Part shown: positions 1-64,000 of the stretch, in pieces | Numbering within the stretch: the stretch's first letter is position 1 | Layout of the letters: the number at the start of each line of letters is the position of its first letter | Origin: Minisyncoccota bacterium | GTDB taxonomy: Bacteria > Patescibacteriota > Minisyncoccia > UBA6257 > JAAZHW01 | Direction: 5' to 3' | DNA length: 64,000 nucleotides | Assembly (NCBI GenBank): GCA_035369485.1 | Contig: DAOSMC010000001.1 | Location: 2,283 to 66,282 of the forward strand | Notes under the pieces: generated by a model | The model's database searches: none | Seen by the model: only the letters and a program-made list of their open reading frames with translations | Told to the model about the DNA's origin: nothing | Made by a program: the position numbers and the translations under genes

Positions 1-67
1 ATAATTATAGAGCTTGCTATTTAGAGAGTTTGTGATTTGTAGAGATAATGATGGTAAAAAGAATTTT

Positions 68-101
68 ATGGGGCTGTTATGCTTTAGCATAACAGCCCCA
101 T
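68..101. repeat. Perfect hairpin H1 (15-bp stem) with conserved core TGTTATGCT-TTAG-AGCATAACA and outer arms GGGGC/GCCCC
   Basis: Left arm atggggctgttatgc at 68-82 pairs exactly with gcataacagccccat at 87-101. It shares its core with the hairpins at 208-235 and 357-411. Confidence 0.7.
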
Positions 102-207
102 CTCCAACTAAATTTGTTTGATTTATAATTTGCTATATTTGACTGTTAATTTGTAATTTGCTAATTAATACAGCACGGTAGTAAAACTAAGAACTAAATA
201 ATTTTAG

Positions 208-235
208 TTGGTGTTATGCTATAGCACAACACCAA
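208..235. repeat. Hairpin H2 with the same core (TGTTATGCTATAGCAcAACA), one mismatch, outer arms TTGG/CCAA
   Basis: ttggtgttatgct at 208-220 pairs with agcacaacaccaa at 223-235. It lies inside a larger 8-bp stem, 165-172 acggtagt pairing with 238-245 actaccgt, which also closes a second small hairpin aactaaa/tttagtt at 193-209. Confidence 0.65.
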
Positions 236-356
236 CCACTACCGTAATTTATCAAAAAACAGTAAAATTATTTAATTATTATTTGTTTATGCTTATTTGG
301 TAGGTTGTTTTGGGGTTGTTGGTCGCTTAGTCTGGCGGGAGAAGAACTATGTTGGT

Positions 357-411
357 TCTGCCGAGGCTCGCTGTTATGCTATAGCATAACAGCGAGCCTC
401 GGCCTCGGCAG
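357..411. repeat. Hairpin H3, a 20-bp perfect stem with the same core and outer arms GAGGCTCGC/GCGAGCCTC
   Basis: 360-379 is the exact reverse complement of 384-403. An additional ctgccgagg/cctcggcag pairing extends it to 357-411. Confidence 0.7.
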
Positions 412-675
412 AGAAAACAGAAGGAAGCGAGAGTAAACAACTCAACTTGAGTGACATCGGATTTACTATAAGGATTTAATTTGCTATTTGGGTAACAATG
501 AAAAAAGAAGAAAAGGGCTATGAACAAGATGAAAAAATGAGACAAAGATAAAAAGAGAAGAAAATAAATTATAGATAAGATATAAAAAAACAAAAAACGG
601 GAATCTAAGACAAAAAGCAACTTAATAAAAAACCATCTTGATTAAGCGACAGCTTTCAAATTTGGAAAATAACCT

Positions 676-704
676 CTATTAGATTTTCAACGAAAGAAGT
701 GCTA
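676..704 (+). promoter_or_regulatory. Candidate sigma70-like promoter, TTAGAT - 18 nt - TGcTATAAT, ending 10 nt before the ATG at 715
   Basis: Extended -10 tgctataat at 696-704 and ttagat at 676-681. The predicted transcription start is about 4 nt before the start codon. Confidence 0.35.
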
Positions 705-714
705 TAATTGGATT

Positions 715-2190
715 ATGCATAAAAATATTAGACGGCGAATTTTTATTTTGGCTAGTTGCATTTTTGTTTTGGCGGCTCTACTTTTAGTTCTTTATTCTTT
801 TGGTTATCGTTGGGACAAAGAAAAATTTCAGCCTGTTTTAACAGGAGGACTATATTTGAGGGTTAATACCGTTAAGCCACAAATTTATTTAGATGGGAAA
901 TTTCTTTCCAAAGCCACGCCGGGATTATTAAGCAGTGGCATTTTTTTGCCTAATTTATTGCCTGATACATATCAGCTAGAAATTAAAAAAGATAATTATT
1001 TTGAGTGGGAAAAGAAAGTGGATATCAAATCGCAGCAAGTAACGAGCTTTTCTTCCATTGTGCTTTTGCCTAAAACTCCACTGGTAACTGATATTTATAA
1101 AATAACCGTAGATAATGCCACTAATACCAAAACAAAATTTCAAGAGGAGATTATTGATTTTTTGCCTTTGGCCAATGGAAAAGAAATTATTATTCAAACA
1201 AAAGAAGTTAGCACAAGTACTAATGCTGTTTTAAAAATTTACAATTTTATTGATGGTTCCAGTGTGGAAATTTATAGACAGAAATTAGCAAAAAACGAAA
1301 CACTCAATTTAATTCCCCGTTTAAAAATCAACGACGATGAAGCTAATGAAGTGATTTTTGATCTAACCAAAAATAATATCCAAATCTTTTATTTATGGCA
1401 GAGGATTGAGCCAGAGAGAATCCAGAGTTTATCACAACAAATTACAACGACATTTAAACTGAAAAATCCGATTCAGAAAATTGAGTTCTATCCAAACATT
1501 GAGGGCAAATACATTGTTTTAAGCGGTAAGGATTTGATGGTTGTTGATTTTACCAAGAATGAAACAAAAAAAATTATTAGTGATATAGTTGATTTTCAAT
1601 CTAAAGACTATGTGCTTTTTTGGCTTGAGCAAAGCGGAGCAATATTTAGCTATAATTTGATTCTTGGCTTTTCTACTCCTTTGGGTATTATTGAATTACC
1701 GGATAAATTTAGCGTGACGAGAATGGAAATTGCGCCTAATAGTCAATGCTTTGCTCTTTTATTAGATAATAATGAGTGGTATTTTTTTAGAGCCGGCCAA
1801 TCAATGGAAAAAATAAATGATGTTGTAAAATTTGTTTTTGCACCTGATAGTAAAAAAGTTGTTTATTTAACCAAGACGGGAGATGTACGAATGAGATTTT
1901 TAAGCGATATTGCGGGCGATGTAATAAGAAAGAAGGGGGATGAAGTTTTGATTAGAGCTAATGTTTCTTCAAGCGCTGATTTGGAATGGTATGCCGATAG
2001 TCAGCATTTGATTGTAGCAGAGGGGAAAATAATTTATTTTTCCGAGATAGACGATCGAGATCAAATTAATACTTTTATTCAAGAGTTTGAGTTTGATCAT
2101 TATTTATTAACAAATAAGAAGAGCGGTACGGTGTGGGGTATGCGGCCGGATTTAATTCAGAAAATTGACTTAGTGTATCAAAAGGTTTAA
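715..2190 (+). CDS. Membrane-anchored protein with an N-terminal TM helix, a PEGA-like domain and a C-terminal beta-propeller-like region
   Basis: Hydrophobic N-terminus ILASCIFVLAALLLVLY. A PEGA-like motif (YLDGKFLSKATPGLL...GIFLPNLLPDTYQLEIKKDNYFEWEKKV). The C-terminal repeats resemble TolB/WD-like blades. Ends in TAA. Confidence 0.45.
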   Translation: MHKNIRRRIFILASCIFVLAALLLVLYSFGYRWDKEKFQPVLTGGLYLRVNTVKPQIYLDGKFLSKATPGLLSSGIFLPNLLPDTYQLEIKKDNYFEWEKKVDIKSQQVTSFSSIVLLPKTPLVTDIYKITVDNATNTKTKFQEEIIDFLPLANGKEIIIQTKEVSTSTNAVLKIYNFIDGSSVEIYRQKLAKNETLNLIPRLKINDDEANEVIFDLTKNNIQIFYLWQRIEPERIQSLSQQITTTFKLKNPIQKIEFYPNIEGKYIVLSGKDLMVVDFTKNETKKIISDIVDFQSKDYVLFWLEQSGAIFSYNLILGFSTPLGIIELPDKFSVTRMEIAPNSQCFALLLDNNEWYFFRAGQSMEKINDVVKFVFAPDSKKVVYLTKTGDVRMRFLSDIAGDVIRKKGDEVLIRANVSSSADLEWYADSQHLIVAEGKIIYFSEIDDRDQINTFIQEFEFDHYLLTNKKSGTVWGMRPDLIQKIDLVYQKV

Positions 2191-2239
2191 AGAATTGAGG
2201 AAGTTGTGAGGCAAGCGAGTAAACAAAATGATGGAAAGG

Positions 2240-2284
2240 AAAGTGGCGGCGGAAAATTTCTTTGAAATTTTCCGCCGCCACTTT
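2240..2284. repeat. GC-stem palindromic element, copy A: perfect 21-bp stem, loop TTT, A-tract/T-tract flanks; putative bidirectional terminator
   Basis: aaagtggcggcggaaaatttc-ttt-gaaattttccgccgccacttt. Family consensus GGCGGCGG-AAAATTTC-TTT-GAAATTTT-CCGCCGCC. Lies downstream of the 715-2190 CDS. Confidence 0.75.
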
Positions 2285-2475
2285 CATTGTTTAAAATACG
2301 GGTAAAAAATTATCTGAATGATTGACGCAGTTAGAAGAGATCTTTTCTGGCTATCTTTATGAGAACAACAAAAATGAAAAATTTAATGTATAAAACCTCG
2401 ATTTTTTTATTTGCTTTTTGGTAATTATTTTGATACATTAAAAGAGATAGTTTAAATAATAAAAATCCAACTAAA

Positions 2476-4155
2476 ATGGCGGATCAAGATGAAGCAAAAA
2501 AACTGAGCCATATATTAGAAGGGACGAGAGAAGCGGCCGAAGAGCGAGAAGCTGAAAGGTTGGCTAAAAGTCTTAAATTCCAATATGCCAATCTGACAAA
2601 ATTTGCTTCTCAGACTCAGGCCCTTCAGTTAATTAACGAGGAAGAGGCGCGAGCAGCTTTATGCGCGCCATTTAATGTTCAACAAAAAAAGGTATTTTTA
2701 GCGTGTAAGAATCCAGCGCTTGACGCAACAAAAAACGTGATTGATAGTTTAAAGCAACGAGGATATGAAGTGGAGATATTTGTGGTTTCTTCTAAATCGT
2801 TGGAGACTTTGTGGAAAGGATATAAGTTTATTACCGGTCGGAAAAAAGAAATTACCGGTGGTTTGGAAATTGATGCTAATCGATTGGCGGAACTATCGAG
2901 CGAGATAAAAAATATTGCCATTTTGAAAGAAAAAATTGATAAATTTGATAGTCCTTATATTTCTCAAATCTTTGAAATTATTATTGCAGGCGCTTTAACA
3001 ATGGATGCTTCTGATGTTCATATTGAGCCAGAAGAAAGCGGCGTGAGGTTAAGATATCGATTAGATGGCGTTTTGCAAGATATTGTTGATTTGAATGAAC
3101 ATTATTATCGCTCAATTTTATCAAGAATTAAATTGCTGGGTGGGATGAAGATTAATATTCATACCGCGCCTCAAGATGGACGTTTTACAATTAAAACAAA
3201 AGATTTAGAAATTGAAGTGCGTGTTTCAATTATTCCGAGTGCGTATGGTGAAACTGTGGTCATGCGCTTGCTTGATCCACGGAGAATCCAATTAGATTTA
3301 AAAGAATTAGGGTTTCGCGAAGACGACTTAGTTATTATTGAAGAGCAAGTTGCTCGGCCTAATGGGTTGATTTTGAACACTGGACCAACTGGTTCAGGTA
3401 AAACCACTACCTTATATGCATTTTTGAGACGCATTTATCAACCAGGCATTAAAATTATCACCATTGAAGATCCAATAGAATATCATTTAGAAGGAATTAC
3501 TCAAACACAAGTTAATCCCACGAGAGATTATACTTTTGCTAATGGTTTGCGTTCTATTCTGAGACAAGATCCGGATGTAATTTTGGTGGGAGAAATTCGT
3601 GATAATGAAACAGCGGAAATTGCAATGCATGCCGCATTAACAGGTCATCTTGTATTATCAACGCTTCATACAAATGATGCGTGCGGTACTATCCCGCGGC
3701 TTTTAGACATGAAGGTGCAGCCAGCGATTTTGGCGCCAGCTTTAAATTTAGCCATTGCTCAACGATTGGTGAGAAAACTTTGTGTTCATTGTCGGGAAAA
3801 GGTAGAGGCTACAGCAGAGCAAGCTGAAAAAATTCGTAAAGTAATAGAACGGCTTCCGGATCGAGTTAAGAAACCAACACTCGGCAAACAAATTACTTTT
3901 TACAAATCGAAAGGTTGCGAACTTTGTAATGGTACGGGCTATAAAGGACGAATAGCGATTGCGGAATTATTAGTGGTTGATAGAGAAATCCAGGATTTAA
4001 TTAATCAAGGCGATCGTATGCCGACGGCGAATGAAATTAAGGATTTGGCAATTAAAAAGGGGATGACTACGATGGAAGATGATGCTATTTTGAAGATTTT
4101 AGATGGAATTACCAGCTTATCTGAGGCAGAAAATGTGTTGGGAAAGTTGTTATAA
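2476..4155 (+). CDS. GspE/PilB-family secretion ATPase; second PilB paralog, distant from the pilus locus
   Basis: N-terminal GspE_N-like region, Walker A GPTGSGKTTT, Asp/His boxes and a C-terminal tetracysteine motif (CVHC...CELC). Confidence 0.75.
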   Translation: MADQDEAKKLSHILEGTREAAEEREAERLAKSLKFQYANLTKFASQTQALQLINEEEARAALCAPFNVQQKKVFLACKNPALDATKNVIDSLKQRGYEVEIFVVSSKSLETLWKGYKFITGRKKEITGGLEIDANRLAELSSEIKNIAILKEKIDKFDSPYISQIFEIIIAGALTMDASDVHIEPEESGVRLRYRLDGVLQDIVDLNEHYYRSILSRIKLLGGMKINIHTAPQDGRFTIKTKDLEIEVRVSIIPSAYGETVVMRLLDPRRIQLDLKELGFREDDLVIIEEQVARPNGLILNTGPTGSGKTTTLYAFLRRIYQPGIKIITIEDPIEYHLEGITQTQVNPTRDYTFANGLRSILRQDPDVILVGEIRDNETAEIAMHAALTGHLVLSTLHTNDACGTIPRLLDMKVQPAILAPALNLAIAQRLVRKLCVHCREKVEATAEQAEKIRKVIERLPDRVKKPTLGKQITFYKSKGCELCNGTGYKGRIAIAELLVVDREIQDLINQGDRMPTANEIKDLAIKKGMTTMEDDAILKILDGITSLSEAENVLGKLL

Positions 4156-4181
4156 AATTCAAATTGTGTAATGTATAATTG

Positions 4182-4226
4182 AAAAAGCGGCGGAAATTTT
4201 CTTTAAGAAAATTTCCGCCGCTTTTT
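4182..4226. repeat. GC-stem palindromic element, copy B: perfect 20-bp stem, A5/T5 flanks; putative terminator of the PilB-like gene
   Basis: aaaaagcggcggaaattttc-tttaa-gaaaatttccgccgcttttt. Confidence 0.75.
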
Positions 4227-4499
4227 CATCCGTCATCAAAATTATTTCATGAATTAATTCATGAAATAATAAACAATGAAAATGCTAATTTAGTATCAAT
4301 TCTTTTATTTTTTAAAAAAATTAAAATAGTGCATTGGTTTTGAAATTCAAGTTTTATTTTTGTCATTCGGAATGAAAGAAGTAGTTTTTAAAATTTGAAG
4401 TGATATAATATTTTTACTTGCGTTTAAAAAAAGCAGATTTATCTTGTTGTCAAAAAAATGAAGTTCAAATAATCGTGTCAGCTGTTTCTGTGTTTTTTA

Positions 4500-4745
4500 A
4501 GTTTTGTTTTAATAAAAAACAGCCCCTTCAACCCGGAGGCAATTTAATCTCGCAAAAAAGATGCGAGCTCAAGAATTTTTTAAGGCCTACCCGCTGACAG
4601 GCGAGTATGATAACCCAGTCGGAACCAGGTTACCCTTAAATAAATTCCCTATAGGCTTTAATTGGGTTGAAATAACGCCAATTGCCCCCAGGTTGAAAAG
4701 GCTGTTTCGGGTAACTATTTTTAAGAGAACAATAATCCTATAATG
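4500..4745. ncRNA. Candidate structured ncRNA of unknown class (GC-enriched island inside an 880-bp gene-free gap)
   Basis: GC content is clearly above the AT-rich surroundings. Local stems ctcgca/tgcgag at 4549-4567 and gctgttt/aaacagc at 4482-4517. No convincing ORF: the 60-aa track ORF at 4561-4743 is not protein-like. I could not recognise the family by eye. Confidence 0.25.
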
Positions 4746-4996
4746 ATATTATAGCACACCTAAAGATAAAAGTCAATAGTTTGACGGATATCGTAAAAAT
4801 GGTTAAATAACTAAAAATTAAAGAAGTAAAATGTATTATAGTGTTTAGTTATTTTAATGTCAAGAGGGGAGTTGGGGATAAGTTTAGCCCCCCAAAATTA
4901 TAAATTTTAGATTCTTCAATAAGGTAAATTACTGCTTTAATATTTTCCAAGCGTTATATTTATTATTAGAGTTGAAGATCAACTAATTTTTACACT

Positions 4997-5025
4997 TTGA
5001 CTTTTAAGATTTTGATTAATATAAT
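4997..5025 (+). promoter_or_regulatory. Near-consensus sigma70 promoter for ruvB: TTGACT - 17 nt - TATAAT, with the TSS about 6 nt before the ATG
   Basis: ttgact at 4997-5002, a 17-nt spacer, tataat at 5020-5025 and the start codon at 5038. Implies a leaderless or near-leaderless mRNA. Confidence 0.5.
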
Positions 5026-5037
5026 AAAAGTATTACC

Positions 5038-6051
5038 ATGTCTAAGAATATTTTCAAATCGGATCCACTACTTGATAATGCCCTGCGACCAAAACGATGG
5101 GAAGATTTTATCGGTCAAGAAAAAGTGAAAAAAAATTTAAGAATTATGTTGGGAGCGGCGCAAAAAAGAGAAGAGGTAGTAGACCACCTGCTTTTTTATG
5201 GCGGAGCAGGGTTGGGAAAAACAACACTAGCTTATTTAATTGCAGAAGAGATTCATGCCAATTTGAAAATTACATCTGGTCCAGCAATTGAAAAAGCAGC
5301 AGATCTAGCATCACTTCTCGCTAATTTAGAAGAAGGAGATATATTATTTATTGATGAAATCCATCGTTTAAATAAAATGATTGAAGAAATTTTATATTCT
5401 GCTATGGAATCGCGGGTTTTGAATTTAGTTTTAGGCAAACGTTCTTCTACTCGCGCTGTTCAATTAGATTTGCCGCCTTTTACTTTAATTGGTGCCACAA
5501 CAAGAATTGGCTTACTCTCCAGCCCCTTACGTTCTCGTTTTGGAGCTATTTTCAAATTGGATTTTTATGATTTAGAAGATATAAAAAAGATTTTGCAAAA
5601 CAATGCTAGGTTGCTGGGTGTTAATATTTCGGAAGAGGCAATGGAAATTTTAGCTCGAGCCAGTCGAGCCACTCCGCGAGTTGCCAATCGTTTGCTCAAA
5701 CGAAGTCGCGATTTGGCGACAATCGAAGGTAAGAGCGAGATTGATGCTGCAATTAGCCGCAAAATTTTAGAGTTATTTGATATTGATGAGTGGGGATTAG
5801 AAGCAACAGATCGAAAGATTTTAGAGGTAATTGTTGATCGATTTAATGGAGGGCCAGTGGGCATTAAAGCTTTAGCTGCCGCGACCAATGAAGAAGAAGA
5901 TACGATTGAAGAAATTTATGAACCATATTTAATGCGATTGGGTCTTTTAGAGCGTACAACACGTGGCCGAATGGTGAGCGATGCCGGATATAAACATTTA
6001 AATCTTTATCATTTAGCACAGAAAGGCGAACAAAAGAAATTGATAGATTGA
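5038..6051 (+). CDS. ruvB: Holliday junction branch-migration helicase RuvB
   Basis: AAA+ Walker A GGAGLGKTT, the conserved RuvB N-terminus (LRPKRWEDFIGQEKVKKNL) and a C-terminal winged helix. Ends in TGA. Confidence 0.9.
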   Translation: MSKNIFKSDPLLDNALRPKRWEDFIGQEKVKKNLRIMLGAAQKREEVVDHLLFYGGAGLGKTTLAYLIAEEIHANLKITSGPAIEKAADLASLLANLEEGDILFIDEIHRLNKMIEEILYSAMESRVLNLVLGKRSSTRAVQLDLPPFTLIGATTRIGLLSSPLRSRFGAIFKLDFYDLEDIKKILQNNARLLGVNISEEAMEILARASRATPRVANRLLKRSRDLATIEGKSEIDAAISRKILELFDIDEWGLEATDRKILEVIVDRFNGGPVGIKALAAATNEEEDTIEEIYEPYLMRLGLLERTTRGRMVSDAGYKHLNLYHLAQKGEQKKLID

Positions 6052-6106
6052 TTATAATAAAATTCAAAAGTCCGCCGGGGACGAGTAAATTCTTTTAATT
6101 AAAGAT

Positions 6107-6143
6107 GGCGGCGGAAAATTTTCGAAGAAAATTTTCCGCCGGC
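6107..6143. repeat. GC-stem palindromic element, copy C: 15-bp perfect stem plus an imperfect extension
   Basis: ggcggcggaaaattttc-gaa-gaaaattttccgccggc. Sits between ruvB and the LTD gene. The ORF-track start at 6105 reads through it. Confidence 0.7.
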
Positions 6144-6182
6144 CGCAAATTCATTTCTCAAAACAACCAATCAAAGTTTTAT

Positions 6183-7520
6183 ATGTTTAAACATTATTTT
6201 TCTTTTCTTATAGTTGCCTTGAGCGTCTTGTTGTTTTTTCCTTTGGTTCAAGCACTGGCTGTGGGGCCGGTGATTATTAATGAAATAATGTATGATTTAC
6301 AAGGAACAGACACAGATCATGAGTGGGTAGAAATTAAAAATATTTCAGATCAAGCAGTTGATTTGAAAGATTGGCGTTTTTATGACGGGAGCAATCATTT
6401 ATTAAATGAACCTCCTCAAAATGGCGGGCAGGGCAGTTTAATTATTGCGCCTGGTGGTTATGCTGTTTTAGCTGACAAAGCAGATGTTTTTTTAGCTGAT
6501 CATCCGGGTTTTGGTGGGATCGTGATTGATACGGTGATGAGTTTGAATAATACTGAGGAAACCGTGCAACTTATTGATCAAAGCGGCAATAGTATTGAAA
6601 AAATAAACTATCAGAAGGAAATGGGTGGCAACGGCAATGGTTATTCGTTGGAGCGTACGGGTGATTTTTCGATGCAATTTTGTGAATCTAATCAATTAGG
6701 AGGTTCGCCCGGCCAAGCTAATAATTTTGATTGCAATAAATCCTCTTTTATGCCGACTCCTTCGTTGACAGCGATGAATACGCCTACGCTAATGATGGCA
6801 ACTGTTTCTCCTAGCGCTTCCCCCGAAACGATTTTAGAAGATACGATTATTGAAAGTGAAGATAATTTGTTGCGAACGACGCCCATTGCTTCTTCGCCAG
6901 TGATAAAAGTAAGCATTATTATTAATGAATTTTTACCTAATCCAACCGGTTCTGATACAGACAATGAGTGGATTGAATTATATAATAACAGCGATGTTAA
7001 AGTAGCGCTTACAGATTGGTGGATTGAAGATGCGAGCGGGCAGAAATATACTTTTAAAGATGAAGAAATAATGAGTCAGGGTTATTTAACCCTTCCTTAT
7101 TCCAAAACGAAAATTACTTTAAATAACAATGGTGAAACTTTGAGTTTATATTCACCTCGAGGAGAATTAGCTTTTAAAATTTCTTATTCGGGCAAAGCCA
7201 ACGAGGGTATGTCTTTTGCGCGAGCCGGCCAAAATGACTGGCGATGGACTTCAATTCTTACTCCTAATAAGCAGAATCAATTTTCAAGCGAATCATCGCA
7301 AAATACGGAATTAGCAATTCAACAGATGGATGAATCGGATGTTGCTGAAAATAATGCGCCTTCAACTGTTGATGCCGACTCTTCTTTAAAGCAGCAGACA
7401 GTAACGAGTTCGATATCAAACGCGTCAGATAAGATAATTATTGTTGCTATTGGATTGGGTTTAATATTAAGTGTAGTAGCAGCAATTTTTATTAAAAAGA
7501 TTTTACCGCCAGTTCATTGA
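6183..7520 (+). CDS. Lamin-tail-domain (LTD) surface protein with a signal/TM N-terminus, two LTD repeats and a C-terminal TM anchor
   Basis: Two copies of the LTD signature (VIINEIMYD..GTDTDHEWVEIKN and IIINEFLPNPTGSDTDNEWIELYN) and a C-terminal hydrophobic IIIVAIGLGLILSVVAAIFI. The start was moved to the ATG at 6183 because 6105-6143 is the palindrome. Confidence 0.6.
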   Translation: MFKHYFSFLIVALSVLLFFPLVQALAVGPVIINEIMYDLQGTDTDHEWVEIKNISDQAVDLKDWRFYDGSNHLLNEPPQNGGQGSLIIAPGGYAVLADKADVFLADHPGFGGIVIDTVMSLNNTEETVQLIDQSGNSIEKINYQKEMGGNGNGYSLERTGDFSMQFCESNQLGGSPGQANNFDCNKSSFMPTPSLTAMNTPTLMMATVSPSASPETILEDTIIESEDNLLRTTPIASSPVIKVSIIINEFLPNPTGSDTDNEWIELYNNSDVKVALTDWWIEDASGQKYTFKDEEIMSQGYLTLPYSKTKITLNNNGETLSLYSPRGELAFKISYSGKANEGMSFARAGQNDWRWTSILTPNKQNQFSSESSQNTELAIQQMDESDVAENNAPSTVDADSSLKQQTVTSSISNASDKIIIVAIGLGLILSVVAAIFIKKILPPVH

Positions 7521-7527
7521 TGAAATT

Positions 7528-10080
7528 TTATTTTAAATCCGCTAGAGTTTCTCCTGTGTAATACTGAGCTTTTAACGGCACGGAAAGAAATTCATTTTGC
7601 TCCATTAAAGGAAGGAGATTGTTTATTGTCCATTCAACTTTGTTTTCTTTGACTTCAAAAATTAGCTCATCATGAATTTGCAAAATGAGACGGATATCGT
7701 CAATTGCATTTTCTTTTTGAAGAAAGTCATTAATTTTGATCATTGCTTTTTTAATGATGTCGGCGGCTAATCCTTGAATAGGGAAGTTGATAGCAGCGCG
7801 TTCGGCAAGGCTGCGGTATTTTTGATTGCCAGAGATCAAATCCCAAACCCAGCGAATGCGGCCGCTTAAAGTTTTAACGCAGCCAGTTTGTCGTGCTTCG
7901 GCCAAAGTTTTTTCTCTCCAGTCTTTAATATTGGCAAAATCATGATAATATTCTTCAATGAATTTTTTAGCTTGATCTTTTGGTATTTGAGCAGTTTCGC
8001 TAAATGCTTTAGCGCCCATCCCATAAAGAATGCCAAAATTTAATGTTTTGGCTTGGCGGCGCATTGCAGGCGTAACTTGATCAAGGGTGGTGTTATTTAT
8101 TTCTGCCGCTGTTAGAGCATGGATATCTTGGTCATTAAGAAAAGCCTCTTTCATTTTGGGATCATCGGCCAAAGAAGCTGCAATACGTAATTCAATTTGA
8201 GAATAGTCAAAACCAACAAATTGGTAGCCTTTTTCAGCAACGAAACCTTGTCTAATTTTTTTTGCCAATTCTCCTTCTATCGGAATATTTTGAAGATTGG
8301 GATTTTCTGAAGAGAGGCGACCAGTTGCTGTACCTGTTTGATTATAAGTGGTATGAATACGGCAATTTTCATCCATTAAAGATGGCAACGGTTCTAAATA
8401 AGTGCTTTTGAGTTTCATTAATTCGCGATATTGAAGAATTTTAGCGATAGCCGGATGGAGATCTTTAATTTTGATGAGTTCATTTTCACGAGTAGATAAA
8501 AGCCCAGTGGCAGTTTTAGAAAGATGTTTGTTGTTCAAATTAAGTTTTTGGAAAATTACTTGAGAAAGTTGTTTGGGGGAATTAATATTAAACTCCGAAT
8601 TCGTTAGCTCAAAAATCTCTTTTTCTAATTTTTGTAATTCGTGATTTAATTCATCGGTTAAGCGATAAAAATGATCCGGATTAATTTTAATGCCGAAATG
8701 CTCCATTTGCGCCAAAACATTAACGAGGGGCATTTCAATTTGTTGGAAGACATTTGTTAAAGCAAGCTCTTTGATTTTATTTACCTGCGCTGTTTTGATT
8801 TTTTTCAGGATTGTTAAAATATTATCGTTGGGAAGAGGGGTTTTGAAAATGATTTGCCAAATTCTTTGAAGGGAGTAATCTTTTAATTCAGAATTGATGA
8901 GCCATTGAGCAATTTTAATATCATGGTTTAAGTTGAGATTGTAATCATCAATTTGTTTTACAATATTTTTTAAATCATAACCCACGAGAGAAAATTGTTT
9001 AATTTTATTAAAGGAATTTTGATCTTTAGGTAAAGAAAAAAATTGATCGGCTACTAATAATTCTACATTCTTATTGAGATTAATAATGGCTTCGGCTTGA
9101 GTTGGCAGAGGATTTAATTTTTGTTCTGTTTGCCATTGAATAGAGGCTTGAGAGAAAGCGTTCTCTGGCGTATTGGTTTGGGACTCTTCGGGCATTAATT
9201 GATTTACAAGACTTTCAAATCGCCATTTTTTAAAAAGAGGAATGAGTGATTCTTTGTTAATGCCATTAAATTTTAAATCAGAAAGTTTTACTTCTAAAGG
9301 AGCATTGCAATTTAGAGTTGTTAAGTATTTACTAAAAAATGCTTGCTCTTTTTGATCTAAGAGCGCAGCTAAAGTTTTTGGTTTAATTAAGCGCGCTTCA
9401 GAAGTTTTCTGAAAATTTTCATTTTCAATTTTTTGGTAAAGGTTTTCTAAGGTTTCAAAATGTTTAATTAATTCAATAGCTGTTTTTTCTCCAATTCCTT
9501 TGACGCCCAAAATATTATCAGAAGGATCGCCTTTTAACGCCTTAAAATCAATTAACTGTTTAGGACTAAGGCCATAGCGTTCCTGTACTTCCTTTTCATT
9601 ATAAATAACGGTGTCTTGAATTCCTTTTTTCATTGTGTAAACCACTACTTTATCATCGTCTACTAATTGAAGAGTGTCCAGATCACCAGTGAGAATAATA
9701 ATTTTTAAATCTTTTTCGTTAGAGAATTTTTTGACAAGCGTGCCGATGAGATCATCGGCCTCATAACCGGGAATTTCGAAATATTTAATAGGAACGGCAC
9801 TAAAAAACTCTCTTACTTTATCAAACTGAGGAATAAGATTTTCATCAGTTTTTGGGCGAGTGGCTTTATATTCTTTATATTCTTTATGCCTAAAAGTAGG
9901 TTCGGCCAAATCGAAGCATGCCGCGAGATAATCAGGTTTAAATTCGCGGATAATTTTTAAAATAATGCGAATAGTGCCATACACTGCGCCAATAGGTTCA
10001 CCTTTAGGAGTGGTTAAATTTGGCAAAGCATGAAAGCAGCGATGGATTAACGCATGAGAATCAATAAGGATAAGAGTCAT
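7528..10080 (-). CDS. polA: DNA polymerase I
   Basis: N-terminal 5'-3' exonuclease (LILIDSHALIHRCFHA) and a C-terminal family A polymerase with motifs RRQAKTLNFGILYGMGA and LQIHDELIFE. The start was trimmed to the ATG at 10080 because the track start at 10098 is TTG. Confidence 0.85.
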   Translation of the reverse strand: MTLILIDSHALIHRCFHALPNLTTPKGEPIGAVYGTIRIILKIIREFKPDYLAACFDLAEPTFRHKEYKEYKATRPKTDENLIPQFDKVREFFSAVPIKYFEIPGYEADDLIGTLVKKFSNEKDLKIIILTGDLDTLQLVDDDKVVVYTMKKGIQDTVIYNEKEVQERYGLSPKQLIDFKALKGDPSDNILGVKGIGEKTAIELIKHFETLENLYQKIENENFQKTSEARLIKPKTLAALLDQKEQAFFSKYLTTLNCNAPLEVKLSDLKFNGINKESLIPLFKKWRFESLVNQLMPEESQTNTPENAFSQASIQWQTEQKLNPLPTQAEAIINLNKNVELLVADQFFSLPKDQNSFNKIKQFSLVGYDLKNIVKQIDDYNLNLNHDIKIAQWLINSELKDYSLQRIWQIIFKTPLPNDNILTILKKIKTAQVNKIKELALTNVFQQIEMPLVNVLAQMEHFGIKINPDHFYRLTDELNHELQKLEKEIFELTNSEFNINSPKQLSQVIFQKLNLNNKHLSKTATGLLSTRENELIKIKDLHPAIAKILQYRELMKLKSTYLEPLPSLMDENCRIHTTYNQTGTATGRLSSENPNLQNIPIEGELAKKIRQGFVAEKGYQFVGFDYSQIELRIAASLADDPKMKEAFLNDQDIHALTAAEINNTTLDQVTPAMRRQAKTLNFGILYGMGAKAFSETAQIPKDQAKKFIEEYYHDFANIKDWREKTLAEARQTGCVKTLSGRIRWVWDLISGNQKYRSLAERAAINFPIQGLAADIIKKAMIKINDFLQKENAIDDIRLILQIHDELIFEVKENKVEWTINNLLPLMEQNEFLSVPLKAQYYTGETLADLK

Positions 10081-10119
10081 AAGAAAATTAAAATTCAAAA
10101 GATGGAGTCAAAAATAAAA

Positions 10120-10626
10120 TTATTTAAGTTTTTTAGTTTTGGGTTGGGATTTTATTTTTGAATTTTCAACTTTTGAATTAATTGTTATTTCTCTCTTATT
10201 TTTATCAACGACTTTGAAATTGATCCACAGAGTATTTTTTGGAAGTAGCTTTTTAATACGTTCTGGCCACTCAATAAAAACGAGATTTTTTGGATCCTGA
10301 ATAATTTTTTTAAAATCAAGAGTAAGAATTTCCTCCGCTTTTTCCAGACGATAACAATCAATATGGTAAAAATTTTTAAAATGGGGATTTTTTCGTAATG
10401 AAAAAGATTTAATGATTAAAAATGTGGGGCTTAAAATTCTGCCTTTGATTTTTAGAGATTTGCCTACGCCTTGAATAAAGGTGGTTTTGCCAGCGCCCAA
10501 ATTACCCTGTAGAGCAAAAATATGAGGTGGTGAAGATTTTTGGTCCAGTAGTGTTTTTACAAGAATTTGAGCAATTTTTTGAGTTTGGACTGGTGAATGA
10601 GAAAGAATTTTTAGGGAAGATTGCAT
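10120..10626 (-). CDS. tsaE: tRNA t6A37 biosynthesis ATPase TsaE (YjeE family)
   Basis: P-loop GNLGAGKTTF within a protein of about 169 aa. The track N-terminus (10627-10731) translates the palindrome, so the start is placed at the ATG at 10626. Confidence 0.55.
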   Translation of the reverse strand: MQSSLKILSHSPVQTQKIAQILVKTLLDQKSSPPHIFALQGNLGAGKTTFIQGVGKSLKIKGRILSPTFLIIKSFSLRKNPHFKNFYHIDCYRLEKAEEILTLDFKKIIQDPKNLVFIEWPERIKKLLPKNTLWINFKVVDKNKREITINSKVENSKIKSQPKTKKLK

Positions 10627-10670
10627 TAAAGAAATTATACAATAAAAAGTTAAAAAACAAAATGACGAAA

Positions 10671-10723
10671 GGCGAAAGGGGCGGCGGAAAATTTCTTTGA
10701 AATTTTCCGCCGCCCCTTTCGCC
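10671..10723. repeat. GC-stem palindromic element, copy D: perfect 25-bp stem, located between the divergent starts of tsaE (-) and murA (+)
   Basis: ggcgaaaggggcggcggaaaatttc-ttt-gaaattttccgccgcccctttcgcc. Not in a terminator position. Confidence 0.75.
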
Positions 10724-10795
10724 TGTCGCAAATCGTTTTCAAATACCTATTTTTTTAATTTGCTTTTTTCTTTATTTTGTCTTAAATTAGAATTG

Positions 10796-12076
10796 ATGAG
10801 TCATTTTTTTGAAATTGAAGGAAGTAAAAAATTAAAAGGAGAAATTAAAGTATCAGGCACAAAAAATGGCGCACTGGCTATTTTACCAGCCTGTCTTTTA
10901 ACCGAGGAGCCTTGTGTGATTAAAAATATTCCGCTGCTTACTGACGTTTTAGTGATGGTTGATATTCTAAAGAATTTAGGGGCGGAAATAGAATGGTTAG
11001 ATGAAAGAACAATTCGTATTCAAGCAAAAAATGTTTTAAGTGATGCTGATACGAAATTAGTAAGAAAAATTAGAGCATCGTTTTTAGTGGCTGGTCCTAT
11101 TTTAGCGCGGATAGGCGAATTAAAAATTGCAAAACCCGGCGGTTGTCATATTGGCGCGCGCAGTTTAGATACGCATTTTGAGGGTTTTGCTGATTTGGGT
11201 GTTAAATCAGCTTTAGAAAGAGAAGAATCTGAAAAATATTATTTAAAAGCTCCAAAACAATTTAAACCAGCCATTGTTTCTTTAAATGAATTTAGCGTGA
11301 CAGCAACGGAAAATCTAATGATGTTAATGGCGAAGATTGAAGGAAAAAGCGAAATCCATTTAGCAGCTGCTGAACCGCATGTTCAAGAATTAGGCGAATT
11401 TTTAAAATCAATGGGCGCTGAGATTGAAGGATTGGGAACACATACCATTATTATTAAAGGCAAGCAAAAATTGAAAGGCGCAGAACATACCATTTGGCCT
11501 GATTATATTGAAGCGGGGACTTTTTTTAGTTTAGCTGCTACAACTAAAAGTAATCTTACTATTACCAATGTACCTGTTGCTTATTTAGAAATGGTCTTTC
11601 GTAAGTTGAAAAAAATGGGAGTTTCGTATAGAATAAAAGACAGCCAGGTTTTAATTGAGGGCAAAGATAGTTCTTTGAAAGCAGCCAAAATTCAAACATT
11701 ACCGTATCCAGGATTTCCAACTGATCTTCAAGCTCCTTTCGCGGTTTTAGCTACTCAAGCTAAAGGTGACAGTTTAATTTTTGATACATTATTTGAAGGC
11801 AGATTTAAATATGTTGATGAGTTAAATCAAATGGGAGCAAAAATTTTTCTTTGCGATCCGCACCGTATTCTTGTATCAGGTCCGACGCCGCTTTATGGAA
11901 CAAAAATCAAAAGTTTTGATTTACGTTCAGGAGCCACGCTGATTATTGCTGCCTTAGCGGCTCGGGGAAAAAGTCAGCTTCTAGGCATTGAAGAAGTAGA
12001 CCGCGGTTATGAAAAAATTGAAGAGCGGCTGCAAAAAATTGGTGCGAATATAAAACGAGTCGAGGCAGAATCATAA
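10796..12076 (+). CDS. murA: UDP-N-acetylglucosamine 1-carboxyvinyltransferase
   Basis: EPSP-synthase/MurA fold: KLKGEIKVSGTKNGALAILPACLL, a catalytic Cys loop region, and C-terminal LRSGATLIIAALAARG and VDRGYEKIEERL. The start was moved to the ATG at 10796, downstream of the palindrome. Confidence 0.8.
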   Translation: MSHFFEIEGSKKLKGEIKVSGTKNGALAILPACLLTEEPCVIKNIPLLTDVLVMVDILKNLGAEIEWLDERTIRIQAKNVLSDADTKLVRKIRASFLVAGPILARIGELKIAKPGGCHIGARSLDTHFEGFADLGVKSALEREESEKYYLKAPKQFKPAIVSLNEFSVTATENLMMLMAKIEGKSEIHLAAAEPHVQELGEFLKSMGAEIEGLGTHTIIIKGKQKLKGAEHTIWPDYIEAGTFFSLAATTKSNLTITNVPVAYLEMVFRKLKKMGVSYRIKDSQVLIEGKDSSLKAAKIQTLPYPGFPTDLQAPFAVLATQAKGDSLIFDTLFEGRFKYVDELNQMGAKIFLCDPHRILVSGPTPLYGTKIKSFDLRSGATLIIAALAARGKSQLLGIEEVDRGYEKIEERLQKIGANIKRVEAES

Positions 12077-12080
12077 TAAT

Positions 12081-13088
12081 ATGTTTATTAAAAAAATTGG
12101 AATTGATTTAGGGACTACAAATACATTGGTTTTTGTACCCAAAAAAGGCGTAATTATTTTTGAGCCAACTATTGTTGCTTATGATCTCAATGACAATAAG
12201 ATCTTAGCGGTGGGTAAGGAGGCAAAGGAAATGTTAGGACGTACGCCAGATGATATAGGAGCTTATCGGCCATTAAAAGACGGCGTGATTGCTGATTATA
12301 AAACGACCAAAATTATATTAAAGTATTTTATTTCTAAAGCCTTAGGTAGTTTTAATTTTTTTAAGCCCACTTTAATTATTTCTGGTCCAGCCGGTATTAC
12401 TTCTACAGAAAGGCGAGCGGTTATTAACGCAGCTTTGGAGGCGGGTGCGCGTGAAGTTTATCTTGTCCGCGAACCCATCTTGGCTGCTTTGGGGGCGGGA
12501 ATCCCCATTAATTCCGCTTCAGGTCATATGATTGTTAATATCGGAGGTGGCACTAGTGAAATTGCGGTGATTTCTTTGGGTGGCATTGTTTCGTGGGCCT
12601 CTTTAAGAATTGCAGGGAATAAATTTGATGAGGCGATAGTGAATTATATTCGAAAGAAATATAATTTAGCGATTGGCGATCAAACAGCAGAAAGAATTAA
12701 AATTGAAGCAGGCGCAGCTCTGCCTCAAAAAAACAAGATTGAAACCGAAGCAAAAGGACGTGATTTAACAACAGGGTTGCCACGTTCTGTGATCGTCAAT
12801 TCTAATGAAATTGCTGAAGCACTGGCTCCTCATTTGGAAGAAATTGCCGAAAGTATTCGTTCTGTATTTTTGAATACTCCACCAGAGTTAGCAGCGGATA
12901 TTATTGAAAAGGGAATTGTGATTGCTGGCGGCAGTTCATTGTTGCGAGATTTAGATTCATATATTTCGAAAGTTACGGGGGTGAATACTTTTCTAGCCGA
13001 AGATGCTTTGTATTGTGTAGCCAAAGGCACGGGCATTATTTTGGAACATTTGGATATTTACAAAAGAGCTCTAATGAGCAAGCGTTAA
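12081..13088 (+). CDS. mreB: Rod-shape actin homolog MreB, paralog 1
   Basis: IGIDLGTTNTLVF phosphate-1 motif and IVNIGGGTSEIAVISLGG. Confidence 0.85.
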   Translation: MFIKKIGIDLGTTNTLVFVPKKGVIIFEPTIVAYDLNDNKILAVGKEAKEMLGRTPDDIGAYRPLKDGVIADYKTTKIILKYFISKALGSFNFFKPTLIISGPAGITSTERRAVINAALEAGAREVYLVREPILAALGAGIPINSASGHMIVNIGGGTSEIAVISLGGIVSWASLRIAGNKFDEAIVNYIRKKYNLAIGDQTAERIKIEAGAALPQKNKIETEAKGRDLTTGLPRSVIVNSNEIAEALAPHLEEIAESIRSVFLNTPPELAADIIEKGIVIAGGSSLLRDLDSYISKVTGVNTFLAEDALYCVAKGTGIILEHLDIYKRALMSKR

Positions 13089-13089
13089 A

Positions 13090-13839
13090 ATGAAAATAGA
13101 TCAATATTTCAAAAAAATTATTGAGCAAGATATAATTGATGGCGCTTGGCTTTTTTTAAGCATGGATGAGGAGATGCTTTTTCAAAAAAGTTTAAGTTTA
13201 GCCAAACAAGTTACTTCAGCATCTTATATTTATATTGTTTCCGAGAGCGAGCAATTGGAAGATTTTATTAAAAATAGCCATCAGGTTTTTGATCCGGCAA
13301 TAAAAAGCATTTTTGAAATTCAAAGATTGCTTTTTTTATCTAGTGATGAAAAAAAAGTGGTAATAGTTAAAATGATGGAAGATCTTTCTGAAGAAGCGCA
13401 AAACTCTTTGCTTAAAATCACCGAGGAACCGCCAGTGAATACTGCCTTCTTTTTTCTCAGCAAAGACGAGAATAGAGTATTGCCGACATTGCGTTCGCGT
13501 TTTCGGATAATTAAATTTCCTGAAAAAAATTCCTTTTACCAAAAACGCATTTCTTCGGAAATGAGAACGTTTCTACATTCTTCTCAGCCGCTCAATGTTT
13601 ATTTAGAAAATTTTTTGGAAGAGGATCCGGTAATTTTTTTAGAAAACTTAGTCATTGTTATGAGGGATGGCCTCTTGAATTCCTTAAATCTTGAGGAGTT
13701 AAAAATTACAAATGGAGAGGGAGAGGCAAATGTAAAAGATTTAAAAAACGCCCTTTACGCCTTAGAAGGTATTAAATATCATAATTTAAATTCTCGCCTG
13801 CAAATCGAAGATTTATTATTAAATATTAATAAAAATTAA
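13090..13839 (+). CDS. holB: DNA polymerase III clamp-loader delta-prime subunit-like protein
   Basis: Sensor-2 like motif LPTLRSRFRIIKF and a size and context typical of holB. Walker A is degenerate, as expected for delta-prime. Confidence 0.5.
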   Translation: MKIDQYFKKIIEQDIIDGAWLFLSMDEEMLFQKSLSLAKQVTSASYIYIVSESEQLEDFIKNSHQVFDPAIKSIFEIQRLLFLSSDEKKVVIVKMMEDLSEEAQNSLLKITEEPPVNTAFFFLSKDENRVLPTLRSRFRIIKFPEKNSFYQKRISSEMRTFLHSSQPLNVYLENFLEEDPVIFLENLVIVMRDGLLNSLNLEELKITNGEGEANVKDLKNALYALEGIKYHNLNSRLQIEDLLLNINKN

Positions 13840-13864
13840 TTTTTTTATTTTTGTTGCTAAAAGC

Positions 13865-14030
13865 CATGGGATCCTTCGGGCGTTACCCTCAGGATGACGT
13901 AAGAAGCGAAAGCCGAAGGATCCTTCGGACTAAAACCCTCAGGATGACAATGTATTGGTTTGTCATTCTGAGTGAAACCTGCCTGCCGGTTAGGTAGGTG
14001 AAGAATCTCATACTCAGCAGTGATGGTTAA
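13865..14030. other. Structured repeat-rich intergenic element: two direct copies of GGATCCTTCGG...ACCCTCAGGATGAC, each with a nearby complement
   Basis: 13868-13878 ggatccttcgg pairs with 13912-13922 ccgaaggatcc. 13912-13927 is a perfect 16-nt palindrome. ctcaggatgac at 13939-13949 pairs with gtcattctgag at 13962-13972. GC is above background. Confidence 0.4.
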
Positions 14031-14035
14031 TAAGG

Positions 14036-14068
14036 CGGCGGCGAATTTCTTTTAGAAATTCGCCGCCG
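14036..14068. repeat. GC-stem palindromic element, copy E: 15-bp stem, loop TTT
   Basis: cggcggcgaatttct-ttt-agaaattcgccgccg, between holB and frr. Confidence 0.65.
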
Positions 14069-14186
14069 GTAAACCCTGTTTTATTTTTAAATTTTATGCC
14101 ACTGCTTTATTGCTAATTATAGAGTGAAAATTTGAGATTTACATTTTATTATATTATAATTATTATAGTCGTTAAAACATTTATTT

Positions 14187-14750
14187 ATGCCCATTAATCA
14201 ATTAATCGAAAAATTAAAAAAAGAAGGCGAATCTGTGATTGAAGGATTTCGGAACGAAATTTTAGGTGTTCGTTCTAATCGACCTCAGCCGGCTCTTATT
14301 GAAAATATTAAAGTAGAATGTCCTGTTTATGGTTCTATCCTGCCACTTAAACAATTGGCAACCATTCAAGTGAGTTTGCCCAATAGTTTAATTGTTCAAG
14401 TATGGGACAAAGTAAATGTTTCGGCTTGTGAGAAAGCTATTCAAGCATCTAATTTGGGGGTTTCTACAATAGTAGAAGGATCGCAAATTCGAGTTATTCT
14501 TCCGCCCTTATCTCAGGAAAGGCGAGATCAGATTTTCCAATTAATCAAGAAAAAATCAGAAGATACAAAAATTCGTTTACGTCTTTTAAGAGAAGATGTT
14601 TTGAAAGAAATAAAAGAGTTATTTGAACAAAAGAAAATTTCCGAAGATGATAAATATCGTAGCAAGGAGCAGATTGATAAATTAATGGATGATTTTAATC
14701 ATAAAATAGAGGAAATCGTTGAAGTCAAAAAAAAGGAGATTTACGAATAA
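14187..14750 (+). CDS. frr: Ribosome recycling factor
   Basis: Full-length RRF of 187 aa with VRSNRPQPALIENIKVE and a C-terminal helical KLMDDFNHKIEEI. Confidence 0.85.
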   Translation: MPINQLIEKLKKEGESVIEGFRNEILGVRSNRPQPALIENIKVECPVYGSILPLKQLATIQVSLPNSLIVQVWDKVNVSACEKAIQASNLGVSTIVEGSQIRVILPPLSQERRDQIFQLIKKKSEDTKIRLRLLREDVLKEIKELFEQKKISEDDKYRSKEQIDKLMDDFNHKIEEIVEVKKKEIYE

Positions 14751-14790
14751 AAGAAATTAATTTTTTCATAAAAAGAACCATTCTTTTTAT

Positions 14791-15867
14791 ATGAGTGCTA
14801 TTATTTTTATACTTTGTTTAGCTTTTTTAATTATTGTTCATGAATTTGGGCATTTTTTAGCAGCCAAAAAAAGTGGAATGAAAGTTGAAGAATTTGGAGT
14901 TGGATTGCCTCCTCGTATTTGGGGAACAAAAAAAGGGGAAACGATTTATTCGATTAATGCTTTGCCTTTTGGAGGCTTTGTAAAAATTTATGGAGAAGAT
15001 GGTTCTTATGAAAATGAAGAAAATAGTTTTTCAGCAAAAAAACCAGCTGTTCGATTAAAAGTTTTATTAGCAGGCATTGCAATGAATTTGATAGTTGGCA
15101 TTATTCTTTTGGGTGTTGGTTTTAATATTGGCATTCCTGCTCTTGCAACCGAAGATAATATGCCTTATTTACAAGATATCAAACTATCTATTTTAGAAGT
15201 TCAAAAAGATTCACCGGCAGCCATGGCTGGGCTCAAAACAGGCGATCGAATTTTAGAGGTGAGTCGCGGTGATGAAAAAATATCTTTGCCTACAGTTGAG
15301 GAATTGCAGTCGTTTACGAAAAAATGGGGCGGTGAAGAAATTAATTTAAAAGTTGAACGAGGGAAAGAATCTTTTGAAATTAAAGCAACGCCTCGTAAAA
15401 ACTTTGAAGAGAATCAAGGGGCTTTGGGTATTGCGATTGGCGAAACAGGAATACTTAAATACCCCTTTTTTCAAAGTATTTGGGAGGCCATCAAAGGAGG
15501 ATTTAGTATTTTTATTAATGTTTTTATAGGGCTTTTTCTTTTTTTGAAAAATTTAATTATTAATGGCCAAATGATGGGCGAAGTAGCTGGACCGGTTGGC
15601 ATAGTGGCTTTAGGGGGGCAGACGGTCAAAATGGGTATTGGATATTTGATTCAATTTTTAGCGACTTTGTCAATATATTTAGCCGCTTTTAATCTTATTC
15701 CTTTTCCGGCGCTTGATGGTAGCCGCGCGCTCTTTGTTTTAATTGAAAAAATTAGAGGGAAGGCTGTGCCCGCAAAAGTGGAAAATTTAATTCATTCTTT
15801 AGGTTTTGTTATTTTGATTGGTCTTGTTATTGTCGTTACTTTCCACGATATTTTAAACTTATTTTGA
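14791..15867 (+). CDS. rseP: Site-2 zinc metalloprotease RseP (M50 family) with a PDZ domain
   Basis: HEFGH zinc motif at the N-terminus, a central PDZ (GLKTGDRILEV) and the C-terminal LDGS motif (FNLIPFPALDGSRAL). Confidence 0.8.
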   Translation: MSAIIFILCLAFLIIVHEFGHFLAAKKSGMKVEEFGVGLPPRIWGTKKGETIYSINALPFGGFVKIYGEDGSYENEENSFSAKKPAVRLKVLLAGIAMNLIVGIILLGVGFNIGIPALATEDNMPYLQDIKLSILEVQKDSPAAMAGLKTGDRILEVSRGDEKISLPTVEELQSFTKKWGGEEINLKVERGKESFEIKATPRKNFEENQGALGIAIGETGILKYPFFQSIWEAIKGGFSIFINVFIGLFLFLKNLIINGQMMGEVAGPVGIVALGGQTVKMGIGYLIQFLATLSIYLAAFNLIPFPALDGSRALFVLIEKIRGKAVPAKVENLIHSLGFVILIGLVIVVTFHDILNLF

Positions 15868-15914
15868 GGTTAAAAATTGAAAAAAGAAAAAAAAGAATTA
15901 CAATATTAAGGACT

Positions 15915-17186
15915 ATGTTAGAATCAAAAGCATTTGTTTCAATTAATCGAGGAGCTGTTGAAGATGAAACAGCTTTGAATGCACAACTCCTGATAAGAGG
16001 AGGATTTGTTGAGAAGGTAATGCCGGGTATTTATGTTTATTTGCCTTTGGGCTGGCGGGTTTATAAAAAAATAGAAACAATAATTCGAACGGAAATGTTT
16101 AGAATAGGAAGTGAGGAAATTTTTCTTTCAGCGCTATTACCAAAAGAATTATGGATAAAGAGCGGACGATGGGAATCTTTTGGTGATATTCTGATGAAAG
16201 TCAATGATCGTGATGGCAGGGAATATGTTTTGGGCCCTACGCATGAAGAATTAATAGCAGAATTAGCTAAAAAATACATTTTGACATATAGAGATTTACC
16301 AAAAGCCATTTTTCAAATTCAAGAGAAATTTCGAGATGAACAAGAAGTACAATCAGGATTATTAAAAACTAAAGAATTTATAATGAAAGATTTGTATAGT
16401 TTTCATGCCACCCGACAAGACTTGGATTTTTTCTATGAGGAAATGAAAAAATCTTATATTAATATTTTTAATCAATGTGGTTTAAAATCTTATATTGTTG
16501 AAGCAGCCGGTGGTAATTTTACTGATGAGAATGTTCATGAATTTATGTTAAAAACAGAAGCAGGAGAAGAGACGACGGTTTTTTGTGAATTATGCGATTT
16601 TGCTCAGAACAAGCAATTGAAAGAAGCAGAAGGAAGAGATCAATGTCCTCGTTGTGGCGGTTTACTTAAAGAAGAAAAAACAGTGGAACTGGGAAATATT
16701 TTCAAACTTGGAACAAAATTTAGCGAAAACACAGGAGCGTATTTTGTTGATCGTGATGGCGAGAAAAAACCAATTTTAATGGGCTGCTATGGCATTGGCT
16801 TAAGCCGATTGATGGGAGTAATTGCTGAGGTTTATCATGATGAAAAGGGCTTGGTATGGCCTGTTTCCGTAGCTCCATGCCTCATTCATTTAATAAAAAT
16901 AAACGAGACGGATCCGAAAATTGATGCTAAGATAAAAAAGCAAGCAGATAAATTATATCAGCAATTGACTCGAAAGGGTTTCGAGGTTTTATATGATGAT
17001 CGAGTTGAGTTTACAAGCGGAGAGAAAATTGCGGAGGCTGACGCTATCGGAATTCCTTATCAAATAATAATAACTGCTAAAAACTTACAAAGGGAATTAG
17101 TAGAAATAAAAAGTCGAAATTCAGGGGAAAGCGAATTATTAAAAATATCGGCGGTCGGAAACTATTTTAAAAATATTAATCAATAA
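15915..17186 (+). CDS. proS: Prolyl-tRNA synthetase, short bacterial form without the editing insertion
   Basis: Class II motifs with ProRS-specific stretches (ELWIKSGRWESFG, YVLGPTHEE) and a class IIa anticodon-binding domain. The track start at 15864 is TTG, so the start was trimmed to the ATG at 15915. Confidence 0.75.
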   Translation: MLESKAFVSINRGAVEDETALNAQLLIRGGFVEKVMPGIYVYLPLGWRVYKKIETIIRTEMFRIGSEEIFLSALLPKELWIKSGRWESFGDILMKVNDRDGREYVLGPTHEELIAELAKKYILTYRDLPKAIFQIQEKFRDEQEVQSGLLKTKEFIMKDLYSFHATRQDLDFFYEEMKKSYINIFNQCGLKSYIVEAAGGNFTDENVHEFMLKTEAGEETTVFCELCDFAQNKQLKEAEGRDQCPRCGGLLKEEKTVELGNIFKLGTKFSENTGAYFVDRDGEKKPILMGCYGIGLSRLMGVIAEVYHDEKGLVWPVSVAPCLIHLIKINETDPKIDAKIKKQADKLYQQLTRKGFEVLYDDRVEFTSGEKIAEADAIGIPYQIIITAKNLQRELVEIKSRNSGESELLKISAVGNYFKNINQ

Positions 17187-17188
17187 TT

Positions 17189-18241
17189 ATGTTTAAAAAA
17201 TTATTAGCAAAAATGTCGCCGGGATTGGGAATTGATTTGGGTACAGCCAATTCCCTTGTTTATTTGGAGAAACAAGGGGTTGTTATTAATGAGCCGTCGG
17301 TAGTGGCTTACAATCAAAAAACGAATGAGATTTTAGCTATTGGACGTGAAGCGCAAGCGATGGTTGGACGTACGCCTCCTCATATTGTAGCAGTTCAGCC
17401 ATTGACCAATGGAGTAATTTCTGATTTTGAATTGTCGGAAGAAATGCTTCGTTATTTTTATCGTAAATTCCAAAAATCCAAATTAGGAATTTTGCCGTAT
17501 CGGCCGCGGGTGGTTATTGGTATTCCTTGTGGAATTACTGAAGTGGAAAAAAAGGCAGTAGAAGATGCAGCCTTAAATGCCGGAGCAGGCGAGGTTTATT
17601 TGGTAGAGCAAACTTTAGCAGCGGCGATCGGTAGTCATATTCCTATTTTTGAACCATCGGGCAATATTTTAGTTGATATTGGTGGAGGAACTACGGATAT
17701 CGTTGTTATTTCCCTTGGCGGTATTGTTCGTTATAAAAACTTAAAAATTGCTGGTCAAAAATTTAATGAAGACATTATAAGATATGTTAAGGACGAATAT
17801 CGTTTATTAATTGGAGAAGTGAGTGCAGAACGTGTAAAGTTGGAAATTGGATCAGCTAAAATTAATGGAATGGAAAAATTAGAAACAGTTGTCAGAGGAA
17901 GAGATTTAACCACTGGCTTACCGAAAGAAGTTACTCTAACAAGCGAAGAAGTTGCAAGGGCTTTGGATAAATCCCTGAAAGTTTTAGTGGAAGCGATTCG
18001 GTCTACCATTGAGGAAACACCACCGGAATTAGTGGCTGATATTTCTATAAAAAACATTTGGTTGTCGGGTGGAGGAAGTTTATTACACAATCTTGATCGT
18101 TTGATCGAAAATTATTGCATGATGCCGGTAAAAAGCGTTGATGATCCTTTAACGGCGACGGTGCGAGGATTGGGGATTATCGTGGAAAATTTAAAACAGT
18201 ATAAAAATATCCTTATTTATGAGCACAAAGAGAACGAATAA
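17189..18241 (+). CDS. mreB: Rod-shape actin homolog MreB, paralog 2
   Basis: GIDLGTANSLVY and ILVDIGGGTTDIVVISLGG. Immediately followed by mreC and mreD. Confidence 0.85.
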   Translation: MFKKLLAKMSPGLGIDLGTANSLVYLEKQGVVINEPSVVAYNQKTNEILAIGREAQAMVGRTPPHIVAVQPLTNGVISDFELSEEMLRYFYRKFQKSKLGILPYRPRVVIGIPCGITEVEKKAVEDAALNAGAGEVYLVEQTLAAAIGSHIPIFEPSGNILVDIGGGTTDIVVISLGGIVRYKNLKIAGQKFNEDIIRYVKDEYRLLIGEVSAERVKLEIGSAKINGMEKLETVVRGRDLTTGLPKEVTLTSEEVARALDKSLKVLVEAIRSTIEETPPELVADISIKNIWLSGGGSLLHNLDRLIENYCMMPVKSVDDPLTATVRGLGIIVENLKQYKNILIYEHKENE

Positions 18242-19028
18242 TCTTATTGTAATTTTGTTAATTATTGCCTTTCTGGGAAGTTTTATGAGGCCAGTATTGG
18301 CTTTAGCCACTAACGAAGAAGATAGTAATAACGGAGATAAAACTTTTACCGCAAGAGCTCGAACTATTCTTTTACGTGCTGTTCAGGATATTGATAATTG
18401 GGTTAGAGGTTTGATTTATTTTAAGGAAATTCAAGAGGAAAATAATGTTTTGGTTTTTCAAAACCGAGCTTTAAAGTCTTTGTTAATTGATTATCATAAT
18501 TTAAAGTCAGAAAATGAATTATTGCGAGAGGCATTAAAAATTCACCAATCGCAAGACATTAATTTTCTTTTAGCCAACGTTATTGGTCGATCGCCTTTGA
18601 ATTTCTCTCAGACTTTTGTGATTGATGTGGGAGAGGAAGATGGAATTAAGGTGGGACAGAGTGTTGTTTGGGGAGGAAAAACTTTAATAGGAGAAATTAT
18701 TGATGTGCGAAAAAATTCTAGCACAGTTCGAGCTATTACGGATAGTGAATTTAGAGCCGCGGTTTTTGTTGGTGAAGGCCGAACTGAAGCCCTTTTCACC
18801 GGTAATGGCTTTTTACCTCCTTTTTTAGATTTGGTACCGACGAAAGAAGAAATTGCTTTAAATGAACAGGTTTATACTTCAGGTTTGGATAATAAATTTA
18901 TTCGAGGTTTGTACGTTGGAGATGTAAGTGAAATTAATAAACCCGAAGGTAAAATTTTTCAGGAAATCAAAATTACCCCGGCTTTAGATTGGACGAGCAT
19001 TTATCAAGTCTTAGTTATCGTTCATTAA
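18219..19028 (+). CDS. mreC: Rod shape-determining protein MreC
   Basis: N-terminal TM, a coiled-coil segment and C-terminal beta domains. Sits between mreB and mreD, overlapping the mreB stop. Confidence 0.65.
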   Translation: MSTKRTNNLIVILLIIAFLGSFMRPVLALATNEEDSNNGDKTFTARARTILLRAVQDIDNWVRGLIYFKEIQEENNVLVFQNRALKSLLIDYHNLKSENELLREALKIHQSQDINFLLANVIGRSPLNFSQTFVIDVGEEDGIKVGQSVVWGGKTLIGEIIDVRKNSSTVRAITDSEFRAAVFVGEGRTEALFTGNGFLPPFLDLVPTKEEIALNEQVYTSGLDNKFIRGLYVGDVSEINKPEGKIFQEIKITPALDWTSIYQVLVIVH

Positions 19029-19030
19029 TA

Positions 19031-19546
19031 ATGAAAAAGATAAAACAAATTTTGCACGTTCTTACTTTTCTGTTATTTATAAGCCTTTTGGCCATTTTAC
19101 AAATAACGATTATTAATCAATATCCCATCGGAGGAGTAAAAGTAAATCTAGTTCTTATAGGATTGTTAGCTAATATTTTTAATCCTCGTTTTGGAAAGGT
19201 GGTTTTAGGTGCTGTTGTAGGAGGTCTGATTTATGATTTTGGCGGGATTTTTAATTTTATTTCTCTAATAAGTTTTTTGGTTACAATAGTAATTCTGCAT
19301 TTATGGAGTAAAAAATATTTGGTTAAAAAGAACATGTTGATGATTTTTTTCTTTGGCGCTATTGGAACAATATTTTTCAATTTTTTTTACGTGCTGTTGA
19401 GTTATTTTCTTTTTCATGCAAACTTTTTTTATTATTTTTTAAGTCTGAGACACGTTGTGGAAATATTACTTAATGGCGGAGGAGCTTTTATTTTTGCTTT
19501 AATTGGTGAGGGATTTACGCAAATAAGCCATTTATTTAAAAAATAA
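19031..19546 (+). CDS. mreD: Rod shape-determining protein MreD
   Basis: A polytopic membrane protein of about 170 aa directly after mreC. The track start is TTG, so the start was trimmed to the ATG at 19031. Confidence 0.5.
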   Translation: MKKIKQILHVLTFLLFISLLAILQITIINQYPIGGVKVNLVLIGLLANIFNPRFGKVVLGAVVGGLIYDFGGIFNFISLISFLVTIVILHLWSKKYLVKKNMLMIFFFGAIGTIFFNFFYVLLSYFLFHANFFYYFLSLRHVVEILLNGGGAFIFALIGEGFTQISHLFKK

Positions 19547-21471
19547 TGAAATTAAATTTTAAGAAGAATAAAAAAGTAAAAAGAGAAAGTGATTTTTTGG
19601 AAGTAGAAGAAATTTTATTTAATAAAGAAGCGGTTTCAAAATTAAAAGAAGAAGAACTTAGTCGTTTGGAGGTTTCTATTGGGAAATGGGGGTTAAATTC
19701 GATTTTTTTGTTTGGGATTTTTCTTTTAATTTTTGCGTTAGGCTTGGTTGGTTATTTAAATTTTGCGAAAGGCGATGAATATCAACAAATTGCCCAAAAA
19801 AATGCTTTAAAATCCATTCCTATTATTGCTGATCGAGGTTTGATTTTTGATAATCATAATAGGGTTTTGGTTTACAATCAAGAAGTATTTGATTTAGTGT
19901 TTTTCCCTGCGTATTTACCTGTTGATAAAATAGAAAGAGAAAAGATATTAAAAAAAATTGAAGAAAAACCAGAAATTGCAGCGGCTATTAATAAAGAAAA
20001 TTTAGAAGAAGATGACCCTTTAGAGAGTATTATTTTACAAAGCAATTTAAGTCGCGAAGAGGCTATTAGATGGGAAAGCTATTTTGCTGGTTATTCAGCA
20101 GTTCAAGTTATTAGGCAAAACTTACGCCAATATACTTCACCACTTGCTTTTAGTCATATTTTAGGTTATGTGGGTCGCGTATCGGCTGAAGATATTCAGA
20201 AAAATCCACTTTATAGTAATTTTGTGAAAATTGGCAAAGCTGGTCTCGAATCTTTTTATGAAGATAATTTACGCGGTCAAGACGGAGAAATTAAAGTACT
20301 AAGAAATGCTTATATGGAAATTTTAGGGCAGAGCGTCGTTAAAGAGCCGGTGGCGGGTAATAATCTTTATTTAACGATTGATGCCGATCTCCAAGAATAC
20401 AGCTATAAAACTCTTGCTCGACAGATTGATAATTTAGGGAAAGAAAGAGGCGGCGTAGTAATTGTTTCTGACCCGCAGAGTGGAGAAATCCTTTCATTAG
20501 TTAGCTACCCAGGTTATGATATCAATAGTTTGTCAAAGGGTATTACCCAGAAAGAATTTGAAACATTAATCAATTCAAAAGTTACTCCTCTTTTTAATCG
20601 AACGGTTTCTGGTCTTTATAATCCAGGTTCAACAATCAAACCAATCATCGCCATTGCTGCTTTAGAAGAAAACATCATCGATCCTTTTAAAAAAATAGAA
20701 ACGCACGGCTATATTACTATTCCTAATCCTTATTTTCCTGATCGGCCATCTATTTTTGTTGATTGGCGTAATAATGGTGTTGTAAACATGCAAGATGCAA
20801 TTGCTCGATCCAGCAACGTTTATTTTTATATTATTGGTGGTGGTTATGAAGATTTTGTTGGATTGGGCATTGAGCGAATTAGAAATTATTTAGAAAAATT
20901 TCAATTTAATCTAGTAACCGGTATTGATTTACCAGCAGAAAAAGTTAGCAATATTCCTGATGAAAAGAGTAAAAACCCCTGGCGTATAGGTGACACCTAC
21001 AATGTTTCTATTGGCCAGGGCGATTTATTAACAACACCGATAAGATTAATAACGAGTTTAAACGTTATGATTAACGGTGGAAAAATTTTGCGGCCGTATC
21101 TTTTAGATCACATTGCTGATAATAATCAGCGGACAATTTTTCAAAACGAAATACAAGTAGCAAAAGATAATTTTCTAAACTCCAAAAACATAGAGATTGT
21201 AAAAGAAGGAATGCGAAAAACGGTTACGAGTCCTTTAGGCACGGCGCATACTCTTATCGATTTACCATTTAGTGTTGGAGGAAAAAGCGGCAGCGCTCAA
21301 ACATCAGGTAATACAAAAACCAATGCCTTATTTTATGCTTTTGCTCCGTATGACGATCCACAGATTTCCGTTTTAATTTTAATTGAAGATGTACCGGAAG
21401 GTTCTTTAAATGCTATTCCAGTAGCAAAAGATATTTTAATGTGGTATTATAAAAATAGAGGTTTTAAATAA
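19546..21471 (+). CDS. mrdA: Penicillin-binding protein 2 (elongasome transpeptidase)
   Basis: N-terminal TM, then SxxK (GSTIKP), SxN (SSNVYF) and KSG motifs. Genomic context with mreBCD. Confidence 0.75.
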   Translation: MKLNFKKNKKVKRESDFLEVEEILFNKEAVSKLKEEELSRLEVSIGKWGLNSIFLFGIFLLIFALGLVGYLNFAKGDEYQQIAQKNALKSIPIIADRGLIFDNHNRVLVYNQEVFDLVFFPAYLPVDKIEREKILKKIEEKPEIAAAINKENLEEDDPLESIILQSNLSREEAIRWESYFAGYSAVQVIRQNLRQYTSPLAFSHILGYVGRVSAEDIQKNPLYSNFVKIGKAGLESFYEDNLRGQDGEIKVLRNAYMEILGQSVVKEPVAGNNLYLTIDADLQEYSYKTLARQIDNLGKERGGVVIVSDPQSGEILSLVSYPGYDINSLSKGITQKEFETLINSKVTPLFNRTVSGLYNPGSTIKPIIAIAALEENIIDPFKKIETHGYITIPNPYFPDRPSIFVDWRNNGVVNMQDAIARSSNVYFYIIGGGYEDFVGLGIERIRNYLEKFQFNLVTGIDLPAEKVSNIPDEKSKNPWRIGDTYNVSIGQGDLLTTPIRLITSLNVMINGGKILRPYLLDHIADNNQRTIFQNEIQVAKDNFLNSKNIEIVKEGMRKTVTSPLGTAHTLIDLPFSVGGKSGSAQTSGNTKTNALFYAFAPYDDPQISVLILIEDVPEGSLNAIPVAKDILMWYYKNRGFK

Positions 21472-21624
21472 TTAATGTCTTAATCGATATCTTAAATTTT
21501 AAAATCTAACCTCAAATAATTTTAAAGGCATTAAAAATTATAAAATTATTTCGGTGATGCTTTTAGAATAACAATTGGATTGAAAGCCGCGGGATTCATC
21601 TATTAGATTTTGTTTTTGGATGCT

Positions 21625-21662
21625 GCGCGGTGGCGATTTTCTTTAGAAAATCGCCACCGCGC
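21625..21662. repeat. GC-stem palindromic element, copy F: perfect 17-bp stem, loop TTTA (variant GCGCGGTGGCG)
   Basis: gcgcggtggcgattttc-ttta-gaaaatcgccaccgcgc, between mrdA and greA. Confidence 0.7.
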
Positions 21663-21705
21663 CGCTTCATCTCTAGTCGTTTATTACTTTTAGATTTAAT
21701 ATTTC

Positions 21706-22179
21706 ATGAATAATATGCCCCCAGTTTATTTAAGCAAAGAAAAATATGAAGAGTTATGTCGTGAACTTGAAGCACGGAAAACGACTATTCGGCAAAAAAT
21801 AGCCGCTGATTTAAAGCATGCTAAAGACCTAGGAGATTTATCCGAAAACGCCGCTTATACAGAAGCCAAAGATGCAAAAGAAAAAAACGATCGTCGAATT
21901 GATGAACTAGAAAATATTCTTGCTCATTGCGAAATTATTGAAAAATCACAAAAAAATGATAGAGTTTATATAGGAGCTAAAGTGAAAATTCAAGACGAAA
22001 AAGGAGAGATTTTCGAATATCAAATTGTTGGCCCAGAAGAAAGTGATCCATTTAAAAACCTGATTTCTTACAGATCGCCATTAGGAATGGAGTTGATGGA
22101 TAAAAAAGAAGGAGATTGGATTAAAATTCAAAGCCCCAATCAAACGATCAAAAAATATAAAATTATCTCTATTGATTAA
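21706..22179 (+). CDS. greA: Transcription elongation factor GreA
   Basis: 157 aa, with an N-terminal coiled-coil carrying the conserved acidic tip and a C-terminal FKBP-like domain. Confidence 0.8.
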   Translation: MNNMPPVYLSKEKYEELCRELEARKTTIRQKIAADLKHAKDLGDLSENAAYTEAKDAKEKNDRRIDELENILAHCEIIEKSQKNDRVYIGAKVKIQDEKGEIFEYQIVGPEESDPFKNLISYRSPLGMELMDKKEGDWIKIQSPNQTIKKYKIISID

Positions 22180-22183
22180 AATT

Positions 22184-23662
22184 ATGTCAACAGCTGATCA
22201 GGTTAAAAAAATAAGAATTGCAAAAATAAAAGAATTAAAAAAACAAGGCAAGGAAGTGTATCCCAGTCATTGTTTTCGTAACCAATCAATTAGTAATATT
22301 TTGAATAATTTTTATTCTTGGAGTATTGCAAAAAAGAAAATTTGGGTAGGAGGAAGAATAATGAGTATTCGTTTTCATGGCGGAATAGCATTTGCCGATT
22401 TGTGGGATGCCAGCGGGCATTTACAGATTGTTTTTAAAAAAGAGGAAACAAAAAATTTTGAACTTCTCAATCAATACTTGGATGTAAGCGATTTTATTGA
22501 AGTAAGAGGTTTTCCTTTCAAAACGGAAAGAGGGGAAAAAAGTTTATTAGTTCAAGAGTGGCGTATTTTAGCAAAAAGCTTAAAGCCCATTCCTTCAGAA
22601 TGGTATGGTTTAAAAGACACCGAAGAACGCTTTCGGCGTCGCTATCTTGATTTAATTTTAAACGAGGAAGTAAAAAAGCGCTTTGAAACTCGCTCGAGAA
22701 TTATTAAAGCAATGAGAGGCTTTTTTGATAAGGAAGGTTTTATGGAAGTGGAAACGCCTATTTTACAAACATTGGCCGGCGGAGCCGCTGCGTGTCCATT
22801 CAAAACAAAACTTAATATTTTGAATATGCCACTTTATCTTCGCATTGCACCAGAATTATATTTGAAACGATTAATTGTTGGTGGTTTTGAAAAGATTTTT
22901 GAAATTGGTAAGAATTTTCGCAACGAGGGTATTGATAAAACTCATAATCCAGAATTTACAATGATGGAGCTTTATTGGGCCTATGCTGATTATGAAGATA
23001 TGATGGATTTTATTGAACAGCTTTTTGTTTATATTCTCAAAAACGCCTTGCCTCAAACAAAAGACCCCATGCTCATTAATTTTAATGGTCAATTAATTAA
23101 TTTTACTCCACCATGGCCACGCAAAAAATTTTTAGATTTAATTGAAGAAGAAACAAGCCTAAAACCGTTAGCAACAAAGAGTCAAACATGGAGAGCGTTT
23201 CTTCAAACTCAAGGAGTAACAATAACAGAAGAAATAAAAAAGATGGATGAGTGGGGGTTGATGGATGAAGTTTATAAAAAAGTTTGTTTAGAAAAATTAA
23301 CTCAGCCCACTTTTGTTACCCATCATCCCATTGTTTTATCGCCATTAGCAAAATTGAGCAAAGACAATTTGAATGAAACAGAAAGATTTCAGTTGGTTGC
23401 TGGCGGAATCGAATTGGTTAATGGTTATTCAGAATTAAATGACCCCTTAGAGCAAGCGGAACGTTTTAAAAAACAAGAACAACGAAGAAAAGCGGGGAAT
23501 AAAGAAGCATCGCCCTATGATAAAGATTTTATAGAAGCATTGGAATATGGAATGCCACCCACAGCAGGCGTTGGTATTGGCATTGATCGATTGGTTATGC
23601 TTTTAACCAATGCACCATCTATCAAAGAGGTCATCTTTTTCCCTTTTATGAAAAATAAATAA
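22184..23662 (+). CDS. lysS: Lysyl-tRNA synthetase, class II
   Basis: An OB anticodon-binding N-domain and class II motifs 1-3 (FRNEG, GGIELVNGYSELNDP, GVGIGIDRLVMLL). The track start is TTG, so the start was trimmed to the ATG at 22184. Confidence 0.85.
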   Translation: MSTADQVKKIRIAKIKELKKQGKEVYPSHCFRNQSISNILNNFYSWSIAKKKIWVGGRIMSIRFHGGIAFADLWDASGHLQIVFKKEETKNFELLNQYLDVSDFIEVRGFPFKTERGEKSLLVQEWRILAKSLKPIPSEWYGLKDTEERFRRRYLDLILNEEVKKRFETRSRIIKAMRGFFDKEGFMEVETPILQTLAGGAAACPFKTKLNILNMPLYLRIAPELYLKRLIVGGFEKIFEIGKNFRNEGIDKTHNPEFTMMELYWAYADYEDMMDFIEQLFVYILKNALPQTKDPMLINFNGQLINFTPPWPRKKFLDLIEEETSLKPLATKSQTWRAFLQTQGVTITEEIKKMDEWGLMDEVYKKVCLEKLTQPTFVTHHPIVLSPLAKLSKDNLNETERFQLVAGGIELVNGYSELNDPLEQAERFKKQEQRRKAGNKEASPYDKDFIEALEYGMPPTAGVGIGIDRLVMLLTNAPSIKEVIFFPFMKNK

Positions 23663-23666
23663 AAAT

Positions 23667-24899
23667 ATGCTTACAGATTTATTAAAAAAAATTAGAGAAA
23701 ATCCTCAATTATATAAAGAAGGAATTGCAAAGAAAAATTGCAACGTCGAAATTATTGATAAAATTTTAGCAATTGACAAAGAATATCGTAGTAATTTAGC
23801 AGAAGTGGAATTTTTGAGAGCTCATTTAAATGAGTTGTCACAAAATGCTAAATTTAGCCAAGATCATTTAGAGCAAGCGCGAGCTACTAAACAGCGTATT
23901 AAAGATTTGGAAAGGGAATTAACACCAATAGAAAATGACTTAGATAAATTACTTTATCAGATTCCTAATTTACCGTTTGAGGATGTTCCATTAGGGAAAG
24001 ACGAGAGTGAAAATAAAGTATTACGAGAAGTGGGGAAAAGGCCAAAATTTAAATTTGAACCTCAAGATTATTTAACGCTAACAGAAGATAAGTGGATTGA
24101 TACTAAAAGAGCTGCTAAAGTAGCGGGAACGCGCTTCGGATATTTAAAAAATGAGGCAGTGCTTTTGGAATATGCGTTAGTAAGATGGGTAATGAATTCT
24201 CTTAAAGAAAAAGGATTTGTGCCAATAGTCCCGCCTGCTTTTATTTCTTCTAAGGCTATGAAGGGGATGGGTTATATTGATAATGAAAAAGATTTGGCGG
24301 AACGTTATTATTTTCCTCAAGATGATTTATTTTTGATTGGTACAGCCGAGCAAGCAGTTGGTCCGATGCATATGGACGAAGTTTTAGAAGAAAAAGAGTT
24401 GCCTTTGCGCTATATTGCTTTTTCGCCGTGCTTTAGAAGAGAAGCTGGTTCTTATGGAAAAGATACCAAAGGAATTTGGCGCGTACATTATTTTGAAAAA
24501 TTGGAAATGTTTATTTTTTGTAAACCAGAACAATCTGAAGAAGAGCATCAGCTTATTTTAGCTATTGAAGAGGAGTTGATGCAAAAATTGGGATTGCCTT
24601 ATCGTGTTATTCAATTGTGTACGGGCGATTTGTCAAATCCTTCGGCTAAATCTTTTGATATTGAAGCATGGTTGCCGAGTCAGAATCGATACGCCGAGAC
24701 TCATTCGTGCAGTAATTGCACAGACTTCCAATCTCGGCGATTAAATATTCGCTATCGATCCAAAGATGGTTTGCAATTCGTGCACACTCTTAATGGAACG
24801 GCGTTTGCTATTGGCAGAATCATCGTTGCAATTATAGAGAATTATCAACAAGCAGATGGTTCAATTAAGATTCCTGAGGTTTTAGAACAATATCTTTAA
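23667..24899 (+). CDS. serS: Seryl-tRNA synthetase
   Basis: An N-terminal coiled-coil arm and the class II core with TLNGTAFAIGRIIVAIIENYQ. Confidence 0.85.
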   Translation: MLTDLLKKIRENPQLYKEGIAKKNCNVEIIDKILAIDKEYRSNLAEVEFLRAHLNELSQNAKFSQDHLEQARATKQRIKDLERELTPIENDLDKLLYQIPNLPFEDVPLGKDESENKVLREVGKRPKFKFEPQDYLTLTEDKWIDTKRAAKVAGTRFGYLKNEAVLLEYALVRWVMNSLKEKGFVPIVPPAFISSKAMKGMGYIDNEKDLAERYYFPQDDLFLIGTAEQAVGPMHMDEVLEEKELPLRYIAFSPCFRREAGSYGKDTKGIWRVHYFEKLEMFIFCKPEQSEEEHQLILAIEEELMQKLGLPYRVIQLCTGDLSNPSAKSFDIEAWLPSQNRYAETHSCSNCTDFQSRRLNIRYRSKDGLQFVHTLNGTAFAIGRIIVAIIENYQQADGSIKIPEVLEQYL

Positions 24900-24914
24900 T
24901 ATCATATTTATGTT

Positions 24915-25718
24915 ATGCCTTATCGACTTACATCTTATAAATTAAGGCAGATTCAAAAGAAAAAACAAAGAAGGCGAACTATTTTTGTTATCATTATTAT
25001 TGTTCTCTTCATTTGTTGCCTCGGCGGGATATTATTTTTTTCACCTCTTTTTCAAATCAACAGCATAGCTATTAATTCTACTCATTTTGTTAAAATGAGC
25101 GATATTTTTCAGAAAGCAACCGAGCAGTTTAAGGATCAAAAACTGTTTAATTTAATAACCGTTCCGGCTAACCTCATTCTTTTTACTCAAGCTGATTGTA
25201 AGGCTATTGAAAAATATTTCGTGGCTTTGGATTCTGTTGACTGCCAAAAAATTTATATTGCTAAAATGCTTAAAATTGAAGCGCGAGAAAAACAACAAAT
25301 AGGAATCCTTTGTTCTGATTCGGTAATTAAAAACCATGGAAATTGTTTGTATTTTGATCAAAACGGTATCGTATTTGCTCTAGCCGAAGAAGACGATGAT
25401 TTTGATCATTCTCTTATTGCGATGCAAGATGTTACTAATCGCATTTATCAATTAGGTGATAAAATTATTTCCTATGATTTTTCGCCTGTGGTAAAAATAA
25501 AAGACATTTTGGCGAATCATCAATTAATATTGAATAAAATAGAAATTGATGATCATGATGTGGTTTATTTTTTTGAAAACGGATTTAAATTGTTAATTTC
25601 TCAAGAAAAATTAAAAGAGACAGCGAATATTTTACCTCGTTTATTAGAAATAGAATTCGATTTACAAAAATTAGAGTATTTAGATCTACGCTTTTTGCCA
25701 AAGATGTATTATAAGTAG
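24915..25718 (+). CDS. Single-pass membrane protein, possibly an FtsQ/DivIB-like (POTRA) cell-division protein
   Basis: A basic N-terminus, one TM helix, and a periplasmic domain of the size of FtsQ. The family assignment is from topology only. Confidence 0.3.
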   Translation: MPYRLTSYKLRQIQKKKQRRRTIFVIIIIVLFICCLGGILFFSPLFQINSIAINSTHFVKMSDIFQKATEQFKDQKLFNLITVPANLILFTQADCKAIEKYFVALDSVDCQKIYIAKMLKIEAREKQQIGILCSDSVIKNHGNCLYFDQNGIVFALAEEDDDFDHSLIAMQDVTNRIYQLGDKIISYDFSPVVKIKDILANHQLILNKIEIDDHDVVYFFENGFKLLISQEKLKETANILPRLLEIEFDLQKLEYLDLRFLPKMYYK

Positions 25719-25754
25719 ATTGAAAGATTAGAGTGATAAAGATAGGGTTTTTAA

Positions 25755-25793
25755 GGGGCGACGAAAATTTTCTTTGAAAATTTTCGTCGCCCC
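25755..25793. repeat. GC-stem palindromic element, copy G: perfect 18-bp stem, between convergent genes
   Basis: ggggcgacgaaaattttc-ttt-gaaaattttcgtcgcccc. Confidence 0.7.
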
Positions 25794-25804
25794 GTCCGTC
25801 GCAT

Positions 25805-26542
25805 TTATTTTCTTGATTTAGCCACTGTTAAGCCAATGATTTTTTTAGAGCCATTTTGTTTTAAAACTCGCGCAGCCTCTTGCATTGTAGCACCAGAAGT
25901 AAAGACGTCATCTATAAGAATGATATTCTTGTTTTTTAAGGAATTTTTATCCTTAACTTCAAAAGCATTTTTGAGATTTAAGTGGCGTTCCTCATAATTA
26001 TCAAGTTTTGCTTGAGGATGTGTATTTTTTTGGCGTATTAAAATTTCACTATTTATTTCTAATTGAAAATAGTTAGCAAAAATTTTAGCTATTTCTTCGC
26101 TTTGATTAAATCCGCGTTCTTTGAAGCGTTGACGCGAAAGAGGAATGGCGATGACGATTGCTCCAGAAAATTGTTTTTTAAGATCAGGCCATATTTTTTC
26201 CCAGTAGTTAATGACGATGTTGCCGAGTGTATGGCGAATGTCTTTAACAAACTGATATTTGTAAAGATGAATAAGTTTTTGGACGAGAGGATTTTCATAG
26301 TCAGTAGCCGAAGCAATAAAATCCAGAGGGGAATAATTATTGGAGTGGGAACATTTTTTGAATTGGCCAATTCTTTTGAGACAAATAGGGCAGAATAATG
26401 ATGAGTATAGAGGAATGGTTTTTAGGCAATTTTCACAAAGATAGAGACCGCTTTCGTTTTTAATAAAAGCGCCGCAATTTAAACAAAAAATTGGGAAAAG
26501 GCAATCATAGATTAAATTTTTTATTTTGATTATTTTATTCAT
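25805..26542 (-). CDS. comFC: ComF-family phosphoribosyltransferase (ComFC-like competence protein)
   Basis: An N-terminal double zinc-finger Cys cluster (CLNCGAF...CENCL...CPICLKRI) and a C-terminal PRTase motif IILIDDVFTSGATM. Confidence 0.65.
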   Translation of the reverse strand: MNKIIKIKNLIYDCLFPIFCLNCGAFIKNESGLYLCENCLKTIPLYSSLFCPICLKRIGQFKKCSHSNNYSPLDFIASATDYENPLVQKLIHLYKYQFVKDIRHTLGNIVINYWEKIWPDLKKQFSGAIVIAIPLSRQRFKERGFNQSEEIAKIFANYFQLEINSEILIRQKNTHPQAKLDNYEERHLNLKNAFEVKDKNSLKNKNIILIDDVFTSGATMQEAARVLKQNGSKKIIGLTVAKSRK

Positions 26543-26627
26543 TGTGGATAAGTATAACTTGTTGCTTCCAACTATCTTTTAAATTATAATATAATAAAAG
26601 AGAAAATTAATTCTAGAAATAAATTTT

Positions 26628-27668
26628 ATGCGCACTTTAGGAATTGATATTGGGACAACTAATATAAAAGCAGTGGAACTTTCTGGGACACTGAATAATA
26701 TAATTTTAGAGAATTATGGTATTTTAGAAACTTACGGTTATTTAGAGCGTAGCAATGCTGCTATTCAAACGAATTATTTTAAACTTGTTGAAGAAATAAC
26801 AACAGAATTATTAAGGCAATTATTTTCAGCGTTCAAACCTAAAACAAAAAGAGCATTTTTTTCATTGCCTGTGTTTTCTAGTTTTATTACGAATTTCGAT
26901 TTGCCATTTACTAATAATAAAGAAATTGTTCAAGCAGTTCCTTTTGAAGCTAAAAAATATATCCCATTACCGTTGGAGGAATTAGAAATTAATTGGATGG
27001 TGATAGCAAAAGCTGCAGATGGAAGAAAAGAAAAAAGCAGAATTGTTTTGGTGGCAACACCAAAGGAATTGATTCAAAAATATCAACACATTGCTCAAAC
27101 ACTCGGATTAAATCTGATGGGTTGGGAAATCGAAGGATTTTCTTTAGCCCGAACGCTTGTGGCAGATGATAAAACGCCAACATTAATAGTTGATATTGGC
27201 ACTCAGGTTACAAATCTTTTTGTAGTAGATAACACTTTTTTGGTTAATTTCGAAAGTTTAAATATTGGAGGTGCTGAAATCACTCATATTATTAGTCAAA
27301 GTTTAGGCGTTACTCAAGAACGAGCAGAAGAGTTTAAAAAAATTAAAGGATTCAAAGTTAATCCAGAAGAAATGGGTGTTGTTAATGTATTGATGCCAAT
27401 TGTGGATAATTTTGGGAATGAAATTTTAAGAATGATTGATATCTATCGCGAAAAAAATAATCGTCAAATAGAAAAAGTCATTCTTACAGGAGGAACGGCT
27501 AATATGCCAGGATTAACCGAGTATTTTACTGAATTTTTGAATTTGCCAGTAGAAAAAGCATGGCCATTTAAGCAGATAAAATACCAACAGTTTTTAGAGC
27601 CGCTTTTAAGGGATACAGCTCCATTTTTAAGCATAGCGACTGGTGTGGCAATGAAGGGCTTGGAATAG
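26628..27668 (+). CDS. pilM: Type IV pilus assembly ATPase-fold protein PilM
   Basis: Actin-like fold (LGIDIGTTNIKAVE), about 345 aa, first gene of the pilus operon. Confidence 0.6.
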   Translation: MRTLGIDIGTTNIKAVELSGTLNNIILENYGILETYGYLERSNAAIQTNYFKLVEEITTELLRQLFSAFKPKTKRAFFSLPVFSSFITNFDLPFTNNKEIVQAVPFEAKKYIPLPLEELEINWMVIAKAADGRKEKSRIVLVATPKELIQKYQHIAQTLGLNLMGWEIEGFSLARTLVADDKTPTLIVDIGTQVTNLFVVDNTFLVNFESLNIGGAEITHIISQSLGVTQERAEEFKKIKGFKVNPEEMGVVNVLMPIVDNFGNEILRMIDIYREKNNRQIEKVILTGGTANMPGLTEYFTEFLNLPVEKAWPFKQIKYQQFLEPLLRDTAPFLSIATGVAMKGLE

Positions 27669-27752
27669 TTGTGAAAAAGGATTATAATAAAAATTAGAGG
27701 GGGAGTTGCATTTGGAGATTTAAAATATAAAGGTTATAATAAAAGAAATAAT

Positions 27753-28286
27753 ATGGCAGATTTTCAAGCAATAGAACCATTAAATAAAAAAAAGACAACA
27801 GGATGGATGACTAATTTAATTACTGTTGCAGTAATTATTTTTGTTGTGGTTTTTGCTTTATATTTTGTAGGCGTGTTTTATGAGAATTATATAACAAAAA
27901 ACATATCCGATATTAATGATAAAATTAAGGATTTGGCGAAAGAAATACCGATTGAAGATCGAAATGAAGTATTGACCTTTTATTCCCAATTAATAAATCT
28001 TAGAGCTTTGTTAGCAAATCATTTGTATCCATCTAACATCTTTTCTCGTTTAGAGCTTATCACCCATCCTCAAGTAACTTTTACCACCTTTTCTTATGAA
28101 AATAAAACTTCAATAATTAAGTTAGAAGGATATGCGCGTGATTTAAATGTTCTAGCACAACAACTTTTAGCTTTGCAAAAAACAACAGATTTCGTCAAAA
28201 TTACAGTGAACGATATAAAAAACGCAGCAGACAAAGTGCAATTTGGAGTCGAAATTAATTTTAATCCAACTTTTATTCACAAATAA
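27753..28286 (+). CDS. PilN-like bitopic inner-membrane pilus assembly protein
   Basis: An N-terminal TM helix with a periplasmic coiled-coil domain. Position after pilM. Confidence 0.35.
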   Translation: MADFQAIEPLNKKKTTGWMTNLITVAVIIFVVVFALYFVGVFYENYITKNISDINDKIKDLAKEIPIEDRNEVLTFYSQLINLRALLANHLYPSNIFSRLELITHPQVTFTTFSYENKTSIIKLEGYARDLNVLAQQLLALQKTTDFVKITVNDIKNAADKVQFGVEINFNPTFIHK

Positions 28287-28289
28287 ATT

Positions 28290-28901
28290 ATGAAAGAATC
28301 GGAAAAAAGAACTATTAGTATTATTATTATTTTGGCTCTTTTTATTGGAGCGGCTATAGTATTTTTTACAATGACTTGGCCGATGTTCGATCAAGTTTTA
28401 AAAGATAATAGAAATCTTGCTTTGGCGAAAGCCGAATATCAAAGACAGGTAGAAGCAGTTCGATTAGCAAAAACCATCGTAGAACAGTATAAAAACCTAA
28501 CGGATGTTAATCAGATGATTTCATTAACCATGCCTCGAAGTGAAGAGTTGTATAATGCAATAGTTCAATTAAATAAAATTTCAGAAGATAGTGGGTTGAG
28601 CATTCAAAGTATTGCGTTGCAAAAAATTGCTAGCGCTACTACTGCACCTAGCAAGACGTTAAGTACATCTTCTCAAAGCTTGTTAAAATCACCACAGCAG
28701 TTGGCTCTGACACTATCTCTTAACGGAACATACGAATCATTTAAAACCTGGTTAGAAGCTGTTGAGACGAATATTCGTTTGATGGATATAACTAATATTT
28801 CTTTTTCCGGAGTTAAAGCTACACCAACAGAGAGAGGGGGTGATGCAGGTTTCAACTTTTTCAACTTTAGCGTTGCTTTAAATTTATATTATCAACCATA
28901 A
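28290..28901 (+). CDS. PilO-like bitopic pilus assembly protein
   Basis: N-terminal TM plus coiled-coil, operon position. Confidence 0.35.
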   Translation: MKESEKRTISIIIILALFIGAAIVFFTMTWPMFDQVLKDNRNLALAKAEYQRQVEAVRLAKTIVEQYKNLTDVNQMISLTMPRSEELYNAIVQLNKISEDSGLSIQSIALQKIASATTAPSKTLSTSSQSLLKSPQQLALTLSLNGTYESFKTWLEAVETNIRLMDITNISFSGVKATPTERGGDAGFNFFNFSVALNLYYQP

Positions 28902-28906
28902 TTAAT

Positions 28907-29278
28907 ATGGAAACTATAGAACAAAAATCAAAAACTAATATCTTTATTTATATTATCATTGCAATTTTAATTGTTGCTATTGTGGGAGTTTATTTTGTAT
29001 TTTTCGCTCCCGAAAAATTAGCAACTTCAGAAACACCCACTGCTATTCCTGTTACTAATACAACTGTTGAAGAGGTTGGTTCGTCTCCTGCGACAAAGAC
29101 TACATCAGCTCCTTTAGTAAGCCATTCCACCTCCACCGATATTACTGGAGGGTTAAGCTCTCTTAAATTAACGCCAGAAGATATTTTAAATAATCCCATC
29201 TTTCAATCATTACGTGCTTATGCTGAACCAGTTGAAGTGCCAACACTTGGTCGTCCGAACCCATTTATTCCTTATTAA
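28907..29278 (+). CDS. Small Thr/Ser-rich membrane-anchored protein of the pilus operon (PilP-like?)
   Basis: An N-terminal TM helix, a low-complexity T/S-rich linker and a short C-terminal domain. Confidence 0.25.
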   Translation: METIEQKSKTNIFIYIIIAILIVAIVGVYFVFFAPEKLATSETPTAIPVTNTTVEEVGSSPATKTTSAPLVSHSTSTDITGGLSSLKLTPEDILNNPIFQSLRAYAEPVEVPTLGRPNPFIPY

Positions 29279-29294
29279 AAATAATTAAAATAAA

Positions 29295-31055
29295 ATGATC
29301 CCAAACAAAATTTTATTAGAACTTTTAGTTAAAAATAATAAAATTGATCAGGCCACGGCCGACAAACTTCTCAAAGATAGCCAGACGCTTAATCAACCAG
29401 TAGAAGAAATTATTTACGAAAGAAATCTCGTTCCTCAAGATGAGGTAGCAAAAATTAAAAGCGAGTACTATAAAATTCCAACAAAACATTTCACCAAAGA
29501 GGATATTATTCCCAACGAAGTTTTGAATATTATCCCAGAAGAGGTAGCGCGCACACATCAAATAGTGGCTTTTAAAAAAGATGGAGATACTTTGCACGTT
29601 GGAATGCTTTCTCCTGATGATCAACAAGCTCAGGATATTTTGAAATTTATTGCCAAACAACGCAAACTCAACATTGCAATTTATCTAGTTACTAAATCAG
29701 ACTTGGAAAACATCTGGAAGAATTATCGATCATTTGCTACGCGCTTAAAAGAAATTCAAGACAGCGTAGATATTTTCAAAAGACAAAGCAAGCCATCTCA
29801 TCAACTCTATCAGCAGCGCGTGGTGCGGATTGATGAAGCAAGTGGTATCATTGCTGAAGAGGCGCCAATTATTACGATTGTTTCTACTGTATTAGAAGAA
29901 GCAGTTGAATCAAACGCTTCCGATATTCATATCGAGCCGATGAGAAATAAATTACGCATCCGTTTTCGATTAGACGGCGAGTTGAAAGAAGTACTTTCTC
30001 TTCCTTTGGAATTACAACCAGCGATTATTGCCCGTATTAAAATTCTTTCTGATTTAAAAATTGATGAAACTAGAATTCCTCAAGATGGACGTTTTAGAAC
30101 TATTTTGGATAATAAAGAAATTGATTTTCGTGTAGCGACGTTTCCGACGGCTTTGGGCGAAAAGGTAGCGGTACGTGTTCTTAATCCGTATGTCGGCTTA
30201 AAAACTATTGATGATTTGGGAGTGAGAGCATATCATAAAACTTTGATTGAAGAAGCTATTGCAAAACCATTTGGAATGATTTTAGCCACCGGTCCGACAG
30301 GGTCAGGAAAAACAACTACACTTTATGCTATTCTCCAAGGATTAAATAAAGAAGCGGTAAATATTGTAAGCCTTGAGGATCCGGTAGAGTATTTTATTGA
30401 AGGATTAAATCAATCTCAAGTTAAACCAGAAATTGGTTATGATTTTGCTTCTGGTTTAAGACAGATTGTTCGTCAAGACCCCGATATTATTATGGTAGGA
30501 GAAATTCGAGATAATGAAACTGCAGCTTTGGCAGTACACGCTGCTTTGACTGGTCATTTAGTGCTTTCAACTCTTCATACCAACAATGCAATAGGAGTAA
30601 TTCCGCGTTTAATTGATATGAAAATTGAGCCATATCTTTTACCAGCTTCTTTGATTTTAATGATGGCCCAACGTTTAGTAGGAAGACTTTGTGATCAGTG
30701 TAAACAAAAAGTAGAAGCAACTGGTAGCTTGAAAGAGGAAATAGAAAAATCCATAGCTGCGTTGCCAAAAGAATTGAGGGCAAAGTATCAAAAAGATAAA
30801 TATGAAATTTATTTACCTCAGGGTTGCAAGGAGTGTAATTATAAAGGGATAAAGGGAAGAATGCCTCTCTTTGAAGTTCTCAAAATGACACCATCACTTG
30901 AAGAGATTGTTTTAAAAGATCCATCGGCGGCTAATTTACAACAAGAAGCAGAAAAACAAGGAATGGTTACTCTACGTCAGGATGGCATTATTAAGGCGCT
31001 CGAAGGACTAATTTCCATTGAGGAAGTTCTAAAAGAAACAATGGAAAAAGATTAA
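29295..31055 (+). CDS. pilB: Type IV pilus extension ATPase PilB
   Basis: GspE_N domain, Walker A GPTGSGKTTT, a tetracysteine motif (CDQC...CKEC) and an Asp box. Confidence 0.8.
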   Translation: MIPNKILLELLVKNNKIDQATADKLLKDSQTLNQPVEEIIYERNLVPQDEVAKIKSEYYKIPTKHFTKEDIIPNEVLNIIPEEVARTHQIVAFKKDGDTLHVGMLSPDDQQAQDILKFIAKQRKLNIAIYLVTKSDLENIWKNYRSFATRLKEIQDSVDIFKRQSKPSHQLYQQRVVRIDEASGIIAEEAPIITIVSTVLEEAVESNASDIHIEPMRNKLRIRFRLDGELKEVLSLPLELQPAIIARIKILSDLKIDETRIPQDGRFRTILDNKEIDFRVATFPTALGEKVAVRVLNPYVGLKTIDDLGVRAYHKTLIEEAIAKPFGMILATGPTGSGKTTTLYAILQGLNKEAVNIVSLEDPVEYFIEGLNQSQVKPEIGYDFASGLRQIVRQDPDIIMVGEIRDNETAALAVHAALTGHLVLSTLHTNNAIGVIPRLIDMKIEPYLLPASLILMMAQRLVGRLCDQCKQKVEATGSLKEEIEKSIAALPKELRAKYQKDKYEIYLPQGCKECNYKGIKGRMPLFEVLKMTPSLEEIVLKDPSAANLQQEAEKQGMVTLRQDGIIKALEGLISIEEVLKETMEKD

Positions 31056-31082
31056 AGTTAAAGGCGTTTAATTTTAAATTTT

Positions 31083-32159
31083 ATGGCAGATGTTTTTTAT
31101 AAAGAAAAAATAGAAAATTTATTAACTTTAACAGCGCAACAAAATGCGTCTGATTTACATTTTTCAGTTGGTCGCAAACCAACGTTAAGAATTGATGGGC
31201 GTTTAGTTTCTATTGCCAAGGAAGAAGTTTTTACCAAAGAAGTGGTTGAAGGATTAATTGATGCTTTGGTGCCGTCTGGCCGAAAGGAAGAATTTTTGAA
31301 AAATCGAGAAATAGACTTTTCTTACACCTTATCAGATAAAGCTCGTTTTCGAGTAAATGTTTATTTTCAAAGGGGGAATATGGCAGCCGCGTTAAGATTT
31401 ATTCCTTATAAAATTAGAACAATTGAAGAATTGAATTTACCGCCTATTTTACACGATTTTGCAAAATACAGCCAAGGTTTTATTTTAGCAGTAGGACCAG
31501 CGGGTCATGGGAAATCAACAACGTTAGCGGCTATTATTGATGAAATTAATCACGAACGAACAGCCCACATTATTACTATTGAAGATCCTATTGAATACGT
31601 TTTTGTTCAAGATCGTTCGATTATTGATCAGAGAGAGGTTTTATCGGATACATTAAGTTTTCATCGTGGCTTGCGTTCTGTTTTAAGACAAGATCCAGAT
31701 GTTATTATGGTTGGAGAAATGCGAGATCCCGAAACGATTCAAACAGCGATAACCGCTGCTGAAACAGGGCATCTTGTTTTTTCTACTTTGCATACCAATT
31801 CTGCTTCACAAACGATTGATCGCATTATCGATAGTTTCCCTGCTTCCCAACAATCGCAGATTAGAACTCAATTAGCGGCAACACTAGTCGGAATTATTTC
31901 TCAACGTTTAGTACCGCGATTAAATGGTGGTAGAATTCCCGCCTGTGAAGTAATGCTTACCAACTCAGCTATTCGTAATTTAATTCGTGAAGATAAAATT
32001 TATCAAATTGATTTGGTTATTGAAACAAGCATTCAAGAACGTATGATTTCATTGAATCGTTCATTGGCTAACTTGGTTAAACAAAGCGAAATTTCTTTAG
32101 AAACTGCCGAATCGTATTCATTAAACCCGGCAGAATTAGCTAATCTTTTAGCTCGTTAA
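31083..32159 (+). CDS. pilT: Type IV pilus retraction ATPase PilT
   Basis: 358 aa, Walker A GPAGHGKST, and the PilT-specific AIRNLIRE motif. Confidence 0.8.
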   Translation: MADVFYKEKIENLLTLTAQQNASDLHFSVGRKPTLRIDGRLVSIAKEEVFTKEVVEGLIDALVPSGRKEEFLKNREIDFSYTLSDKARFRVNVYFQRGNMAAALRFIPYKIRTIEELNLPPILHDFAKYSQGFILAVGPAGHGKSTTLAAIIDEINHERTAHIITIEDPIEYVFVQDRSIIDQREVLSDTLSFHRGLRSVLRQDPDVIMVGEMRDPETIQTAITAAETGHLVFSTLHTNSASQTIDRIIDSFPASQQSQIRTQLAATLVGIISQRLVPRLNGGRIPACEVMLTNSAIRNLIREDKIYQIDLVIETSIQERMISLNRSLANLVKQSEISLETAESYSLNPAELANLLAR

Positions 32160-32168
32160 TTAAACTCT

Positions 32169-33380
32169 ATGGCAAAGTTTCGTTATACAGGCAGAAATGA
32201 TTTAGGAGAAATTCAAAGCGGCGTTGTTGAAGCAGGCAGTCGTGATTTGGCTATTAAAATTTTACAAGATAATAAAATATATGTTCTTTCTTTAGAGTCT
32301 TTAGAAAAGAAGGGATTTTTGGATAGGCTGCTTCAGTCATTTCAACGCGTCAAAACAAAAGACCTTATGATTTTTACTCGTCAGTTAAGTGTTTTACTTT
32401 CGGCAAAGGTTCAATTAGTTGATTCGTTGAAAGCTCTTTATAATCAAGTGACAGATCCCTTGTTGAAGGATGCTATTTTTGATGTTTTTACTGATGTGGA
32501 AGGAGGGATGTATTTTTCTCAAGCTTTAGCAAAGCACCCGAAGGTATTTTCTGATTTTTTTGTAAACATGGTTCGTTCTGCTGAATTATCCGGTCGTCTT
32601 GAAGAGACGTTGAATTACCTTGCGGATTACTTAGAAAAAGATAATAATTTAAAAACAAAATTAAGAAATGCCATGATCTATCCTGCATTTATCATTGTGG
32701 TGTTTTTGGCCGTAATGATATTGGTAGTCACTGTTGTTATTCCTCAATTAAAAGGAATTTTTACAGAATCTGGTAGTCAATTACCATTTATTACTAGAGT
32801 GCTGATGAGCGTTGGTGATTTTTTGCTCAATTGGGGCGTGGCGATTATTGTTTTTCTAGTTATTGCTATTTTTCTTTTCGTAAGATATATTAGAACACCG
32901 GAAGGAAAGGCTTTTTGGCAGCAACTTCTACTTTCGTTGCCGATTATTGGACCAATTCAAAAAAAGGTAGCTATTAGTCGCTTTGCTTCTTCCTGCAGCG
33001 CATTGCTGAAAGGTGGATTGCCGATAGCGAGCTCGTTGGAAATTTCCGGGAAAATTGTTAGCAATATCGTTTATGAAGAAATTCTTACCAAAACAGCTGA
33101 TGCTATTCGAAGTGGTGGTACTATTTCTAATTTTTTAGCTCAATACCCAGATTATTTTTCACCAATGGTTATCCAAATGATAGCGGTAGGGGAGGTTTCA
33201 GGTCAAGTTGATGAATTGATGCAGAAGGTAGCTGATTTTTACAGTAACGAGGTTGATCAGACAGCCGCGAACCTAGCAGAAATTATTCAGCCAGTTCTTA
33301 TCGTTATTCTTGGTGTTTTTATTGGTGTTTTTGTGGCAGCAGTGCTAATGCCAATTTATAACTTAGCTCAAGTATTTTAA
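32169..33380 (+). CDS. pilC: Type IV pilus platform protein PilC (GspF family)
   Basis: Two GspF repeats and three or more TM segments, about 400 aa. Confidence 0.8.
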   Translation: MAKFRYTGRNDLGEIQSGVVEAGSRDLAIKILQDNKIYVLSLESLEKKGFLDRLLQSFQRVKTKDLMIFTRQLSVLLSAKVQLVDSLKALYNQVTDPLLKDAIFDVFTDVEGGMYFSQALAKHPKVFSDFFVNMVRSAELSGRLEETLNYLADYLEKDNNLKTKLRNAMIYPAFIIVVFLAVMILVVTVVIPQLKGIFTESGSQLPFITRVLMSVGDFLLNWGVAIIVFLVIAIFLFVRYIRTPEGKAFWQQLLLSLPIIGPIQKKVAISRFASSCSALLKGGLPIASSLEISGKIVSNIVYEEILTKTADAIRSGGTISNFLAQYPDYFSPMVIQMIAVGEVSGQVDELMQKVADFYSNEVDQTAANLAEIIQPVLIVILGVFIGVFVAAVLMPIYNLAQVF

Positions 33381-33444
33381 ATTTTTATAGATATTCTTTA
33401 TAATAAAGGTCGAGATTAATTAAACTCAATTTTAAACTCAAAAC

Positions 33445-33903
33445 ATGAATAAAAAAGAAAAAGGTTTTACCTTAATTGAAATGTTGGTGGTAGTTGCGGT
33501 GATTGGGCTTTTAGCTTCATTGATTTTAGTAGGTTTGTCTAGTTTTAGAACCAGAGGTCGAGATACACGACGAGTGGCTGATACAAAAGAAATTCAGAAT
33601 GGATTGGAGTTGTATTACATGAAAAATGGCAGTTATCCAGTGCTGACGTCTGGTAATTGGGACGATTTAGAACAAGAATTAGTAAATGCTAACCTAGGGA
33701 TTACTAATTTACCTCAGGATCCAACGGCGCCTACCAGGTCTTATGACTATGGTTCGGATGGCCAACATTATGTGATCGCGGTAACGATTGAAGATCCAGA
33801 TGCTAATAAATCTCTTTTAGACAGCGATCTTGATGGTTCGCAATATGGTGGTGTTAATTGTGGTGATGCTTCAAATGATACAATTTATTGTATAGGAATG
33901 TAA
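33445..33903 (+). CDS. Type IV major pilin (prepilin with class III signal peptide)
   Basis: MNKKEKG|FTLIEMLVVVAVIGLLA: a canonical G-F-T-L-I-E prepilin cleavage/methylation motif with a hydrophobic alpha1 helix. Confidence 0.85.
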   Translation: MNKKEKGFTLIEMLVVVAVIGLLASLILVGLSSFRTRGRDTRRVADTKEIQNGLELYYMKNGSYPVLTSGNWDDLEQELVNANLGITNLPQDPTAPTRSYDYGSDGQHYVIAVTIEDPDANKSLLDSDLDGSQYGGVNCGDASNDTIYCIGM

Positions 33904-33914
33904 TTCGTATTTAT

Positions 33915-34835
33915 ATGCTACAGCCAGTTATTATTGCGATTGTTTTTTTACTCGGGTTGGGAGTAGGCAGTTTCATCAATGTAATTACCATTCGCTTCCA
34001 ACCCGATAAAAATATCCCTTTTATTAAATTGGTCAGCGGTCGATCACGCTGTAATTTTTGTAAACATCAACTCAAATGGTATGATCTTATACCAATTTTT
34101 AGTTTTATTTTTTTAAAAGGGAAATGTCGCTATTGTGGTAAAAAACTTTCTTGGCAATATCCTATTATTGAAATATTGACAGGCATAATTTTTGCCGGAG
34201 TAACCTACCGGCTTTTGCGACTTGATGTTATTCGTTTACTTCTAGCGTCGGGCACTATACCTTTTTGGATTTGGTTAGTTTTCCTTCTCTTTTTATTTTA
34301 CAGCGCTGTTTTGATTACTCTTTCTATAATTGATATCAAGCATTATCTTTTACCGGATAAATTAATTTATTCAGCAATAGGCGTTTCAGTAGTGGCAGAT
34401 TTACTTTTTTATGGATTGAGCAAAAGCAGTAAATTTAATTTCCCATCGTGCGGTTTGAATTTTTTAAGTAGTTACATGGATTATTTTAATTGCCAATTTA
34501 ATGTTTTAACCTCTTATTTATTTGGTGCATTGGCAGTAGGAGGGTTTTTGTTTTTAGTTTATCTTTTTACACGAGGAAAAGGAATGGGATTAGGAGATGT
34601 CAAATTAGGGATTTTAATAGGTTTAATGCTTGGGCTGACAAATGGTATTTTAGCTTTGGTAATGGCCTTTATTATTGGTTCTATTGTTGGTATAATATTA
34701 TTAGCCTCTAAAAAGAAGTCTCTTAAGGACTGGGTGCCATTTGGGCCATTTTTAGCATTAGGAGTGTTTATTGTTATTTTTTGGGGCTCATTCTTCGTCG
34801 AATCATATTTTTCAATATTTAACTATCTTATATGA
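33915..34835 (+). CDS. pilD: Prepilin peptidase / N-methyltransferase PilD (A24 family)
   Basis: An N-terminal Cys4 motif (CNFC...CRYC) and a polytopic membrane domain with the catalytic Asp region (GLGDVKLG). The track start at 33888 is TTG, so the start was trimmed to the ATG at 33915. Confidence 0.75.
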   Translation: MLQPVIIAIVFLLGLGVGSFINVITIRFQPDKNIPFIKLVSGRSRCNFCKHQLKWYDLIPIFSFIFLKGKCRYCGKKLSWQYPIIEILTGIIFAGVTYRLLRLDVIRLLLASGTIPFWIWLVFLLFLFYSAVLITLSIIDIKHYLLPDKLIYSAIGVSVVADLLFYGLSKSSKFNFPSCGLNFLSSYMDYFNCQFNVLTSYLFGALAVGGFLFLVYLFTRGKGMGLGDVKLGILIGLMLGLTNGILALVMAFIIGSIVGIILLASKKKSLKDWVPFGPFLALGVFIVIFWGSFFVESYFSIFNYLI

Positions 34836-35299
34836 AAGAAGTTCCTATCTCAAACACTCTATATTGGGCAGCCATTATTTTTATGGCAATAGTTTTCGTA
34901 GCGACAATTATTTTAAATAGCTACCTTTTTGTTTTGGATAATCAGTTAACTCAACAAATTTATTTATCTCGAGTTGCCTTACAAAAAGCCACTTTAATTA
35001 TTGATTACGGCAATGGTCAAAGAAAAATTTTTGAAGGAGATGTTCCTGCGGGCGGTCTTAGTTTATATGATGTTCTTTTGGCTTCGGCTCAAACTGGCAG
35101 TATTAGCGTTCAATTTAGCAAAACAGCCGATGGTCGTGTTTCTCTTGTTAAAATCGATCAGTACGTAAACAACATGGATCATTATTGGGAATTACAGATA
35201 CCAAAATTTAATTGGAAAAGAGCTTTGAATGATAGTACAATTGATTTAACGCAATTTTATCTTGTAGGCGGTAATACTGCTTATCTCGTATATAAATAA
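34832..35299 (+). CDS. Hypothetical membrane-anchored protein at the end of the pilus operon
   Basis: An N-terminal TM helix. Translationally coupled to pilD (4-nt overlap). Confidence 0.4.
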   Translation: MKEVPISNTLYWAAIIFMAIVFVATIILNSYLFVLDNQLTQQIYLSRVALQKATLIIDYGNGQRKIFEGDVPAGGLSLYDVLLASAQTGSISVQFSKTADGRVSLVKIDQYVNNMDHYWELQIPKFNWKRALNDSTIDLTQFYLVGGNTAYLVYK

Positions 35300-35312
35300 A
35301 AACTAAATTAAA

Positions 35313-36140
35313 ATGGAAATTATCAATGGGGAAAATATTTCTCAAGAAATTCTTGAGGATTTAAAGCCGTTTTTTCAAAAACACAAAGCAGCGTTAGCTG
35401 TTATTTCGATAGGCAATAATTTAGGGGGAGAAGTTTTTATTAAACAAAAAAAGAAAGTTGCAGATTATTTATCAATTGAATTTATTCATTTTCATTTTAA
35501 AGAAGACATTTCTAATAAATTATTAAGTAAGAAAATTAATCAAATTGTTAGACAAAATTTTATTAAAGGTGTTGTTTTGCAATTACCATTGCCCAAAAAA
35601 TTTAATACCTATGCTCTGGTAAATATTATTCCTTCTCAAAAAGACGTCGATGTCTTAAATAATGCCCACTTTGCTTCGTATTGTTTTCAACGTAGTTTAA
35701 TTTTACCACCGGCTGTTGAGACAATAAAAATAATTTTTGAAAAATATAATATTAACGTTCAAGAGAAAAATTGTGGGATTGTAGGAGTTGGACGATTAGT
35801 TGGTTTTCCCACTTTGATTTGGTTGTTACAACAGAAGGCTACAGTGTTTGCGGTGGATATTTCTACTAAACAGCCAGAAAAAATTTTGGCGCAATGTGAT
35901 ATAATAATTACAGGCACAGGTAGCCCTCATCTGATTAATAAAAAATTTGTTAAAAAAGGGGCTATTATTATTGATTTTGGGTTTTCTAAAGAAAATGGAA
36001 AAATCAAAGGTGATGTCAATATAGATTCAGTTAAAAAGAAGGCGCTATTAGTAACGCCAACGCCTGGTGGCACTGGTCCCATTCTTGTTGCGGCATTATA
36101 TAAGAATTTAAAAACATTACTACAAAGCAAACAAAAATAA
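35313..36140 (+). CDS. folD: Methylenetetrahydrofolate dehydrogenase / methenyl-THF cyclohydrolase
   Basis: LQLPLPK, a Rossmann motif GIVGVGRLVG, and C-terminal TPGGTGPILVAAL. Confidence 0.7.
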   Translation: MEIINGENISQEILEDLKPFFQKHKAALAVISIGNNLGGEVFIKQKKKVADYLSIEFIHFHFKEDISNKLLSKKINQIVRQNFIKGVVLQLPLPKKFNTYALVNIIPSQKDVDVLNNAHFASYCFQRSLILPPAVETIKIIFEKYNINVQEKNCGIVGVGRLVGFPTLIWLLQQKATVFAVDISTKQPEKILAQCDIIITGTGSPHLINKKFVKKGAIIIDFGFSKENGKIKGDVNIDSVKKKALLVTPTPGGTGPILVAALYKNLKTLLQSKQK

Positions 36141-36187
36141 GGCCGAATTTAACCTATAAGATTAAAAAATTGTTTATTTAACATATT

Positions 36188-36889
36188 ATGGAATTAGCAG
36201 CTAATCCTGGGAAAAAAATAATAATAGAAGTAGATGGAATAAAATGGGCTCGATATCCTATAAAAACCCATTTTATTACGGAAAAAGATAATTTAGATGA
36301 AATTATAAAAAAATACGTTTTGCCTAATGCTCAAAAAGGAGATATAATTTGCCTTGGTCAAAAAATTGTTTCTATTTTACAAGGTTTAATTATTTATAAA
36401 AAAGATTTAAAAGTTGGATGGTGGGCAAATTTTTTGTCAAAATTTGTTAAAAAGACGCCATATGGTTTTTCGGTCGGTAACCCGTTAAAAATGCAGATAG
36501 CTATTAATTTAGCTGGTCTTCCGCGGATTTTATTTGCTGCTGTTGTTGCTGGTATTTCTAAAATATTTGGTTTTTCGGGCGTTTTTTATCGATTAGCCGG
36601 ACACCAAATTTCGCAAATTGATGGTTTTTATGCCGAAGCCTTTCCTCAATATGGCGAAATGGGCATCTTAGGGCCAAAAAATTGTAATGAACTCTGCGAA
36701 AATTTACAGAAAAAATATGACCACTCCTTTTTGGTAATTGATATAAATGACTTGGGGGGTAATATCTTAGGCTGTAGCAAAGATTTAGCAGGAAAAGAGG
36801 GTCTAATTCTTAAAATTTTAAAAGATAATCCTGCTGGGCAGTCTAATCAACAAACACCTATAATAATTTTACGACAATTATGCAATTAA
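36188..36889 (+). CDS. Hypothetical protein (weak resemblance to the CofE / F420-ligase-like fold)
   Basis: No strong motifs. Only a loose similarity around GQKIVSILQG. The family is uncertain. Confidence 0.3.
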   Translation: MELAANPGKKIIIEVDGIKWARYPIKTHFITEKDNLDEIIKKYVLPNAQKGDIICLGQKIVSILQGLIIYKKDLKVGWWANFLSKFVKKTPYGFSVGNPLKMQIAINLAGLPRILFAAVVAGISKIFGFSGVFYRLAGHQISQIDGFYAEAFPQYGEMGILGPKNCNELCENLQKKYDHSFLVIDINDLGGNILGCSKDLAGKEGLILKILKDNPAGQSNQQTPIIILRQLCN

Positions 36890-38364
36890 AAAATATTATT
36901 AATCACGAAACAAAAAGTGTTAATTCCGCCGCTATTATTTTGGCAATAGCGTCTCTTGTTTCTGCTTTGCTGGGTCTGATTAGAGATCGTCTTTTAGCGG
37001 GAACTTTTGGCGCTGGAAGAGAATTAGATATTTACTACATTGCCTTTAAAATTCCGGATTTTATCAGCATAGTTTTAATAATTGGCGCAATTTCTGCGGC
37101 GATCACTCCTATTTTTAGTCATTATTTAGTTCGCTCCAAAAAAGAAGCGTTTGATTTTCTCTCAAATCTTATAAACGTGTTTTTATTATTTTTAATTATC
37201 CTTTCTTTAATTTTAATTATTTTTGTTCCTCAACTTCTTTATCTGATTGCGCCTGGATTTTCGGTTGAAGAAAGAGAAATGGCGGCTGTTTTAACTCGTA
37301 TTATGTTTTTAAGCCCGATATTGTTAGGAATAAGCAATATCATATCTTCTGTTTTAAGAGTTTTTCAAAGGTTTTTAGTTACTTCTATAGCACCTATTTT
37401 GTACAATGTCGGTATTATTATTGGTATTTTGTTTTTTGTACCTATAGCCGGATTAAAAGGTTTGGCTTGGGGCGTAGTGTTGGGAGCGTTTTTTCACCTT
37501 GTTTTTCAAATTCCAACCCTTATCCAATTAGGATTTAAATTTCAAAAAAAATTAAAACTAAGAGATCCAGGTGTAAAAAAAGCAATAGAGTTAACTATCC
37601 CTCGTTCTATTGGATTAGCCACAACCCAAATTAATTTAATTATTATTAGCGCTATTGCTTCTATTTTAAGTTCCGGCAGCATAGCGATTATGAATTTAGC
37701 AGATAATCTTAGTCGGCCTCTTTACACCTTCATCGCTGTTTCGTTAGCGACAGCTGCTTTTCCAGCATTAACCCTGGCTTTTTCTAAACAAGAAAAAAAT
37801 AAATTTCAAGATATTTTTTCAGCAACTTTTAAAAAAATTTTTTGGCTAACATTTTCATTAGGCATAATTCTATTCCTTTTTAGAGATTTAATTGTAAAAA
37901 TTATTCTTCACACAGGAAAATTCGCACTGACGGATGTTCGCTTAACCGCTATTTGTTTTGGAATCTTTGCTGTTGGTATATTTGCTCAAGGACTTGTATT
38001 ATTAATTGCTAAATCTTTTTACGCGCTCCACGACACTAAGACGCCAACCATTATTAGTATTTTAAGTGCAATTTTTAATATTGTTTTATGTTTCGGGTTT
38101 ATTAAATTACTTTCTTTCCCTAATGCCTTTAGTCAATTTTTTCTTAATTTATTAAATATTAATAGTCTTCAACTAACGTCAGTGGCAGCTCATCCATTCA
38201 TTGTTAAATTTTTAGGAATTTATAATTTAACCGGCATAGAAGTCATAGCTTTGCCTTTGGCTATTTCTGTTTCCGCGGTTTTTCAATTTATATTCCTTTA
38301 TATTCTTTTTTGTCGTAAAAAAGAGAAAGTATTTCAAGAACAATCACTTAGTGAAATAAATTAA
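36880..38364 (+). CDS. murJ: Lipid II flippase MurJ (MviN)
   Basis: 14-TM topology and N-terminal signature LGLIRDRLLAGTFGAGRELDIYYIAFKIPDF. Confidence 0.7.
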   Translation: MQLKNIINHETKSVNSAAIILAIASLVSALLGLIRDRLLAGTFGAGRELDIYYIAFKIPDFISIVLIIGAISAAITPIFSHYLVRSKKEAFDFLSNLINVFLLFLIILSLILIIFVPQLLYLIAPGFSVEEREMAAVLTRIMFLSPILLGISNIISSVLRVFQRFLVTSIAPILYNVGIIIGILFFVPIAGLKGLAWGVVLGAFFHLVFQIPTLIQLGFKFQKKLKLRDPGVKKAIELTIPRSIGLATTQINLIIISAIASILSSGSIAIMNLADNLSRPLYTFIAVSLATAAFPALTLAFSKQEKNKFQDIFSATFKKIFWLTFSLGIILFLFRDLIVKIILHTGKFALTDVRLTAICFGIFAVGIFAQGLVLLIAKSFYALHDTKTPTIISILSAIFNIVLCFGFIKLLSFPNAFSQFFLNLLNINSLQLTSVAAHPFIVKFLGIYNLTGIEVIALPLAISVSAVFQFIFLYILFCRKKEKVFQEQSLSEIN

Positions 38365-40238
38365 TGAAAAACATTCGTAATTTTGCCATCATTGCTCATA
38401 TTGATCATGGAAAGTCAACTTTGGCTGATCGTTTTTTGGAGTTAACCGGCGCAATTGATAAAAGAAAAATGAAAGATCAGTTTTTAGACCGTATGGATTT
38501 AGAAAGAGAACGAGGAATAACTATTAAAATGCAGCCAGTTCGGATGATTTATCGTTCTAGAACAAATTCCGAATATATTCTTAATTTAATTGATACCCCC
38601 GGTCATGTAGATTTTAGTTATGAGGTTTCTCGAAGTCTGGCGGCGGTGGAAGGAGCGATTCTTTTAGTTGATGCAACGCAGGGTATTCAAGCGCAAACAA
38701 TGGGCAATTATCAATTAGCTAAAAAACAAGAACTCACTATTATTCCAGTCATTAATAAGATAGATTTACCTAATGCCCAAATTGAAGAGGTAGAAAAACA
38801 AATTATGGATTTATGCGGTATTAGCCAAAAAGAAATTTATAAGGTATCAGCTAAAACAGGCGAAGGGGTTGAAGAATTGCTTCAGGCAGTTATTGAAAAA
38901 ATTCCTTCACCAACTGAATCTGACAAAAAGCCTTTACGAGCGCTTGTTTTCGATTCCATCTACGATAATCATAGAGGCGTTATTTCTTATGTACGTATTG
39001 TTGATGGAGAAGTTAGAGGCGGTGAGACGGGTTTTTTGATGGCTTCGGAAACTCTTTTTAAAGTTGCTGAGGTGGGAATTTTTAGGCCTTGGTTAGAGAA
39101 AACAGAAATTCTTTCGAGTGGGGAAATAGGATATATTGTGACAGGACTAAAAGAACCTGTGAAGGTGAGAGTAGGAGATACAATAACAAAATTTAAAAAA
39201 TCTTCTCCTAGTTATAGTAGTGCAAATTCGAAAAATAAAAATGATAAAATAATTAAAGAAACGGGAAAAAATAAGTACTTATCAATTGCCGGAGTAGAAA
39301 GATTGCCGGGGTATAAAGAGCCAGAACCAATGGTTTTTGCAAGCGTTTATCCAACATCAAATGAAAACATAACGACCCTCAAAAATGCTATTCAGAAATT
39401 AAAACTTAATGATCCTAGTTTGGTTTATAAAACAGAATTCTTTTCTGCTTTGGGTCAAGGATTTTGTTTGGGTTTTTTGGGATTGTTACATTTGGAAATT
39501 GTTAAAGAACGTTTGGAAAGAGAATATAAAGTAGATGTTATTTTTACTACACCCTCAGTCAATTATAAAGTAGTAATGAAAAATGGATTAGTTAAAGATG
39601 TTTTTCGGGCTTCGGATTTTCCAGTTCGCGATCAAATCGAAAAAATTTTAGAACCGTGGGTTCGCTTGGAAATTATTACGCCGTTGAATTTTGTTGGAGC
39701 CGTAATGCAATTGAAAGATCGGCACCGTTTAAATTATTTAACCACTCAATATTTAGGAACACTGATAATTTTAGTTTTCGAAGCCCCATTAAGCGAAATC
39801 ATTATTAATTTTTACGACAAATTAAAAAGCGCAACGGAAGGATATGCCTCAATGAGTTATGAATTTTTAGAATATCGCGAAGGAGATCTTGTTAAATTAG
39901 AGATTTTGTTAGCTGGCGATAAAGAAGAAAGTTTGGCAAAAATTGTTCACCGCCGTTTTTTAGAAGAAGAAGCGAGAAAAATGGTTGAAAAATTAAGAAG
40001 TGTTTTACCGCGCGAAAATTTTGCTGTTGCAATTCAGGCAGTAGCTGAAAATCGAATTATTGCTCGGGAGACTTTGCCTGCTTTAAAAAAAGATGTGACC
40101 GGTTATCTTTATGGAGGCGATCGCACTCGAAAAATGAAATTATGGAAAAAACAAAAAGAGGGAAAAAAGCGATTGAAGGAACGAGGAAAAATACGTCTTT
40201 CAACTAAAGCTTATTTGGATATTTTAAAAATGGAATAA
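38364..40238 (+). CDS. lepA: Elongation factor 4 (LepA), with a lineage-specific insertion of about 50 aa
   Basis: G1-G4 GTPase motifs (AHIDHGKST, DTPGH, NKID), the LepA-specific C-terminal domain, and an inserted K/S/N-rich segment near residues 272-325. Confidence 0.85.
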   Translation: MKNIRNFAIIAHIDHGKSTLADRFLELTGAIDKRKMKDQFLDRMDLERERGITIKMQPVRMIYRSRTNSEYILNLIDTPGHVDFSYEVSRSLAAVEGAILLVDATQGIQAQTMGNYQLAKKQELTIIPVINKIDLPNAQIEEVEKQIMDLCGISQKEIYKVSAKTGEGVEELLQAVIEKIPSPTESDKKPLRALVFDSIYDNHRGVISYVRIVDGEVRGGETGFLMASETLFKVAEVGIFRPWLEKTEILSSGEIGYIVTGLKEPVKVRVGDTITKFKKSSPSYSSANSKNKNDKIIKETGKNKYLSIAGVERLPGYKEPEPMVFASVYPTSNENITTLKNAIQKLKLNDPSLVYKTEFFSALGQGFCLGFLGLLHLEIVKERLEREYKVDVIFTTPSVNYKVVMKNGLVKDVFRASDFPVRDQIEKILEPWVRLEIITPLNFVGAVMQLKDRHRLNYLTTQYLGTLIILVFEAPLSEIIINFYDKLKSATEGYASMSYEFLEYREGDLVKLEILLAGDKEESLAKIVHRRFLEEEARKMVEKLRSVLPRENFAVAIQAVAENRIIARETLPALKKDVTGYLYGGDRTRKMKLWKKQKEGKKRLKERGKIRLSTKAYLDILKME

Positions 40239-40367
40239 TGTTCAAGATAAATTTTTTATTCAGCATTAATTAGAAAAGCAATTAATGAAAATTAAAGCGA
40301 CAAGTAAGATTGGTTCGGAATAATTTTTCTTGTTTTTTTATTAGAACTTATTAAAATATAATAGAAC

Positions 40368-40751
40368 ATGGCTTGGAGATCCAAAATCCTTTTGGTTGTT
40401 TTATTTATAGTGGCATCTTTTACACTAATTTATTTTTATCATCAATTAACACTTGAAAAAAAACTTCAAGCTGACTACGAAGCAATTGTTCAGCGCGTAA
40501 ATGAACTTCAAAAAGAAAATGCTTTATTAGAAGATGAATTGGCAAAAATGGAAAATGAGGAAGAGCTAGAACGATTGGCTCGCGAATTATATGCGTTAAA
40601 AAAACCCGGGGAAAAAGCGATGATTATTCCCCAAGAAGTGATGGAAAAATTAATTGAGGATGATGCGATTCAAAATGTTTCCCCGCAAGCACCTTCCAAA
40701 ATTTCTCAATGGTTTCAAGAAATAAAACATTTTTTCGGTAATTTATTCTAA
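40368..40751 (+). CDS. FtsB/DivIC-like septum formation initiator
   Basis: An N-terminal TM helix followed by a leucine-zipper-like coiled coil. 127 aa. Confidence 0.4.
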   Translation: MAWRSKILLVVLFIVASFTLIYFYHQLTLEKKLQADYEAIVQRVNELQKENALLEDELAKMENEEELERLARELYALKKPGEKAMIIPQEVMEKLIEDDAIQNVSPQAPSKISQWFQEIKHFFGNLF

Positions 40752-40781
40752 TTAATGATTAATAAATGTTGGCAGTGAAAT

Positions 40782-40854
40782 GCGAGAGTAGCACAGTGGC
40801 AGTGCGCTTGCTTCCCAAGCAAGATACGCGGGTTCGATTCCCGTCTCTCGCTCC
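40782..40854 (+). tRNA. tRNA-Gly (anticodon CCC)
   Basis: Cloverleaf: acceptor gcgagag/ctctcgc, D-stem gcac/gtgc, anticodon stem cttgc/gcaag with loop ttCCCaa, T-arm gcggg-ttcgatt-cccgt. Confidence 0.8.
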
Positions 40855-40887
40855 TCAGCTGAGAGAAATGTTCTGCTGAAATTCTTT

Positions 40888-40960
40888 GCCGATGTAGCTC
40901 AATTGGCAGAGCAGTCCCTTCGTAAGGGAAAGGTTGTCGGTTCGACTCCGACCATCGGCT
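40888..40960 (+). tRNA. tRNA-Thr (anticodon CGU)
   Basis: Acceptor gccgatg/catcggc, D-stem gctc/gagc, anticodon loop ttCGTaa, T-arm gtcgg-ttcgact-ccgac. Confidence 0.75.
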
Positions 40961-40991
40961 CTTTAAACAAATTCACTAAACTAAAAATTTT

Positions 40992-42128
40992 ATGAATGAT
41001 TTAAAATCGAAAATTCAAGAAATTCGCAATAATATTAAAAAATTGGAAAAAGAGATTGATTTAGAAAAAAAGAAATTAGAGCTGGAAGAATTGAATAAAA
41101 AAATGAGCCGGCCAGATTTTTGGAAAGTACCGGAAGAAACAGTTGATATTTTAAAGAGAGTCAAAGAATTAAAAGGTGAGATTAATTTTTGGATGGAACT
41201 AGAGAAAAAATTAGATGAAGTCGAAGATTTATCTGAATCAATTGATTCAGATAAATCTTCGGCCGACCTTGAAAATCAACTGATAAATTTAGAAAAGCAA
41301 ATTGAAGATAAAAAACTTGAAATTTTTCTTTCCGACCCTTATGACAAAAATGAGGCCATTATGATTTTAACAGCTGGCCAAGGCGGACGCGATGCGGAAG
41401 ATTTTTGTCGAATGCTTTTTAGGATGTATAGTAATTATTTTGCAAAGAAAAAATGGCCTTATCAAATATTATATCAGCATTTTTCAGAAGAGCCGGGTGG
41501 TTCTAAGGATGCGGGAGGAGAAATGGGTTTGAAGAATATTTCCTTAGAAATCAACACGCCTTATGCTTATGGTTTTTTGAAAAATGAGTCAGGCGTTCAT
41601 CGATTAGTTAGAATTTCTCCTTTTGATGCAAAAAAACAGCGTCACACTTCTTTTGTTTTAGTGGAAGTTTTGCCGCAAATAGAAGAAATTGATTTAAAAG
41701 ACATTGAATTAAGAGATGAAGATTTAAAAATAGAATTTATGCGTTCATCAGGTCCAGGTGGTCAGAATGTTAATAAAAGAGAAACGGCTGTGAGAATAGT
41801 GCATTTGCCTACAGGATTAATGGCCGTTTGTCAATCAGAGCGTTCACAGCAGCAAAATAGAGAAAAAGCGCTTCATCTTCTAAAATTGAAAATTTTTAAC
41901 GCTTTACAGCAACAAAAAGAAACAGAACGAAAGAATTTACGAAAACGCATAGAGCCATCCTGGGGAAATCAAATTCGCAATTATGTTTTGCAGCCTTATA
42001 AATTAGTGAAGGATTTACGAACTAATGTTGAAACTTCTAATATAGACGCTGTTCTTGATGGCGAAATAGATAATTTTATAAAAGCAGAAATGTTATTAAA
42101 TTTAAACCCTTCTTCTAAGAGAAAATAG
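40992..42128 (+). CDS. prfB: Peptide chain release factor 2 (uninterrupted, no programmed frameshift)
   Basis: The GGQ motif (SGPGGQNVNK) and the RF2-type SPF tripeptide. The N-terminus is contiguous in one frame. Confidence 0.8.
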   Translation: MNDLKSKIQEIRNNIKKLEKEIDLEKKKLELEELNKKMSRPDFWKVPEETVDILKRVKELKGEINFWMELEKKLDEVEDLSESIDSDKSSADLENQLINLEKQIEDKKLEIFLSDPYDKNEAIMILTAGQGGRDAEDFCRMLFRMYSNYFAKKKWPYQILYQHFSEEPGGSKDAGGEMGLKNISLEINTPYAYGFLKNESGVHRLVRISPFDAKKQRHTSFVLVEVLPQIEEIDLKDIELRDEDLKIEFMRSSGPGGQNVNKRETAVRIVHLPTGLMAVCQSERSQQQNREKALHLLKLKIFNALQQQKETERKNLRKRIEPSWGNQIRNYVLQPYKLVKDLRTNVETSNIDAVLDGEIDNFIKAEMLLNLNPSSKRK

Positions 42129-42259
42129 AAAATTTTAGATTTCTCTGTTTACGGATGGACGACTGAGTAAGCAAAGTTTAGATTTGCGCGTTTAATTTTA
42201 AATATTTATTGTTTTTTGATTTGCAAAAATATTCTTGAAGTGCTAAAATAAATATTAAT

Positions 42260-42952
42260 ATGAATGAAGAGTTGGTTTATTTTCAAAATGTGACAAAAGT
42301 GTATAATAGTCATACAGTAGCCCTTGATAATATCAATATCAAGATAATGCGAGAAGAGTTTGTGGCTATTGTGGGAAAATCGGGCGCTGGAAAATCGACG
42401 CTTCTCAAATTGTTAATTGGCGAAGAGAAGCCTACAAAAGGAAGAATATTTTTTGAAAAACAAGATGTTTCTCGTTTATCATATAAAGAATTACCTCAGT
42501 TGCGCAGGCAGATAGGTATGATTTTTCAGGACTTTAAGCTTTTACCAGATAAAACTGCTTTTGAAAATGTAGCTTTTGCGTTGGAAGTAGCTGGTTATCG
42601 TCCTAAAGAAATTAAAGAAACCGTTCCTCAGATGCTCGAACTCGTAGGATTAAAGAATAAAATTTTTAATTTTCCTCATGAATTATCGGGTGGAGAAAAA
42701 CAGCGAGTAGCTATTGCTCGTGCGCTTATCAACAAACCTGACCTTTTAATTGCCGACGAGCCAACAGGCAATTTAGATCCTATTAATACTGCCGAAATTA
42801 TTAAACTTTTACTTAAAATTAATGAATTAAAAACAACGGTTATTTTGGCAACGCATAATAAAAATGTAGTGGATATGCTGAATACGCGAGTGATTTCTTT
42901 AGATAATGGTCGAGTTATTCGTGATGAGGAAGAAGGTCAATTTATTATTTAA
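42260..42952 (+). CDS. ftsE: Cell-division ABC ATPase FtsE
   Basis: Walker A GKSGAGKST, ABC signature LSGGEKQR and Walker B LLIADEPT. Confidence 0.8.
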   Translation: MNEELVYFQNVTKVYNSHTVALDNINIKIMREEFVAIVGKSGAGKSTLLKLLIGEEKPTKGRIFFEKQDVSRLSYKELPQLRRQIGMIFQDFKLLPDKTAFENVAFALEVAGYRPKEIKETVPQMLELVGLKNKIFNFPHELSGGEKQRVAIARALINKPDLLIADEPTGNLDPINTAEIIKLLLKINELKTTVILATHNKNVVDMLNTRVISLDNGRVIRDEEEGQFII

Positions 42953-42958
42953 AGATCT

Positions 42959-43867
42959 ATGTTTGTATTTTTAGCGAGGATTATCAAGTATGGTTTTCAA
43001 AGTTTTTGGCGCAATGGTTTATTGTCTAGTGCGACAGTAGCCATTATGACCTTAACGCTTCTTTTGTGTTCTGGATTAATCATTTTTGGCAATGCCGGAA
43101 ATGTTGTTTTGCAAAGTCTAGAAAGTAAAATTGACGTTAGCGTTTATTTTAAAACTAATGTTGGTGAAAATCAGATTTTAGCCATTAAAAAAAATATTGA
43201 ACAATTAGATGAGGTGGCTAGTGTCGAATACATATCTCAAGAAGATGCTCTTGCGACTTTTAAAGAAAGACATAAAGACGATCCCGTTATCATTCAATCT
43301 TTAGAAGAGCTCGGTTATAATCCTTTATCTGCCTCTTTAAACATTAGAGCTAAAAATCCACGCAATTACGAGGGTATTGCAAATTACTTGGAAAAAGAAA
43401 TTCCTTCTGAATTTATTGATAAAATTAATTATAGTCAGAATCAGATTATTATTGATCGTTTAAACAAAATTATAAGCGCTTTTCAAACAGGTGGATTGAT
43501 TGCAGTTGGCGTTTTGGCTTTGGTTGCTTTTTTGATCACTTTTAATACAATTCGTTTGGCTATTTATTCTAACAGAGAATCCATAGGTATTATGCGATTA
43601 GTAGGTGCTTCGGGTTCGCTAATCCGAGGGCCTTATGTAGTAGAAGCTTTCATTATTGCGTTAGCTTCTACAATATTATCTTCGATTTTACTTATTCCTA
43701 TTTTGTATTCTATTGCGCCTTACTTTAATAATTTTATTCCTGAATTTAATATTATTGAATATTTCTGGAGTCATTTCTTTTATCTTTTTGGTATTCAATT
43801 TCTTGTTGGCTTGGCTTTGGCTATTCTTTCTAGTGTTATTGCTATTAGAAAATATCTGAAAGTATAG
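42959..43867 (+). CDS. ftsX: Cell-division permease-like protein FtsX
   Basis: Four TM segments with a periplasmic loop, directly downstream of ftsE. Confidence 0.75.
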   Translation: MFVFLARIIKYGFQSFWRNGLLSSATVAIMTLTLLLCSGLIIFGNAGNVVLQSLESKIDVSVYFKTNVGENQILAIKKNIEQLDEVASVEYISQEDALATFKERHKDDPVIIQSLEELGYNPLSASLNIRAKNPRNYEGIANYLEKEIPSEFIDKINYSQNQIIIDRLNKIISAFQTGGLIAVGVLALVAFLITFNTIRLAIYSNRESIGIMRLVGASGSLIRGPYVVEAFIIALASTILSSILLIPILYSIAPYFNNFIPEFNIIEYFWSHFFYLFGIQFLVGLALAILSSVIAIRKYLKV

Positions 43868-44024
43868 AGCAATATCAGAAGTTGAATATTTCTAATTGAG
43901 AGGATAAGAGATTAAAATAAAAATATAAAATATGCCATTGTTATTAGAAATAGTCTAATGGAAAACACAAGACTTTTTTAAATCTTGTCCGCTCTTTTAA
44001 ACTTCAACTTTAAATTTTGATTTT

Positions 44025-44095
44025 TGCGGGGTCGTCTAATGGTAGGACACGGCGCTCTGGACGCCGGTATCTTGGTTCGAATCCAAGCCCCGCAG
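44025..44095 (+). tRNA. tRNA-Gln (anticodon CUG), with a U1:A72 pair
   Basis: Acceptor tgcgggg/ccccgca, anticodon stem cggcg/cgccg with loop ctCTGga, T-arm cttgg-ttcgaat-ccaag. Confidence 0.75.
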
Positions 44096-44238
44096 CTTTG
44101 GAAAGAACGTGAAGAAAATCGGAGAATTACTTAGTTTGGCCGAAAAGAAAAAATTGATGTATATACTCAAAATTTTAGCGATAAAATCTTACACTTTTTG
44201 TTTGCGCTGAGGAATTTTATTTTTATAATAATATTTAG

Positions 44239-44820
44239 ATGAGTAAGACGGTTAAAATTTTAATTTTATCGGACTTTATTATTATTTCAGCCTTCGGTTT
44301 TTTAAATCCTATTTTTGCGCTTTTTCTTACTGATAAAATTGCTGGCGGAACAATTGAGACTGTTGGTTATGCAACAGCTTTTTATTGGGTAGCAGCTGTG
44401 CTGGTGCGTTTACCATTGGCTCGACGTGTAGATAGTACTAAATCCGAAAAGGACGATTTCTATTTTATGATTCTTGGTTCTATCCTAATTTCATTAGTTC
44501 CATTTTTGTATATATTTAGTACTCAAATCTGGCATATTTATCTTATTCAGGCTCTTTATGGATTAGGGTATTCTTTGCGATTACCCGGTTGGTATGCAAT
44601 GTTTAGTCGACATATGCGAAAAGGAAGAGAGGGATACGAATGGAGTGTTAATAGTATGGTAGCGGGACTGGGTTCAGCAATTACCGCAGCGCTGGGTGGT
44701 GTATTGGTGGGACGACTGGGATTTGATGTGCTTTTTCTTTTTATTGGACTGCTGAGCGTTTTTGGTTCTATTGTTTTGGTTTTTTTGTATTACATATTAG
44801 AGCCAAATCACCATGTTTAA
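44239..44820 (+). CDS. Six-TM protein resembling one half of an MFS transporter (half-size or truncated)
   Basis: Six predicted helices and an MFS-like loop between TM2 and TM3 (LARRVDSTKSE). Only 193 aa. Confidence 0.4.
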   Translation: MSKTVKILILSDFIIISAFGFLNPIFALFLTDKIAGGTIETVGYATAFYWVAAVLVRLPLARRVDSTKSEKDDFYFMILGSILISLVPFLYIFSTQIWHIYLIQALYGLGYSLRLPGWYAMFSRHMRKGREGYEWSVNSMVAGLGSAITAALGGVLVGRLGFDVLFLFIGLLSVFGSIVLVFLYYILEPNHHV

Positions 44821-45050
44821 TTTAAATTAAGGTTATCAATAGAAAATGCATGTTTAGATTGAGGCGAAAAGTAGTTGAATTTAAAACATATTCATTTTCA
44901 TTGTTTTTATTCTATTCGGAGAATTAAATTCGCGGACTTTAGAAGGAAATAGGGAATTAATAAAAAATTAGCCATTTTTTATTTGCTTTAGTTTTTGGAA
45001 TTACAGATTAATTATAGTATAATTTATTTAGTCGATAAAAAATATTGAGT

Positions 45051-45809
45051 ATGAAGGATTTTTTACAAAAAATTACTATAGATGGTAGGGCGATGTATTT
45101 GGCTTATGATCATGGTTTTGAGCATGGACCAATAGACCTTCCCAACCAATCAATAAACCCAGATTATATTTTAAATATTGCTGTTGAGGGTGGTTATAAT
45201 GCGATTATTCTTCAAAGGGGGTTAGCTGAAAAATATTATACCGGTACTAAATATCAAAAACAGATTCCTTTAATTTTAAAAATTAATGGGAAAGCTAATA
45301 TCTGGCAAGGCGGTGACGTTTATTCTTATCAAAATTGTTCTGTTAAATATGCAAAAACGTTAGGAGCGAGCGCAGTGGGTTATACTATTTATTTGGGTTC
45401 TGCTCACGATGGAAAAATGTTTTCTGATTTTGGAAAGATAGTTGAAGAGGCGCATCAACTAAACATGGCAGCAATTGCTTGGGTTTATCCTCGCGGCGAA
45501 TTTGTTAAAGATGAAGTTTCAAAAGAAATTACGGCTTATGCTGCCCGAATAGGTTTAGAGTTAGGAGCGGATATGGTGAAAATAAAATATTCTGGTTCCA
45601 AAGAAAATTTTGCATATGCAGTGAAGGCGGCTGGCAAAACAAAAGTAGTTTTATCTGGCGGTCCTAAAGTGAATGATGAGGAATTTTTACAAATAACAAA
45701 AGACGTGATGGCAGCAGGTGCTAGCGGTGTAGCGGTTGGAAGAAATGTGTGGCAGCATAGTGAACCTCTAAAAATAACGAAGAAAATAAAAGAGATAATT
45801 TTTAGTTAG
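45051..45809 (+). CDS. Class I (DhnA/archaeal-type) fructose-bisphosphate aldolase family protein
   Basis: TIM-barrel aldolase with the Schiff-base Lys region (DMVKIKYSG) and AYDHGFEHGP near the N-terminus. The track start at 45045 is TTG, so the start was trimmed to the ATG at 45051. Confidence 0.55.
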   Translation: MKDFLQKITIDGRAMYLAYDHGFEHGPIDLPNQSINPDYILNIAVEGGYNAIILQRGLAEKYYTGTKYQKQIPLILKINGKANIWQGGDVYSYQNCSVKYAKTLGASAVGYTIYLGSAHDGKMFSDFGKIVEEAHQLNMAAIAWVYPRGEFVKDEVSKEITAYAARIGLELGADMVKIKYSGSKENFAYAVKAAGKTKVVLSGGPKVNDEEFLQITKDVMAAGASGVAVGRNVWQHSEPLKITKKIKEIIFS

Positions 45810-45943
45810 TTAATCCACATTTTAAGTTAGCAAGACCACTTGACTTTATTTAAAATTGGAATAAAATTTCTATAAATTGAGAAATAAAAAGGCTTTGTCA
45901 TATTTTTATTACTCAATAGTCGATTAAAATAATTTTTAAAAAA

Positions 45944-47143
45944 ATGGCAGAAAAAAAGAAATTTGAACGAAAAAAGCCACACGTTAATGTAGGAACCATT
46001 GGTCATATTGACCATGGAAAAACCACTTTAACGGCGGCTATTTTACACGTTTTAAGTTTTAAGGGTTTGGTTGAAAAAGTCGAAGGCGTTGATCAGATTG
46101 ATAATGCTCCGGAAGAAAAAGCACGAGGCATTACAATTGCTTTGCATCACTCAGAATACGAGTCAGAAAAAAGACATTATGCACATATTGATGCGCCAGG
46201 GCATGCTGATTATATCAAAAACATGATTACAGGTGCAGCTCAGATGGATGGTGCAATTTTGGTGGTTTCAGCCGCTGATGGTCCAATGCCTCAAACGCGA
46301 GAGCATATTCTTTTAGCGCGACAAGTTGGCGTACCGGCTATTATAGTTTTTCTTAACAAGATTGATCAAGTAAGCGACCCGGAATTAATTGATTTGGTTG
46401 AAAACGAAGTTCGAGAACTTTTAACAAAATATCAATTTCCAGGTAATGAAGTTCCGGTTATTCGTGGATCAGCGTTGGCAGCACTTAATGCCAAATCATT
46501 GGATGATCCAGCCTGTAAGCCCATTTTAGATTTAATTGAGGCAATGGATAATTATATTCCACAACCAGTTCGAGAAATTGATAAACCATTCTTAATGCCT
46601 ATTGAGGATATATTTTCTATTGAGGGGCGTGGAACAGTTGTAACAGGAAGAGTTGAAAGAGGTATTTTGAAAACAAATGAAGAGGTTGAAGTGGTTGGTT
46701 TAAGGCCGACAATTAAAACGGTAGTTACCGGTATTGAAATGTTTAATAAAACATTAGACGAAGCTCAAGCGGGTGATAATGTAGGAATTTTATTGCGTGG
46801 TTTGAAAAAAGAAGATGTAGAAAGGGGACAAGTAATTGCTAAACCAGGAACAGTGACGCCGCATACAGAATTTGAAGCAGAAGCTTATATTCTCACCAAA
46901 GAAGAAGGAGGTCGGCATACCCCATTTTTTACCGGTTATAAACCTCAATTTTATATTCGGACTACTGATGTAACAGGCGAGGTTACTTTACCTCAAGGAA
47001 TTGAAATGGTAATGCCGGGCGATAATGCTCATTTGATTGTAAAATTAATTGCACCGGTGGCATTGGAAGAACAACAGCGTTTTGCTATTCGCGAGGGTGG
47101 CAGAACTGTAGGCGCGGGCGTTGTTTCAAAAATTATTAAATAA
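45944..47143 (+). CDS. tuf: Elongation factor Tu
   Basis: [22 protein letters not shown] and SAL motifs. 399 aa. Confidence 0.95.
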
Positions 47144-47163
47144 CTAGCTCTTTTGGAACTGCA

Positions 47164-47487
47164 ATGTCTAAATCAAATGAAAACCAACAGAAAATAAGAA
47201 TTAAGTTAAAAGCTTATGATCATAAGGTGCTAGATAATTCTTGTAAACAAATTTTTGAAACAGCTAATCGTTACGTGAAAGATATTATTGGGCCTATTCC
47301 CTTGCCGACAGAAATCAAACGCTATACTGTTAATCGTTCGACGTTCATTGATAAAAATTCTCGAGAGCAATTTGAAATTCGTATTCATAAAAGATTGATA
47401 GATATCCTCAACCCCAATCAGAAACTTATTGATGCCTTGATGAATCTTAATTTGCCGGCGGGGGTAGATATTGAAATTAAGATGTAG
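47164..47487 (+). CDS. rpsJ: 30S ribosomal protein S10
   Basis: 107 aa with conserved [14 protein letters not shown]. Confidence 0.9.
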
Positions 47488-47493
47488 GTTTTT

Positions 47494-47566
47494 GGAGGAA
47501 ACAAATAAATGCCGGGTATGCTCTTTAGAGCCAGCAATGATTCTAAAGAGTTCCTCCCCGGCATTT
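47494..47566 (+). promoter_or_regulatory. Nested hairpin between rpsJ and rplC that sequesters a GGAGG; candidate attenuator/terminator or r-protein autoregulatory site
   Basis: ggaggaa at 47494-47500 pairs with ttcctcc at 47551-47557. Outer stem aaatgccggg at 47507-16 pairs with cccggcattt at 47557-66. Inner stem ctctttaga/tctaaagag. Followed by a T-rich tract (tttattta). Confidence 0.4.
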
Positions 47567-47618
47567 ATTTATCTAAAATATTGATAAAAAATAATTTATT
47601 TTTAAAATATCAGACAAT

Positions 47619-48230
47619 ATGACTAAATTTATACTGGCTCAAAAAATAGGAATGACTCAAATTTATCAAGATGATAAAGCAATTCCCGTAACCGCACTGG
47701 AAGCCGGACCAGTTGTTGTTTCTCAAATTAAAAAGCAAGACAGAGATGGTTATTATGCTATTCAAGTAGGATTTGGAAAAAAAAGAAATCTATCAAAAGC
47801 AGTGAGAAATCATCTAAAAGGATTAGGAGATCTGCGCTGGTTGAAAGAATGTAAAATAACAAAAGAAGAGGCAGATGCTTTTAAACGAGGCGATAGAATC
47901 GATGTCTCTGTTTTTAAGGAAGGAGAAAAGGTGAAAATTATTGGCACGAGTAAAGCTAAGGGATTTCAGGGCGTTGTCAAAAGACACGGATTTCATGGTG
48001 GCCCCAAAAGTCATGGGCAAAAAGATCGTTTACGAGCGCCGGGATCCATTGGCGCAACTCACCCTCAACATGTATTAAAAGGGAAAAAAATGGCCGGTCG
48101 AATGGGTGGCAATCGGATAACTTTGAAAAATGTTAAGATTGTTAAAATTATACCGGAAAAAAATATTATTTGTGTAAAAGGAGCGATTCCTGGAAAAAGA
48201 GGCGAATTAGTCCAAATTTTATCAGAATAA
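47619..48230 (+). CDS. rplC: 50S ribosomal protein L3
   Basis: Conserved FKEGEKVKIIGTSKAKGFQGVVKRHGF. Confidence 0.9.
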   Translation: MTKFILAQKIGMTQIYQDDKAIPVTALEAGPVVVSQIKKQDRDGYYAIQVGFGKKRNLSKAVRNHLKGLGDLRWLKECKITKEEADAFKRGDRIDVSVFKEGEKVKIIGTSKAKGFQGVVKRHGFHGGPKSHGQKDRLRAPGSIGATHPQHVLKGKKMAGRMGGNRITLKNVKIVKIIPEKNIICVKGAIPGKRGELVQILSE

Positions 48231-48233
48231 AGT

Positions 48234-48866
48234 ATGAAGACTGATCTTTATAATCAAAAAGGAGAAGTGATAGGTCAGATTGCATTATCTGATAAAATTT
48301 TTGGAGCAAAATGGAATCCAGTTTTGGTGCATCAGGTTTTAGTTGCTATTAAAAGTAATCAGAGGAAACCCATAGCTCATGCTAAAGATCGAGGAGAGGT
48401 GAGTGGTGGCGGAAGAAAGCCTTGGCGACAAAAAGGAACAGGTCGGGCTCGTCACGGATCAATTCGCTCGCCATTATGGATTGGCGGAGGTGTTACCTTT
48501 GGGCCAACGAAAGAAAAGAATTATCAGAAAAAAATTAATAAAAAAGCCAAACAGCAAGCCTTTATTTCTGCACTGTCTAAAAAAATGACTGATGGAGAAA
48601 TAAAAGTGGTAGAAACGATTCACCTCGAACATTCCAAAACAAAAGAAATGGCAAAAATTTTATCTTCATTTTTAAATACTAAAAAAAGAAATCAGGGTCT
48701 TATTGTTTTACCGTCGAGTGACCCATCAATTATTCGAGCAACGCGTAATTTATCTTTTGCCGCTGCCACAATTGCTGATAACCTTAATTTGCCTGATATT
48801 CTTAAATATAAAAACATTATTTTTACCAAGGAAGCAATAGAAAAATTAAATGAAAAAATAAAATAA
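48234..48866 (+). CDS. rplD: 50S ribosomal protein L4
   Basis: Conserved GGGRKPWRQKGTGRAR. Confidence 0.9.
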   Translation: MKTDLYNQKGEVIGQIALSDKIFGAKWNPVLVHQVLVAIKSNQRKPIAHAKDRGEVSGGGRKPWRQKGTGRARHGSIRSPLWIGGGVTFGPTKEKNYQKKINKKAKQQAFISALSKKMTDGEIKVVETIHLEHSKTKEMAKILSSFLNTKKRNQGLIVLPSSDPSIIRATRNLSFAAATIADNLNLPDILKYKNIIFTKEAIEKLNEKIK

Positions 48867-48870
48867 ATTT

Positions 48871-49296
48871 ATGAGCATTTTTTCAAAAAAACAATCTAAA
48901 AAGGAAGAATCTGAAGATCAAGACACATTGAAGGAAGAAAAAAAATTGAAAGAAGAAAAAAAAGAGACAGAGAAGCCATCACTTAAAAAAGAAGGCAGAG
49001 GGGTTATATTTAATAAAAATATTTTATTAATAAAAGAGCCTAAAGTAACAGAAAAAAGCCAATCGATCCAAGCATATCGGCAGTATGTTTTTAATGTTGT
49101 AAGACAAGCAAATAAAAATGAAGTAAAAAAAGCGATTGAACGGATTTATAATGTTACTGTAAAAAAAGTGAGAATGATTAATATACCGGCCAAAAAAAGA
49201 AGGTCGGGTCGTTCTGTAGGTAAAAAATCAGGTTACAAAAAAGCGATTGTTACCCTCAAAGAAGGTCAGCAAATTGAGATTATGTCTCAGAAATAA
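48871..49296 (+). CDS. rplW: 50S ribosomal protein L23, with a K/E-rich N-terminal extension of about 45 aa
   Basis: An L23 core (EKSQSIQAYRQYVFNVVRQANKNEVKKAIERIYNVTV) preceded by a low-complexity KEE-rich segment. Confidence 0.8.
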   Translation: MSIFSKKQSKKEESEDQDTLKEEKKLKEEKKETEKPSLKKEGRGVIFNKNILLIKEPKVTEKSQSIQAYRQYVFNVVRQANKNEVKKAIERIYNVTVKKVRMINIPAKKRRSGRSVGKKSGYKKAIVTLKEGQQIEIMSQK

Positions 49297-49300
49297 TAAC

Positions 49301-50125
49301 ATGAAAAAGCATAAACCAACTACACCATCACGAAGACATATGACAGCTGTTGAATATAAAGAGATTGTGACGACAAGCGAGCCGTTAAAAAAATTGACGG
49401 CTCCTTTGAAACAGCAAGCTGGCCGTAATTCTTTTGGTCGAATTACAGTGAGACATAGAGGGGGAGGCAATAAACGATTGTATCGACTAGTTGATTTTAA
49501 ACAAGATAAGTTTAATATAAAAGGAACAATTAAAGAGATCGAATATGATCCTAATCGCAACACTTATATTGGTCGTGTAGCGTACGAAGATGGCGAATAT
49601 CGATATGTTCTTTTGCCTGAGGGTATGAAAACAGGAGATCAAATTATTACAACAGAATTAACATCTATTACTCCGGGTAATCGATTACCTTTAAAAAACA
49701 TTCCTGTTGGTACGAGAGTTTTTAACATTGAACTTTTGCCTAAATCTGGAGGTAAAATAGCTCGAAGCGCAGGCTCAGCGGCTGAAGTGATGGGGATAGA
49801 AGATAAATATTGCATTCTCAAAATGCCATCTGGTGAAATTAGAAGAGTACTAGCCAATTGTTATGCAACTATCGGTTTGCCGTCTAATTCAGAATATCGA
49901 ACTATTAACATTGGCAAGGCAGGAAGAACGCGGTGGTTGAGTGTACGTCCAACGGTTAGAGGAACAGCTATGAATCCTTGTGATCATCCTTATGGAGGAG
50001 GTGAGGGACGTCAACCACGTGGCACAAAAAGACCGAAGAGTGCTTGGGGTAAAGTAACCGGTGGTCATAAGACACGCAATAAAAAGAAATGGTCGAATAG
50101 TTTGATTATAAAACGAAGAAAATAA
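49301..50125 (+). CDS. rplB: 50S ribosomal protein L2
   Basis: Conserved [16 protein letters not shown] and the C-terminal [13 protein letters not shown]. The start was moved to the ATG at 49301 ([10 protein letters not shown]). Confidence 0.9.
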
Positions 50126-50126
50126 A

Positions 50127-50432
50127 ATGAGCAGAAGTCTTAAAAAAGGACCATTTATTAATCCAAAACTACTGAAAAAAATGGCAAAAATTAAGCCTGA
50201 TTCTGGTCAGGTTATTAAAACTTGGTCTCGATCTTCTACCATTTCTCCCGAGATGATTGGTTATACGTTTGCTGTTCATAATGGGAAAGATTTCATTGAA
50301 GTGAAAGTAACAGAAGAAATGGTGGGTCATCGATTAGGTGAATTTGCGCCAACGCGGAAATTTATTAAACATGGAGGAAAAATGCAGCGAGAATTAGAAA
50401 AGAAGGCGGTCGTTAATGAACCAGCAAAATAA
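50127..50432 (+). CDS. rpsS: 30S ribosomal protein S19
   Basis: Conserved [13 protein letters not shown]. Confidence 0.9.
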
Positions 50433-50441
50433 AATCTCCTT

Positions 50442-50972
50442 ATGGCTAAAGAAAACGTTGCAATTGCAAAATTGAAATATCTTCATATGGCACCAAGAAA
50501 AGTGCGCTTGGTAGCCAACAGCATTAAAGGCAAGCATGTTATAGAAGCTGAGGCTCAATTAGTATATGCTCCGCAACGAGCGGCAAAGCCCATGCTTAAA
50601 TTATTACGTTCAGCAGTGAATAATGCATCAAACAAGAAGTTAGACAAAAATAAGCTTTTTGTGGCATCGATTACAGTTGATGAAGGGCCAATGCTAAAAA
50701 GATGGTTGCCGCGGGCAATGGGAAGAGCTACGCCCATTCAGAAAAAAATGTCGCACATCACCCTTGTATTAGAAGAAAAAGGAGAATTCAATCGTTATAA
50801 AGTTCCTCAAGCAAAAATTACTAAATCAGAAAAAAAATTAACCGAAACCAAAGGAGGAGTAAAAGAAAAAGAGCACGAATTAAAGAAAAAATCTCCAACG
50901 GTCGAGGAGACAAAAAAGAAACCTCAAGAAGGATTTGCTCGCAAAATTTTTAGACGAAAAGAAATTGCTTAA
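50442..50972 (+). CDS. rplV: 50S ribosomal protein L22, with a C-terminal extension of about 60 aa
   Basis: An L22 core (about 115 aa) followed by a Lys/Glu-rich tail. Confidence 0.85.
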   Translation: MAKENVAIAKLKYLHMAPRKVRLVANSIKGKHVIEAEAQLVYAPQRAAKPMLKLLRSAVNNASNKKLDKNKLFVASITVDEGPMLKRWLPRAMGRATPIQKKMSHITLVLEEKGEFNRYKVPQAKITKSEKKLTETKGGVKEKEHELKKKSPTVEETKKKPQEGFARKIFRRKEIA

Positions 50973-50986
50973 AATAGACAAAAAAT

Positions 50987-51703
50987 ATGGGACAAAAAAT
51001 TCATCCAAAATCTTTTAGATTAGGAATTAATAAAAATTGGAGTGAACGATGGTTGGCTTCAAAGAAAACACGTCCGATTATTTTGGAAGAGGATGTTAAA
51101 ATTCGTAATTTTCTCAATAAGAAATTAAGGAATGCCTTGATTGCTGACGTTGAAATTGAACGATTAGAGAATAATATCAATCTTATTATTAAAACAGCCC
51201 GCCCTGGTGTTATTATTGGGAGAGGCGGTAAGGGAATTGAAGATTTAAAGAAGGAAGTTGAAAAAATTATTAGACGTCATCGCAAAGAAAGAAAATATCC
51301 TCTTAATTATGTTCTAAATATTTCAATTGAAGAAGTCAAAAATCCTACAGCTAACGCAGCAATTGTTGCTCAATCTATTGCTGCCTCAATTGAAAAGAGA
51401 ATGCCTTATCGACGATTAATGAAGAAAGCAATTGAAGATGCCAAGCAAAATAAAGAAGTAAAAGGAATTAAGATTAAATTAAGTGGACGTTTGAATGGTG
51501 TGGAAATTGCTCGCTCTGAGTGGTTGGATTGGGGAGCAATGCCTTTACAAACTATTCGAGCTGATATTGATTATAGTGAAGCTACTGCATTTTGTACTTA
51601 CGGCACTATTGGAATAAAGGTGTGGATTTATAAAGGAGAAATTTTTGATAAAAACAAAAACAAAGAGGGAATATCAGAAATGTCTAATAAACAAACAAAA
51701 TAA
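50987..51703 (+). CDS. rpsC: 30S ribosomal protein S3
   Basis: KH domain (GVIIGRGGKGIEDLKK) and a C-terminal domain. Confidence 0.9.
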   Translation: MGQKIHPKSFRLGINKNWSERWLASKKTRPIILEEDVKIRNFLNKKLRNALIADVEIERLENNINLIIKTARPGVIIGRGGKGIEDLKKEVEKIIRRHRKERKYPLNYVLNISIEEVKNPTANAAIVAQSIAASIEKRMPYRRLMKKAIEDAKQNKEVKGIKIKLSGRLNGVEIARSEWLDWGAMPLQTIRADIDYSEATAFCTYGTIGIKVWIYKGEIFDKNKNKEGISEMSNKQTK

Positions 51704-51705
51704 AT

Positions 51706-52119
51706 ATGTTGATGCCTAAAAAATTAAAACATCGAAAATATCAGAAAGGGCGATCTCGCAAAAGATCAATAGAAACTCGAGGAACATTTTTGACTTTTGG
51801 CTCATATGGATTGCAAGCGCTTGATAATATATGGTTAACAGCTCAACAAATTGAAGCAGGAAGAAAGGCAATTGTAGGTTATTTAAAAAAAGGAGGTAAA
51901 GTTTGGTTGCGTGTTTTTCCCGATAAGCCTATTACTAAAAAACCGCCGGAAGTAACAATGGGAGGTGGAAAGGGGGATTTGGATCATTTTGCATTTCCCG
52001 TTCGAAAAGGGCGAATTATTTATGAGATTGATGGTGTTAGTGAAGAAATTGCCACTGAAGCTTTAAGAAGGGCAGGAACTAAAATGCCCATTAAAACTAG
52101 AATCGTCAAAAAAGAATAG
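51706..52119 (+). CDS. rplP: 50S ribosomal protein L16
   Basis: Conserved [16 protein letters not shown]. Confidence 0.9.
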
Positions 52120-52131
52120 AAACACTTTGTT

Positions 52132-52341
52132 ATGGAATTCAAAGAATTAAAAAATTTACCTAAATCGGAATTAGAAAAATTATTAGCGCAAAACAGAGAT
52201 AAAATAAAAGAATTGCGTTTTAATTTAGCTTTTGGTAAAGTGAAAGATATTAGCGAAATTAAAAAGACAAAAAAGAGTATCGCTCAAATTTTAACATTAT
52301 TAAATAGTCAAAAAAATGAATCAAAAAAATCATCCAATTAA
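52132..52341 (+). CDS. rpmC: 50S ribosomal protein L29
   Basis: 69 aa, helical, with [10 protein letters not shown]. Confidence 0.8.
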
Positions 52342-52615
52342 AAAAAGATTAGAAGGAATAGTTATTTCGGACAAGATGGATAAAACCGTTGTGGTTAAGG
52401 TAGAACGTTTTAAAAAGCATCCCTTTTATCACAAAATTATGACGGTTTCAAAACATTTTAAGGCCCATAATGAAAATAACGAAGCAAAAGAAGGCGATTA
52501 TGTAATTATTGAGGAAACGCGGCCACTTTCCAGAGAAAAAAGATGGCGCGTAGTTCAGATTGTTAAAAAAGGAAACTCAAAAAATCTAGTCGGTAGTGAT
52601 AAAATTAATGAGTAG
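52316..52615 (+). CDS. rpsQ: 30S ribosomal protein S17 (overlaps the rpmC 3' end by 26 nt)
   Basis: Conserved [31 protein letters not shown]. Confidence 0.85.
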
Positions 52616-52624
52616 AAATAGAAT

Positions 52625-52993
52625 ATGATTCAACCGAGAACAATGCTAAAAGTAGCGGATAATAGTGGCGCTAAAATAGTGCAATGTTTTAAAGTTTTGG
52701 GAGGAACTCGTCGGCGCTATGCTCAGATTGGTGATATAATTATTGCATCCGTTAAAATGGCTCAACCAAGAAAGAGTGTTTCCAAAAAAGACATAGTTCG
52801 TTGTTTGGTTGTTAGACAGAAAAAACCCTATCGTCGTGAAGATGGCTCATATATTCGTTTTGATGACAATGCCGTAGTTTTAATTGATAATAAAAATCAG
52901 CCGCGGGGTACAAGAATTTTTGGCCCAATCCCGAGAGAAATAAAACAAAAGGGTTTCGAAGAGGTCGCTTCACTAGCAGTAGAGATTTTGTAA
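52625..52993 (+). CDS. rplN: 50S ribosomal protein L14
   Basis: MIQPRTMLKVADNSGAK. Confidence 0.9.
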   Translation: MIQPRTMLKVADNSGAKIVQCFKVLGGTRRRYAQIGDIIIASVKMAQPRKSVSKKDIVRCLVVRQKKPYRREDGSYIRFDDNAVVLIDNKNQPRGTRIFGPIPREIKQKGFEEVASLAVEIL

Positions 52994-52995
52994 TT

Positions 52996-53319
52996 ATGAA
53001 AAAGAATAATAAAATGAAAATTAAAAAGGGAGATGAAGTGGTTGTTTTAGTCGGGAAAGATAAGGGGAAAAGAGGTAAGGTCATCGTAGTTTTACCTAAA
53101 AATAATAAAGCAATAGTGGAAGGCTTGAATTTAGTCAAAAAACACCGTCGACCAAAGCGCCAAGGCGAAAAAGGAGAGATTATTTCATTACCCCGGCCAA
53201 TAGATGTTTCTAAGTTAGCGTTATGGTGTTCTCGATGCAATCGTCAAACAAGAGTCGGTTATCGTTTTGAAGACGATAAAAAATTAAGAATTTGTAAAAG
53301 ATGTCAGCAATTGATCTAA
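52996..53319 (+). CDS. rplX: 50S ribosomal protein L24, with a C-terminal Cys4 (CxxC...CxxC) extension
   Basis: KOW motif (KIKKGDEVVVLVGKDKGKRGKV) plus CSRC...CKRC at the C-terminus. Confidence 0.85.
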   Translation: MKKNNKMKIKKGDEVVVLVGKDKGKRGKVIVVLPKNNKAIVEGLNLVKKHRRPKRQGEKGEIISLPRPIDVSKLALWCSRCNRQTRVGYRFEDDKKLRICKRCQQLI

Positions 53320-53864
53320 AAACTAAATATCAGAAAGAAGTGAGGCCAAAGTTACAGAAAGAATTTAGGTTAAAAAATGTGTATGCTGTGCCCTCTATAA
53401 AAAAGGTGGTAATTAATGTAGGAATAGGTAAAATGTTAAGTACAGCTGCTCAATCAAAAAACATCGATGATTTTCTTAAACAAATCAAACAAGATGTAAG
53501 TTTAATTGCTGGTCAATGGCCAAAAGAATCAAGGGCAAAAAAATCGGTCTCATCTTTTAAAATTAGAAAAGGAGATGTGGTGGGATTGACTGTTACTTTG
53601 CGGGGTCAGAGGATGTATGATTTTTTAGCACGATTAGTAAATATTGCGTTACCACGCACTAGAGATTTTCGGGGAATTTCTATTAAAAATTTGGACGAGC
53701 ATGGTAATTTAAATATCGGCATTGCAGAAGCTTCAATTTTTCCAGAAGTTACCAATAATGTTTTGAAACATCCTTTTGGTTTAGAGGTAACTATAGTAGT
53801 AAACGATAAAAACAAAGAAAGAGTCGTAAACATGTTAAAATCGTTAGGTTTTCCTATTAAATAA
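53301..53864 (+). CDS. rplE: 50S ribosomal protein L5
   Basis: Conserved region including [15 protein letters not shown]. Confidence 0.9.
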
Positions 53865-53865
53865 T

Positions 53866-54051
53866 ATGGCCAAAAAATCAGTTGTTGCTAGAGCAAAAAA
53901 ACCACCAAAATATTCAACTCGGATAGTGAGGCGTTGTTTTCGTTGTGGTCGAAAAAGAGGATATCTCAGAGATTTTGGGTTATGTCGTATTTGCGTGCGT
54001 GAATTATCACGGAAAGGTGAAATTCCGGGAATGAAAAAAGCGTCTTGGTAA
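53866..54051 (+). CDS. rpsN: 30S ribosomal protein S14, type Z (zinc-binding, 61 aa)
   Basis: CFRCGR...CRIC zinc ribbon. Confidence 0.85.
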
Positions 54052-54067
54052 ATAAAATAAGAATATT

Positions 54068-54457
54068 ATGGATACTATCTCAGATTTTCTTAATCAAATA
54101 AAAAATGCTTTAGCGGCTAAGAAACCGTTTCTTTTAACACCCCATTCTAAAATGAAAGAAGAGATTGCAAAAATTTTATTAGAAGAACAATATATTAGCA
54201 ATTACAAGGTTAGTGGCAAGGCGCCGAAGAAAATTTTAAGAATAGACCTCAAATATAATGAAGACGGAACACCGGCCATTCGAGAAATAAAACGTATTAG
54301 CAAACCAGGTTGTCGTCGCTTTATAAAAACAAAAAATATTAAAAGAGTAAAGTCTGGCTATGGTCGTTACATTATTTCCACTCCTAATGGGTTAATGACA
54401 AATATTGAAGCTCAAAAACATCATTTGGGAGGAGAAATAATTTGTGAAATATTTTAA
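54068..54457 (+). CDS. rpsH: 30S ribosomal protein S8
   Basis: MDTISDFLNQIKNA. Confidence 0.9.
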   Translation: MDTISDFLNQIKNALAAKKPFLLTPHSKMKEEIAKILLEEQYISNYKVSGKAPKKILRIDLKYNEDGTPAIREIKRISKPGCRRFIKTKNIKRVKSGYGRYIISTPNGLMTNIEAQKHHLGGEIICEIF

Positions 54458-54461
54458 TATT

Positions 54462-55004
54462 ATGTCTAAAATAGGAAAGAAACTTATTGTAATACCAGAC
54501 AATGTAAAAATAGAAGTTTTAGAAAATGAAGTGATGATTAAAGGCCCGAAGGGAGAATTAAAAGTTCCTTTATTCCCTGATTTTAATGTAGAACTTGAAG
54601 GAAATTATTTAAAAATTATTCCTACGCGTGAGAAGAAATTTACTTCTGCATTTTGGGGAACGCTTCGATCTTTAATCGCCAATGCAGTAAAAGGTGTAAG
54701 TGAAGGGTTCGAAAAAAAATTAGAAATTGAAGGCGTTGGCTATCGAGCTAACGTTGAGGGGAATATTCTTGTTTTAAATTTGGGATTTTCTCATCCGATT
54801 CGTTTCGAAATCCCCAAGGGCATAGATATTGTGGTAGCAAAAAATTTAATTACTATTTCTGGAGCAGACAAACAATTAGTAGGTCAAACAGCTGCTAAAA
54901 TACGATCTTTTCGAAAACCCGAACCATATAAAGGCAAAGGAATTCATTATGTCGGTGAACACATTAGACGTAAAGCTGGTAAAAAAGCAACGGCTACGGC
55001 TTAA
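54462..55004 (+). CDS. rplF: 50S ribosomal protein L6
   Basis: MSKIGKKLIVIPDNVKIE. The track start is GTG, so the start was trimmed to the ATG at 54462. Confidence 0.85.
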   Translation: MSKIGKKLIVIPDNVKIEVLENEVMIKGPKGELKVPLFPDFNVELEGNYLKIIPTREKKFTSAFWGTLRSLIANAVKGVSEGFEKKLEIEGVGYRANVEGNILVLNLGFSHPIRFEIPKGIDIVVAKNLITISGADKQLVGQTAAKIRSFRKPEPYKGKGIHYVGEHIRRKAGKKATATA

Positions 55005-55025
55005 ATTTAAAATAATTCAAAAATT

Positions 55026-55379
55026 ATGAAGCAGAAAAGAACAAAAAAAGAAAAACGAATAAGACGACACAAAAAAATTCGAGCCAATATATCAGGGACA
55101 AAAACAAAACCTCGAATTAGCGTTTTTATTTCCAATAAACATATTTATGTTCAGGCGATTGATGATGAAAAAGGCGTAACTTTAACAAGCGTTTCGGATC
55201 AAGATTTAAAAAAGAAAAGCAAAAAATTAGAATTAAGCAAAGAAGTTGGATTGACATTGGCAGAAAAGTTAAAGAAATTAAATATTAAAAGTGCTGTTTT
55301 TGACCGAGGTGGTTTTCAGTTTCACGGTCGAGTTAAAAATATAGCCGATGGCTTAAAAGAAAGGGGAATTAAATGTTAA
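55026..55379 (+). CDS. rplR: 50S ribosomal protein L18
   Basis: PRISVFISNKHIYVQAIDD and FDRGGFQFHGRVKNIADGLKE. Confidence 0.9.
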   Translation: MKQKRTKKEKRIRRHKKIRANISGTKTKPRISVFISNKHIYVQAIDDEKGVTLTSVSDQDLKKKSKKLELSKEVGLTLAEKLKKLNIKSAVFDRGGFQFHGRVKNIADGLKERGIKC

Positions 55380-55383
55380 ATGT

Positions 55384-55965
55384 ATGATTAAAAATAACTC
55401 TACTATTAATAAAAAGAAAGAGAGTGTCGTAGAATTAAAAAATCAAGGTTACGAAGATAAATTACTTGATTTGCGTCGGGTAACGCGCGTTGTGGCGGGA
55501 GGGAAACGATTTAGTTTTCGAGCAACAGTGGTTGTTGGTGATCGTGCAGGAAAGGTAGGCGTTGGTGTGGCCAAAGGAAAAGATGTTAGTGAGGCACTCG
55601 CTAAAGCAAAAACCAAAGCTCAAAAAAGAATGGTTCAAGTTACCATTGTTAACGATACAATTCCGCACGAAGTAAAAGCGAAATATTGTGCAGCAGAAGT
55701 GGTTTTAAAACCTGCTCGGAAAGGTCATGGAATTGTGGCGGGTGGGGCAGTTCGGGCTGTATGCGAATTAGCAGGCATCAAAGATTTAAGTGCGAAAATA
55801 TTAAGTCGTACCCCGAATAAATTAAGTAATGCTAGGGCTACCATTAATGCTTTACAAAAAATTAAACCCAAAAGAGTTAATCAAAGTGATACATCAAAAT
55901 CACAGAATCAACAGCTGGCAAAGTCAGAAGATCAAGCGTCGGAAGTTTTAAAAACCGAAAATTAA
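55384..55965 (+). CDS. rpsE: 30S ribosomal protein S5, with a C-terminal extension of about 30 aa
   Basis: dsRBD-like and S5 C-domain (VVGDRAGKVGVGVAKGKDV). Followed directly by rplO, with no rpmD in between. Confidence 0.9.
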   Translation: MIKNNSTINKKKESVVELKNQGYEDKLLDLRRVTRVVAGGKRFSFRATVVVGDRAGKVGVGVAKGKDVSEALAKAKTKAQKRMVQVTIVNDTIPHEVKAKYCAAEVVLKPARKGHGIVAGGAVRAVCELAGIKDLSAKILSRTPNKLSNARATINALQKIKPKRVNQSDTSKSQNQQLAKSEDQASEVLKTEN

Positions 55966-55967
55966 TT

Positions 55968-56381
55968 ATGCAATTACACGAATTAAAAAAAGAATATAAA
56001 ACTAAAAAAGCAAAAAGAGTGGGACGCGGAGGTAAACGCGGAACTTATTCTGGCAGGGGTTCCAAAGGGCAAAAAGCAAGGGCAGGTGCTAAAATTAGAC
56101 CAGCAGTTTATGATCTTATTATTAAAATTCCTAAAAAGCGAGGGGTTAAACATAAATCAATAACAGAAAAACCAGTTCTGATTAATTTCGATATTCTTGA
56201 AAAACATTATCAAGAAGGAGACATAATTTCTCCTCAAACGTTATTTGAAAAGGGTTTGATTAAGAAAAGAGGAGGAGTATTGCCAAAGGTTAAAATTTTA
56301 GGCCGAGGTAATTTAACAAAAAAGTTGATTTTTAAAAAATGCCAATTTTCTCAGCAAGCGTTGGCCAAAATTAAAAAATAA
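55968..56381 (+). CDS. rplO: 50S ribosomal protein L15
   Basis: KRVGRGGKRGTYSGRGSKGQKAR. Confidence 0.9.
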   Translation: MQLHELKKEYKTKKAKRVGRGGKRGTYSGRGSKGQKARAGAKIRPAVYDLIIKIPKKRGVKHKSITEKPVLINFDILEKHYQEGDIISPQTLFEKGLIKKRGGVLPKVKILGRGNLTKKLIFKKCQFSQQALAKIKK

Positions 56382-56386
56382 TCATT

Positions 56387-57664
56387 ATGTCTATTTTGTC
56401 TAAGGTTGCACTGTTATTTAAAATTAAAGATCTCAGAAAAAAAATTTTGACCGTGATTTTTATCTTGGTGATTTTTCGATTATTTGCAACATTGCCCATT
56501 CCAGATATTGATACTGCTCGATTAAACGCCATTTTTGCTTCTAATCAACTTTTGGGTATTTTAAATATTTTTTCAGGAGGAACACTTCAGCAACTTTCTA
56601 TTATGATGTTGGGCGTTGGTCCTTATATTACTGCGACGATTATTATGCAGCTTTTGACGATGGTGATACCGCGATTAAAAGAAATTTATTATGAAGAAGG
56701 AGAAAAGGGAAGGATGAAATTTAATCAGTGGTCTCGTTATATAACAGTACCGCTTTGTATGCTTCAGGCGTATGCTTTTTTGAATTTATTAATTTCTCAA
56801 GATGTCCTTCCTCATTTATCCACCCTGAGCCTTATCAGAAACGTTTTAGTGGTTACGGCCGGCTCAATGCTTTTAATGTGGTTAGGTGAATTAATTAGCG
56901 AATACAAAGTAGGTAATGGCATCTCTTTAATTATTTTTGCTGGTATTGTTAGTGGATGGCCGGCAAGTTTGCGTTCGGCTATTTTATCTTATACTCCTTC
57001 AATGCTGCCTACCTATTTAATGTTTCTCGTTGTAGCCATCATTGTTATTTTAGGAGTTGTTTATATTAATGAAGCAGAAAGGAAAATTCCGATTGCTTAT
57101 GCCAAAAGAGTAAGGGGTAATAAAATGTATGGTGGCGTTTCTAGTTATTTGCCGTTAAAAGTTAACCAAGCCGGTGTCATTCCTATTATTTTCGCTATTT
57201 CTATTTTGCTTTTTCCTCAATTTATTGGACAAATTCTTGTTGCTATTAAAACTTCTTGGGCGGCAAGTGCAGGAAATTTTTTAATGAATATGCTTAATAA
57301 CCAGTTGGTATATTCTATTTTATATTTTTTATTAGTAGTAGTGTTTACTTATTTTTATACGATGGTAACGTTTGATCCAAAAGAAATTTCTACAAACTTA
57401 CAAAGAAATGGTGGATTTATTCCGGGTATTAGGCCGGGGCAGACTACAGCTGATTATATTAGTTTTGTTTTGCATAGAATTACTTTTGTGGGTGCGCTAT
57501 TTTTAGGCGTTATAGCTATTTTACCTAATATTTTGCAGGGAGTCACAGGGACACAATTTTTAACTATCGGCGGTACTTCAATTTTAATTGTAGTTTCGGT
57601 AGCTATCGAAACCATTAAACAGGTAGAATCTCAATTAGTGATGCGTGAATATGAAGGGTTTTAA
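56387..57664 (+). CDS. secY: Preprotein translocase subunit SecY
   Basis: 10-TM architecture with the conserved GISLIIFAGIV and ESQLVMREYEGF C-terminus. Confidence 0.9.
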   Translation: MSILSKVALLFKIKDLRKKILTVIFILVIFRLFATLPIPDIDTARLNAIFASNQLLGILNIFSGGTLQQLSIMMLGVGPYITATIIMQLLTMVIPRLKEIYYEEGEKGRMKFNQWSRYITVPLCMLQAYAFLNLLISQDVLPHLSTLSLIRNVLVVTAGSMLLMWLGELISEYKVGNGISLIIFAGIVSGWPASLRSAILSYTPSMLPTYLMFLVVAIIVILGVVYINEAERKIPIAYAKRVRGNKMYGGVSSYLPLKVNQAGVIPIIFAISILLFPQFIGQILVAIKTSWAASAGNFLMNMLNNQLVYSILYFLLVVVFTYFYTMVTFDPKEISTNLQRNGGFIPGIRPGQTTADYISFVLHRITFVGALFLGVIAILPNILQGVTGTQFLTIGGTSILIVVSVAIETIKQVESQLVMREYEGF

Positions 57665-57682
57665 TTTATATTTTTTATAAAT

Positions 57683-58375
57683 ATGAAGAAAGCCAAAATC
57701 CTTATTTTTTATGGCCCTCCAGGCGCCGGAAAAGACACGCAAGCTCGACGTATTGCGTTTAAATCAGGAGCTGTTATTGTTAGCTCATCAAAATTAATTG
57801 AAGAGAGAATTTTTGATCCTCAACTACAAAACGATCCAATTATTCAAAGAGAACGAAAAAATTATGAATCAGGCGCTTTATGCACGCCCGAATGGGTGAC
57901 CCAAATTATTAATGATAAAGTTAAAGAATTAGCAGCGCAAAAACAGGATCTTATTTTTACTGGTTCGCCACGTACAATTTATGAAGCAGAAAATGAAATT
58001 CCTTATTGGGAAACATTTTATGGCCAAGAAAATATTCATCCTATTTTAATTAATTTAAAACCAGAAACTTCAGTTTTTCGTAATACGCATCGCCGAGTTT
58101 GTGAAAAATGCGGATACCCTGTTATTTATTCGTGGGAGACTGAAATGTGGAAATTCTGTCCATTATGCGGAGGGAAAATCATTGATCGAGGTGTTCTTGA
58201 TGATGAGGCAACAATCAAGGTGCGCTTAGAAGAATATGAAAATCGTACCAAGCCCATTTTGGCTTATTTTCAAAAAAGAGGTTATCAAGTTATTGAAGTT
58301 GATGGCGAGCCGTTGCCAGATATTGTTACCCAAAACCTTATTGAAGCTTTGGCCAAAATTAACTTTTTTGATTAA
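57683..58375 (+). CDS. adk: Adenylate kinase with a zinc-binding LID (CxxC...CxxC)
   Basis: P-loop GPPGAGKDT and LID Cys4 (CEKCGY...CPLCGG). Confidence 0.8.
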   Translation: MKKAKILIFYGPPGAGKDTQARRIAFKSGAVIVSSSKLIEERIFDPQLQNDPIIQRERKNYESGALCTPEWVTQIINDKVKELAAQKQDLIFTGSPRTIYEAENEIPYWETFYGQENIHPILINLKPETSVFRNTHRRVCEKCGYPVIYSWETEMWKFCPLCGGKIIDRGVLDDEATIKVRLEEYENRTKPILAYFQKRGYQVIEVDGEPLPDIVTQNLIEALAKINFFD

Positions 58376-58376
58376 A

Positions 58377-59135
58377 ATGATTAAATTAAAAAGCGACGAA
58401 GAAATTCAGAAATTAAAAGAAGGAGGGCGTCTGCTTTCAAAAATTATTTATGAAGTAGCGGCAAAAGCAAAGGCGGGTATTTCAACTAGAGAACTGGATT
58501 GGTTAGCCGAAAATTCTATTTTAAAATGTGGCGGTGAGCCAGCTTTTAAAAACTATCAACCAGATTTTAGCTTAAAGCCTTTTCCTGCTACTCTTTGTGT
58601 ATCAGTTAATAATGTAATAGTTCACGGCATTCCTGGCAATTATTTGTTGCGTAATGGTGATTTGGTAAAGCTTGATCTAGGAATGAAATATAAAGGTTTT
58701 TTTACAGATATGGCCATTACAGTGGGAGTAGGAAAGATTTCGTCTTTGGCTCAAAAATTAATCCGCGTGACTAGAAAGGCTTTAGATTTGGCCATTCAAG
58801 CTGCTCAAGTCGGAGCAACCTTGGGGGATATTGGTTATGCAATTGAACAATATGTTCGCTCCGAAGGATTTTATGAAATTCGGGTGTTGTCTGGTCATGG
58901 GGTGGGTTATGCTCCGCATGAGGATCCTGATATTTTGAATTTTGGTGTTCCTCATAAGGGTATTAAATTAAAGGAGGGTATGGTTATTGCAATTGAACCG
59001 ATGGTAGCAGTTGATTCTTCGGATGTTATTGAATTAGCTGATGGTAGTTTTGTGACTAAAACCGGTTGTTTGGCCGCTCACTTTGAACATACCATTGCGA
59101 TTACTAGTCGAGGACCCATTATTTTAACCAAATAA
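58377..59135 (+). CDS. map: Methionine aminopeptidase type I
   Basis: Pita-bread fold with metal ligands (D...D...H...E...E: VHGIPG, DLGMKYKGFFTDMA, LSGHGVG, IAIEPMV, AHFEHT). The start was moved to the ATG at 58377. Confidence 0.8.
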   Translation: MIKLKSDEEIQKLKEGGRLLSKIIYEVAAKAKAGISTRELDWLAENSILKCGGEPAFKNYQPDFSLKPFPATLCVSVNNVIVHGIPGNYLLRNGDLVKLDLGMKYKGFFTDMAITVGVGKISSLAQKLIRVTRKALDLAIQAAQVGATLGDIGYAIEQYVRSEGFYEIRVLSGHGVGYAPHEDPDILNFGVPHKGIKLKEGMVIAIEPMVAVDSSDVIELADGSFVTKTGCLAAHFEHTIAITSRGPIILTK

Positions 59136-59136
59136 A

Positions 59137-59562
59137 ATGGCGAATGTTTTAGCTATTGATTATGGAACAAAAAGGATTGGATTGGCAATTGCAGATGAAA
59201 AATTGAAAATTCCTTTACCGCTTAAACCTATTATAGAAAAAAACCAGCAGCAGGTTTTGGAAAAAATAGCAAATCTTTGTAAAGAAAAGAATGTTGATCA
59301 AATTGTTATTGGACTGCCACTTTCTTTTGAATTTGAAGAAACATCCATGTGTCAAGAAATTAAAGCGTTTGGGGAGAATCTAAAACAAATTACTGGAATA
59401 AAAATTATCTATGAGAACGAGGTCTTAACAACTGAAGCGGCAAAAAAAATGAGGCAAACTACTTCGCAGTTAAAATCGCGAAAAGACAAATCAAAAAACC
59501 ATTTTGATAGTCAAGCAGCGAGTTTAATTTTGGAAAGTTATTTGAGAAAGGTTAAGTCTTGA
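59137..59562 (+). CDS. ruvX: YqgF/RuvX-family putative pre-16S rRNA nuclease / Holliday junction resolvase-like protein
   Basis: The N-terminal catalytic motif VLAIDYGTKRIGLAIAD and the size (141 aa). Confidence 0.6.
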   Translation: MANVLAIDYGTKRIGLAIADEKLKIPLPLKPIIEKNQQQVLEKIANLCKEKNVDQIVIGLPLSFEFEETSMCQEIKAFGENLKQITGIKIIYENEVLTTEAAKKMRQTTSQLKSRKDKSKNHFDSQAASLILESYLRKVKS

Positions 59563-59594
59563 TTTTATATTTATAATATGGTATAATAAAATAT

Positions 59595-60044
59595 ATGAAA
59601 CGAAATTCATTTTACATCATAGTCATCATTATTCTTGTCATCTTATTGGCATTTGTCATTTATGCCTACCTTTCTGATTATCAGAAGGCGAAAGAAAATT
59701 TAGCAGATCGAATAATTTCTGCTCATTTAGAAGGTTTCCCCGCGGGGACGTCGGTGAAAGAAGGAATGCAGGGAGAAGAAAAGACTGTTTTTCGAAAAGG
59801 GGAATGGATGGGTGTCTCGGGAAAAATTAAAACTAATGAAGGAGGAGATTTGTTTTTAAAAATCTATGATTTAGCTGGTAATTTGATTCAGGAAAATGAA
59901 AAGTGGCATAAATCTCTTCAGGCTGGCCAGGGCGATTTTGGAATGTGCTGCATTGTGGTTCCCAATGAAGTCGGTCAATATGAAGCGCGCTTGATTTTAA
60001 ACGAAGAAGTCCTTTACTCTTTAAATTTTTCTGTAACGGAGTAA
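59595..60044 (+). CDS. Hypothetical membrane-anchored or secreted protein
   Basis: N-terminal TM helix, 149 aa, no recognisable motifs. Confidence 0.35.
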   Translation: MKRNSFYIIVIIILVILLAFVIYAYLSDYQKAKENLADRIISAHLEGFPAGTSVKEGMQGEEKTVFRKGEWMGVSGKIKTNEGGDLFLKIYDLAGNLIQENEKWHKSLQAGQGDFGMCCIVVPNEVGQYEARLILNEEVLYSLNFSVTE

Positions 60045-60085
60045 AATATAGTTAGAGGTTTAAAAATTTTTAAAAGGAGAATGAA

Positions 60086-60337
60086 ATGAAAAAATATTTC
60101 ATTTCTTTTGTGGAAGAATTCATTTTTAATCCAAAGTATCAAGATCATATAGCCGGACGAGTAGAAATATATTTGAGAAAAAGTCAGTATGATATCGATG
60201 AGTTGAGATTCTTTACTAAAAAGATTAAGAAATTTAATCGTTTTCGTAACAAATGGGACTTGGAAGAAGTTTCGGAATCTCAATTAGAAAAAATTAGAAA
60301 AATTATTGCAAAAGAATTTAATGAAATTGAAGAGTAA
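60086..60337 (+). CDS. Small hypothetical protein (83 aa) with a rare Shine-Dalgarno-like AAGGAGA upstream and its own terminator
   Basis: aaaggaga lies 6-8 nt before the ATG. A hairpin plus T-run terminator follows at 60344-60373. Confidence 0.35.
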   Translation: MKKYFISFVEEFIFNPKYQDHIAGRVEIYLRKSQYDIDELRFFTKKIKKFNRFRNKWDLEEVSESQLEKIRKIIAKEFNEIEE

Positions 60338-60343
60338 AAATAT

Positions 60344-60373
60344 CAACCGCTTCGGAATGGGGCGGTTTTTTTA
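60344..60373 (+). terminator. Rho-independent terminator (GC stem accgc...gcggt followed by T8)
   Basis: aaccgcttcggaatggggcggttttttt. Confidence 0.5.
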
Positions 60374-60496
60374 TAATATTAAGAATAAATCGAATAAAAA
60401 ACCAAAGAAGCATTTTTAGGAAGCTCTATTTTTTATTGCCGTTTTTAGTCAGCGTTGACTTTTGTGTTTTTAATTTTAAGTTTATAATATATTCAT

Positions 60497-61228
60497 ATGG
60501 CTAAGCCATTTCTTTCTGTTATTATTCCTGCTTACAACGAAGCCAAGCGTTTACCCAAAACGCTTTTAGATATGGATAAATATTTAACTCAGGCAGGTTT
60601 TTCATATGAAATCATTGTAGTTAATGATGGTTCAAAGGATCATACGGCAGAAATTGTTACCAAAATGCGGGAATTTATTAAAAACCTCTATTTGATTGAT
60701 AACAAAGATAATCAAGGAAAAGGAGGGGTGGTTGCTCAAGGAATGTTGGCAGCGAAAGGAACATTACGATTATTTTCTGATGCTGATAATTCCACATCCC
60801 TTGATCAGGTGGAAAAGTTCTTTCCTTATTTTAAACAAGGATATGACGTAGTTATTGGCTCTCGTTATGTTAAGGATTCAGAATTACCGGTAAAACAACC
60901 TTTTTTTCGGCAGTTGCCCGGTAGAATAGGAAATTTTCTCATTCGTCTTTTAGCTGTGCCGGGCATTAAAGATACTCAATGCGGTTTTAAAGCTTTTACT
61001 GAAGAAGCAGCGTCAAAAATTTTCCCTCAATTAACAATAAAACGATGGGGTTTTGATATTGAAATTTTAGTTTTAGCACGACTAATGGGTTTTCGTATTA
61101 AAGAAGTTGGAGTGCGCTGGATTAACGATCCTGATTCTAAAGTAAAAGCGTCGGCCTATATTGAAGTTTTAACAGAATTAATAAAAATTCGACTTAATAT
61201 TTGGCGGAAAAAATATAAAATAAATTAA
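60497..61228 (+). CDS. GT2-family glycosyltransferase (dolichyl/polyprenyl-phosphate hexosyltransferase-like)
   Basis: LSVIIPAYNEAKRL, DxD (DAD) and a GT-A fold. 243 aa. Confidence 0.65.
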   Translation: MAKPFLSVIIPAYNEAKRLPKTLLDMDKYLTQAGFSYEIIVVNDGSKDHTAEIVTKMREFIKNLYLIDNKDNQGKGGVVAQGMLAAKGTLRLFSDADNSTSLDQVEKFFPYFKQGYDVVIGSRYVKDSELPVKQPFFRQLPGRIGNFLIRLLAVPGIKDTQCGFKAFTEEAASKIFPQLTIKRWGFDIEILVLARLMGFRIKEVGVRWINDPDSKVKASAYIEVLTELIKIRLNIWRKKYKIN

Positions 61229-62278
61229 ATGAAAAATTTGCGGAAGAATTCAAAAAAGAGAAAATTAAATAATCATCTCGTGTATATTTCTGAACTGAGA
61301 CGCGATCCAGTTTCGAATGATTGGGTTACAATTGCTTCGGTTCGCGCCAAACGGCCAGAGCAACTAATTATTAAAAAGCCGCAAAGAATTGTTACGCCTA
61401 AAAGCCAATGCCCTTTTGAAAATCCAGCGGTGAGCGGGCACAAACCGCCAGAATTAATAAAATCTCTTCCTCATAAAAAGGATTGGTTTTTGCAGATTTT
61501 TGAAAATAAATATCCAGCTTTTCAACCTAAAAATATTTCTATTAGCGAAAGAAAATACGGTCCTTATACCATTATCAATGGTTATGGTTATCACGAGCTT
61601 TTGGTTTTAAGAGATCATTTTAAGCCAATAGCCGATTATTCAACATCGGAATTAGCCTTTATTCTTCAAGCTCTTCAAGAACGTTATCGACAAATTGCCC
61701 AAGACAAAAAAATTAAATATATTTCTATTTTTCACAATTGGGGGTCTTCGGCTGGCGCTTCAATTTATCATCCTCATTTTCAAATTATCGCTATTCCTGT
61801 TATACCACCGCGCATTAATCATTCACTAATAGACAGTAAGCATTTTTGGAAAAAACATCGCCAATGCGTTTATTGTTCAATGAACAAATTTGAAATTGCT
61901 CAACAAAAGCGCATTCTTTTTCAAAATAAAAAAGCAATGGCTTTAAGTCCTTTTGTCTCGGTTGAGCCATTTGCTTTACGAATCATTCCTCTTAATCACA
62001 TTCCTTATTTTGAGGATACCCCTTCTTCGGCGCTTAATGAAGTGGCGGAAGTTTTGAGAAAGAGTCTCCAAGTTTTAAAGAAAAAATTAGATGATCCCGA
62101 TTACAATTTTTTTATTCATACCGCACCGACTTTCAAAAAGAATTCTTATCAATACTATCATTGGCACATTGAAATTGTTCCAAAAATTTCTATTTCTGCC
62201 GGTTTTGAATTATCAACTGGTATTGAAATTACAGCTATTGATCCTGACGAAGGCATTAGATATCTAAAAAGTAAATAA
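61229..62278 (+). CDS. galT: Galactose-1-phosphate uridylyltransferase-like protein (HIT superfamily, GalT type)
   Basis: The HPHFQ active-site motif (His-Pro-His-x-Gln) and an N-terminal Cys/His zinc site. Confidence 0.6.
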   Translation: MKNLRKNSKKRKLNNHLVYISELRRDPVSNDWVTIASVRAKRPEQLIIKKPQRIVTPKSQCPFENPAVSGHKPPELIKSLPHKKDWFLQIFENKYPAFQPKNISISERKYGPYTIINGYGYHELLVLRDHFKPIADYSTSELAFILQALQERYRQIAQDKKIKYISIFHNWGSSAGASIYHPHFQIIAIPVIPPRINHSLIDSKHFWKKHRQCVYCSMNKFEIAQQKRILFQNKKAMALSPFVSVEPFALRIIPLNHIPYFEDTPSSALNEVAEVLRKSLQVLKKKLDDPDYNFFIHTAPTFKKNSYQYYHWHIEIVPKISISAGFELSTGIEITAIDPDEGIRYLKSK

Positions 62279-62280
62279 TT

Positions 62281-62925
62281 ATGATTGAGGTCATATTTTC
62301 AGCAATTGCCAACTTTATTTTAAATTTAATATCTCAAATGGGTTATGCGGGCGTTTTTATTTTGATGGCACTCGAAAGTTGTAATATTCCTATTCCTTCT
62401 GAAATTATAATGCCATTTTCGGGGTTTTTGGTTTCTCAAGGTCGATTTAATCTTTATTGGTTGGCATTAATAGGGAGTTTGGGTAACCTGATAGGCTCGT
62501 TGGTTTCTTACGGGATTGCCTTTAAATTAGGTAATAAAGTCAAAGAATTCTTTTTAAAATCGAAATTTTTCGCTACCGATTATTTAAAAGCCGAAAATTT
62601 TTTTAAAAAATATGGCGTTAGATCTGCGTTGATTGCACGTGTTTTGCCAGTTATTCGAACCTTCATTTCATTTCCGGCTGGCATTTTTAAAGTTTCATTG
62701 GGCAAATTTTCCGTTTATACTTTTTTCGGCTCTTTAATTTGGTCTTATGTGTTGGCTTATATTGGATTGTATTTTGGTGAACAGTGGCAAATTATCGAAA
62801 ATTATTTTCACCGATTTGATTACATAATTTTAATTGTAATTGTTGGGTTTGTATGCTATTATATTTATAGAAAGGTAAAACAAATAAACAGTCGTAATAG
62901 CCATAATAATTCAATTGAAAATTGA
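62281..62925 (+). CDS. DedA/SNARE-associated family membrane protein
   Basis: 214 aa, multi-TM, with the DedA-like motif region (GYAGVFILMALESCNIPIPSE). Confidence 0.6.
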   Translation: MIEVIFSAIANFILNLISQMGYAGVFILMALESCNIPIPSEIIMPFSGFLVSQGRFNLYWLALIGSLGNLIGSLVSYGIAFKLGNKVKEFFLKSKFFATDYLKAENFFKKYGVRSALIARVLPVIRTFISFPAGIFKVSLGKFSVYTFFGSLIWSYVLAYIGLYFGEQWQIIENYFHRFDYIILIVIVGFVCYYIYRKVKQINSRNSHNNSIEN

Positions 62926-62926
62926 T

Positions 62927-63898
62927 ATGACTAAAAAATACAAAGTAGTAGTTACTCGTCGAATTCCCGAAGCAGGTCTTCGGTTGTTAAAAAAGGCTGG
63001 TTTTGAAGTAAAAGTGAGTCCCTATGATAGAATTTTAACTCGTCAGGAGTTGAAAAAATTTGTTAGGGGAGCTGATGCGATTCTTTCCCTTTTAACTGAT
63101 AAGATTGACGGCGAAATATTAGATGCTGCTGGTTCCCAATTAAAGATAGTGGCTAATTATGCCGTTGGTTACGATAATTTTAATATTGATGATTTTAAAG
63201 CAAGAAAAGTTTATGCTACTAATACTCCGGGTGTTTTAACTGAAACAGTAGCAGAACATACCATCGGATTGCTTTTTGCAATTGCTCAAAGAATCGTTGA
63301 AGCTGATGAATTTGTTCGTCAAAATAAATTTAGAGGGTGGGAACCAATGCTTTTTTTAGGAACAGACATAAGAAATAAAACTTTAGGGATTGTTGGTTTA
63401 GGAAGGATTGGAGGAGAGGTGGCCAAAAGAATGCGCGATGGCTTCGGATTAAAAATTATTTATTTTGATGCGATGCGAAATAAAAGTTTAGAAAAACAGT
63501 TGGGCATTCAATACACCCCATTCAAGTCATTATTAAAACAATCCGATTTTATTAGCATTCATGTGCCATTGACGCTAAAAACAAAACACATGTTTACTTT
63601 AAAAGAATTTAGAATGATGAAACCAACCGCTTATATAATTAATACATCTCGAGGAGCAGTTATTAAAGAGGAAGATTTGGCAAAAGCTTTGAAGGCAAAA
63701 ATAATTGCTGGAGCAGCATTAGATGTTTATGAATTTGAACCAAAAATTACGCCGGATTTACTAAAACTACCTAATACTGTTCTTTTACCGCATATTGCTT
63801 CGGCAAGTATTGAGACGCGTTCAAAAATGGCAGAAATGGCAGCTAAAAACATCATTTCTGTTTTAAGAGGGAAAAAACCTATTAACCCCATTTTTTAA
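62927..63898 (+). CDS. D-isomer-specific 2-hydroxyacid dehydrogenase (glyoxylate/hydroxypyruvate reductase or PGDH family)
   Basis: NAD-binding GLGRIGGEVAKR, a catalytic Arg/Glu/His region (NTSRG...HIA). The track start is TTG, so the start was trimmed to the ATG at 62927. Confidence 0.7.
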   Translation: MTKKYKVVVTRRIPEAGLRLLKKAGFEVKVSPYDRILTRQELKKFVRGADAILSLLTDKIDGEILDAAGSQLKIVANYAVGYDNFNIDDFKARKVYATNTPGVLTETVAEHTIGLLFAIAQRIVEADEFVRQNKFRGWEPMLFLGTDIRNKTLGIVGLGRIGGEVAKRMRDGFGLKIIYFDAMRNKSLEKQLGIQYTPFKSLLKQSDFISIHVPLTLKTKHMFTLKEFRMMKPTAYIINTSRGAVIKEEDLAKALKAKIIAGAALDVYEFEPKITPDLLKLPNTVLLPHIASASIETRSKMAEMAAKNIISVLRGKKPINPIF

Positions 63899-64000
63899 GT
63901 TATCCACAAAAGCTTATAATTTAAAGATTTTTTGGTTATAATATAAATAAGAAGATTTTTTAAAGGTCGATTAATTAATATCTAATTCAAATATGGTCGT

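What the first reader, a model, noticed from the sequence alone, without database searches (positions are those of the whole stretch)
61..420. Array of three hairpins with a conserved 20-nt core and covarying outer stems in a 700-bp gene-free leader
Three extended palindromes at 68-101, 208-235 and 357-411 share the core TGTTATGCT(A/T)TAGCA(T/C)AACA. Their outer arms differ (GGGGC/GCCCC, TTGG/CCAA, GAGGCTCGC/GCGAGCCTC) yet each stays perfectly complementary. Compensatory variation that preserves pairing implies selection for a folded RNA or single-stranded DNA hairpin, not just a duplex protein operator. The shape, a conserved apical stem-loop with variable basal stems repeated about 140-160 bp apart, does not match intrinsic terminators, which need U-tracts. 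It does not match CRISPR either, because the repeats are not identical direct repeats and there are no cas genes. Candidate explanations: a REP/BIME-like mobile palindrome cluster, iteron-like recognition hairpins of an ssDNA origin, a multi-hairpin sRNA or leader recognised by an RNA-binding protein, or tyrosine-recombinase-type sites (TTATG-CTATAG-CATAA is reminiscent of arm-spacer-arm sites). The array sits directly upstream of the PEGA/beta-propeller membrane protein and its promoter.
Basis: seen in the sequence. Interest (0 to 1): 0.7.

Follow-up and report, generated by a model that had tools for sequence, protein, structure and literature searches.

The report
Palindromic operators bracketing a regulator gene
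The three "hairpins" are half of a cluster of six 20-bp palindromic DNA-binding sites for the small TrpR-like regulator encoded next to them; they are not a folded RNA, and they belong to an apparently undescribed regulator-plus-site module found across candidate-phyla-radiation bacteria.

Summary
Three palindromes (68-101, 207-236, 360-403) share the core TGTTATGCTATAGCATAACA and have different, complementary outer arms.

The window starts at the stop codon of a 142-aa TrpR-family HTH gene. Three more core copies lie upstream of that gene, so six sites bracket it.

The same 20-mer occurs in many Patescibacteria classes. In 80 metagenomic loci encoding homologues, 75 have a site upstream, 71 downstream and 67 both. 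Cores match within a locus but differ between loci.

Site position 1 tracks recognition-helix residue 80 without exception in 67 proteins (T/A with Leu, C with Pro/Ser, G with Arg/Asn). The rule also holds for paralogues in one genome. Residues 80 and 85 align with TrpR DNA contacts Ile79 and Arg84.

The outer arms are nevertheless general (at least 6 bp beyond the 16-mer in 24% of 171 sites, against 0.08% of controls) and GC-enriched. They are perfect through the centre and show no strand-specific wobble, T-tracts or conserved spacers. Their role is unresolved.

Verdict: a new variant of a known kind, moderately interesting.

The parts
1..4 (+). Last sense-codon base and TAA stop codon of the 142-aa TrpR-like HTH gene. 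The rest of the gene lies upstream of the window (L001 8862-9290). Three further sites also lie upstream of the window, at L001 8553-8572, 8588-8625 and 8818-8837.
   Evidence: Pfam PF01371 scores 31.7 bits against a cut-off of 27.
68..101 (.). Site 4 of 6. The core is 75-94, TGTTATGCTTTAGCATAACA (central TA changed to TT). The outer arms are ATGGGGC/GCCCCAT. It begins 64 nt after the HTH stop codon.
   Evidence: It matches the downstream-site class seen in 71 of 80 homologous loci.
207..236 (.). Site 5 of 6. The core is 212-231, TGTTATGCTATAGCACAACA, with an A.C mismatch at 216/227. In strains L002 and L006, position 227 is T, which makes the core perfect. The outer arms are GTTGG/CCAAC.
360..403 (.). 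Site 6 of 6. The core is a perfect 372-391. The outer arms are GCCGAGGCTCGC/GCGAGCCTCGGC, which makes a perfect 44-bp palindrome.

Best explanation
The three palindromes are the downstream half of a six-site cluster of operators for the TrpR-family HTH protein whose gene ends at window position 4.

Inferred mechanism. The protein, by analogy with TrpR a homodimer, reads the 16-20-bp dyad N-T(A/G/T)TG-N6-CA(T/C/A)A-N on duplex DNA through its recognition helix. Residue 80 reads the outermost half-site base. The site 24 nt upstream of its own ATG overlaps a plausible extended -10 element (TGCTATAGC) and most likely gives autorepression. The other sites on both sides bracket the gene, and may act as auxiliary operators or as transcriptional roadblocks or insulators.

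The site-gene-site unit is a conserved module of Patescibacteria, found in variable genomic contexts. The variable, perfectly complementary outer arms are a genuine second layer laid over the operator. They give the site cruciform or hairpin potential. Their function is not established.

What is shown: the physical linkage, the covariation and the DNA-type symmetry. What is inferred: binding itself, repression, and any role of the arms.
For: (1) Linkage. Six cores bracket the HTH gene in the window's species. Homologues that are 36-40% identical, in Saccharibacteria, Jorgensenbacteria and unclassified bacterial MAGs, are flanked by the identical 20-mer. Of 80 metagenomic loci, 75 have a site upstream, 71 downstream and 67 both. 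The 16-mer is identical on the two sides in 54 of those 67. Only 28 such sites occur in 340 kb away from the gene.

(2) Direct-readout covariation. Site position 1 against residue 80 (LS-x-QT) in 67 distinct proteins gives T with Leu 17, A with Leu 3, C with Pro 30 or Ser 13, G with Arg 3 or Asn 1, with no exceptions. MI is 1.17 bits and 0 of 2000 permutations reach it. Position 3 being G or T goes with Ser in 13 of 14 cases.

(3) The rule holds within genomes. In L137/L138 the Pro-80 paralogue is bracketed by CTATGACATGTCATAG. The Arg-80 paralogue less than 1 kb away is bracketed by GTATGAC(A/G)TGTCATAC. In L013 Pro goes with CTATGAT and Ser with CTGTGAT.

(4) hhalign to E. coli TrpR (probability 89.9) aligns L80 with Ile79, N85 with Arg84, R70 with Arg69, Q81 with Ala80 and T82 with Thr81. 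These are the TrpR DNA-contact residues listed in PMC9413887. The top fold matches are the TrpR-operator complex 1TRO and TrpR-like proteins 3FRW and 3G1C.

(5) TrpR-family operators are known 20-bp palindromes, for example TGTAcTnGTnnACnAgTACA, and about half of hisR genes are preceded by their own site (PMC9413887).

(6) Most sites are palindromic through the central bases (loop 0). A symmetric dimer on duplex DNA requires this; an RNA hairpin loop does not.

(7) No RNA signature. There is no Rfam match. The spacers are not conserved between syntenic species that keep the cores. First mismatches are G.T 44 against A.C 41, which is symmetric between strands.
Against: No binding experiment exists.

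The covariation permutation test does not correct for phylogeny; only the few within-genome paralogue pairs do.

A plain operator does not explain several features:
- The outer arms extend at least 6 bp in 41 of 171 sites, against 0.08% of controls, and are GC-enriched at 45.5% against 33.8%, p = 5e-4.
- A site downstream of the gene is nearly universal, and it often starts at the stop codon.
- Dispersed copies lie between convergent genes (11 convergent against 5 divergent).
- The genes facing dispersed sites have no functional theme.

The three window sites do not overlap the PEGA promoter region; the nearest is 323 bp from the ATG. Adjacent sites show no helical phasing. The fold-search E-values are weak (0.35-1.2).
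Confidence: 0.8

Rival explanations
1. Dual-function element. The core is the operator, and the extended palindrome is additionally selected to fold. It could fold as a cruciform in supercoiled DNA, or as an RNA hairpin at transcript ends. In that reading each site also acts as a bidirectional terminator, insulator or mRNA stabiliser that isolates the HTH gene from its neighbours.
For: The arms are far more frequent than chance and occur equally upstream and downstream. They are GC-enriched relative to their flanks. In 19 of 60 loci the downstream palindrome starts within 3 nt of the stop codon, and in 7 loci the arm complements the stop codon itself, so it was shaped in place. Many sites lie at gene 3' ends or between convergent genes. 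Hairpin energies are -16 to -42 kcal/mol. The scan called hairpins 1 and 2 terminator-like on the minus strand.
Against: T-tracts are not enriched after the arms, whereas this genome's clear terminators do have them. There is no strand-specific G.U usage. About a third of sites (59 of 171) extend no more than 2 bp beyond the 16-mer. Folding would destroy the two-half-site geometry that a dimer needs.
Confidence: 0.3
2. The outer arms are a neutral mutational by-product. A perfect 20-bp palindrome nucleates intrastrand hairpins during replication. Template switching (quasi-palindrome correction) then copies one flank onto the other, so the palindrome grows without being selected.
For: The arms are perfect Watson-Crick and stop abruptly; only 7 of 171 continue at least 3 bp after the first mismatch. 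The symmetry is at DNA level and equal on both strands. Some arms complement constrained coding sequence or the stop codon, as expected if one flank is the template. Arm length and sequence differ between syntenic species, so turnover is fast.
Against: GC enrichment of the arms relative to adjoining DNA is not predicted by simple copying of flanks. No intermediate or polymorphic extension event was caught in the ten strain-level contigs.
Confidence: 0.25
3. A REP/RAYT-like selfish system. The palindromes are copied to new intergenic positions, and the flanked gene encodes the factor that recognises them. In this reading the cluster is a proliferating repeat family rather than a regulon.
For: The gene is flanked by its cognate palindromes, as a RAYT gene is by REPs. 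There are several dispersed intergenic copies per genome, with no functional theme. Cores are homogeneous within a genome and differ between genomes. Site number changes fast, 6 against 11 between syntenic species. Several paralogous modules occur in one genome. New exact 20-mers cannot plausibly arise by point mutation.
Against: The protein is a 125-165-aa HTH with no nuclease or transposase domain. No catalytic partner gene is conserved nearby. Copy number is low, about 6-8 per genome in the genomes seen. No target-site duplications or filled/empty polymorphisms of the palindrome itself were found.
Confidence: 0.12
4. The array is a structured RNA (a multi-hairpin sRNA or leader) or a set of ssDNA hairpins, recognised as folded nucleic acid. 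Protein binding to the duplex would be incidental.
For: The predicted hairpins are very stable. The outer arms covary among copies. On the minus strand the A.C mismatch of hairpin 2 becomes a G.U pair.
Against: No Rfam family matches; the RAGATH-7 hit scores 29.6 bits against 111.8 and reflects only a generic long hairpin. Spacers between hairpins are not conserved. The centres are self-complementary. Wobble is symmetric between strands. Residue-base covariation maps to major-groove contact positions. Sites lie on both sides of genes, in any orientation.
Confidence: 0.05
5. The sites are recombination or partition sites: tyrosine- or serine-recombinase targets, or a centromere-like array such as parS or sopC.
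For: They are palindromes with a central spacer, and clusters reach 11 sites around one gene. A mobile element is inserted exactly at the centre of one palindrome in L133.
Against: No recombinase, ParA or ParB gene is a conserved neighbour in 80 loci. The rve gene 3 kb upstream in L001 is absent from the other strain contigs. Several modules with different specificities occur per genome.
Confidence: 0.04

Closest known systems
TrpR / trp operator (E. coli) and the TrpR family, PF01371
   Same: It is a small all-helical HTH that passes the PF01371 threshold. The operator is a 20-bp palindrome with TGT...ACA ends, like the TrpR consensus TGTAcTnGTnnACnAgTACA. The covarying or invariant residues align with TrpR DNA contacts Arg69, Ile79, Ala80, Thr81 and Arg84. 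One site overlaps the putative -10 element of its own gene.
   Different: It fails the NCBIfam TrpR equivalog cut-off (20.6 against 67.25), so it is not a TrpR orthologue. It is 30-50 residues longer, with a conserved N-terminal SRxEWExACW motif and a basic C-terminal RRTKYG tail. It has no link to trp genes. Its sites lie on both sides of the gene, form arrays and have extended arms.
HisR (YerC/YecD), the TrpR-family histidine repressor (PMC9413887)
   Same: It belongs to the TrpR family, binds lineage-specific 20-bp palindromic motifs, is often autoregulated, and occasionally has paralogues.
   Different: It fails the YerC/YecD model (19.4 against 42.2). HisR regulons are coherent (his genes and transporters), whereas no functional theme is found here. 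The part of the HisR paper that was read does not mention a downstream bracketing site or extended perfect palindromes.
REP elements with RAYT transposases (REPtrons)
   Same: The gene is flanked by its cognate palindromes. Additional intergenic copies are dispersed. Sequence classes are specific to each genome and each paralogue. Copies turn over fast.
   Different: The flanked protein is an HTH without the HUH/Y1 catalytic domain. Copy number is units rather than tens to hundreds. Here the centre is conserved and the flanks vary, and the symmetry is perfect. REPs are imperfect palindromes (established knowledge, not tested here).
Centromere or operator arrays bound by HTH proteins (F sopC/SopB, chromosomal parS/ParB, RK2 KorB operators)
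   Same: These are multiple copies of a short palindrome clustered next to the gene of the HTH protein that binds them. The TGTT...AACA ends resemble parS. This comparison is recalled from general knowledge, not tested.
   Different: There is no ParA-type partner or ParB-type domain. Several orthogonal modules occur per genome. The sites are strictly intergenic.

Membership tests
TrpR-family repressor/operator pair (PF01371) | The protein matches the Trp_repressor HTH profile above its curated threshold. | tested here: met
   PF01371 scores 31.7 bits against a cut-off of 27, and three distant homologues score 28.5-33.8. hhalign to E. coli TrpR gives probability 89.9. The top Foldseek hits are 1TRO, 3WRP and 3FRW, although the E-values are weak.
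TrpR-family repressor/operator pair (PF01371) | The operator is a palindrome of about 20 bp, read by the recognition helix of a symmetric dimer. | tested here: met
   The dyad is 16-20 bp and perfect through the centre in most sites. Residue 80 and site position 1 map one to one in 67 proteins and in paralogues within one genome. Residues 80 and 85 align with TrpR Ile79 and Arg84 (contact list from PMC9413887).
TrpR-family repressor/operator pair (PF01371) | Physical binding of the dimer to duplex operator DNA, modulated by a small-molecule corepressor. | not testable with these tools
   This needs EMSA, footprinting or DAP-seq. The ligand is unknown.
TrpR proper / HisR (YerC) orthologue | The protein passes the NCBIfam equivalog models and is linked to trp or his genes. 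| tested here: not met
   TIGR01321 scores 20.6 against 67.25, and TIGR02531 scores 19.4 against 42.2. No trp or his genes are among the neighbours.
REP/RAYT (REPtron) | The gene flanked by the palindromes encodes an IS200/IS605-like Y1 (HUH) transposase. | tested here: not met
   The flanked gene is a TrpR-like HTH with no transposase domain above threshold. No conserved neighbouring gene was found.
REP/RAYT (REPtron) | Cognate palindromes flank the gene and are dispersed in intergenic DNA. | tested here: inconclusive
   Flanking is met in 67 of 80 loci. Dispersed copies exist but are few, about 6-8 exact copies in the best-sampled MAGs. A complete-genome census was not possible.
Intrinsic (Rho-independent) terminator | A GC-rich stem-loop is followed directly by a U-tract on the transcribed strand. 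| tested here: not met
   The 10 nt after the arms hold a mean of 2.9-3.5 T, where the flank T content is 32%. Only 12 of 170 sites have at least 6 T. Only weak minus-strand calls were made for hairpins 1 and 2. The genome's clear terminators at 2239-2285 and 4184-4230 do have T-tracts.
Structured non-coding RNA (an Rfam family or a new sRNA/leader) | It matches a curated covariance model, or shows conserved sequence and structure beyond the hairpins with strand-specific pairing (G.U tolerated). | tested here: not met
   No hit reaches a gathering score. The best sub-threshold hit is RAGATH-7 at 29.6 against 111.8, which reflects a generic hairpin. Spacers are not conserved between syntenic species. 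G.T and A.C first mismatches are 44 against 41.
Integron attC / tyrosine-recombinase core sites | Conserved outer recombinase-binding arms, a variable centre, and an associated recombinase gene. | tested here: not met
   The architecture is the reverse, with a conserved centre and variable outer arms. No recombinase is among the conserved neighbours.
CRISPR array | Identical direct repeats at regular spacing with unique spacers, usually with cas genes. | tested here: not met
   Spacing is irregular, at 137 and 160 nt in the window and 21-352 nt across loci. The sites lie on both sides of a gene. There are no cas neighbours.

The most novel reading that the evidence does not exclude
The site-gene-site modules are two-state genetic elements specific to CPR bacteria. 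In the linear state, each extended palindrome is clamped by its own orthogonal TrpR-like dimer. In the other state it is extruded as a cruciform or hairpin. The palindromes are copied to new intergenic positions and lengthened by hairpin-templated synthesis. That would make this a REP-like self-propagating repeat family whose cognate protein is a sequence-reading HTH rather than a nuclease. It could serve as supercoiling- or transcription-coupled insulators in genomes that have very few regulators.
Probability: 0.15. Interest if true: 0.8.

Novelty: new variant of a known kind. Interest (0 to 1): 0.6.

Why it matters
Almost nothing is known about transcriptional regulation in Patescibacteria (CPR), which have tiny genomes and few recognisable regulators. 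This analysis links a CPR-restricted TrpR-like family to its DNA site. The family has 147 representatives at 50% identity with E <= 1e-10.

It also reveals a simple recognition rule at one residue and one base (Leu with T/A, Pro/Ser with C, Arg/Asn with G). This rule separates paralogous modules within a single genome. It can be tested directly with oligonucleotides and point mutants, and it could supply sets of orthogonal repressor-operator pairs.

The unexplained layer may be the more interesting part biologically. Sites bracket the gene on both sides, arrays reach 11 sites, and perfect GC-enriched palindromes reach 44 bp. These features suggest that the sites do more than bind a repressor.

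For genome annotation, the result warns that clustered 'covarying hairpins' can be extended protein operators rather than RNAs.

Tried and rejected
- **RAGATH-7.** The sub-threshold Rfam hit (29.6 bits against a gathering score of 111.8) aligns only through a generic long hairpin, so it was rejected.
- **Terminator pile-up.** T-tracts are not enriched after the arms.
- **Phage or defence origin.** The core and the protein family are absent from viral contigs. There are no PHROGs hits, and only a 15-bit chance hit in PADLOC.
- **Coherent regulon.** The 28 genes facing dispersed sites share no Pfam family. The commonest neighbour families of the module occur in no more than 8 of 80 loci and are housekeeping genes. 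The PEGA link is limited to L059 and L060.
- **Helical phasing of adjacent sites.** Rayleigh p > 0.25 at periods of 10-11 bp, n = 75. The p = 0.007 at 9.5 bp does not survive ten tests.
- **Core inserted into pre-existing hairpins.** This is disfavoured, because in 7 loci the arm complements the HTH stop codon or last codon.
- **Conserved sRNA between hairpins.** blastn between syntenic species finds only the cores and the gene.
- **Second HTH paralogue in the window.** None was found; the best tblastn hit has E = 0.006 over a low-complexity tail.
- **Literature.** No paper in the searchable library holds the core sequence or links CPR bacteria, Trp repressor and palindromes. Only the HisR paper was relevant.
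- **Not done.** The window's 74 ORFs were not screened one by one for a RAYT or Xer gene.
Full report
**1. Observation.**
The three palindromes exist as described.
- 68-101: 16-nt arms, 100% complementary.
- 207-236: 94% complementary, with one A.C mismatch at 216/227.
- 360-403: a perfect 44-bp palindrome.

The shared 20-nt core TGTTATGCTATAGCATAACA occurs only at these three places in the 64-kb window when up to 3 mismatches are allowed. The expected count is 0.01, and 0 of 100 shuffles reach three.

The outer arms differ between copies and are complementary. As single strands the hairpins would be very stable, at -16 to -42 kcal/mol.

The whole 714-nt leader folds better than shuffled sequence on both strands. 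Three perfect palindromes would guarantee that result.

**2. Context outside the window.**
The contig was recovered through the first gene of the window. Window position 1 is the last sense-codon base of a 142-aa gene, so TAA occupies 2-4. That gene matches Pfam Trp_repressor (PF01371; 31.7 bits against a cut-off of 27).

Three more core copies lie upstream of that gene:
- an imperfect copy at L001 8553;
- a 38-bp perfect palindrome at 8588-8625, with arms AATAATCGC/GCGATTATT;
- a bare perfect core at 8818-8837.

The bare core ends 24 nt before the ATG. It contains TGCTATAGC, which reads as an extended -10-like element; that reading comes from the sequence and is an inference.

The ten strain-level contigs are almost identical across the spacer. 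In two of them (L002, L006) position 227 is T, which makes the core of hairpin 2 perfect, and position 210 is T, which breaks an outer pair.

**3. Distribution of the core.**
An exact scan of one genome per species found the 20-mer in 48 stretches. Nearly all are Patescibacteria MAGs from different classes: Saccharibacteria, Paceibacteria, Wolfebacteria, Jorgensenbacteria and Gracilibacteria. Several genomes carry multiple copies. Two hits, in a Thermoguttaceae and a Thermoplasmatales genome, look like chance. The core is absent from viral contigs.

Of the 56 copies, 54 lie outside any ORF of at least 80 aa. Homologues of the HTH (36-40% identical) are flanked by the core on both sides in L049, L026, L022 and L027, and preceded by it in L036.

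**4. The family and its sites.**
A profile of 11 homologues finds 322 database proteins. Those that carry names are called "Trp family transcriptional regulator" from Patescibacteria. An exhaustive search finds 147 representatives at 50% identity with E <= 1e-10.

80 metagenomic loci encoding relatives were fetched and scanned for symmetric sites of the form N-T(A/G/T)TG-N6-CA(T/C/A)A-N:
- 75 of 80 have one within about 350 nt upstream, 71 of 80 downstream and 67 of 80 both.
- The 16-mer is identical on the two sides in 54 of the 67. The other 13 mostly differ by one to four central bases; two (L070, L101) have clearly different cores on the two sides.
- Only 28 such sites occur in the remaining 340 kb.

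Cores differ between loci: TGTTATGCTATAGCATAACA, GCTATGCTATAGCATAGC, CTATGACGCGTCATAG, CTATGACATGTCATAG, GCTGTGATATATCACAGC, GCTTTGCCGCGGCAAAGC, GGTATGACATGTCATACC and others.

**5. The core is read by the protein on duplex DNA.**
In 67 distinct proteins, the outermost half-site base maps onto residue 80 (LS-x-QT in the recognition helix) without exception: T with Leu 17, A with Leu 3, C with Pro 30 or Ser 13, G with Arg 3 or Asn 1. MI is 1.17 bits and 0 of 2000 permutations reach it. The third base being G or T goes with Ser in 13 of 14 cases. Centre position 6 covaries with residue 85.

Permutation does not correct for shared ancestry, but the rule also holds between paralogues in one genome:
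- In L137/L138 a Pro-80 gene is bracketed by four CTATGACATGTCATAG sites. An Arg-80 gene less than 1 kb away is bracketed by GTATGAC(A/G)TGTCATAC.
- In L013, Pro-80 goes with CTATGAT… and Ser-80 with CTGTGAT….

hhalign against E. coli TrpR (probability 89.9) aligns L80 with Ile79, N85 with Arg84, R70 with Arg69, Q81 with Ala80 and T82 with Thr81. These are the DNA-contacting residues of TrpR listed in PMC9413887. The same paper shows that TrpR-family operators are 20-bp palindromes and that about half of hisR genes are preceded by their own site.

An AlphaFold model (pLDDT 78.6) gives the TrpR-operator complex and TrpR-like proteins as its best PDB matches, though the E-values are weak. PDB profile searches agree.

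Most sites are self-complementary through the central bases. A two-fold symmetric dimer requires this; an RNA loop does not.

The protein fails the TrpR and YerC/HisR equivalog models, so it belongs to a separate, CPR-specific branch. That branch has extra conserved N- and C-terminal motifs.

**6. What does not fit a plain operator.**
*The outer arms are a general property.* Among 171 distinct sites, perfect extension beyond the 16-mer reaches at least 4 bp in 70 and at least 6 bp in 41. Random position pairs give 0.6% and 0.08%. Upstream and downstream sites do not differ. The same holds for the dispersed copies in reference genomes.

*Properties of the arms:*
- They are GC-enriched (45.5% against 33.8% in the adjoining 40 nt; Wilcoxon p = 5e-4).
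- They end abruptly.
- Their first mismatches are G.T 44 against A.C 41, symmetric between strands.
- No T-tract enrichment follows them.

*The downstream palindrome is tied to the stop codon.* In 19 of 60 distinct loci it starts within 3 nt of the HTH stop codon. In 7 it includes the stop codon, with the far arm complementing it. The arms were therefore shaped in place, and the core was not dropped into an older hairpin.

*The dispersed copies do not look like a regulon.* They lie between convergent genes more often than between divergent ones (11 against 5). The genes facing them have no common function.

*The module has no conserved partner gene*. The PEGA/PilB neighbourhood holds only for the window's species and its closest relative.

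*Sites turn over quickly.* That relative (L060; HTH 73% identical; same GGDEF-HTH-PEGA-PilB order) has 11 sites against 6, with different spacing and arms. Only the cores and the gene are conserved, not the spacers.

*Adjacent sites show no helical phasing*.

**7. Interpretation.**
The best-supported account is that the three palindromes are operators of the adjacent TrpR-like repressor. They form part of a conserved site-gene-site module, with probable autorepression through the promoter-proximal site. Linkage, covariation and DNA-type symmetry are shown. Binding and repression are inferred.

The outer arms are a real second layer, with three live explanations:
- selected cruciform or hairpin potential, which would make the site an insulator, terminator or stabiliser;
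- neutral growth of the palindrome by template switching;
- a REP-like copying process.

The data favour a DNA-level origin (perfect, strand-symmetric, complementing the stop codon) with some selection for stability (GC enrichment), but they do not decide.

Several readings are not supported:
- A pure RNA reading. No Rfam family matches; the RAGATH-7 hit at 29.6 against 111.8 bits is a generic hairpin. Spacers are not conserved and wobble is not strand-specific.
- Recombinase or partition readings, for lack of any conserved partner gene.
- A phage or defence origin.

**8. Comparison and novelty.**
It works like a TrpR/HisR repressor-operator pair and passes the family-level tests, but it is not an orthologue of either. 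It resembles REP/RAYT in layout (gene flanked by cognate palindromes, dispersed copies, class-specific sequences) but lacks the defining transposase.

I found no description of this family, motif or architecture in the searchable literature.

I rate it a new variant of a known kind. The biochemistry is probably ordinary. The unusual and testable features are the bracketing arrays, the extended perfect palindromes, and a one-residue, one-base specificity rule that separates paralogues.

Noticed in passing
L133 4435-4647 (compare L132 4419-4442): Two metagenome contigs are 100% identical for 4 kb, up to the centre of the palindrome downstream of the HTH gene. L133 carries an insertion of about 213 bp there. 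The insert has imperfect terminal inverted repeats (GGATTAAGGGCA... and ...TGCCCTTAAGTC) and a TATAGC target duplication, so it is a MITE-like element sitting exactly in the palindrome centre. L132 has the empty site.
   Followed up: partly
window 2239-2285 and 4184-4230: Two canonical intrinsic terminators lie after the PEGA-like gene and after the PilB-like gene. They share nearly the same stem sequence (GCGGCGGAAA(A/T)TTTC...GAAA(A/T)TTTCCGCCGC). This is a second family of related hairpins in the genome.
   Followed up: no
window 127-135, 155-163, 478-486: AATTTGCTA occurs only three times in the 64-kb window. All three copies are on the plus strand inside this leader, between the palindromes. 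The window-wide count is not above chance (expected 2.9), but the clustering is striking. Longer versions such as TAATTTGCTAT repeat as well.
   Followed up: partly
window 700-708, relative to the ATG at 715: TGCTATAAT, a perfect extended -10 element, ends 6 nt before the start codon of the PEGA-like gene. This suggests a leaderless mRNA. The promoter scan did not list it because no -35 element matches.
   Followed up: no
L001 6557-6675, 6700-6818, 7735-7853 and 7526-7593: A GC-rich repeat of about 119 nt occurs in three copies, together with tandem TTGTCATTCTGAG units. They flank the cupredoxin-like gene upstream of the locus and are unrelated to the palindromes.
   Followed up: partly
L001 5551-6522: An rve-type (DDE) integrase gene is present in this strain contig. 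It is absent from the same position in the other strain contigs that reach this position (L002, L003, L009, L010), so it is an insertion-sequence polymorphism about 3 kb upstream of the cluster.
   Followed up: no
L060 2905-3050: A tandem duplication of about 115 bp covers the promoter region and the first codons of the PEGA-like gene in the closest relative. It could be real or an assembly artefact.
   Followed up: no
L027 1369-2652 and 3297-4580: In one MAG the site-HTH-site module sits between two homologous 427-aa genes, that is, between tandem paralogues.
   Followed up: no
window 1-64000: Almost all ORFs of at least 100 aa are on the plus strand, and GC skew is positive throughout at about 34% GC. 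This fits a single leading-strand replichore of a small CPR genome.
   Followed up: no

What the first reader, a model, noticed from the sequence alone, without database searches (positions are those of the whole stretch)
2240..25793. Family of seven long GC-stem/AT-interior perfect palindromes (GGCGGCGG-AAAATTTC-TTT-GAAATTTT-CCGCCGCC) dispersed between genes
Copies lie at 2240-2284, 4182-4226, 6107-6143, 10671-10723, 14036-14068, 21625-21662 and 25755-25793. Their stems are 15-25 bp, mostly without a single mismatch. Every copy shares both the outer GC block and the inner AAAATTTC/GAAATTTT block. In a genome of about 33% GC these are striking GC spikes. Copies A, B and D carry A-tract/T-tract flanks like bidirectional intrinsic terminators. 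Copies C, E and F lack a U-tract, and copy D sits between the divergent 5' ends of tsaE and murA, where a terminator has no obvious role. Conservation of the AT-rich inner half, which a terminator does not need, together with copy-to-copy variation (CGGCGG, GGTGGCG, GGCGACG), suggests a proliferating REP-like palindromic element or a shared protein/RNA recognition site, not independently evolved terminators. The elements also create artefactual ORF extensions: the peptide AAENF(K/R)(E/K)IFRR is translated from them in the track ORFs at 6105, 10697, 10731 (minus) and 2075-2287 (minus).
Basis: seen in the sequence. Interest (0 to 1): 0.65.

Follow-up and report, generated by a model that had tools for sequence, protein, structure and literature searches.

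The report
Dispersed hairpin repeat family between genes
The seven GC-clamped, AT-centred perfect palindromes are real copies of one short repeat family that has spread through the spaces between genes in a lineage of ultra-small (Paceibacterota/CPR) bacteria. It resembles the REP/BIME repeats of E. coli, and the copies are not independently evolved transcription terminators.

Summary
All seven palindromes sit at the stated places with perfect 15-26 bp stems. The window has 11 perfect hairpins with stems of at least 13 bp; shuffles give 0.07.

They are one family by descent:
- The same 31-35 nt cores recur at about 22 different intergenic sites in related metagenome contigs, in discrete subfamilies.
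- Copies A and D share 66 nt, including asymmetric flanks.

Fully syntenic sister species (77-79% MurA identity) have none of copies A-F (G was not checked). Their six spacers total about 700 nt against 2,048 nt here.

The copies are not confined to 3' ends. They occupy 5/11 divergent, 29/86 tandem and 1/8 convergent spacers. Convergent spacers use ordinary A/T-flanked terminators.

In a relative only 91% identical, A-D persist with core arms 114/114 identical, against 90% identity in the flanks. Loops flip between strains. One strain differs from the window in 200 nt only at the two partners of one base pair.

No GTAG/CGTC head and no RAYT gene were found, so this is REP/BIME-like but not a demonstrated REP. 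Function is inferred: weak terminator or insulator hairpin, or a recognition site.

The parts
2239..2285 (.). Copy A. Perfect 22-bp stem, loop TTT, 48 nt after the stop of the 491-aa gene (715-2190) and upstream of the conserved pilB promoter block. The imperfect unit extends to about 2218-2300.
   Evidence: -38.5 kcal/mol. Shares 66 nt at 91% with copy D, including the asymmetric flank AAACAAAATGAYG. The loop is AAA in the 91%-identical relative L047. The orthologous spacer is 40-46 nt with no hairpin in L032/L034/L040.
4180..4228 (.). Copy B. Perfect 24-bp stem with true A5/T5 flanks, 24 nt after the pilB (T2SSE) stop. It faces the 3' end of a conserved minus-strand ncRNA candidate about 290 nt away.
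   Evidence: -35.3 kcal/mol. The 77-79% relatives carry an unrelated canonical terminator at this position (AAATCCGCCTCA ATAA TGAGGCGGATTT). A 95%-identical copy lies in another Parcubacteria contig, L014.
6109..6141 (.). Copy C. Perfect 15-bp stem, loop GAA, between the ruvB stop (6051) and the start placed for the lamin-tail-domain gene (6183). No T-tract follows.
   Evidence: -25.2 kcal/mol. The ruvB-LTD spacer is 13-15 nt in L032/L034/L040 against 131 nt here. Present with an identical core in L047, L074 and L085.
10670..10724 (.). Copy D. Perfect 26-bp stem, loop TTT, between the divergent 5' ends of tsaE (start placed at 10626, minus strand) and murA (start 10796).
   Evidence: -55.5 kcal/mol. 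The core is identical in L035/L047 while the outer stem differs. L074 differs from the window in 200 nt only at the paired positions G84A and C112T. The spacer is 68 nt without a hairpin in 77-79% relatives.
14036..14068 (.). Copy E (variant core GGCGGCGAATTTCT). Perfect 15-bp stem, inside an extra stretch of roughly 240 nt between holB and the conserved frr promoter.
   Evidence: -28.2 kcal/mol. Absent from the 90% (L030/L036) and 78-79% relatives. Related palindromes occur in L082, L049, L052 and L083.
21625..21662 (.). Copy F (variant core GGTGGCGATTTTCT). Perfect 18-bp stem between the PBP2 gene and greA.
   Evidence: -38.7 kcal/mol. The spacer is 44-46 nt without a hairpin in 77-79% relatives. 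The 90% relatives have an unalignable spacer of roughly 270-280 nt containing a degenerate GGTGGACG...CGTCACC palindrome. Related copies occur in L044, L052 and L083.
25755..25793 (.). Copy G (variant core GGGGCGACGAAAATTTTC). Perfect 18-bp stem between convergent genes: the 267-aa gene ends at 25718 (+) and the comFC-like gene ends at 25805 (-).
   Evidence: -30.5 kcal/mol. It is the only family copy among 8 deduplicated convergent spacers.
13851..14026 (.). Other repeat modules that travel with the family in the same spacer mosaic: CCCTCAGGATGAC x2, GGATCCTTCGG x2 and GTCATTCTGAG.
   Evidence: Dozens of BLAST hits to other intergenic sites in the related contigs. The CCTCAGGATGAC motif lies about 25 nt from family palindromes at four or more other sites.
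4241..4270 (.). ATTATTTCATGAATT/AATTCATGAAATAAT palindrome, 13 nt from copy B. It belongs to an 11-bp TTCATGAATTAA iteron family that accompanies family palindromes at many sites.
   Evidence: (also in L014).

Best explanation
The seven palindromes belong to a lineage-restricted family of short non-coding palindromic repeat elements. The closest analogues are the REP/BIME repeats of proteobacteria.

Anatomy. Each unit has a purine-rich 5' flank, a (CGG)2-3 clamp, an A3-4T3-4C core, a 1-5 nt loop, and then the mirror image.

Shown:
- The copies descend from common templates, and new intergenic sites were colonised in this lineage. Sister species with the same gene order lack them and have roughly three-fold shorter spacers at the six loci compared.
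- The two arms of a copy evolve together, and the loop inverts between strains. This is what arm-to-arm template switching or recombination in a DNA hairpin or cruciform would produce.
- The core is held constant over about 9% genome divergence.

Inferred:
- The AT-rich centre with a GC clamp is an architecture that favours hairpin or cruciform extrusion. I infer that this, rather than termination, explains why the centre is conserved.
- Copying probably uses a single-strand hairpin intermediate. It could be made by a trans-acting enzyme encoded elsewhere or by replication template switching. Neither was observed.
- In RNA the copies form -25 to -55 kcal/mol hairpins. Copies lying 20-100 nt past a stop codon and upstream of the next promoter (A, B, E, G) probably act as orientation-independent terminators, insulators or 3'-end stabilisers. 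These would be mostly weak, because only B has a U-tract.
- Copies between divergent promoters (D) or just ahead of a start codon with no promoter recognised by eye downstream of the hairpin (C, F) cannot be efficient terminators.
For: Common descent:
- Identical 31-35 nt cores occur at about 22 distinct sites in 54 metagenome contigs, in discrete subfamilies: A4T3C+TTT/AAA, A3T4C+TTTAA/TGAAA, A4T4C+GAA/AAA/GGA, A4T4CT+GAA.
- A and D share 66 nt at 91%, including asymmetric flanks.

Gain in this lineage:
- L032/L033/L034/L040 are fully syntenic and have none of A-F. Their six spacers total 689-713 nt against 2,048 nt here.
- E is absent in the 90% relatives.

Not terminator-restricted:
- The family occupies 5/11 divergent, 29/86 tandem and 1/8 convergent spacers.
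- Ordinary A/T-flanked terminators exist in the same genomes.

Arm co-evolution:
- The L074 copy of D differs from the window in 200 nt only at two paired positions.
- The same G/A plus C/T compensated change occurs at another site.
- Loop inversions occur at 6 or more of 37 multi-strain hairpin sites.

Constraint:
- Against L047 (90.7% identical), core arms are 114/114 identical versus 215/239 in the adjacent 30 nt (p=7e-5).

Mosaic context:
- At least three other repeat families share the same spacers.
Against: - No transposase was found. The true E. coli RAYT sequence (PDB 4ER8) gave no hit below E=1 in about 0.9 Mb of six-frame ORFs.
- No target-site duplication and no close filled/empty pair was recovered, so the insertion mechanism is unknown.
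- The outer stems differ from site to site yet stay complementary. A fixed-sequence mobile unit does not predict this.
- Perfect core conservation at 91% identity fits a selected recognition site at least as well as a selfish repeat.
- The species-representative scan found the strict pattern nowhere else in the presumed source MAG except the 676-nt remainder of this contig. Copy number per genome may therefore be tens, not hundreds, and distribution is uneven: seven copies in the first 26 kb of the window and none in the last 38 kb.
- No expression data exist.
Confidence: 0.6

Rival explanations
1. The palindromes are a selected cis-element: a recognition site, as duplex or as hairpin in DNA or RNA, for a host protein such as a nucleoid, supercoiling or termination factor or a nuclease. 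Conservation would reflect that function, and spread would be secondary.
For: Core arms are 114/114 identical at 90.7% overall identity, the same level as the neighbouring conserved ncRNA candidate (197/197), while flanks are 90%. The element works in either orientation, since loop flips are tolerated. Copies co-occur with 11-bp TTCATGAATTAA iterons that look like protein-binding arrays. Copies sit upstream of promoters in all spacer types.
Against: The distance between the two GC clamps varies from 19 to 23 bp among subfamilies, and stem length varies from 15 to 26 bp. That is unusual for a rigid dimer site. Syntenic sister species manage without any copy at the same loci. No candidate binding protein was identified. 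Concerted evolution among copies could also explain the conservation.
Confidence: 0.2
2. They are ordinary Rho-independent terminators that evolved independently at each gene end and look alike only because of shared base-composition constraints.
For: Six of the seven window copies follow a plus-strand stop codon by 24-197 nt. B has canonical A5/T5 flanks, and the simple scan lists A as terminator-like. The 3' flanks are pyrimidine-rich.
Against: Identical 31-35 nt cores at about 22 sites, and 66-nt A/D homology, cannot arise by convergence. D and four other deduplicated sites lie between divergent genes, and only 1/8 convergent spacers carries one. C-G lack a T-tract. C and F sit 41-43 nt before the next start codon with no promoter recognised by eye downstream of the hairpin, where relatives have 13-46 nt spacers. 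The same genomes have canonical, unique A/T-flanked terminators.
Confidence: 0.05
3. They are inverted pairs of a DNA uptake sequence, as in Neisseria and Pasteurellaceae. This is plausible in principle because the window encodes pilB, pilM and a comFC-like protein.
For: Competence-type genes are in the window. In Neisseria, uptake sequences often occur as inverted pairs that double as terminators (established knowledge).
Against: The half-site almost never occurs alone. GGCGGAAA is found outside the palindromes only at 10981 and 61203, and no 8-10-mer of the motif is over-represented. Uptake sequences occur about once per kb, including inside genes.
Confidence: 0.02

Closest known systems
REP / BIME elements of Enterobacteria, Pseudomonas and Stenotrophomonas (PMC2817692, PMC3733652)
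   Same: Short extragenic palindromes with a GC-rich stem and a 2-4 nt centre. Dispersed between genes. Clustered with other motifs into mosaics. Palindromy is preserved through complementary changes. Conserved at orthologous sites, variable between species. Proposed roles in termination, mRNA stabilisation and supercoiling.
   Different: No GT(A/G)G or CGTC head next to the stem. No RAYT found. The stems are perfect and longer (15-26 bp), with an AT-rich centre and a (CGG)n clamp. Outer stems are site-specific. Copy number appears to be tens, not hundreds. The host is a Patescibacteria (CPR) lineage; two full-text searches on terminators and palindromic intergenic repeats in CPR/Patescibacteria turned up no description of such a family.
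CGTC-tagged palindromic repeats (Rickettsia RPE type) that lack a dedicated transposase (PMC3733652)
   Same: A palindromic repeat family with no identifiable cognate transposase.
   Different: No conserved CGTC end. RPEs are longer and often lie inside genes, whereas these copies are strictly intergenic in the data examined.
Bidirectional intrinsic terminators
   Same: A strong GC-based hairpin just past stop codons. Copy B has pairing A/T tracts, and G sits between convergent genes.
   Different: Most copies lack a T-tract. Copies occur between divergent promoters. All share one sequence by descent.
Flip-flop inversion of hairpin loops between short inverted repeats (well known in chloroplast non-coding DNA; my own knowledge, not checked in the library)
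   Same: The loop is found in both orientations between close strains while the arms stay identical.
   Different: Here it is seen in bacterial chromosomal palindromes. It also occurs in unrelated hairpins of the same genomes, so it is a property of perfect palindromes, not of this family.

Membership tests
REP (GTAG-type, RAYT-mobilised) | GT(A/G)G (or CGTC) tetranucleotide head at one end of the palindrome | tested here: not met
   An alignment of 60 non-redundant arm flanks shows only purine richness (0.6-0.9 over the last 15 nt) and no conserved tetranucleotide. GTGG occurs in some copies, but as part of the paired stem on both arms.
REP (GTAG-type, RAYT-mobilised) | Cognate RAYT (Y1/HUH) gene flanked by two inverted REPs | tested here: inconclusive
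   phmmer with E. coli TnpA-REP (sequence identical to PDB 4ER8) against all ORFs >=70 aa of about 0.9 Mb of fetched DNA gave no hit below E=1. HUH/Y-motif regular expressions also found nothing. No complete genome was available, and a single-sequence search can miss distant homologues.
REP (GTAG-type, RAYT-mobilised) | Short extragenic GC-rich palindrome, many copies, arranged in mosaics (BIMEs) | tested here: met
   All family sites are intergenic. About 22 distinct sites were found in the sampled contigs. Mosaic clusters include iterons and other palindromes, e.g. L059 7615-7962 and L051 971-1110. Copies per genome could not be counted.
Rho-independent terminator | T-tract (5 or more T in 8) directly after the stem | tested here: not met
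   The consensus scan lists only copy A (ATTGTTTAAA tail). B has TTTTT inside the extended stem. C-G have no tract within 2 nt.
Rho-independent terminator | Located at 3' ends of transcription units only | tested here: not met
   5/11 divergent, 29/86 tandem and 1/8 convergent spacers carry a family palindrome. D lies between the tsaE and murA 5' ends.
Rho-independent terminator | Transcripts end at the hairpin | not testable with these tools
   No RNA data are available.
MITE | Terminal inverted repeats plus direct target-site duplication; filled and empty sites in close strains | tested here: inconclusive
   No direct repeats flank the copies. Empty sites were seen only in relatives too diverged to define boundaries. 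Candidate polymorphic sites among close strains were ORF-calling artefacts.
DNA uptake sequence (DUS/USS) | Half-site over-represented as single copies throughout the genome, including in genes | tested here: not met
   the half-sites occur essentially only inside the palindromes.
CRISPR / TIGR-type array | Regularly spaced repeats with variable spacers next to effector genes | tested here: not met
   Copies are 2-7 kb apart, between housekeeping genes. The one true array seen (the other palindrome family, L083 12056-12448) is a plain 53-nt tandem repeat with identical 'spacers'.

The most novel reading that the evidence does not exclude
These hairpins may be a transposase-independent, self-propagating module. 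A (CGG)n clamp around an easily melted AT core would extrude as a DNA hairpin, be copied or converted between sites by replication template switching, and then be retained by the host as a U-tract-independent terminator or insulator, or as a recognition element. This would give streamlined CPR genomes a way to create transcription-unit boundaries de novo. The modular palindromes fit such exchange: the same GGCGGCG clamp occurs around different inner cores (AAAATTTC, CTGTTATGCT, AAGGCC). So does the apparently one-step compensated change between near-identical strains.
Probability: 0.15. Interest if true: 0.7.

Novelty: new member of a known kind. Interest (0 to 1): 0.42.

Why it matters
CPR/Patescibacteria genomes are regarded as extremely streamlined. 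My literature searches found no description of their terminators or intergenic repeats.

In this lineage about a third of spacers of 60 nt or more carry one palindromic family, mixed with at least three others. The six spacers compared are about three-fold longer than in sister species.

The data give a clean natural example of three things: arm-to-arm co-evolution, loop inversion, and core conservation in a bacterial palindrome.

Practically, these repeats break short-read assemblies: contigs of relatives start exactly at the palindrome boundary. They also create false N-terminal ORF extensions (AAENF...IFRR peptides) in annotation.

Tried and rejected
- Rfam (gathering over the whole window; E-value mode on the B and E spacers) gave only tRNAs and chance microRNA or sRNA hits to the hairpins.
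- A viral-contig scan and searches of the plasmid and phage collections found no match, so nothing points to a phage or plasmid origin.
- The species-representative genome scan gave 29 single hits in many phyla. Six are one conserved coding stretch. I read the rest as unrelated hairpins; by my own rough estimate this number is about what chance would give for a 12-nt arm among all hairpins in 185,000 genomes. It is not evidence of a wide family.
- A small ORF through the palindrome (MMERKVAAENFFEIFRR...) was rejected: the frame is not kept between A and D, which differ by 1 nt.
- Uptake sequence: rejected.
- CRISPR/TIGR array: rejected.
- The RAYT search was negative.
- The search for filled/empty pairs among close strains produced only ORF-calling artefacts.
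- A literature search for the accompanying GTCATTCTGAGCG motif found nothing relevant.
- I could not place the 676-nt remainder of the presumed source contig (L026). It does not match L059, which extends left of the window, so it probably lies to the right.

Full report
**Observation**

The seven palindromes are at the reported places. Their perfect stems are 15-26 bp with loops of 1-3 nt:
- A 2239-2285
- B 4180-4228
- C 6109-6141
- D 10670-10724
- E 14036-14068
- F 21625-21662
- G 25755-25793

The window is 32-36% GC. It holds 11 perfect hairpins with stems of at least 13 bp, against a mean of 0.07 in 30 dinucleotide-preserving shuffles. As RNA the copies fold at -25 to -55.5 kcal/mol, with z-scores of -4.5 to -11.4.

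That exact block is present only in A and D. B, C and G carry A3T4C or A4T4C variants, and E and F carry CGAATTTCT and GCGATTTTCT. Only B has true A5/T5 flanks.

**Source and gene map**

The window is probably contig JAQTWD010000001.1 of a Candidatus Paceibacterota MAG. This is an inference. That 64,676-nt contig appears in the genome scan as a locus of only 676 nt, L026, with the rest apparently masked. L026 carries a canonical terminator and a further family copy.

Pfam gives this gene order:
- 491-aa protein, then copy A
- pilB, then copy B and an 882-nt spacer
- ruvB, then copy C
- lamin-tail-domain protein, polA(-), tsaE(-), then copy D
- murA, mreB, holB, then copy E
- frr, rseP, proS, mreB and three further ORFs; in the relatives the first of these is MreC and the last is PBP2, and Pfam confirms the PBP2 here; then copy F
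- greA, lysS, serS, 267-aa protein, then copy G
- comFC-like(-)

I place the tsaE start at 10626 and the murA start at 10796, so D lies between divergent 5' ends. A TGTATAAT motif on the minus strand at 10641-10634 abuts tsaE. A block conserved in relatives (TTTGCTTTTTTCTTTNTTTTGTCTTAAATTA) lies between D and murA. I read both as promoters; this is inference.

**One family by descent**

A metagenome scan with a pattern matching A-D returned 54 contigs from anaerobic-digester and activated-sludge samples. They hold 69 matches including the window's four, at about 22 distinct genomic sites.

The cores fall into discrete subfamilies, each found at several unrelated sites with identical 31-35 nt sequences:
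- A4T3C with loop TTT/AAA
- A3T4C with loop TTTAA/TGAAA
- A4T4C with loop GAA/AAA/GGA
- A4T4CT with loop GAA

A and D share 66 nt at 91%, including an asymmetric flank. Convergence cannot produce this.

The scan of one genome per species gave only 29 single matches across many phyla. Six of them are one conserved coding stretch. By my own rough estimate, that number is about what chance gives for a 12-nt hairpin arm. The family is therefore private to this lineage. Viral, phage and plasmid collections have nothing.

**Presence and absence in relatives**

MurA homologues gave a graded series of orthologous loci.

Relatives at 77-79% MurA identity (L032/L033/L034/L040) keep the whole gene order but have none of A-F. 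Copy G lies outside the fetched loci and was not checked.
- Their six spacers measure about 46/482/14/68/57/46 nt, against 285/882/131/169/347/234 nt here. The sums are 689-713 nt against 2,048 nt.
- Their only strong hairpin is an unrelated canonical terminator after pilB.

Relatives at 90% (L030/L036) lack E, have an unalignable spacer at F, and carry a different palindrome upstream of murA in a rearranged context. Their MAG has a family copy at another site, L010.

A relative that is 90.7% identical in DNA (L047, the same population as L035) has A, B, C and D in place.

The family therefore entered these spacers after the split from the 78% clade. Sites differ between the 90% clade and this one. 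Established copies persist.

**Position test**

I examined deduplicated spacers of 60 nt or more in the family-bearing contigs. A family-type perfect palindrome occurs in 5/11 divergent, 29/86 tandem and 1/8 convergent spacers.

Convergent spacers, and L026, carry ordinary unique terminators with A/T tracts. This is the opposite of what a terminator-only family would show.

In tandem spacers the copies usually lie 20-100 nt past the upstream stop and upstream of the next promoter. That fits termination. It also fits simple tolerance of insertions that do not separate a promoter from its gene.

C and F sit 41-43 nt before the next start codon, and I could not recognise a promoter downstream of either hairpin. 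Relatives have spacers of 13-15 nt at the C locus and 44-46 nt at the F locus, with no hairpin. These two copies therefore cannot be efficient terminators.

**Dynamics**

- Against L047, core arms are 114/114 identical. The adjacent 30 nt are 215/239 identical, and all other intergenic DNA is 91% identical (Fisher p=7e-5). At most one of the four sites is biased by how L047was found.
- Between strains that are otherwise 99.4-99.7% identical (L059/L074), copy D differs in 200 nt only at G84A and C112T. These are the two partners of one base pair. The same compensated change occurs at another site.
- Loops are inverted between strains at 6 or more of 37 multi-strain hairpin sites. Unrelated hairpins flip as well.
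- Outer stems differ between sites yet remain complementary for 3-10 bp. The 5' flank of each arm is purine-rich, with no conserved head.

Together these show that the two arms interact at the DNA level. They also show that the core is either selected or homogenised.

**Mosaic context**

The same spacers contain other repeat families:
- A second palindrome with inner core CTGTTATGCT(A) and variable GC outer stem. It occurs at window 68-101, 205-238 and 360-403, and as 53-nt tandem arrays elsewhere.
- 11-bp TTCATGAATTAA iterons (window 4241-4270).
- An ACATTCTCACATTCT palindrome.
- CCTCAGGATGAC / GTCATTCTGAG modules (window 13851-14026).

Some palindromes combine the GGCGGCG clamp with a different inner core.

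**Interpretation**

The best-supported reading is a REP/BIME-like family of miniature palindromic elements. They have colonised intergenic DNA in this Paceibacterota lineage and are kept perfect by arm-to-arm exchange.

Some copies probably serve as weak, orientation-independent terminators, insulators or RNA 3' stabilisers. The way they spread is not known.

The main rival is a selected recognition site for a host factor. The conservation data support it. The variable clamp spacing (19-23 bp) and the absence of copies in sister species argue against it.

Independent terminators and uptake sequences are rejected.

**Comparison with known families**

The family resembles REPs in being short, extragenic, GC-clamped palindromes set in mosaics, with complementary changes preserved (PMC2817692, PMC3733652). 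It fails the defining GT(A/G)G/CGTC head. No RAYT was found in about 0.9 Mb, although that test is inconclusive without a full genome.

It is therefore REP-like in behaviour but not a demonstrated member. Two full-text searches on CPR/Patescibacteria terminators and palindromic intergenic repeats found no description of such repeats; a third search returned the REP/RAYT literature used here for comparison.

I rate it a new member of the general kind 'dispersed extragenic palindromic repeats', of moderate interest.

Noticed in passing
window 68-101, 205-238, 360-403: A second palindrome family with conserved inner core (C)TGTTATGCT(A)/TAGCATAACA(G) and variable GC-rich outer stems. Three copies lie in the 714-nt non-coding stretch at the window start. 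The same family occurs in many related contigs and forms plain 53-nt tandem arrays (L083 12056-12448, 7.4 copies, 94% identical; also L064, L088, L093, L054). It is not a CRISPR array, because the 'spacers' are identical.
   Followed up: partly
window 4511-4712, minus strand: Conserved structured ncRNA candidate of about 190 nt between pilB and ruvB. It has a TTGACT-17-TATAAT promoter at 4776..4748 and a 29-bp closing helix. Its G-U pairs are valid only on the minus strand. 12 of 69 predicted pairs show compensatory changes, and it ends in a U-run. It is 197/197 identical in a 91%-identical relative and recognisable down to 72% MurA relatives. No Rfam family matches, even in E-value mode.
   Followed up: partly
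window 4241-4270: ATTATTTCATGAATT/AATTCATGAAATAAT palindrome next to copy B. It belongs to a family of 11-bp-spaced TTCATGAATTAA/AGCTCATGA iterons that sit beside family palindromes at many sites (L014, L051, L055, L059, L063, L089). It looks like a protein-binding array.
   Followed up: partly
window 13851-14026: The extra DNA in the holB-frr spacer is itself made of dispersed repeat modules (CCCTCAGGATGAC x2, GGATCCTTCGG x2, GTCATTCTGAG...CTCAGCAGTGAT). These have dozens of hits in other spacers of related contigs. In L051, GTCATTCTGAGCG occurs as a 4-unit tandem.
   Followed up: partly
window 1-714: Relatives at 72-79% MurA identity have a GGDEF-domain gene directly upstream of the 48x-aa protein gene. 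The window instead has 714 nt of non-coding, palindrome-rich DNA.
   Followed up: no
window 41222-41261: A perfect 40-bp palindrome (CGAAGATTTATCTGAATCAA/TTGATTCAGATAAATCTTCG, no loop) lies inside the peptide-chain release factor gene (40992-42128; PCRF and RF-1 domains).
   Followed up: no
window 47488-47618: Long imperfect hairpin (ACAAATAAATGCCGGG...CCCCGGCATTTATTTAT, -40 kcal/mol for the spacer) after the gene ending at 47487. It is unrelated to the family and may be a terminator or a leader structure ahead of the ribosomal-protein cluster.
   Followed up: no
L036 1-60, L037 1-60, L038 1-140; also L048, L050, L055, L059, L081: Contigs of relatives start or end at or within about 100 nt of these palindromes. 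L036 and L037 begin exactly where homology with the window resumes downstream of copy D. The repeats evidently break short-read assemblies.
   Followed up: no
window 60045-60496: A 452-nt gap between annotated-size ORFs holds only an 83-aa ORF (60086-60337) with no assignment. No family palindrome is present.
   Followed up: no
L001, L006, L008, L011, L012, L029: The motif GCCGGCGGAAAATTTTGATAAAATTTTCCGCCGC recurs inside what looks like one conserved protein-coding stretch in several Saccharibacteria and Staskawiczbacteria MAGs. It is a palindromic coding sequence unrelated to the intergenic family.
   Followed up: no

What the first reader, a model, noticed from the sequence alone, without database searches (positions are those of the whole stretch)
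4156..5037. 880-bp gene-free gap with a GC-enriched 250-nt island (candidate ncRNA) and a 24-bp AT palindrome
In a genome with intergenic spacers typically under 150 bp, the space between the PilB-like gene and ruvB is about 880 bp with no credible ORF. The only track ORF (4561-4743) has no protein-like features and overlaps a segment, 4500-4745, that is distinctly GC-richer than its flanks. GC enrichment is the usual signature of structured RNAs in AT-rich genomes. Local helices (ctcgca/tgcgag, gctgttt/aaacagc, ggttacc) support folding. I could not assign it to RNase P, tmRNA, SRP or 6S by eye. Separately, 4241-4264 is a perfect 24-bp palindrome (atttcatgaatt|aattcatgaaat) typical of a dimeric transcription-factor operator, and 4997-5025 holds a near-consensus promoter for ruvB.
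Basis: seen in the sequence. Interest (0 to 1): 0.55.

Follow-up and report, generated by a model that had tools for sequence, protein, structure and literature searches.

The report
New structured RNA gene beside ruvB
The GC-rich island in this long spacer is a real gene for a roughly 190-230-nt folded non-coding RNA, read from the opposite strand to its neighbours, conserved in a group of ultra-small (CPR/Paceibacterota) bacteria, and matching no known RNA family; what it does is unknown.

Summary
The 882-bp spacer (4156-5037) is the longest in the window (median spacer 11 bp). Its island is 44% GC, against 29.5% for intergenic DNA.

The island is an RNA gene on the MINUS strand. The structured core is 4517-4707. 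It is driven by consensus sigma-70 promoters at 4776->4748 and 4863->4835 and ends in a U-run.

The same RNA lies between the PilB-like ATPase gene and ruvB, divergent from ruvB, in every related Paceibacterota locus except one lineage (RuvB 62-100% identical). Only the island is conserved; the AT-rich flanks, the palindrome and the hairpin are not.

With 18 distinct sequences, 96.5% of cells are paired and 25 of 53 pairs keep pairing through changes on both sides (6-10 in slid controls; 0 of 500 shuffles). Invariant G.U pairs fix the strand.

The fold is a long closing helix, an optional short hairpin, a long arm with a nearly invariant UNCG-capped apex, and a 3' hairpin.

There is no Rfam 15 match at E<=10 in three family members, no tmRNA, no conserved ORF, no other copy, no phage or plasmid match, and no description in the papers searched. 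I conclude it is a new family of stand-alone structured ncRNA. It most likely works by binding a protein, but that is inferred.

The parts
4517..4707 (-). Structured core of the RNA gene, spanning the closing helix P1 from its 5' strand to its 3' strand. P1 arms are 4680-4707 and 4517-4544.
   Evidence: Minus strand folds to -92.1 kcal/mol (z -7.7); plus strand to -67.1 (z -3.4). Inverted repeat I2. Model R1 gives 175 bits on the minus strand and 50 on the plus. Covariation.
4708..4741 (-). Predicted 5' leader, from the inferred start site (about 7 nt after the -10 box) to P1. Its length varies among relatives: the -10 box ends 6-39 nt before the modelled region, which begins 2 nt 5' of P1.
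   Evidence: Position inferred from the promoter. No transcript data.
4509..4519 (-). U-run (UUUUUUAUU) overlapping and following the 3' strand of P1. It looks like an intrinsic terminator or 3'-end signal.
   Evidence: Sequence. A T-run directly after P1 is present in 10 of 18 distinct relatives; L012 has a separate downstream terminator hairpin.
4748..4776 (-). Proximal promoter: TTGACT-17-TATAAT with TG (extended -10).
   Evidence: Scores 11/12. An 11-12/12 consensus promoter is present at the equivalent place in all 16 loci examined and aligned.
4835..4863 (-). Distal promoter: TTGACA-17-TATAAT, a perfect consensus, in tandem with the proximal one.
   Evidence: Scores 12/12. Both boxes are conserved in L030, L021 and (weaker) L025.
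4662..4681 (-). P2, a short hairpin (UUGG...CCAA) with a variable loop. It is optional across the wider family.
   Evidence: Present in all 18 close members, with changes in L013 (GGGG/CCUU) and L008 (UUGGC/GCUAA). Absent in L033 and L034.
4570..4648 (-). P3, a long arm with internal loops.
   Evidence: Alignment A4 columns 73-83 pair with 141-151, 87-88 with 137-138, and 90-98 with 103-111. These helices are 94-100% paired, and 6 pairs change on both sides.
4609..4635 (-). P3 apex: GGGUAACCUGGU-UCCG-ACUGGGUUAUC. This is the most conserved element of the family. It has a UNCG tetraloop (4620-4623) on a stem with invariant tandem U.G/G.U pairs.
   Evidence: U.G and G.U are invariant in 18 of 18 sequences. 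The closing pair switches from U-A to C-G in 3 sequences. The motif is kept in L032, L033 and L034 and occurs once per locus.
4587..4605 (-). Extra hairpin inserted in the 3' side of P3, specific to one lineage.
   Evidence: Present in the window group, L025 and L006. Absent in 11 of 18 members.
4549..4567 (-). P4, a 6-bp hairpin with a variable loop.
   Evidence: 3 of 6 pairs change on both sides in A4, and 4 of 6 in A7.
4180..4228 (.). Perfect 24+24-nt hairpin just after the PilB-like gene. Probably a bidirectional terminator and not part of the RNA gene.
   Evidence: I1. Similar hairpins at 2244-2280 and 10679-10715. Not conserved beyond the 99% strain.
4241..4270 (.). Perfect 30-bp AT palindrome. 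Its role is unknown and it is not part of the RNA gene.
4997..5025 (+). ruvB promoter, TTGACT-17-TATAAT. The -10 box ends 12 nt before the ATG.
   Evidence: Layout conserved in L030 and L021.

Best explanation
SHOWN: The island is an independently transcribed gene for a structured non-coding RNA on the minus strand. The core is 191 nt and the predicted primary transcript about 230 nt.

Its fold is a three- or four-way junction with these parts:
- a closing helix of 22-32 bp whose outer sequence is free to vary
- an optional short hairpin (P2)
- a long arm (P3) whose UNCG-capped apex, with tandem G.U pairs, is nearly invariant
- a short 3' hairpin (P4)

It has consensus sigma-70 promoters (two in tandem in this lineage) and usually a U-run after the closing helix. 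It is single-copy. It has been inherited vertically in one slot, divergent from ruvB and convergent with a PilB-like ATPase gene, across Paceibacterota genomes whose RuvB is only 62-65% identical. It belongs to no family in Rfam 15.

INFERRED (about 45% on its own): it acts in trans as an abundant, stable RNA that works by binding a protein, as an RNP scaffold or decoy. The protein would recognise the invariant helical elements (the P3 apex and inner P1). The long closing helix would clamp the fold and protect the ends.

The reasons for this inference are:
- conservation sits in paired segments with fixed wobble pairs
- all loops and single-stranded joiners vary or can be lost, so there is no conserved seed for base-pairing to target mRNAs
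- the promoters are of the strongest type
For: - Strand and fold: minus strand -92.1 kcal/mol (z -7.7), plus strand -67.1 (z -3.4). Model R1 gives 175 against 50 bits. G.U pairs invariant in 18 of 18 sequences would be C.A mismatches on the plus strand.
- Conservation: only the island is conserved upstream of ruvB, in L006-L031 and, in diverged form, in L032, L033 and L034.
- Covariation: 96.5% of cells are paired, and 25 of 53 pairs change on both sides against 6-10 in slid controls; 0 of 500 shuffles reach this. With L032 added, 28 of 53 pairs.
- Promoter: scores 11-12 of 12 in all 16 loci examined, on the RNA strand. The tandem promoter is conserved in the subclade.
- No known family: Rfam scans at E<=10 give nothing in the island in the window, L032 or L034. 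ARAGORN finds no tmRNA.
- Not coding: no frame is kept open, substitutions show no codon periodicity, and indels are not multiples of 3.
- Not mobile: one copy per locus, and no viral, phage or plasmid match.
Against: - There are no transcript data, so the start site, 3' end and abundance are all inferred from sequence.
- The protein-binding mechanism rests only on the pattern of conservation, and no partner is identified.
- 8 of 18 close members lack a U-run directly after P1, so the 3'-end mechanism is not uniform.
- One close lineage (L004/L005, RuvB 86%) has no copy next to ruvB. Whether it has one elsewhere is unknown, so the RNA may be dispensable.
- The sequences come from one clade and are related by descent, which inflates shuffle-based significance. 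The slid-partner control, which keeps relatedness, still separates clearly.
Confidence: 0.82

Rival explanations
1. It is a highly diverged member of a known housekeeping RNA class that Rfam models fail to recognise in CPR bacteria. The most plausible is a 6S/Ms1-type RNA that binds RNA polymerase.
For: The size (170-230 nt), long closing helix, very strong promoters in tandem and single copy resemble ssrS (my knowledge of E. coli ssrS). 6S-like RNAs are known to escape sequence-based detection and have been found through synteny instead (Ms1; abstract of PMC9130861, seen).
Against: No hit to any 6S-clan, SRP, RNase P, tmRNA or Y RNA model at E<=10 in three diverged members. There is no large central bubble: the junction is tight, with joiners of 1-7 nt in L034 and L032, and P4 is a covarying stable hairpin. 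The most conserved part is a helix apex, which in 6S RNA is variable.
Confidence: 0.08
2. It is a trans-acting base-pairing small RNA that regulates mRNAs through a short seed.
For: It is a stand-alone gene with a promoter and a terminator-like end. The joiner UUAAUGCCUUCUAGGG is conserved in the close family.
Against: That joiner is not kept in L032, L033 or L034. Loops vary (UCCG, UUCG, UUUG, UGAG; P2 and P4 loops). Conservation lies in the helices. At about 190 nt with 53 or more covarying or conserved pairs, it is far more structure than a seed carrier needs.
Confidence: 0.06
3. It is a catalytic or ligand-binding RNA (a ribozyme, or an orphan aptamer acting in trans).
For: Multi-helix junction, invariant tandem G.U pairs (a known metal-binding motif, from my own knowledge), and strong conservation of a compact core.
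Against: No match to any ribozyme or riboswitch model. The junction and its joiners, where active sites or pockets usually lie, are the least conserved parts. P2 can be lost. No pseudoknot was found.
Confidence: 0.04
4. Its role is local: transcription of the RNA gene, or the RNA as an antisense partner, controls ruvB (or the PilB-like gene) through promoter competition or interference.
For: It is divergent from ruvB in every locus that carries it, including L013, where the other neighbour differs. In L019, L026 and L031 its -35 box is 7 nt from the ruvB start codon, so ruvB transcription must cross it.
Against: In the window and close relatives, ruvB has its own consensus promoter 220 nt or more beyond the RNA promoter, and spacing ranges from 46 to 680 nt. 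Interference alone would not select for compensatory changes in four helices or for fixed G.U pairs. The synteny of the whole region is conserved anyway.
Confidence: 0.05
5. It is a plus-strand element: a 5' leader or riboswitch of ruvB, or a small protein gene (ORF 4561-4743).
For: It lies upstream of ruvB on the map. A 60-codon ATG ORF exists on the plus strand.
Against: The plus strand folds much worse and scores 50 against 175 bits. The G.U pairs would become C.A mismatches. The ruvB promoter lies downstream of the island. The ORF is not kept in relatives, there is no codon periodicity, and there is a 22-nt indel.
Confidence: 0.01
6. It is a miniature transposable element or the remnant RNA of a mobile element (MITE, retron msr/msd, or TnpB/IscB guide RNA).
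For: 28-nt terminal inverted repeat, 86% complementary. These genomes do carry short interspersed repeats.
Against: Single copy in 64 kb and in every locus. Fixed genomic slot across deep divergence. All four arm mismatches are G.U on one strand. It has its own consensus promoter. No reverse transcriptase, TnpB or IscB gene within 10 kb in any locus. No phage, plasmid or viral match.
Confidence: 0.01

Closest known systems
Orphan stand-alone structured ncRNAs found by comparative genomics of GC-rich intergenic regions (for example raiA motif RNA, OLE RNA and other motifs from GC-IGR searches; PMC6429828, PMC11109978)
   Same: Found in the same way: a long, GC-rich spacer in an AT-rich genome. 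It has its own promoter and terminator-like end, a multi-helix fold supported by covariation, lineage-restricted distribution and unknown biochemical function.
   Different: No sequence or structure match to any of them (Rfam 15). It occurs in Paceibacterota (CPR), which the text of those two surveys does not mention. It has a fixed genomic slot beside ruvB.
6S RNA / Ms1 RNA (RNA-polymerase-binding RNAs)
   Same: Similar length, a long closing helix formed by the 5' and 3' ends, single copy, and very strong (here tandem) sigma-70 promoters. This class is known to be missed by sequence models in some phyla.
   Different: It has a tight three- or four-way junction rather than a rod with a large central bubble. 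The conserved element is a helix apex. No 6S model hit.
Bacterial Y RNA (YrlA)
   Same: A long terminal stem plus a multi-helix module with tRNA-like topology: four helices in the order closing stem, short arm, long arm, short arm.
   Different: There is no T-loop. The apex is a UNCG tetraloop whose closing pair covaries, and the P4 loop varies. No rsr (Ro) gene appears in any neighbourhood examined. No Rfam hit.
SRP RNA
   Same: The most conserved part is the apex of a long hairpin, carried on a long helix formed by the ends, as expected for a protein-docking site.
   Different: It lacks the defining helix-8 features (GNRA tetraloop, and the symmetric and asymmetric loops with conserved A and G residues). 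The apex stem is fully paired and has a UNCG loop. No SRP model hit.

Membership tests
Any Rfam 15 family (4227 covariance models) | Score at or near the family's gathering threshold | tested here: not met
   No match of any kind inside the island at E<=10 with permissive filters in the window. L032 and L034 give only scattered chance-level hits far below gathering scores. The whole window at gathering thresholds gives only 3 tRNAs.
6S RNA | Extended rod with a large single-stranded central bubble flanked by closing and terminal stems | tested here: not met
   The consensus is a three- or four-way junction with joiners of 1-7 nt in L032 and L034. P4 on the 3' side is a covarying hairpin.
6S RNA | Binds sigma-70 holoenzyme and templates pRNA synthesis | not testable with these tools
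   Needs biochemistry.
SRP RNA | Helix 8 with a GNRA tetraloop and conserved symmetric and asymmetric internal loops | tested here: not met
   The apex loop is UCCG, UUCG, UUUG or UGAG. The adjacent stem is fully paired with tandem G.U pairs. No SRP model hit.
tmRNA | tRNA-like domain plus a tag reading frame | tested here: not met
   ARAGORN finds only three tRNAs in the window. No Rfam hit.
RNase P RNA | Conserved P4 helix and CR-I to CR-V sequences, length over 300 nt | tested here: not met
   The core is 170-191 nt. No RNase P model hit at E<=10.
Y RNA / YrlA | Adjacent rsr (Ro60) gene, and a tRNA-like module with a T-loop | tested here: not met
   No TROVE/Ro gene among the called neighbours in 13 loci. 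The apex closing pair covaries as a tetraloop, not a 7-nt T-loop.
Riboswitch or cis-regulatory leader | Lies in the 5' UTR of a downstream gene on the same strand | tested here: not met
   On the RNA strand, the next gene (PilB-like) is convergent. The RNA ends with its closing helix and, in most members, a U-run.
MITE or other mobile repeat | Multiple dispersed copies, variable insertion sites and target-site duplications | tested here: not met
   One copy per 64-kb window and per locus, always in the same slot.
Retron msr/msd or TnpB/IscB guide RNA | Adjacent reverse transcriptase or TnpB/IscB gene | tested here: not met
   None within 10 kb in any locus (Pfam lists).
Stand-alone structured ncRNA gene (generic kind) | Own promoter, defined end, conserved secondary structure with compensatory changes, and no coding potential | tested here: met
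   Promoter. U-run or terminator. Covariation. No ORF. Actual transcription was not testable.

The most novel reading that the evidence does not exclude
This is the founding member of a functional RNA class specific to CPR/Paceibacterota bacteria: an abundant RNA whose invariant G.U-containing helices dock an as yet unknown protein, with no counterpart among known bacterial RNAs. The boldest version is that its unbroken linkage to ruvB and its junction-shaped fold reflect a role with the recombination or DNA-uptake machinery, for example as a mimic or regulator of branched nucleic-acid substrates. Nothing here excludes that version, but only synteny supports it.
Probability: 0.3. Interest if true: 0.75.

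Novelty: new member of a known kind. Interest (0 to 1): 0.55.

Why it matters
CPR/Patescibacteria are a large, mostly uncultured part of bacterial diversity with tiny genomes that have lost many standard functions. Any gene they keep under strong selection and express from consensus promoters is likely to matter to their biology.

I found no description of this or any other clade-specific structured RNA from Paceibacterota in the papers searched. This one is large enough (about 190 nt, four helices) to have a specific molecular job.

It offers three things: a concrete target for metatranscriptome mapping, a new covariance model for genome annotation, and a starting point for finding its protein partner by phyletic profiling.

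Tried and rejected
- Rfam at permissive thresholds on the window island and on two diverged homologs gave nothing. The only hits in the spacer were spurious microRNA and sRNA matches to the perfect hairpin at 4180-4228.
- tmRNA/tRNA search: nothing in the spacer.
- Plus-strand reading and ORF 4561-4743: rejected.
- MITE or mobile element: rejected.
- Pseudoknot or extra-helix search by exhaustive column pairing: only non-covarying G/U-rich alternatives, so no evidence.
- Hammerhead-like core (CUUGAN before P4, AAA after it), T-loop in the P3 apex, kink-turn in P3, and resemblance of the P3 apex to 16S rRNA helix 45 (shared GGUAACC...GGUU). I considered these by eye or from memory. None fits: the conserved residues differ, the tetraloop closing pair covaries, and no Rfam SSU or ribozyme hit appears. 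I do not claim any of them.
- Palindrome as operator: no recurrence of the half-site above chance and no conservation, so unresolved.
- Literature searches for a described CPR/Patescibacteria ncRNA or a missing 6S RNA: nothing relevant.
- The strict DNA pattern found only 3 species-representative genomes and 14 metagenome contigs. This understates the family, because the diverged members L032-L034 do not match it.

Full report
**1. The observation**

The spacer between the PilB-like T2SSE ATPase gene (2476-4155, +) and ruvB (5038-6051, +) is 882 bp. In a crude gene map of the 64-kb window it is the longest spacer. The median is 11 bp and the next longest is 571 bp.

Positions 4515-4707 are 44% GC. 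Intergenic DNA is 29.5%, coding DNA 34.6% and the whole window 34.1%. So the island stands out even against genes.

The ruvB promoter match is real (TTGACT-17-TATAAT at 4997-5025).

- a perfect 24+24-nt hairpin at 4180-4228, just after the ATPase gene
- two consensus sigma-70 promoters on the minus strand, 4776->4748 (11/12, with TG) and 4863->4835 (12/12), both pointing into the island
- the strand of the RNA itself, which is minus

**2. The strand**

The island is flanked by a 28-nt inverted repeat (4517-4544 and 4680-4707, 86% complementary). All four mismatches in it are G.U pairs when read on the minus strand, and C.A mismatches on the plus strand.

The minus strand folds to -92.1 kcal/mol (z -7.7). 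The plus strand folds to -67.1 (z -3.4). On the minus strand the closing helix is followed by UUUUUUAUU.

**3. Comparative evidence**

The organism is a Parcubacteria/Paceibacterota (CPR) bacterium, judging from the source names on the closest RuvB homologs (taxonomy).

I fetched contigs that encode RuvB proteins 62-100% identical to the window's. I also scanned the genome and metagenome collections with a pattern built from invariant blocks.

In every locus except L004/L005, the island, and only the island, is conserved in the same slot. It lies on the strand opposite to ruvB, between ruvB and the T2SSE gene. In L013 the other neighbour is a methyltransferase gene, yet the RNA still sits beside ruvB.

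The AT-rich flanks, the hairpin and the palindrome are kept only in a 99%-identical strain. In a relative with 92% RuvB identity they are replaced by unrelated, repeat-rich sequence.

Every one of 16 loci examined has an 11-12/12 consensus promoter on the RNA strand, often with an extended -10 box. It ends 6-39 nt before the modelled region, which begins 2 nt 5' of the closing helix. In the window's subclade the second, distal promoter is conserved too.

**4. Structure**

I aligned eighteen distinct sequences (A4). They give a consensus of 53 nested pairs:
- P1, 26 pairs
- P3, in three segments, capped by a UNCG tetraloop
- P4, 6 pairs

On this alignment 96.5% of cells form standard pairs. When the 3' partners are slid by 1-3 columns, the figure drops to 35-62%. 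25 pairs keep pairing through changes on both sides, against 6-10 when slid. None of 500 shuffles reaches any observed measure.

Examples of compensatory change:
- The tetraloop closing pair switches from U-A to C-G in three sequences.
- P4 appears as CUCGCA/UGCGAG, CUCGUG/CACGAG, CUCAUG/UAUGAG, CCCAC/GUGGG and CUCAAU/AUUGAG.
- The outer half of P1 is almost entirely rewritten between lineages.

Seven G.U pairs are invariant or nearly so. These include a tandem U.G/G.U in the P3 apex and G30.U188 in P1, and they fix the strand.

A short hairpin P2 (UUGG/CCAA) can form in all 18 sequences, with changes in L013 and L008. A 19-nt extra hairpin inside P3 (window 4587-4605) is present in only 7 of the 18.

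A covariance model built from A4 (R1) scores the window at 175 bits on the minus strand and 50 on the plus. It finds one copy per locus, and none in L004.

**5. Wider family**

In three more distant genomes (RuvB 62-65% identical), the same T2SSE-ruvB spacer holds a diverged homolog on the same strand. Its closing helix is completely different in sequence but equally long, and it has a P3 arm and a P4 hairpin. L032 and L034 have a recognisable promoter and all three end in a U-run. P2 is present in L032 and absent in L033 and L034.

R1 scores:
- L032: 68.9 bits, E 1.6e-15
- L034: 49 bits, E 2.8e-10
- L033: P3 domain only, 19.5 bits

With L032 added, 28 of 53 pairs show double changes.

The family core is therefore a long closing helix of free sequence, tight junctions, a P4 hairpin, and the P3 apex UAAC-CUGGU-[tetraloop]-RCUGG-RUUAUUCC. 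The strict pattern scans (3 species genomes, 14 metagenome contigs) understate the range.

**6. What it is not**

- No Rfam 15 family matches at E<=10, in the window or in two diverged members.
- ARAGORN finds no tmRNA.
- No reading frame is kept, substitutions show no codon periodicity, and indels are not multiples of three.
- It is single-copy, in a fixed slot, and absent from viral contigs, phage records and plasmid records. It is not a MITE.
- No reverse transcriptase, TnpB or IscB gene lies nearby (Pfam lists).
- It is not a leader: the next gene on its strand is convergent.
- It does not have 6S architecture (tight junction, covarying P4), the SRP helix-8 motif, or a T-loop.
- I found no additional covarying helix.
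- The literature searches found no description of it.

**7. How it most likely works**

*Shown:* this is a conserved, structured, non-coding gene with its own consensus promoters.

*Inferred:* it is an abundant trans-acting RNA that works through a bound protein. The reasoning is as follows.
- The invariant positions lie in helices that carry fixed wobble pairs.
- In the close family, the same 7-bp element AACCUGG/CYGGGUU, with a U.G at the same place, occurs twice: once in inner P1 and once in the P3 apex.
- Every loop and joiner varies or can be lost, so there is no conserved seed for base-pairing.
- The junction, where ribozyme or aptamer cores usually lie, is the least conserved part.
- The long closing helix would clamp the fold and protect both ends. 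In most members, together with the U-run, it resembles an intrinsic terminator.

I put about 45% on this mechanism. The rest is spread over a diverged 6S-type RNA, a base-pairing sRNA, a ribozyme or aptamer, and local control of ruvB.

The ruvB linkage is striking. In L019, L026 and L031 the RNA's -35 box is 7 nt from the ruvB start codon. But the spacing ranges from 46 to 680 nt, the window's ruvB has its own promoter, and the whole region is syntenic. The linkage may therefore be historical rather than functional.

**8. Novelty and verdict**

This is a new family of a known kind of thing: a stand-alone structured bacterial ncRNA. It occurs in a poorly explored phylum. The evidence that it is real is strong, and there is no evidence yet for what it does.

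The strand, the limits and the promoters are now defined. The palindrome-as-operator idea is not supported.

Noticed in passing
window 4180-4228; also 2244-2280, 10679-10715, 14036-14068, 21619-21668: There is a perfect 24+24-nt hairpin right after the PilB-like gene. It is one of several intergenic hairpins sharing the core CGGCGGAAA(A)TTTC (or close variants). They look like a family of bidirectional terminator hairpins with a common sequence, rather than independent terminators.
   Followed up: partly
window 4241-4270: A perfect 30-bp AT palindrome (ATTATTTCATGAATTAATTCATGAAATAAT). It is unique in the window and its half-site is not enriched. It is conserved only in the 99% strain L020 and absent in L030. 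Function unknown.
   Followed up: yes
window ~13865-14010; L004 ~9650-9900; L021 12999-13986 (several tandem copies); L030 ~5330-5700 and 5900-6190: A short interspersed repeat with the ends GTCATTCTGAG...GAAGAATC and GGATCCTTCG...CAGGATGAC fills several long spacers in these genomes. In L004/L005 it occupies the spacer upstream of ruvB where the RNA gene is missing. It looks like a REP- or MITE-like element.
   Followed up: partly
window 4997-5040: The -10 box of the ruvB promoter ends 12 nt before the ATG, and there is no Shine-Dalgarno sequence, so ruvB mRNA would be leaderless or nearly so. The same layout is seen in L030 and L021.
   Followed up: no
L019 3207-3254; L026 6458-6505; L031 4573-4620: Only 46 nt separate the RNA from the ruvB start codon, and the RNA's -35 box is 7 nt from the ATG. 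Here ruvB must be transcribed from within or across the RNA gene, which could cause promoter interference or antisense pairing.
   Followed up: no
window 4682-4688 with 4531-4537, and 4625-4631 with 4612-4618 (minus strand): The same 7-bp helical element, AACCUGG paired with CYGGGUU and with a U.G wobble at the same place, occurs twice in the RNA: in inner P1 and in the P3 apex. It might provide two docking sites for one protein. The duplication is not kept in the distant members L032 and L034.
   Followed up: partly
window 4401-4409 (+): An extended -10-like sequence (TGATATAAT) on the plus strand points antisense into the RNA gene. It has no good -35 box, and I did not assess its conservation.
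   Followed up: no
window 57665-58235: The second-longest spacer (571 bp, 36% GC) shows no folding signal on either strand (z about 0) and no Rfam hit. It may hold a short unannotated ORF or nothing.
   Followed up: no
L013 1768-3593: An RtcB RNA ligase and Archease gene pair lies 2-4 kb from the RNA in this one locus only. This is probably coincidence.
   Followed up: no
L015 5822-7518: In this close relative the T2SSE-ruvB spacer is about 1.7 kb: 824 bp before the RNA and 680 bp after it, with no ORF of 90 aa or more. I did not examine the extra sequence.
   Followed up: no
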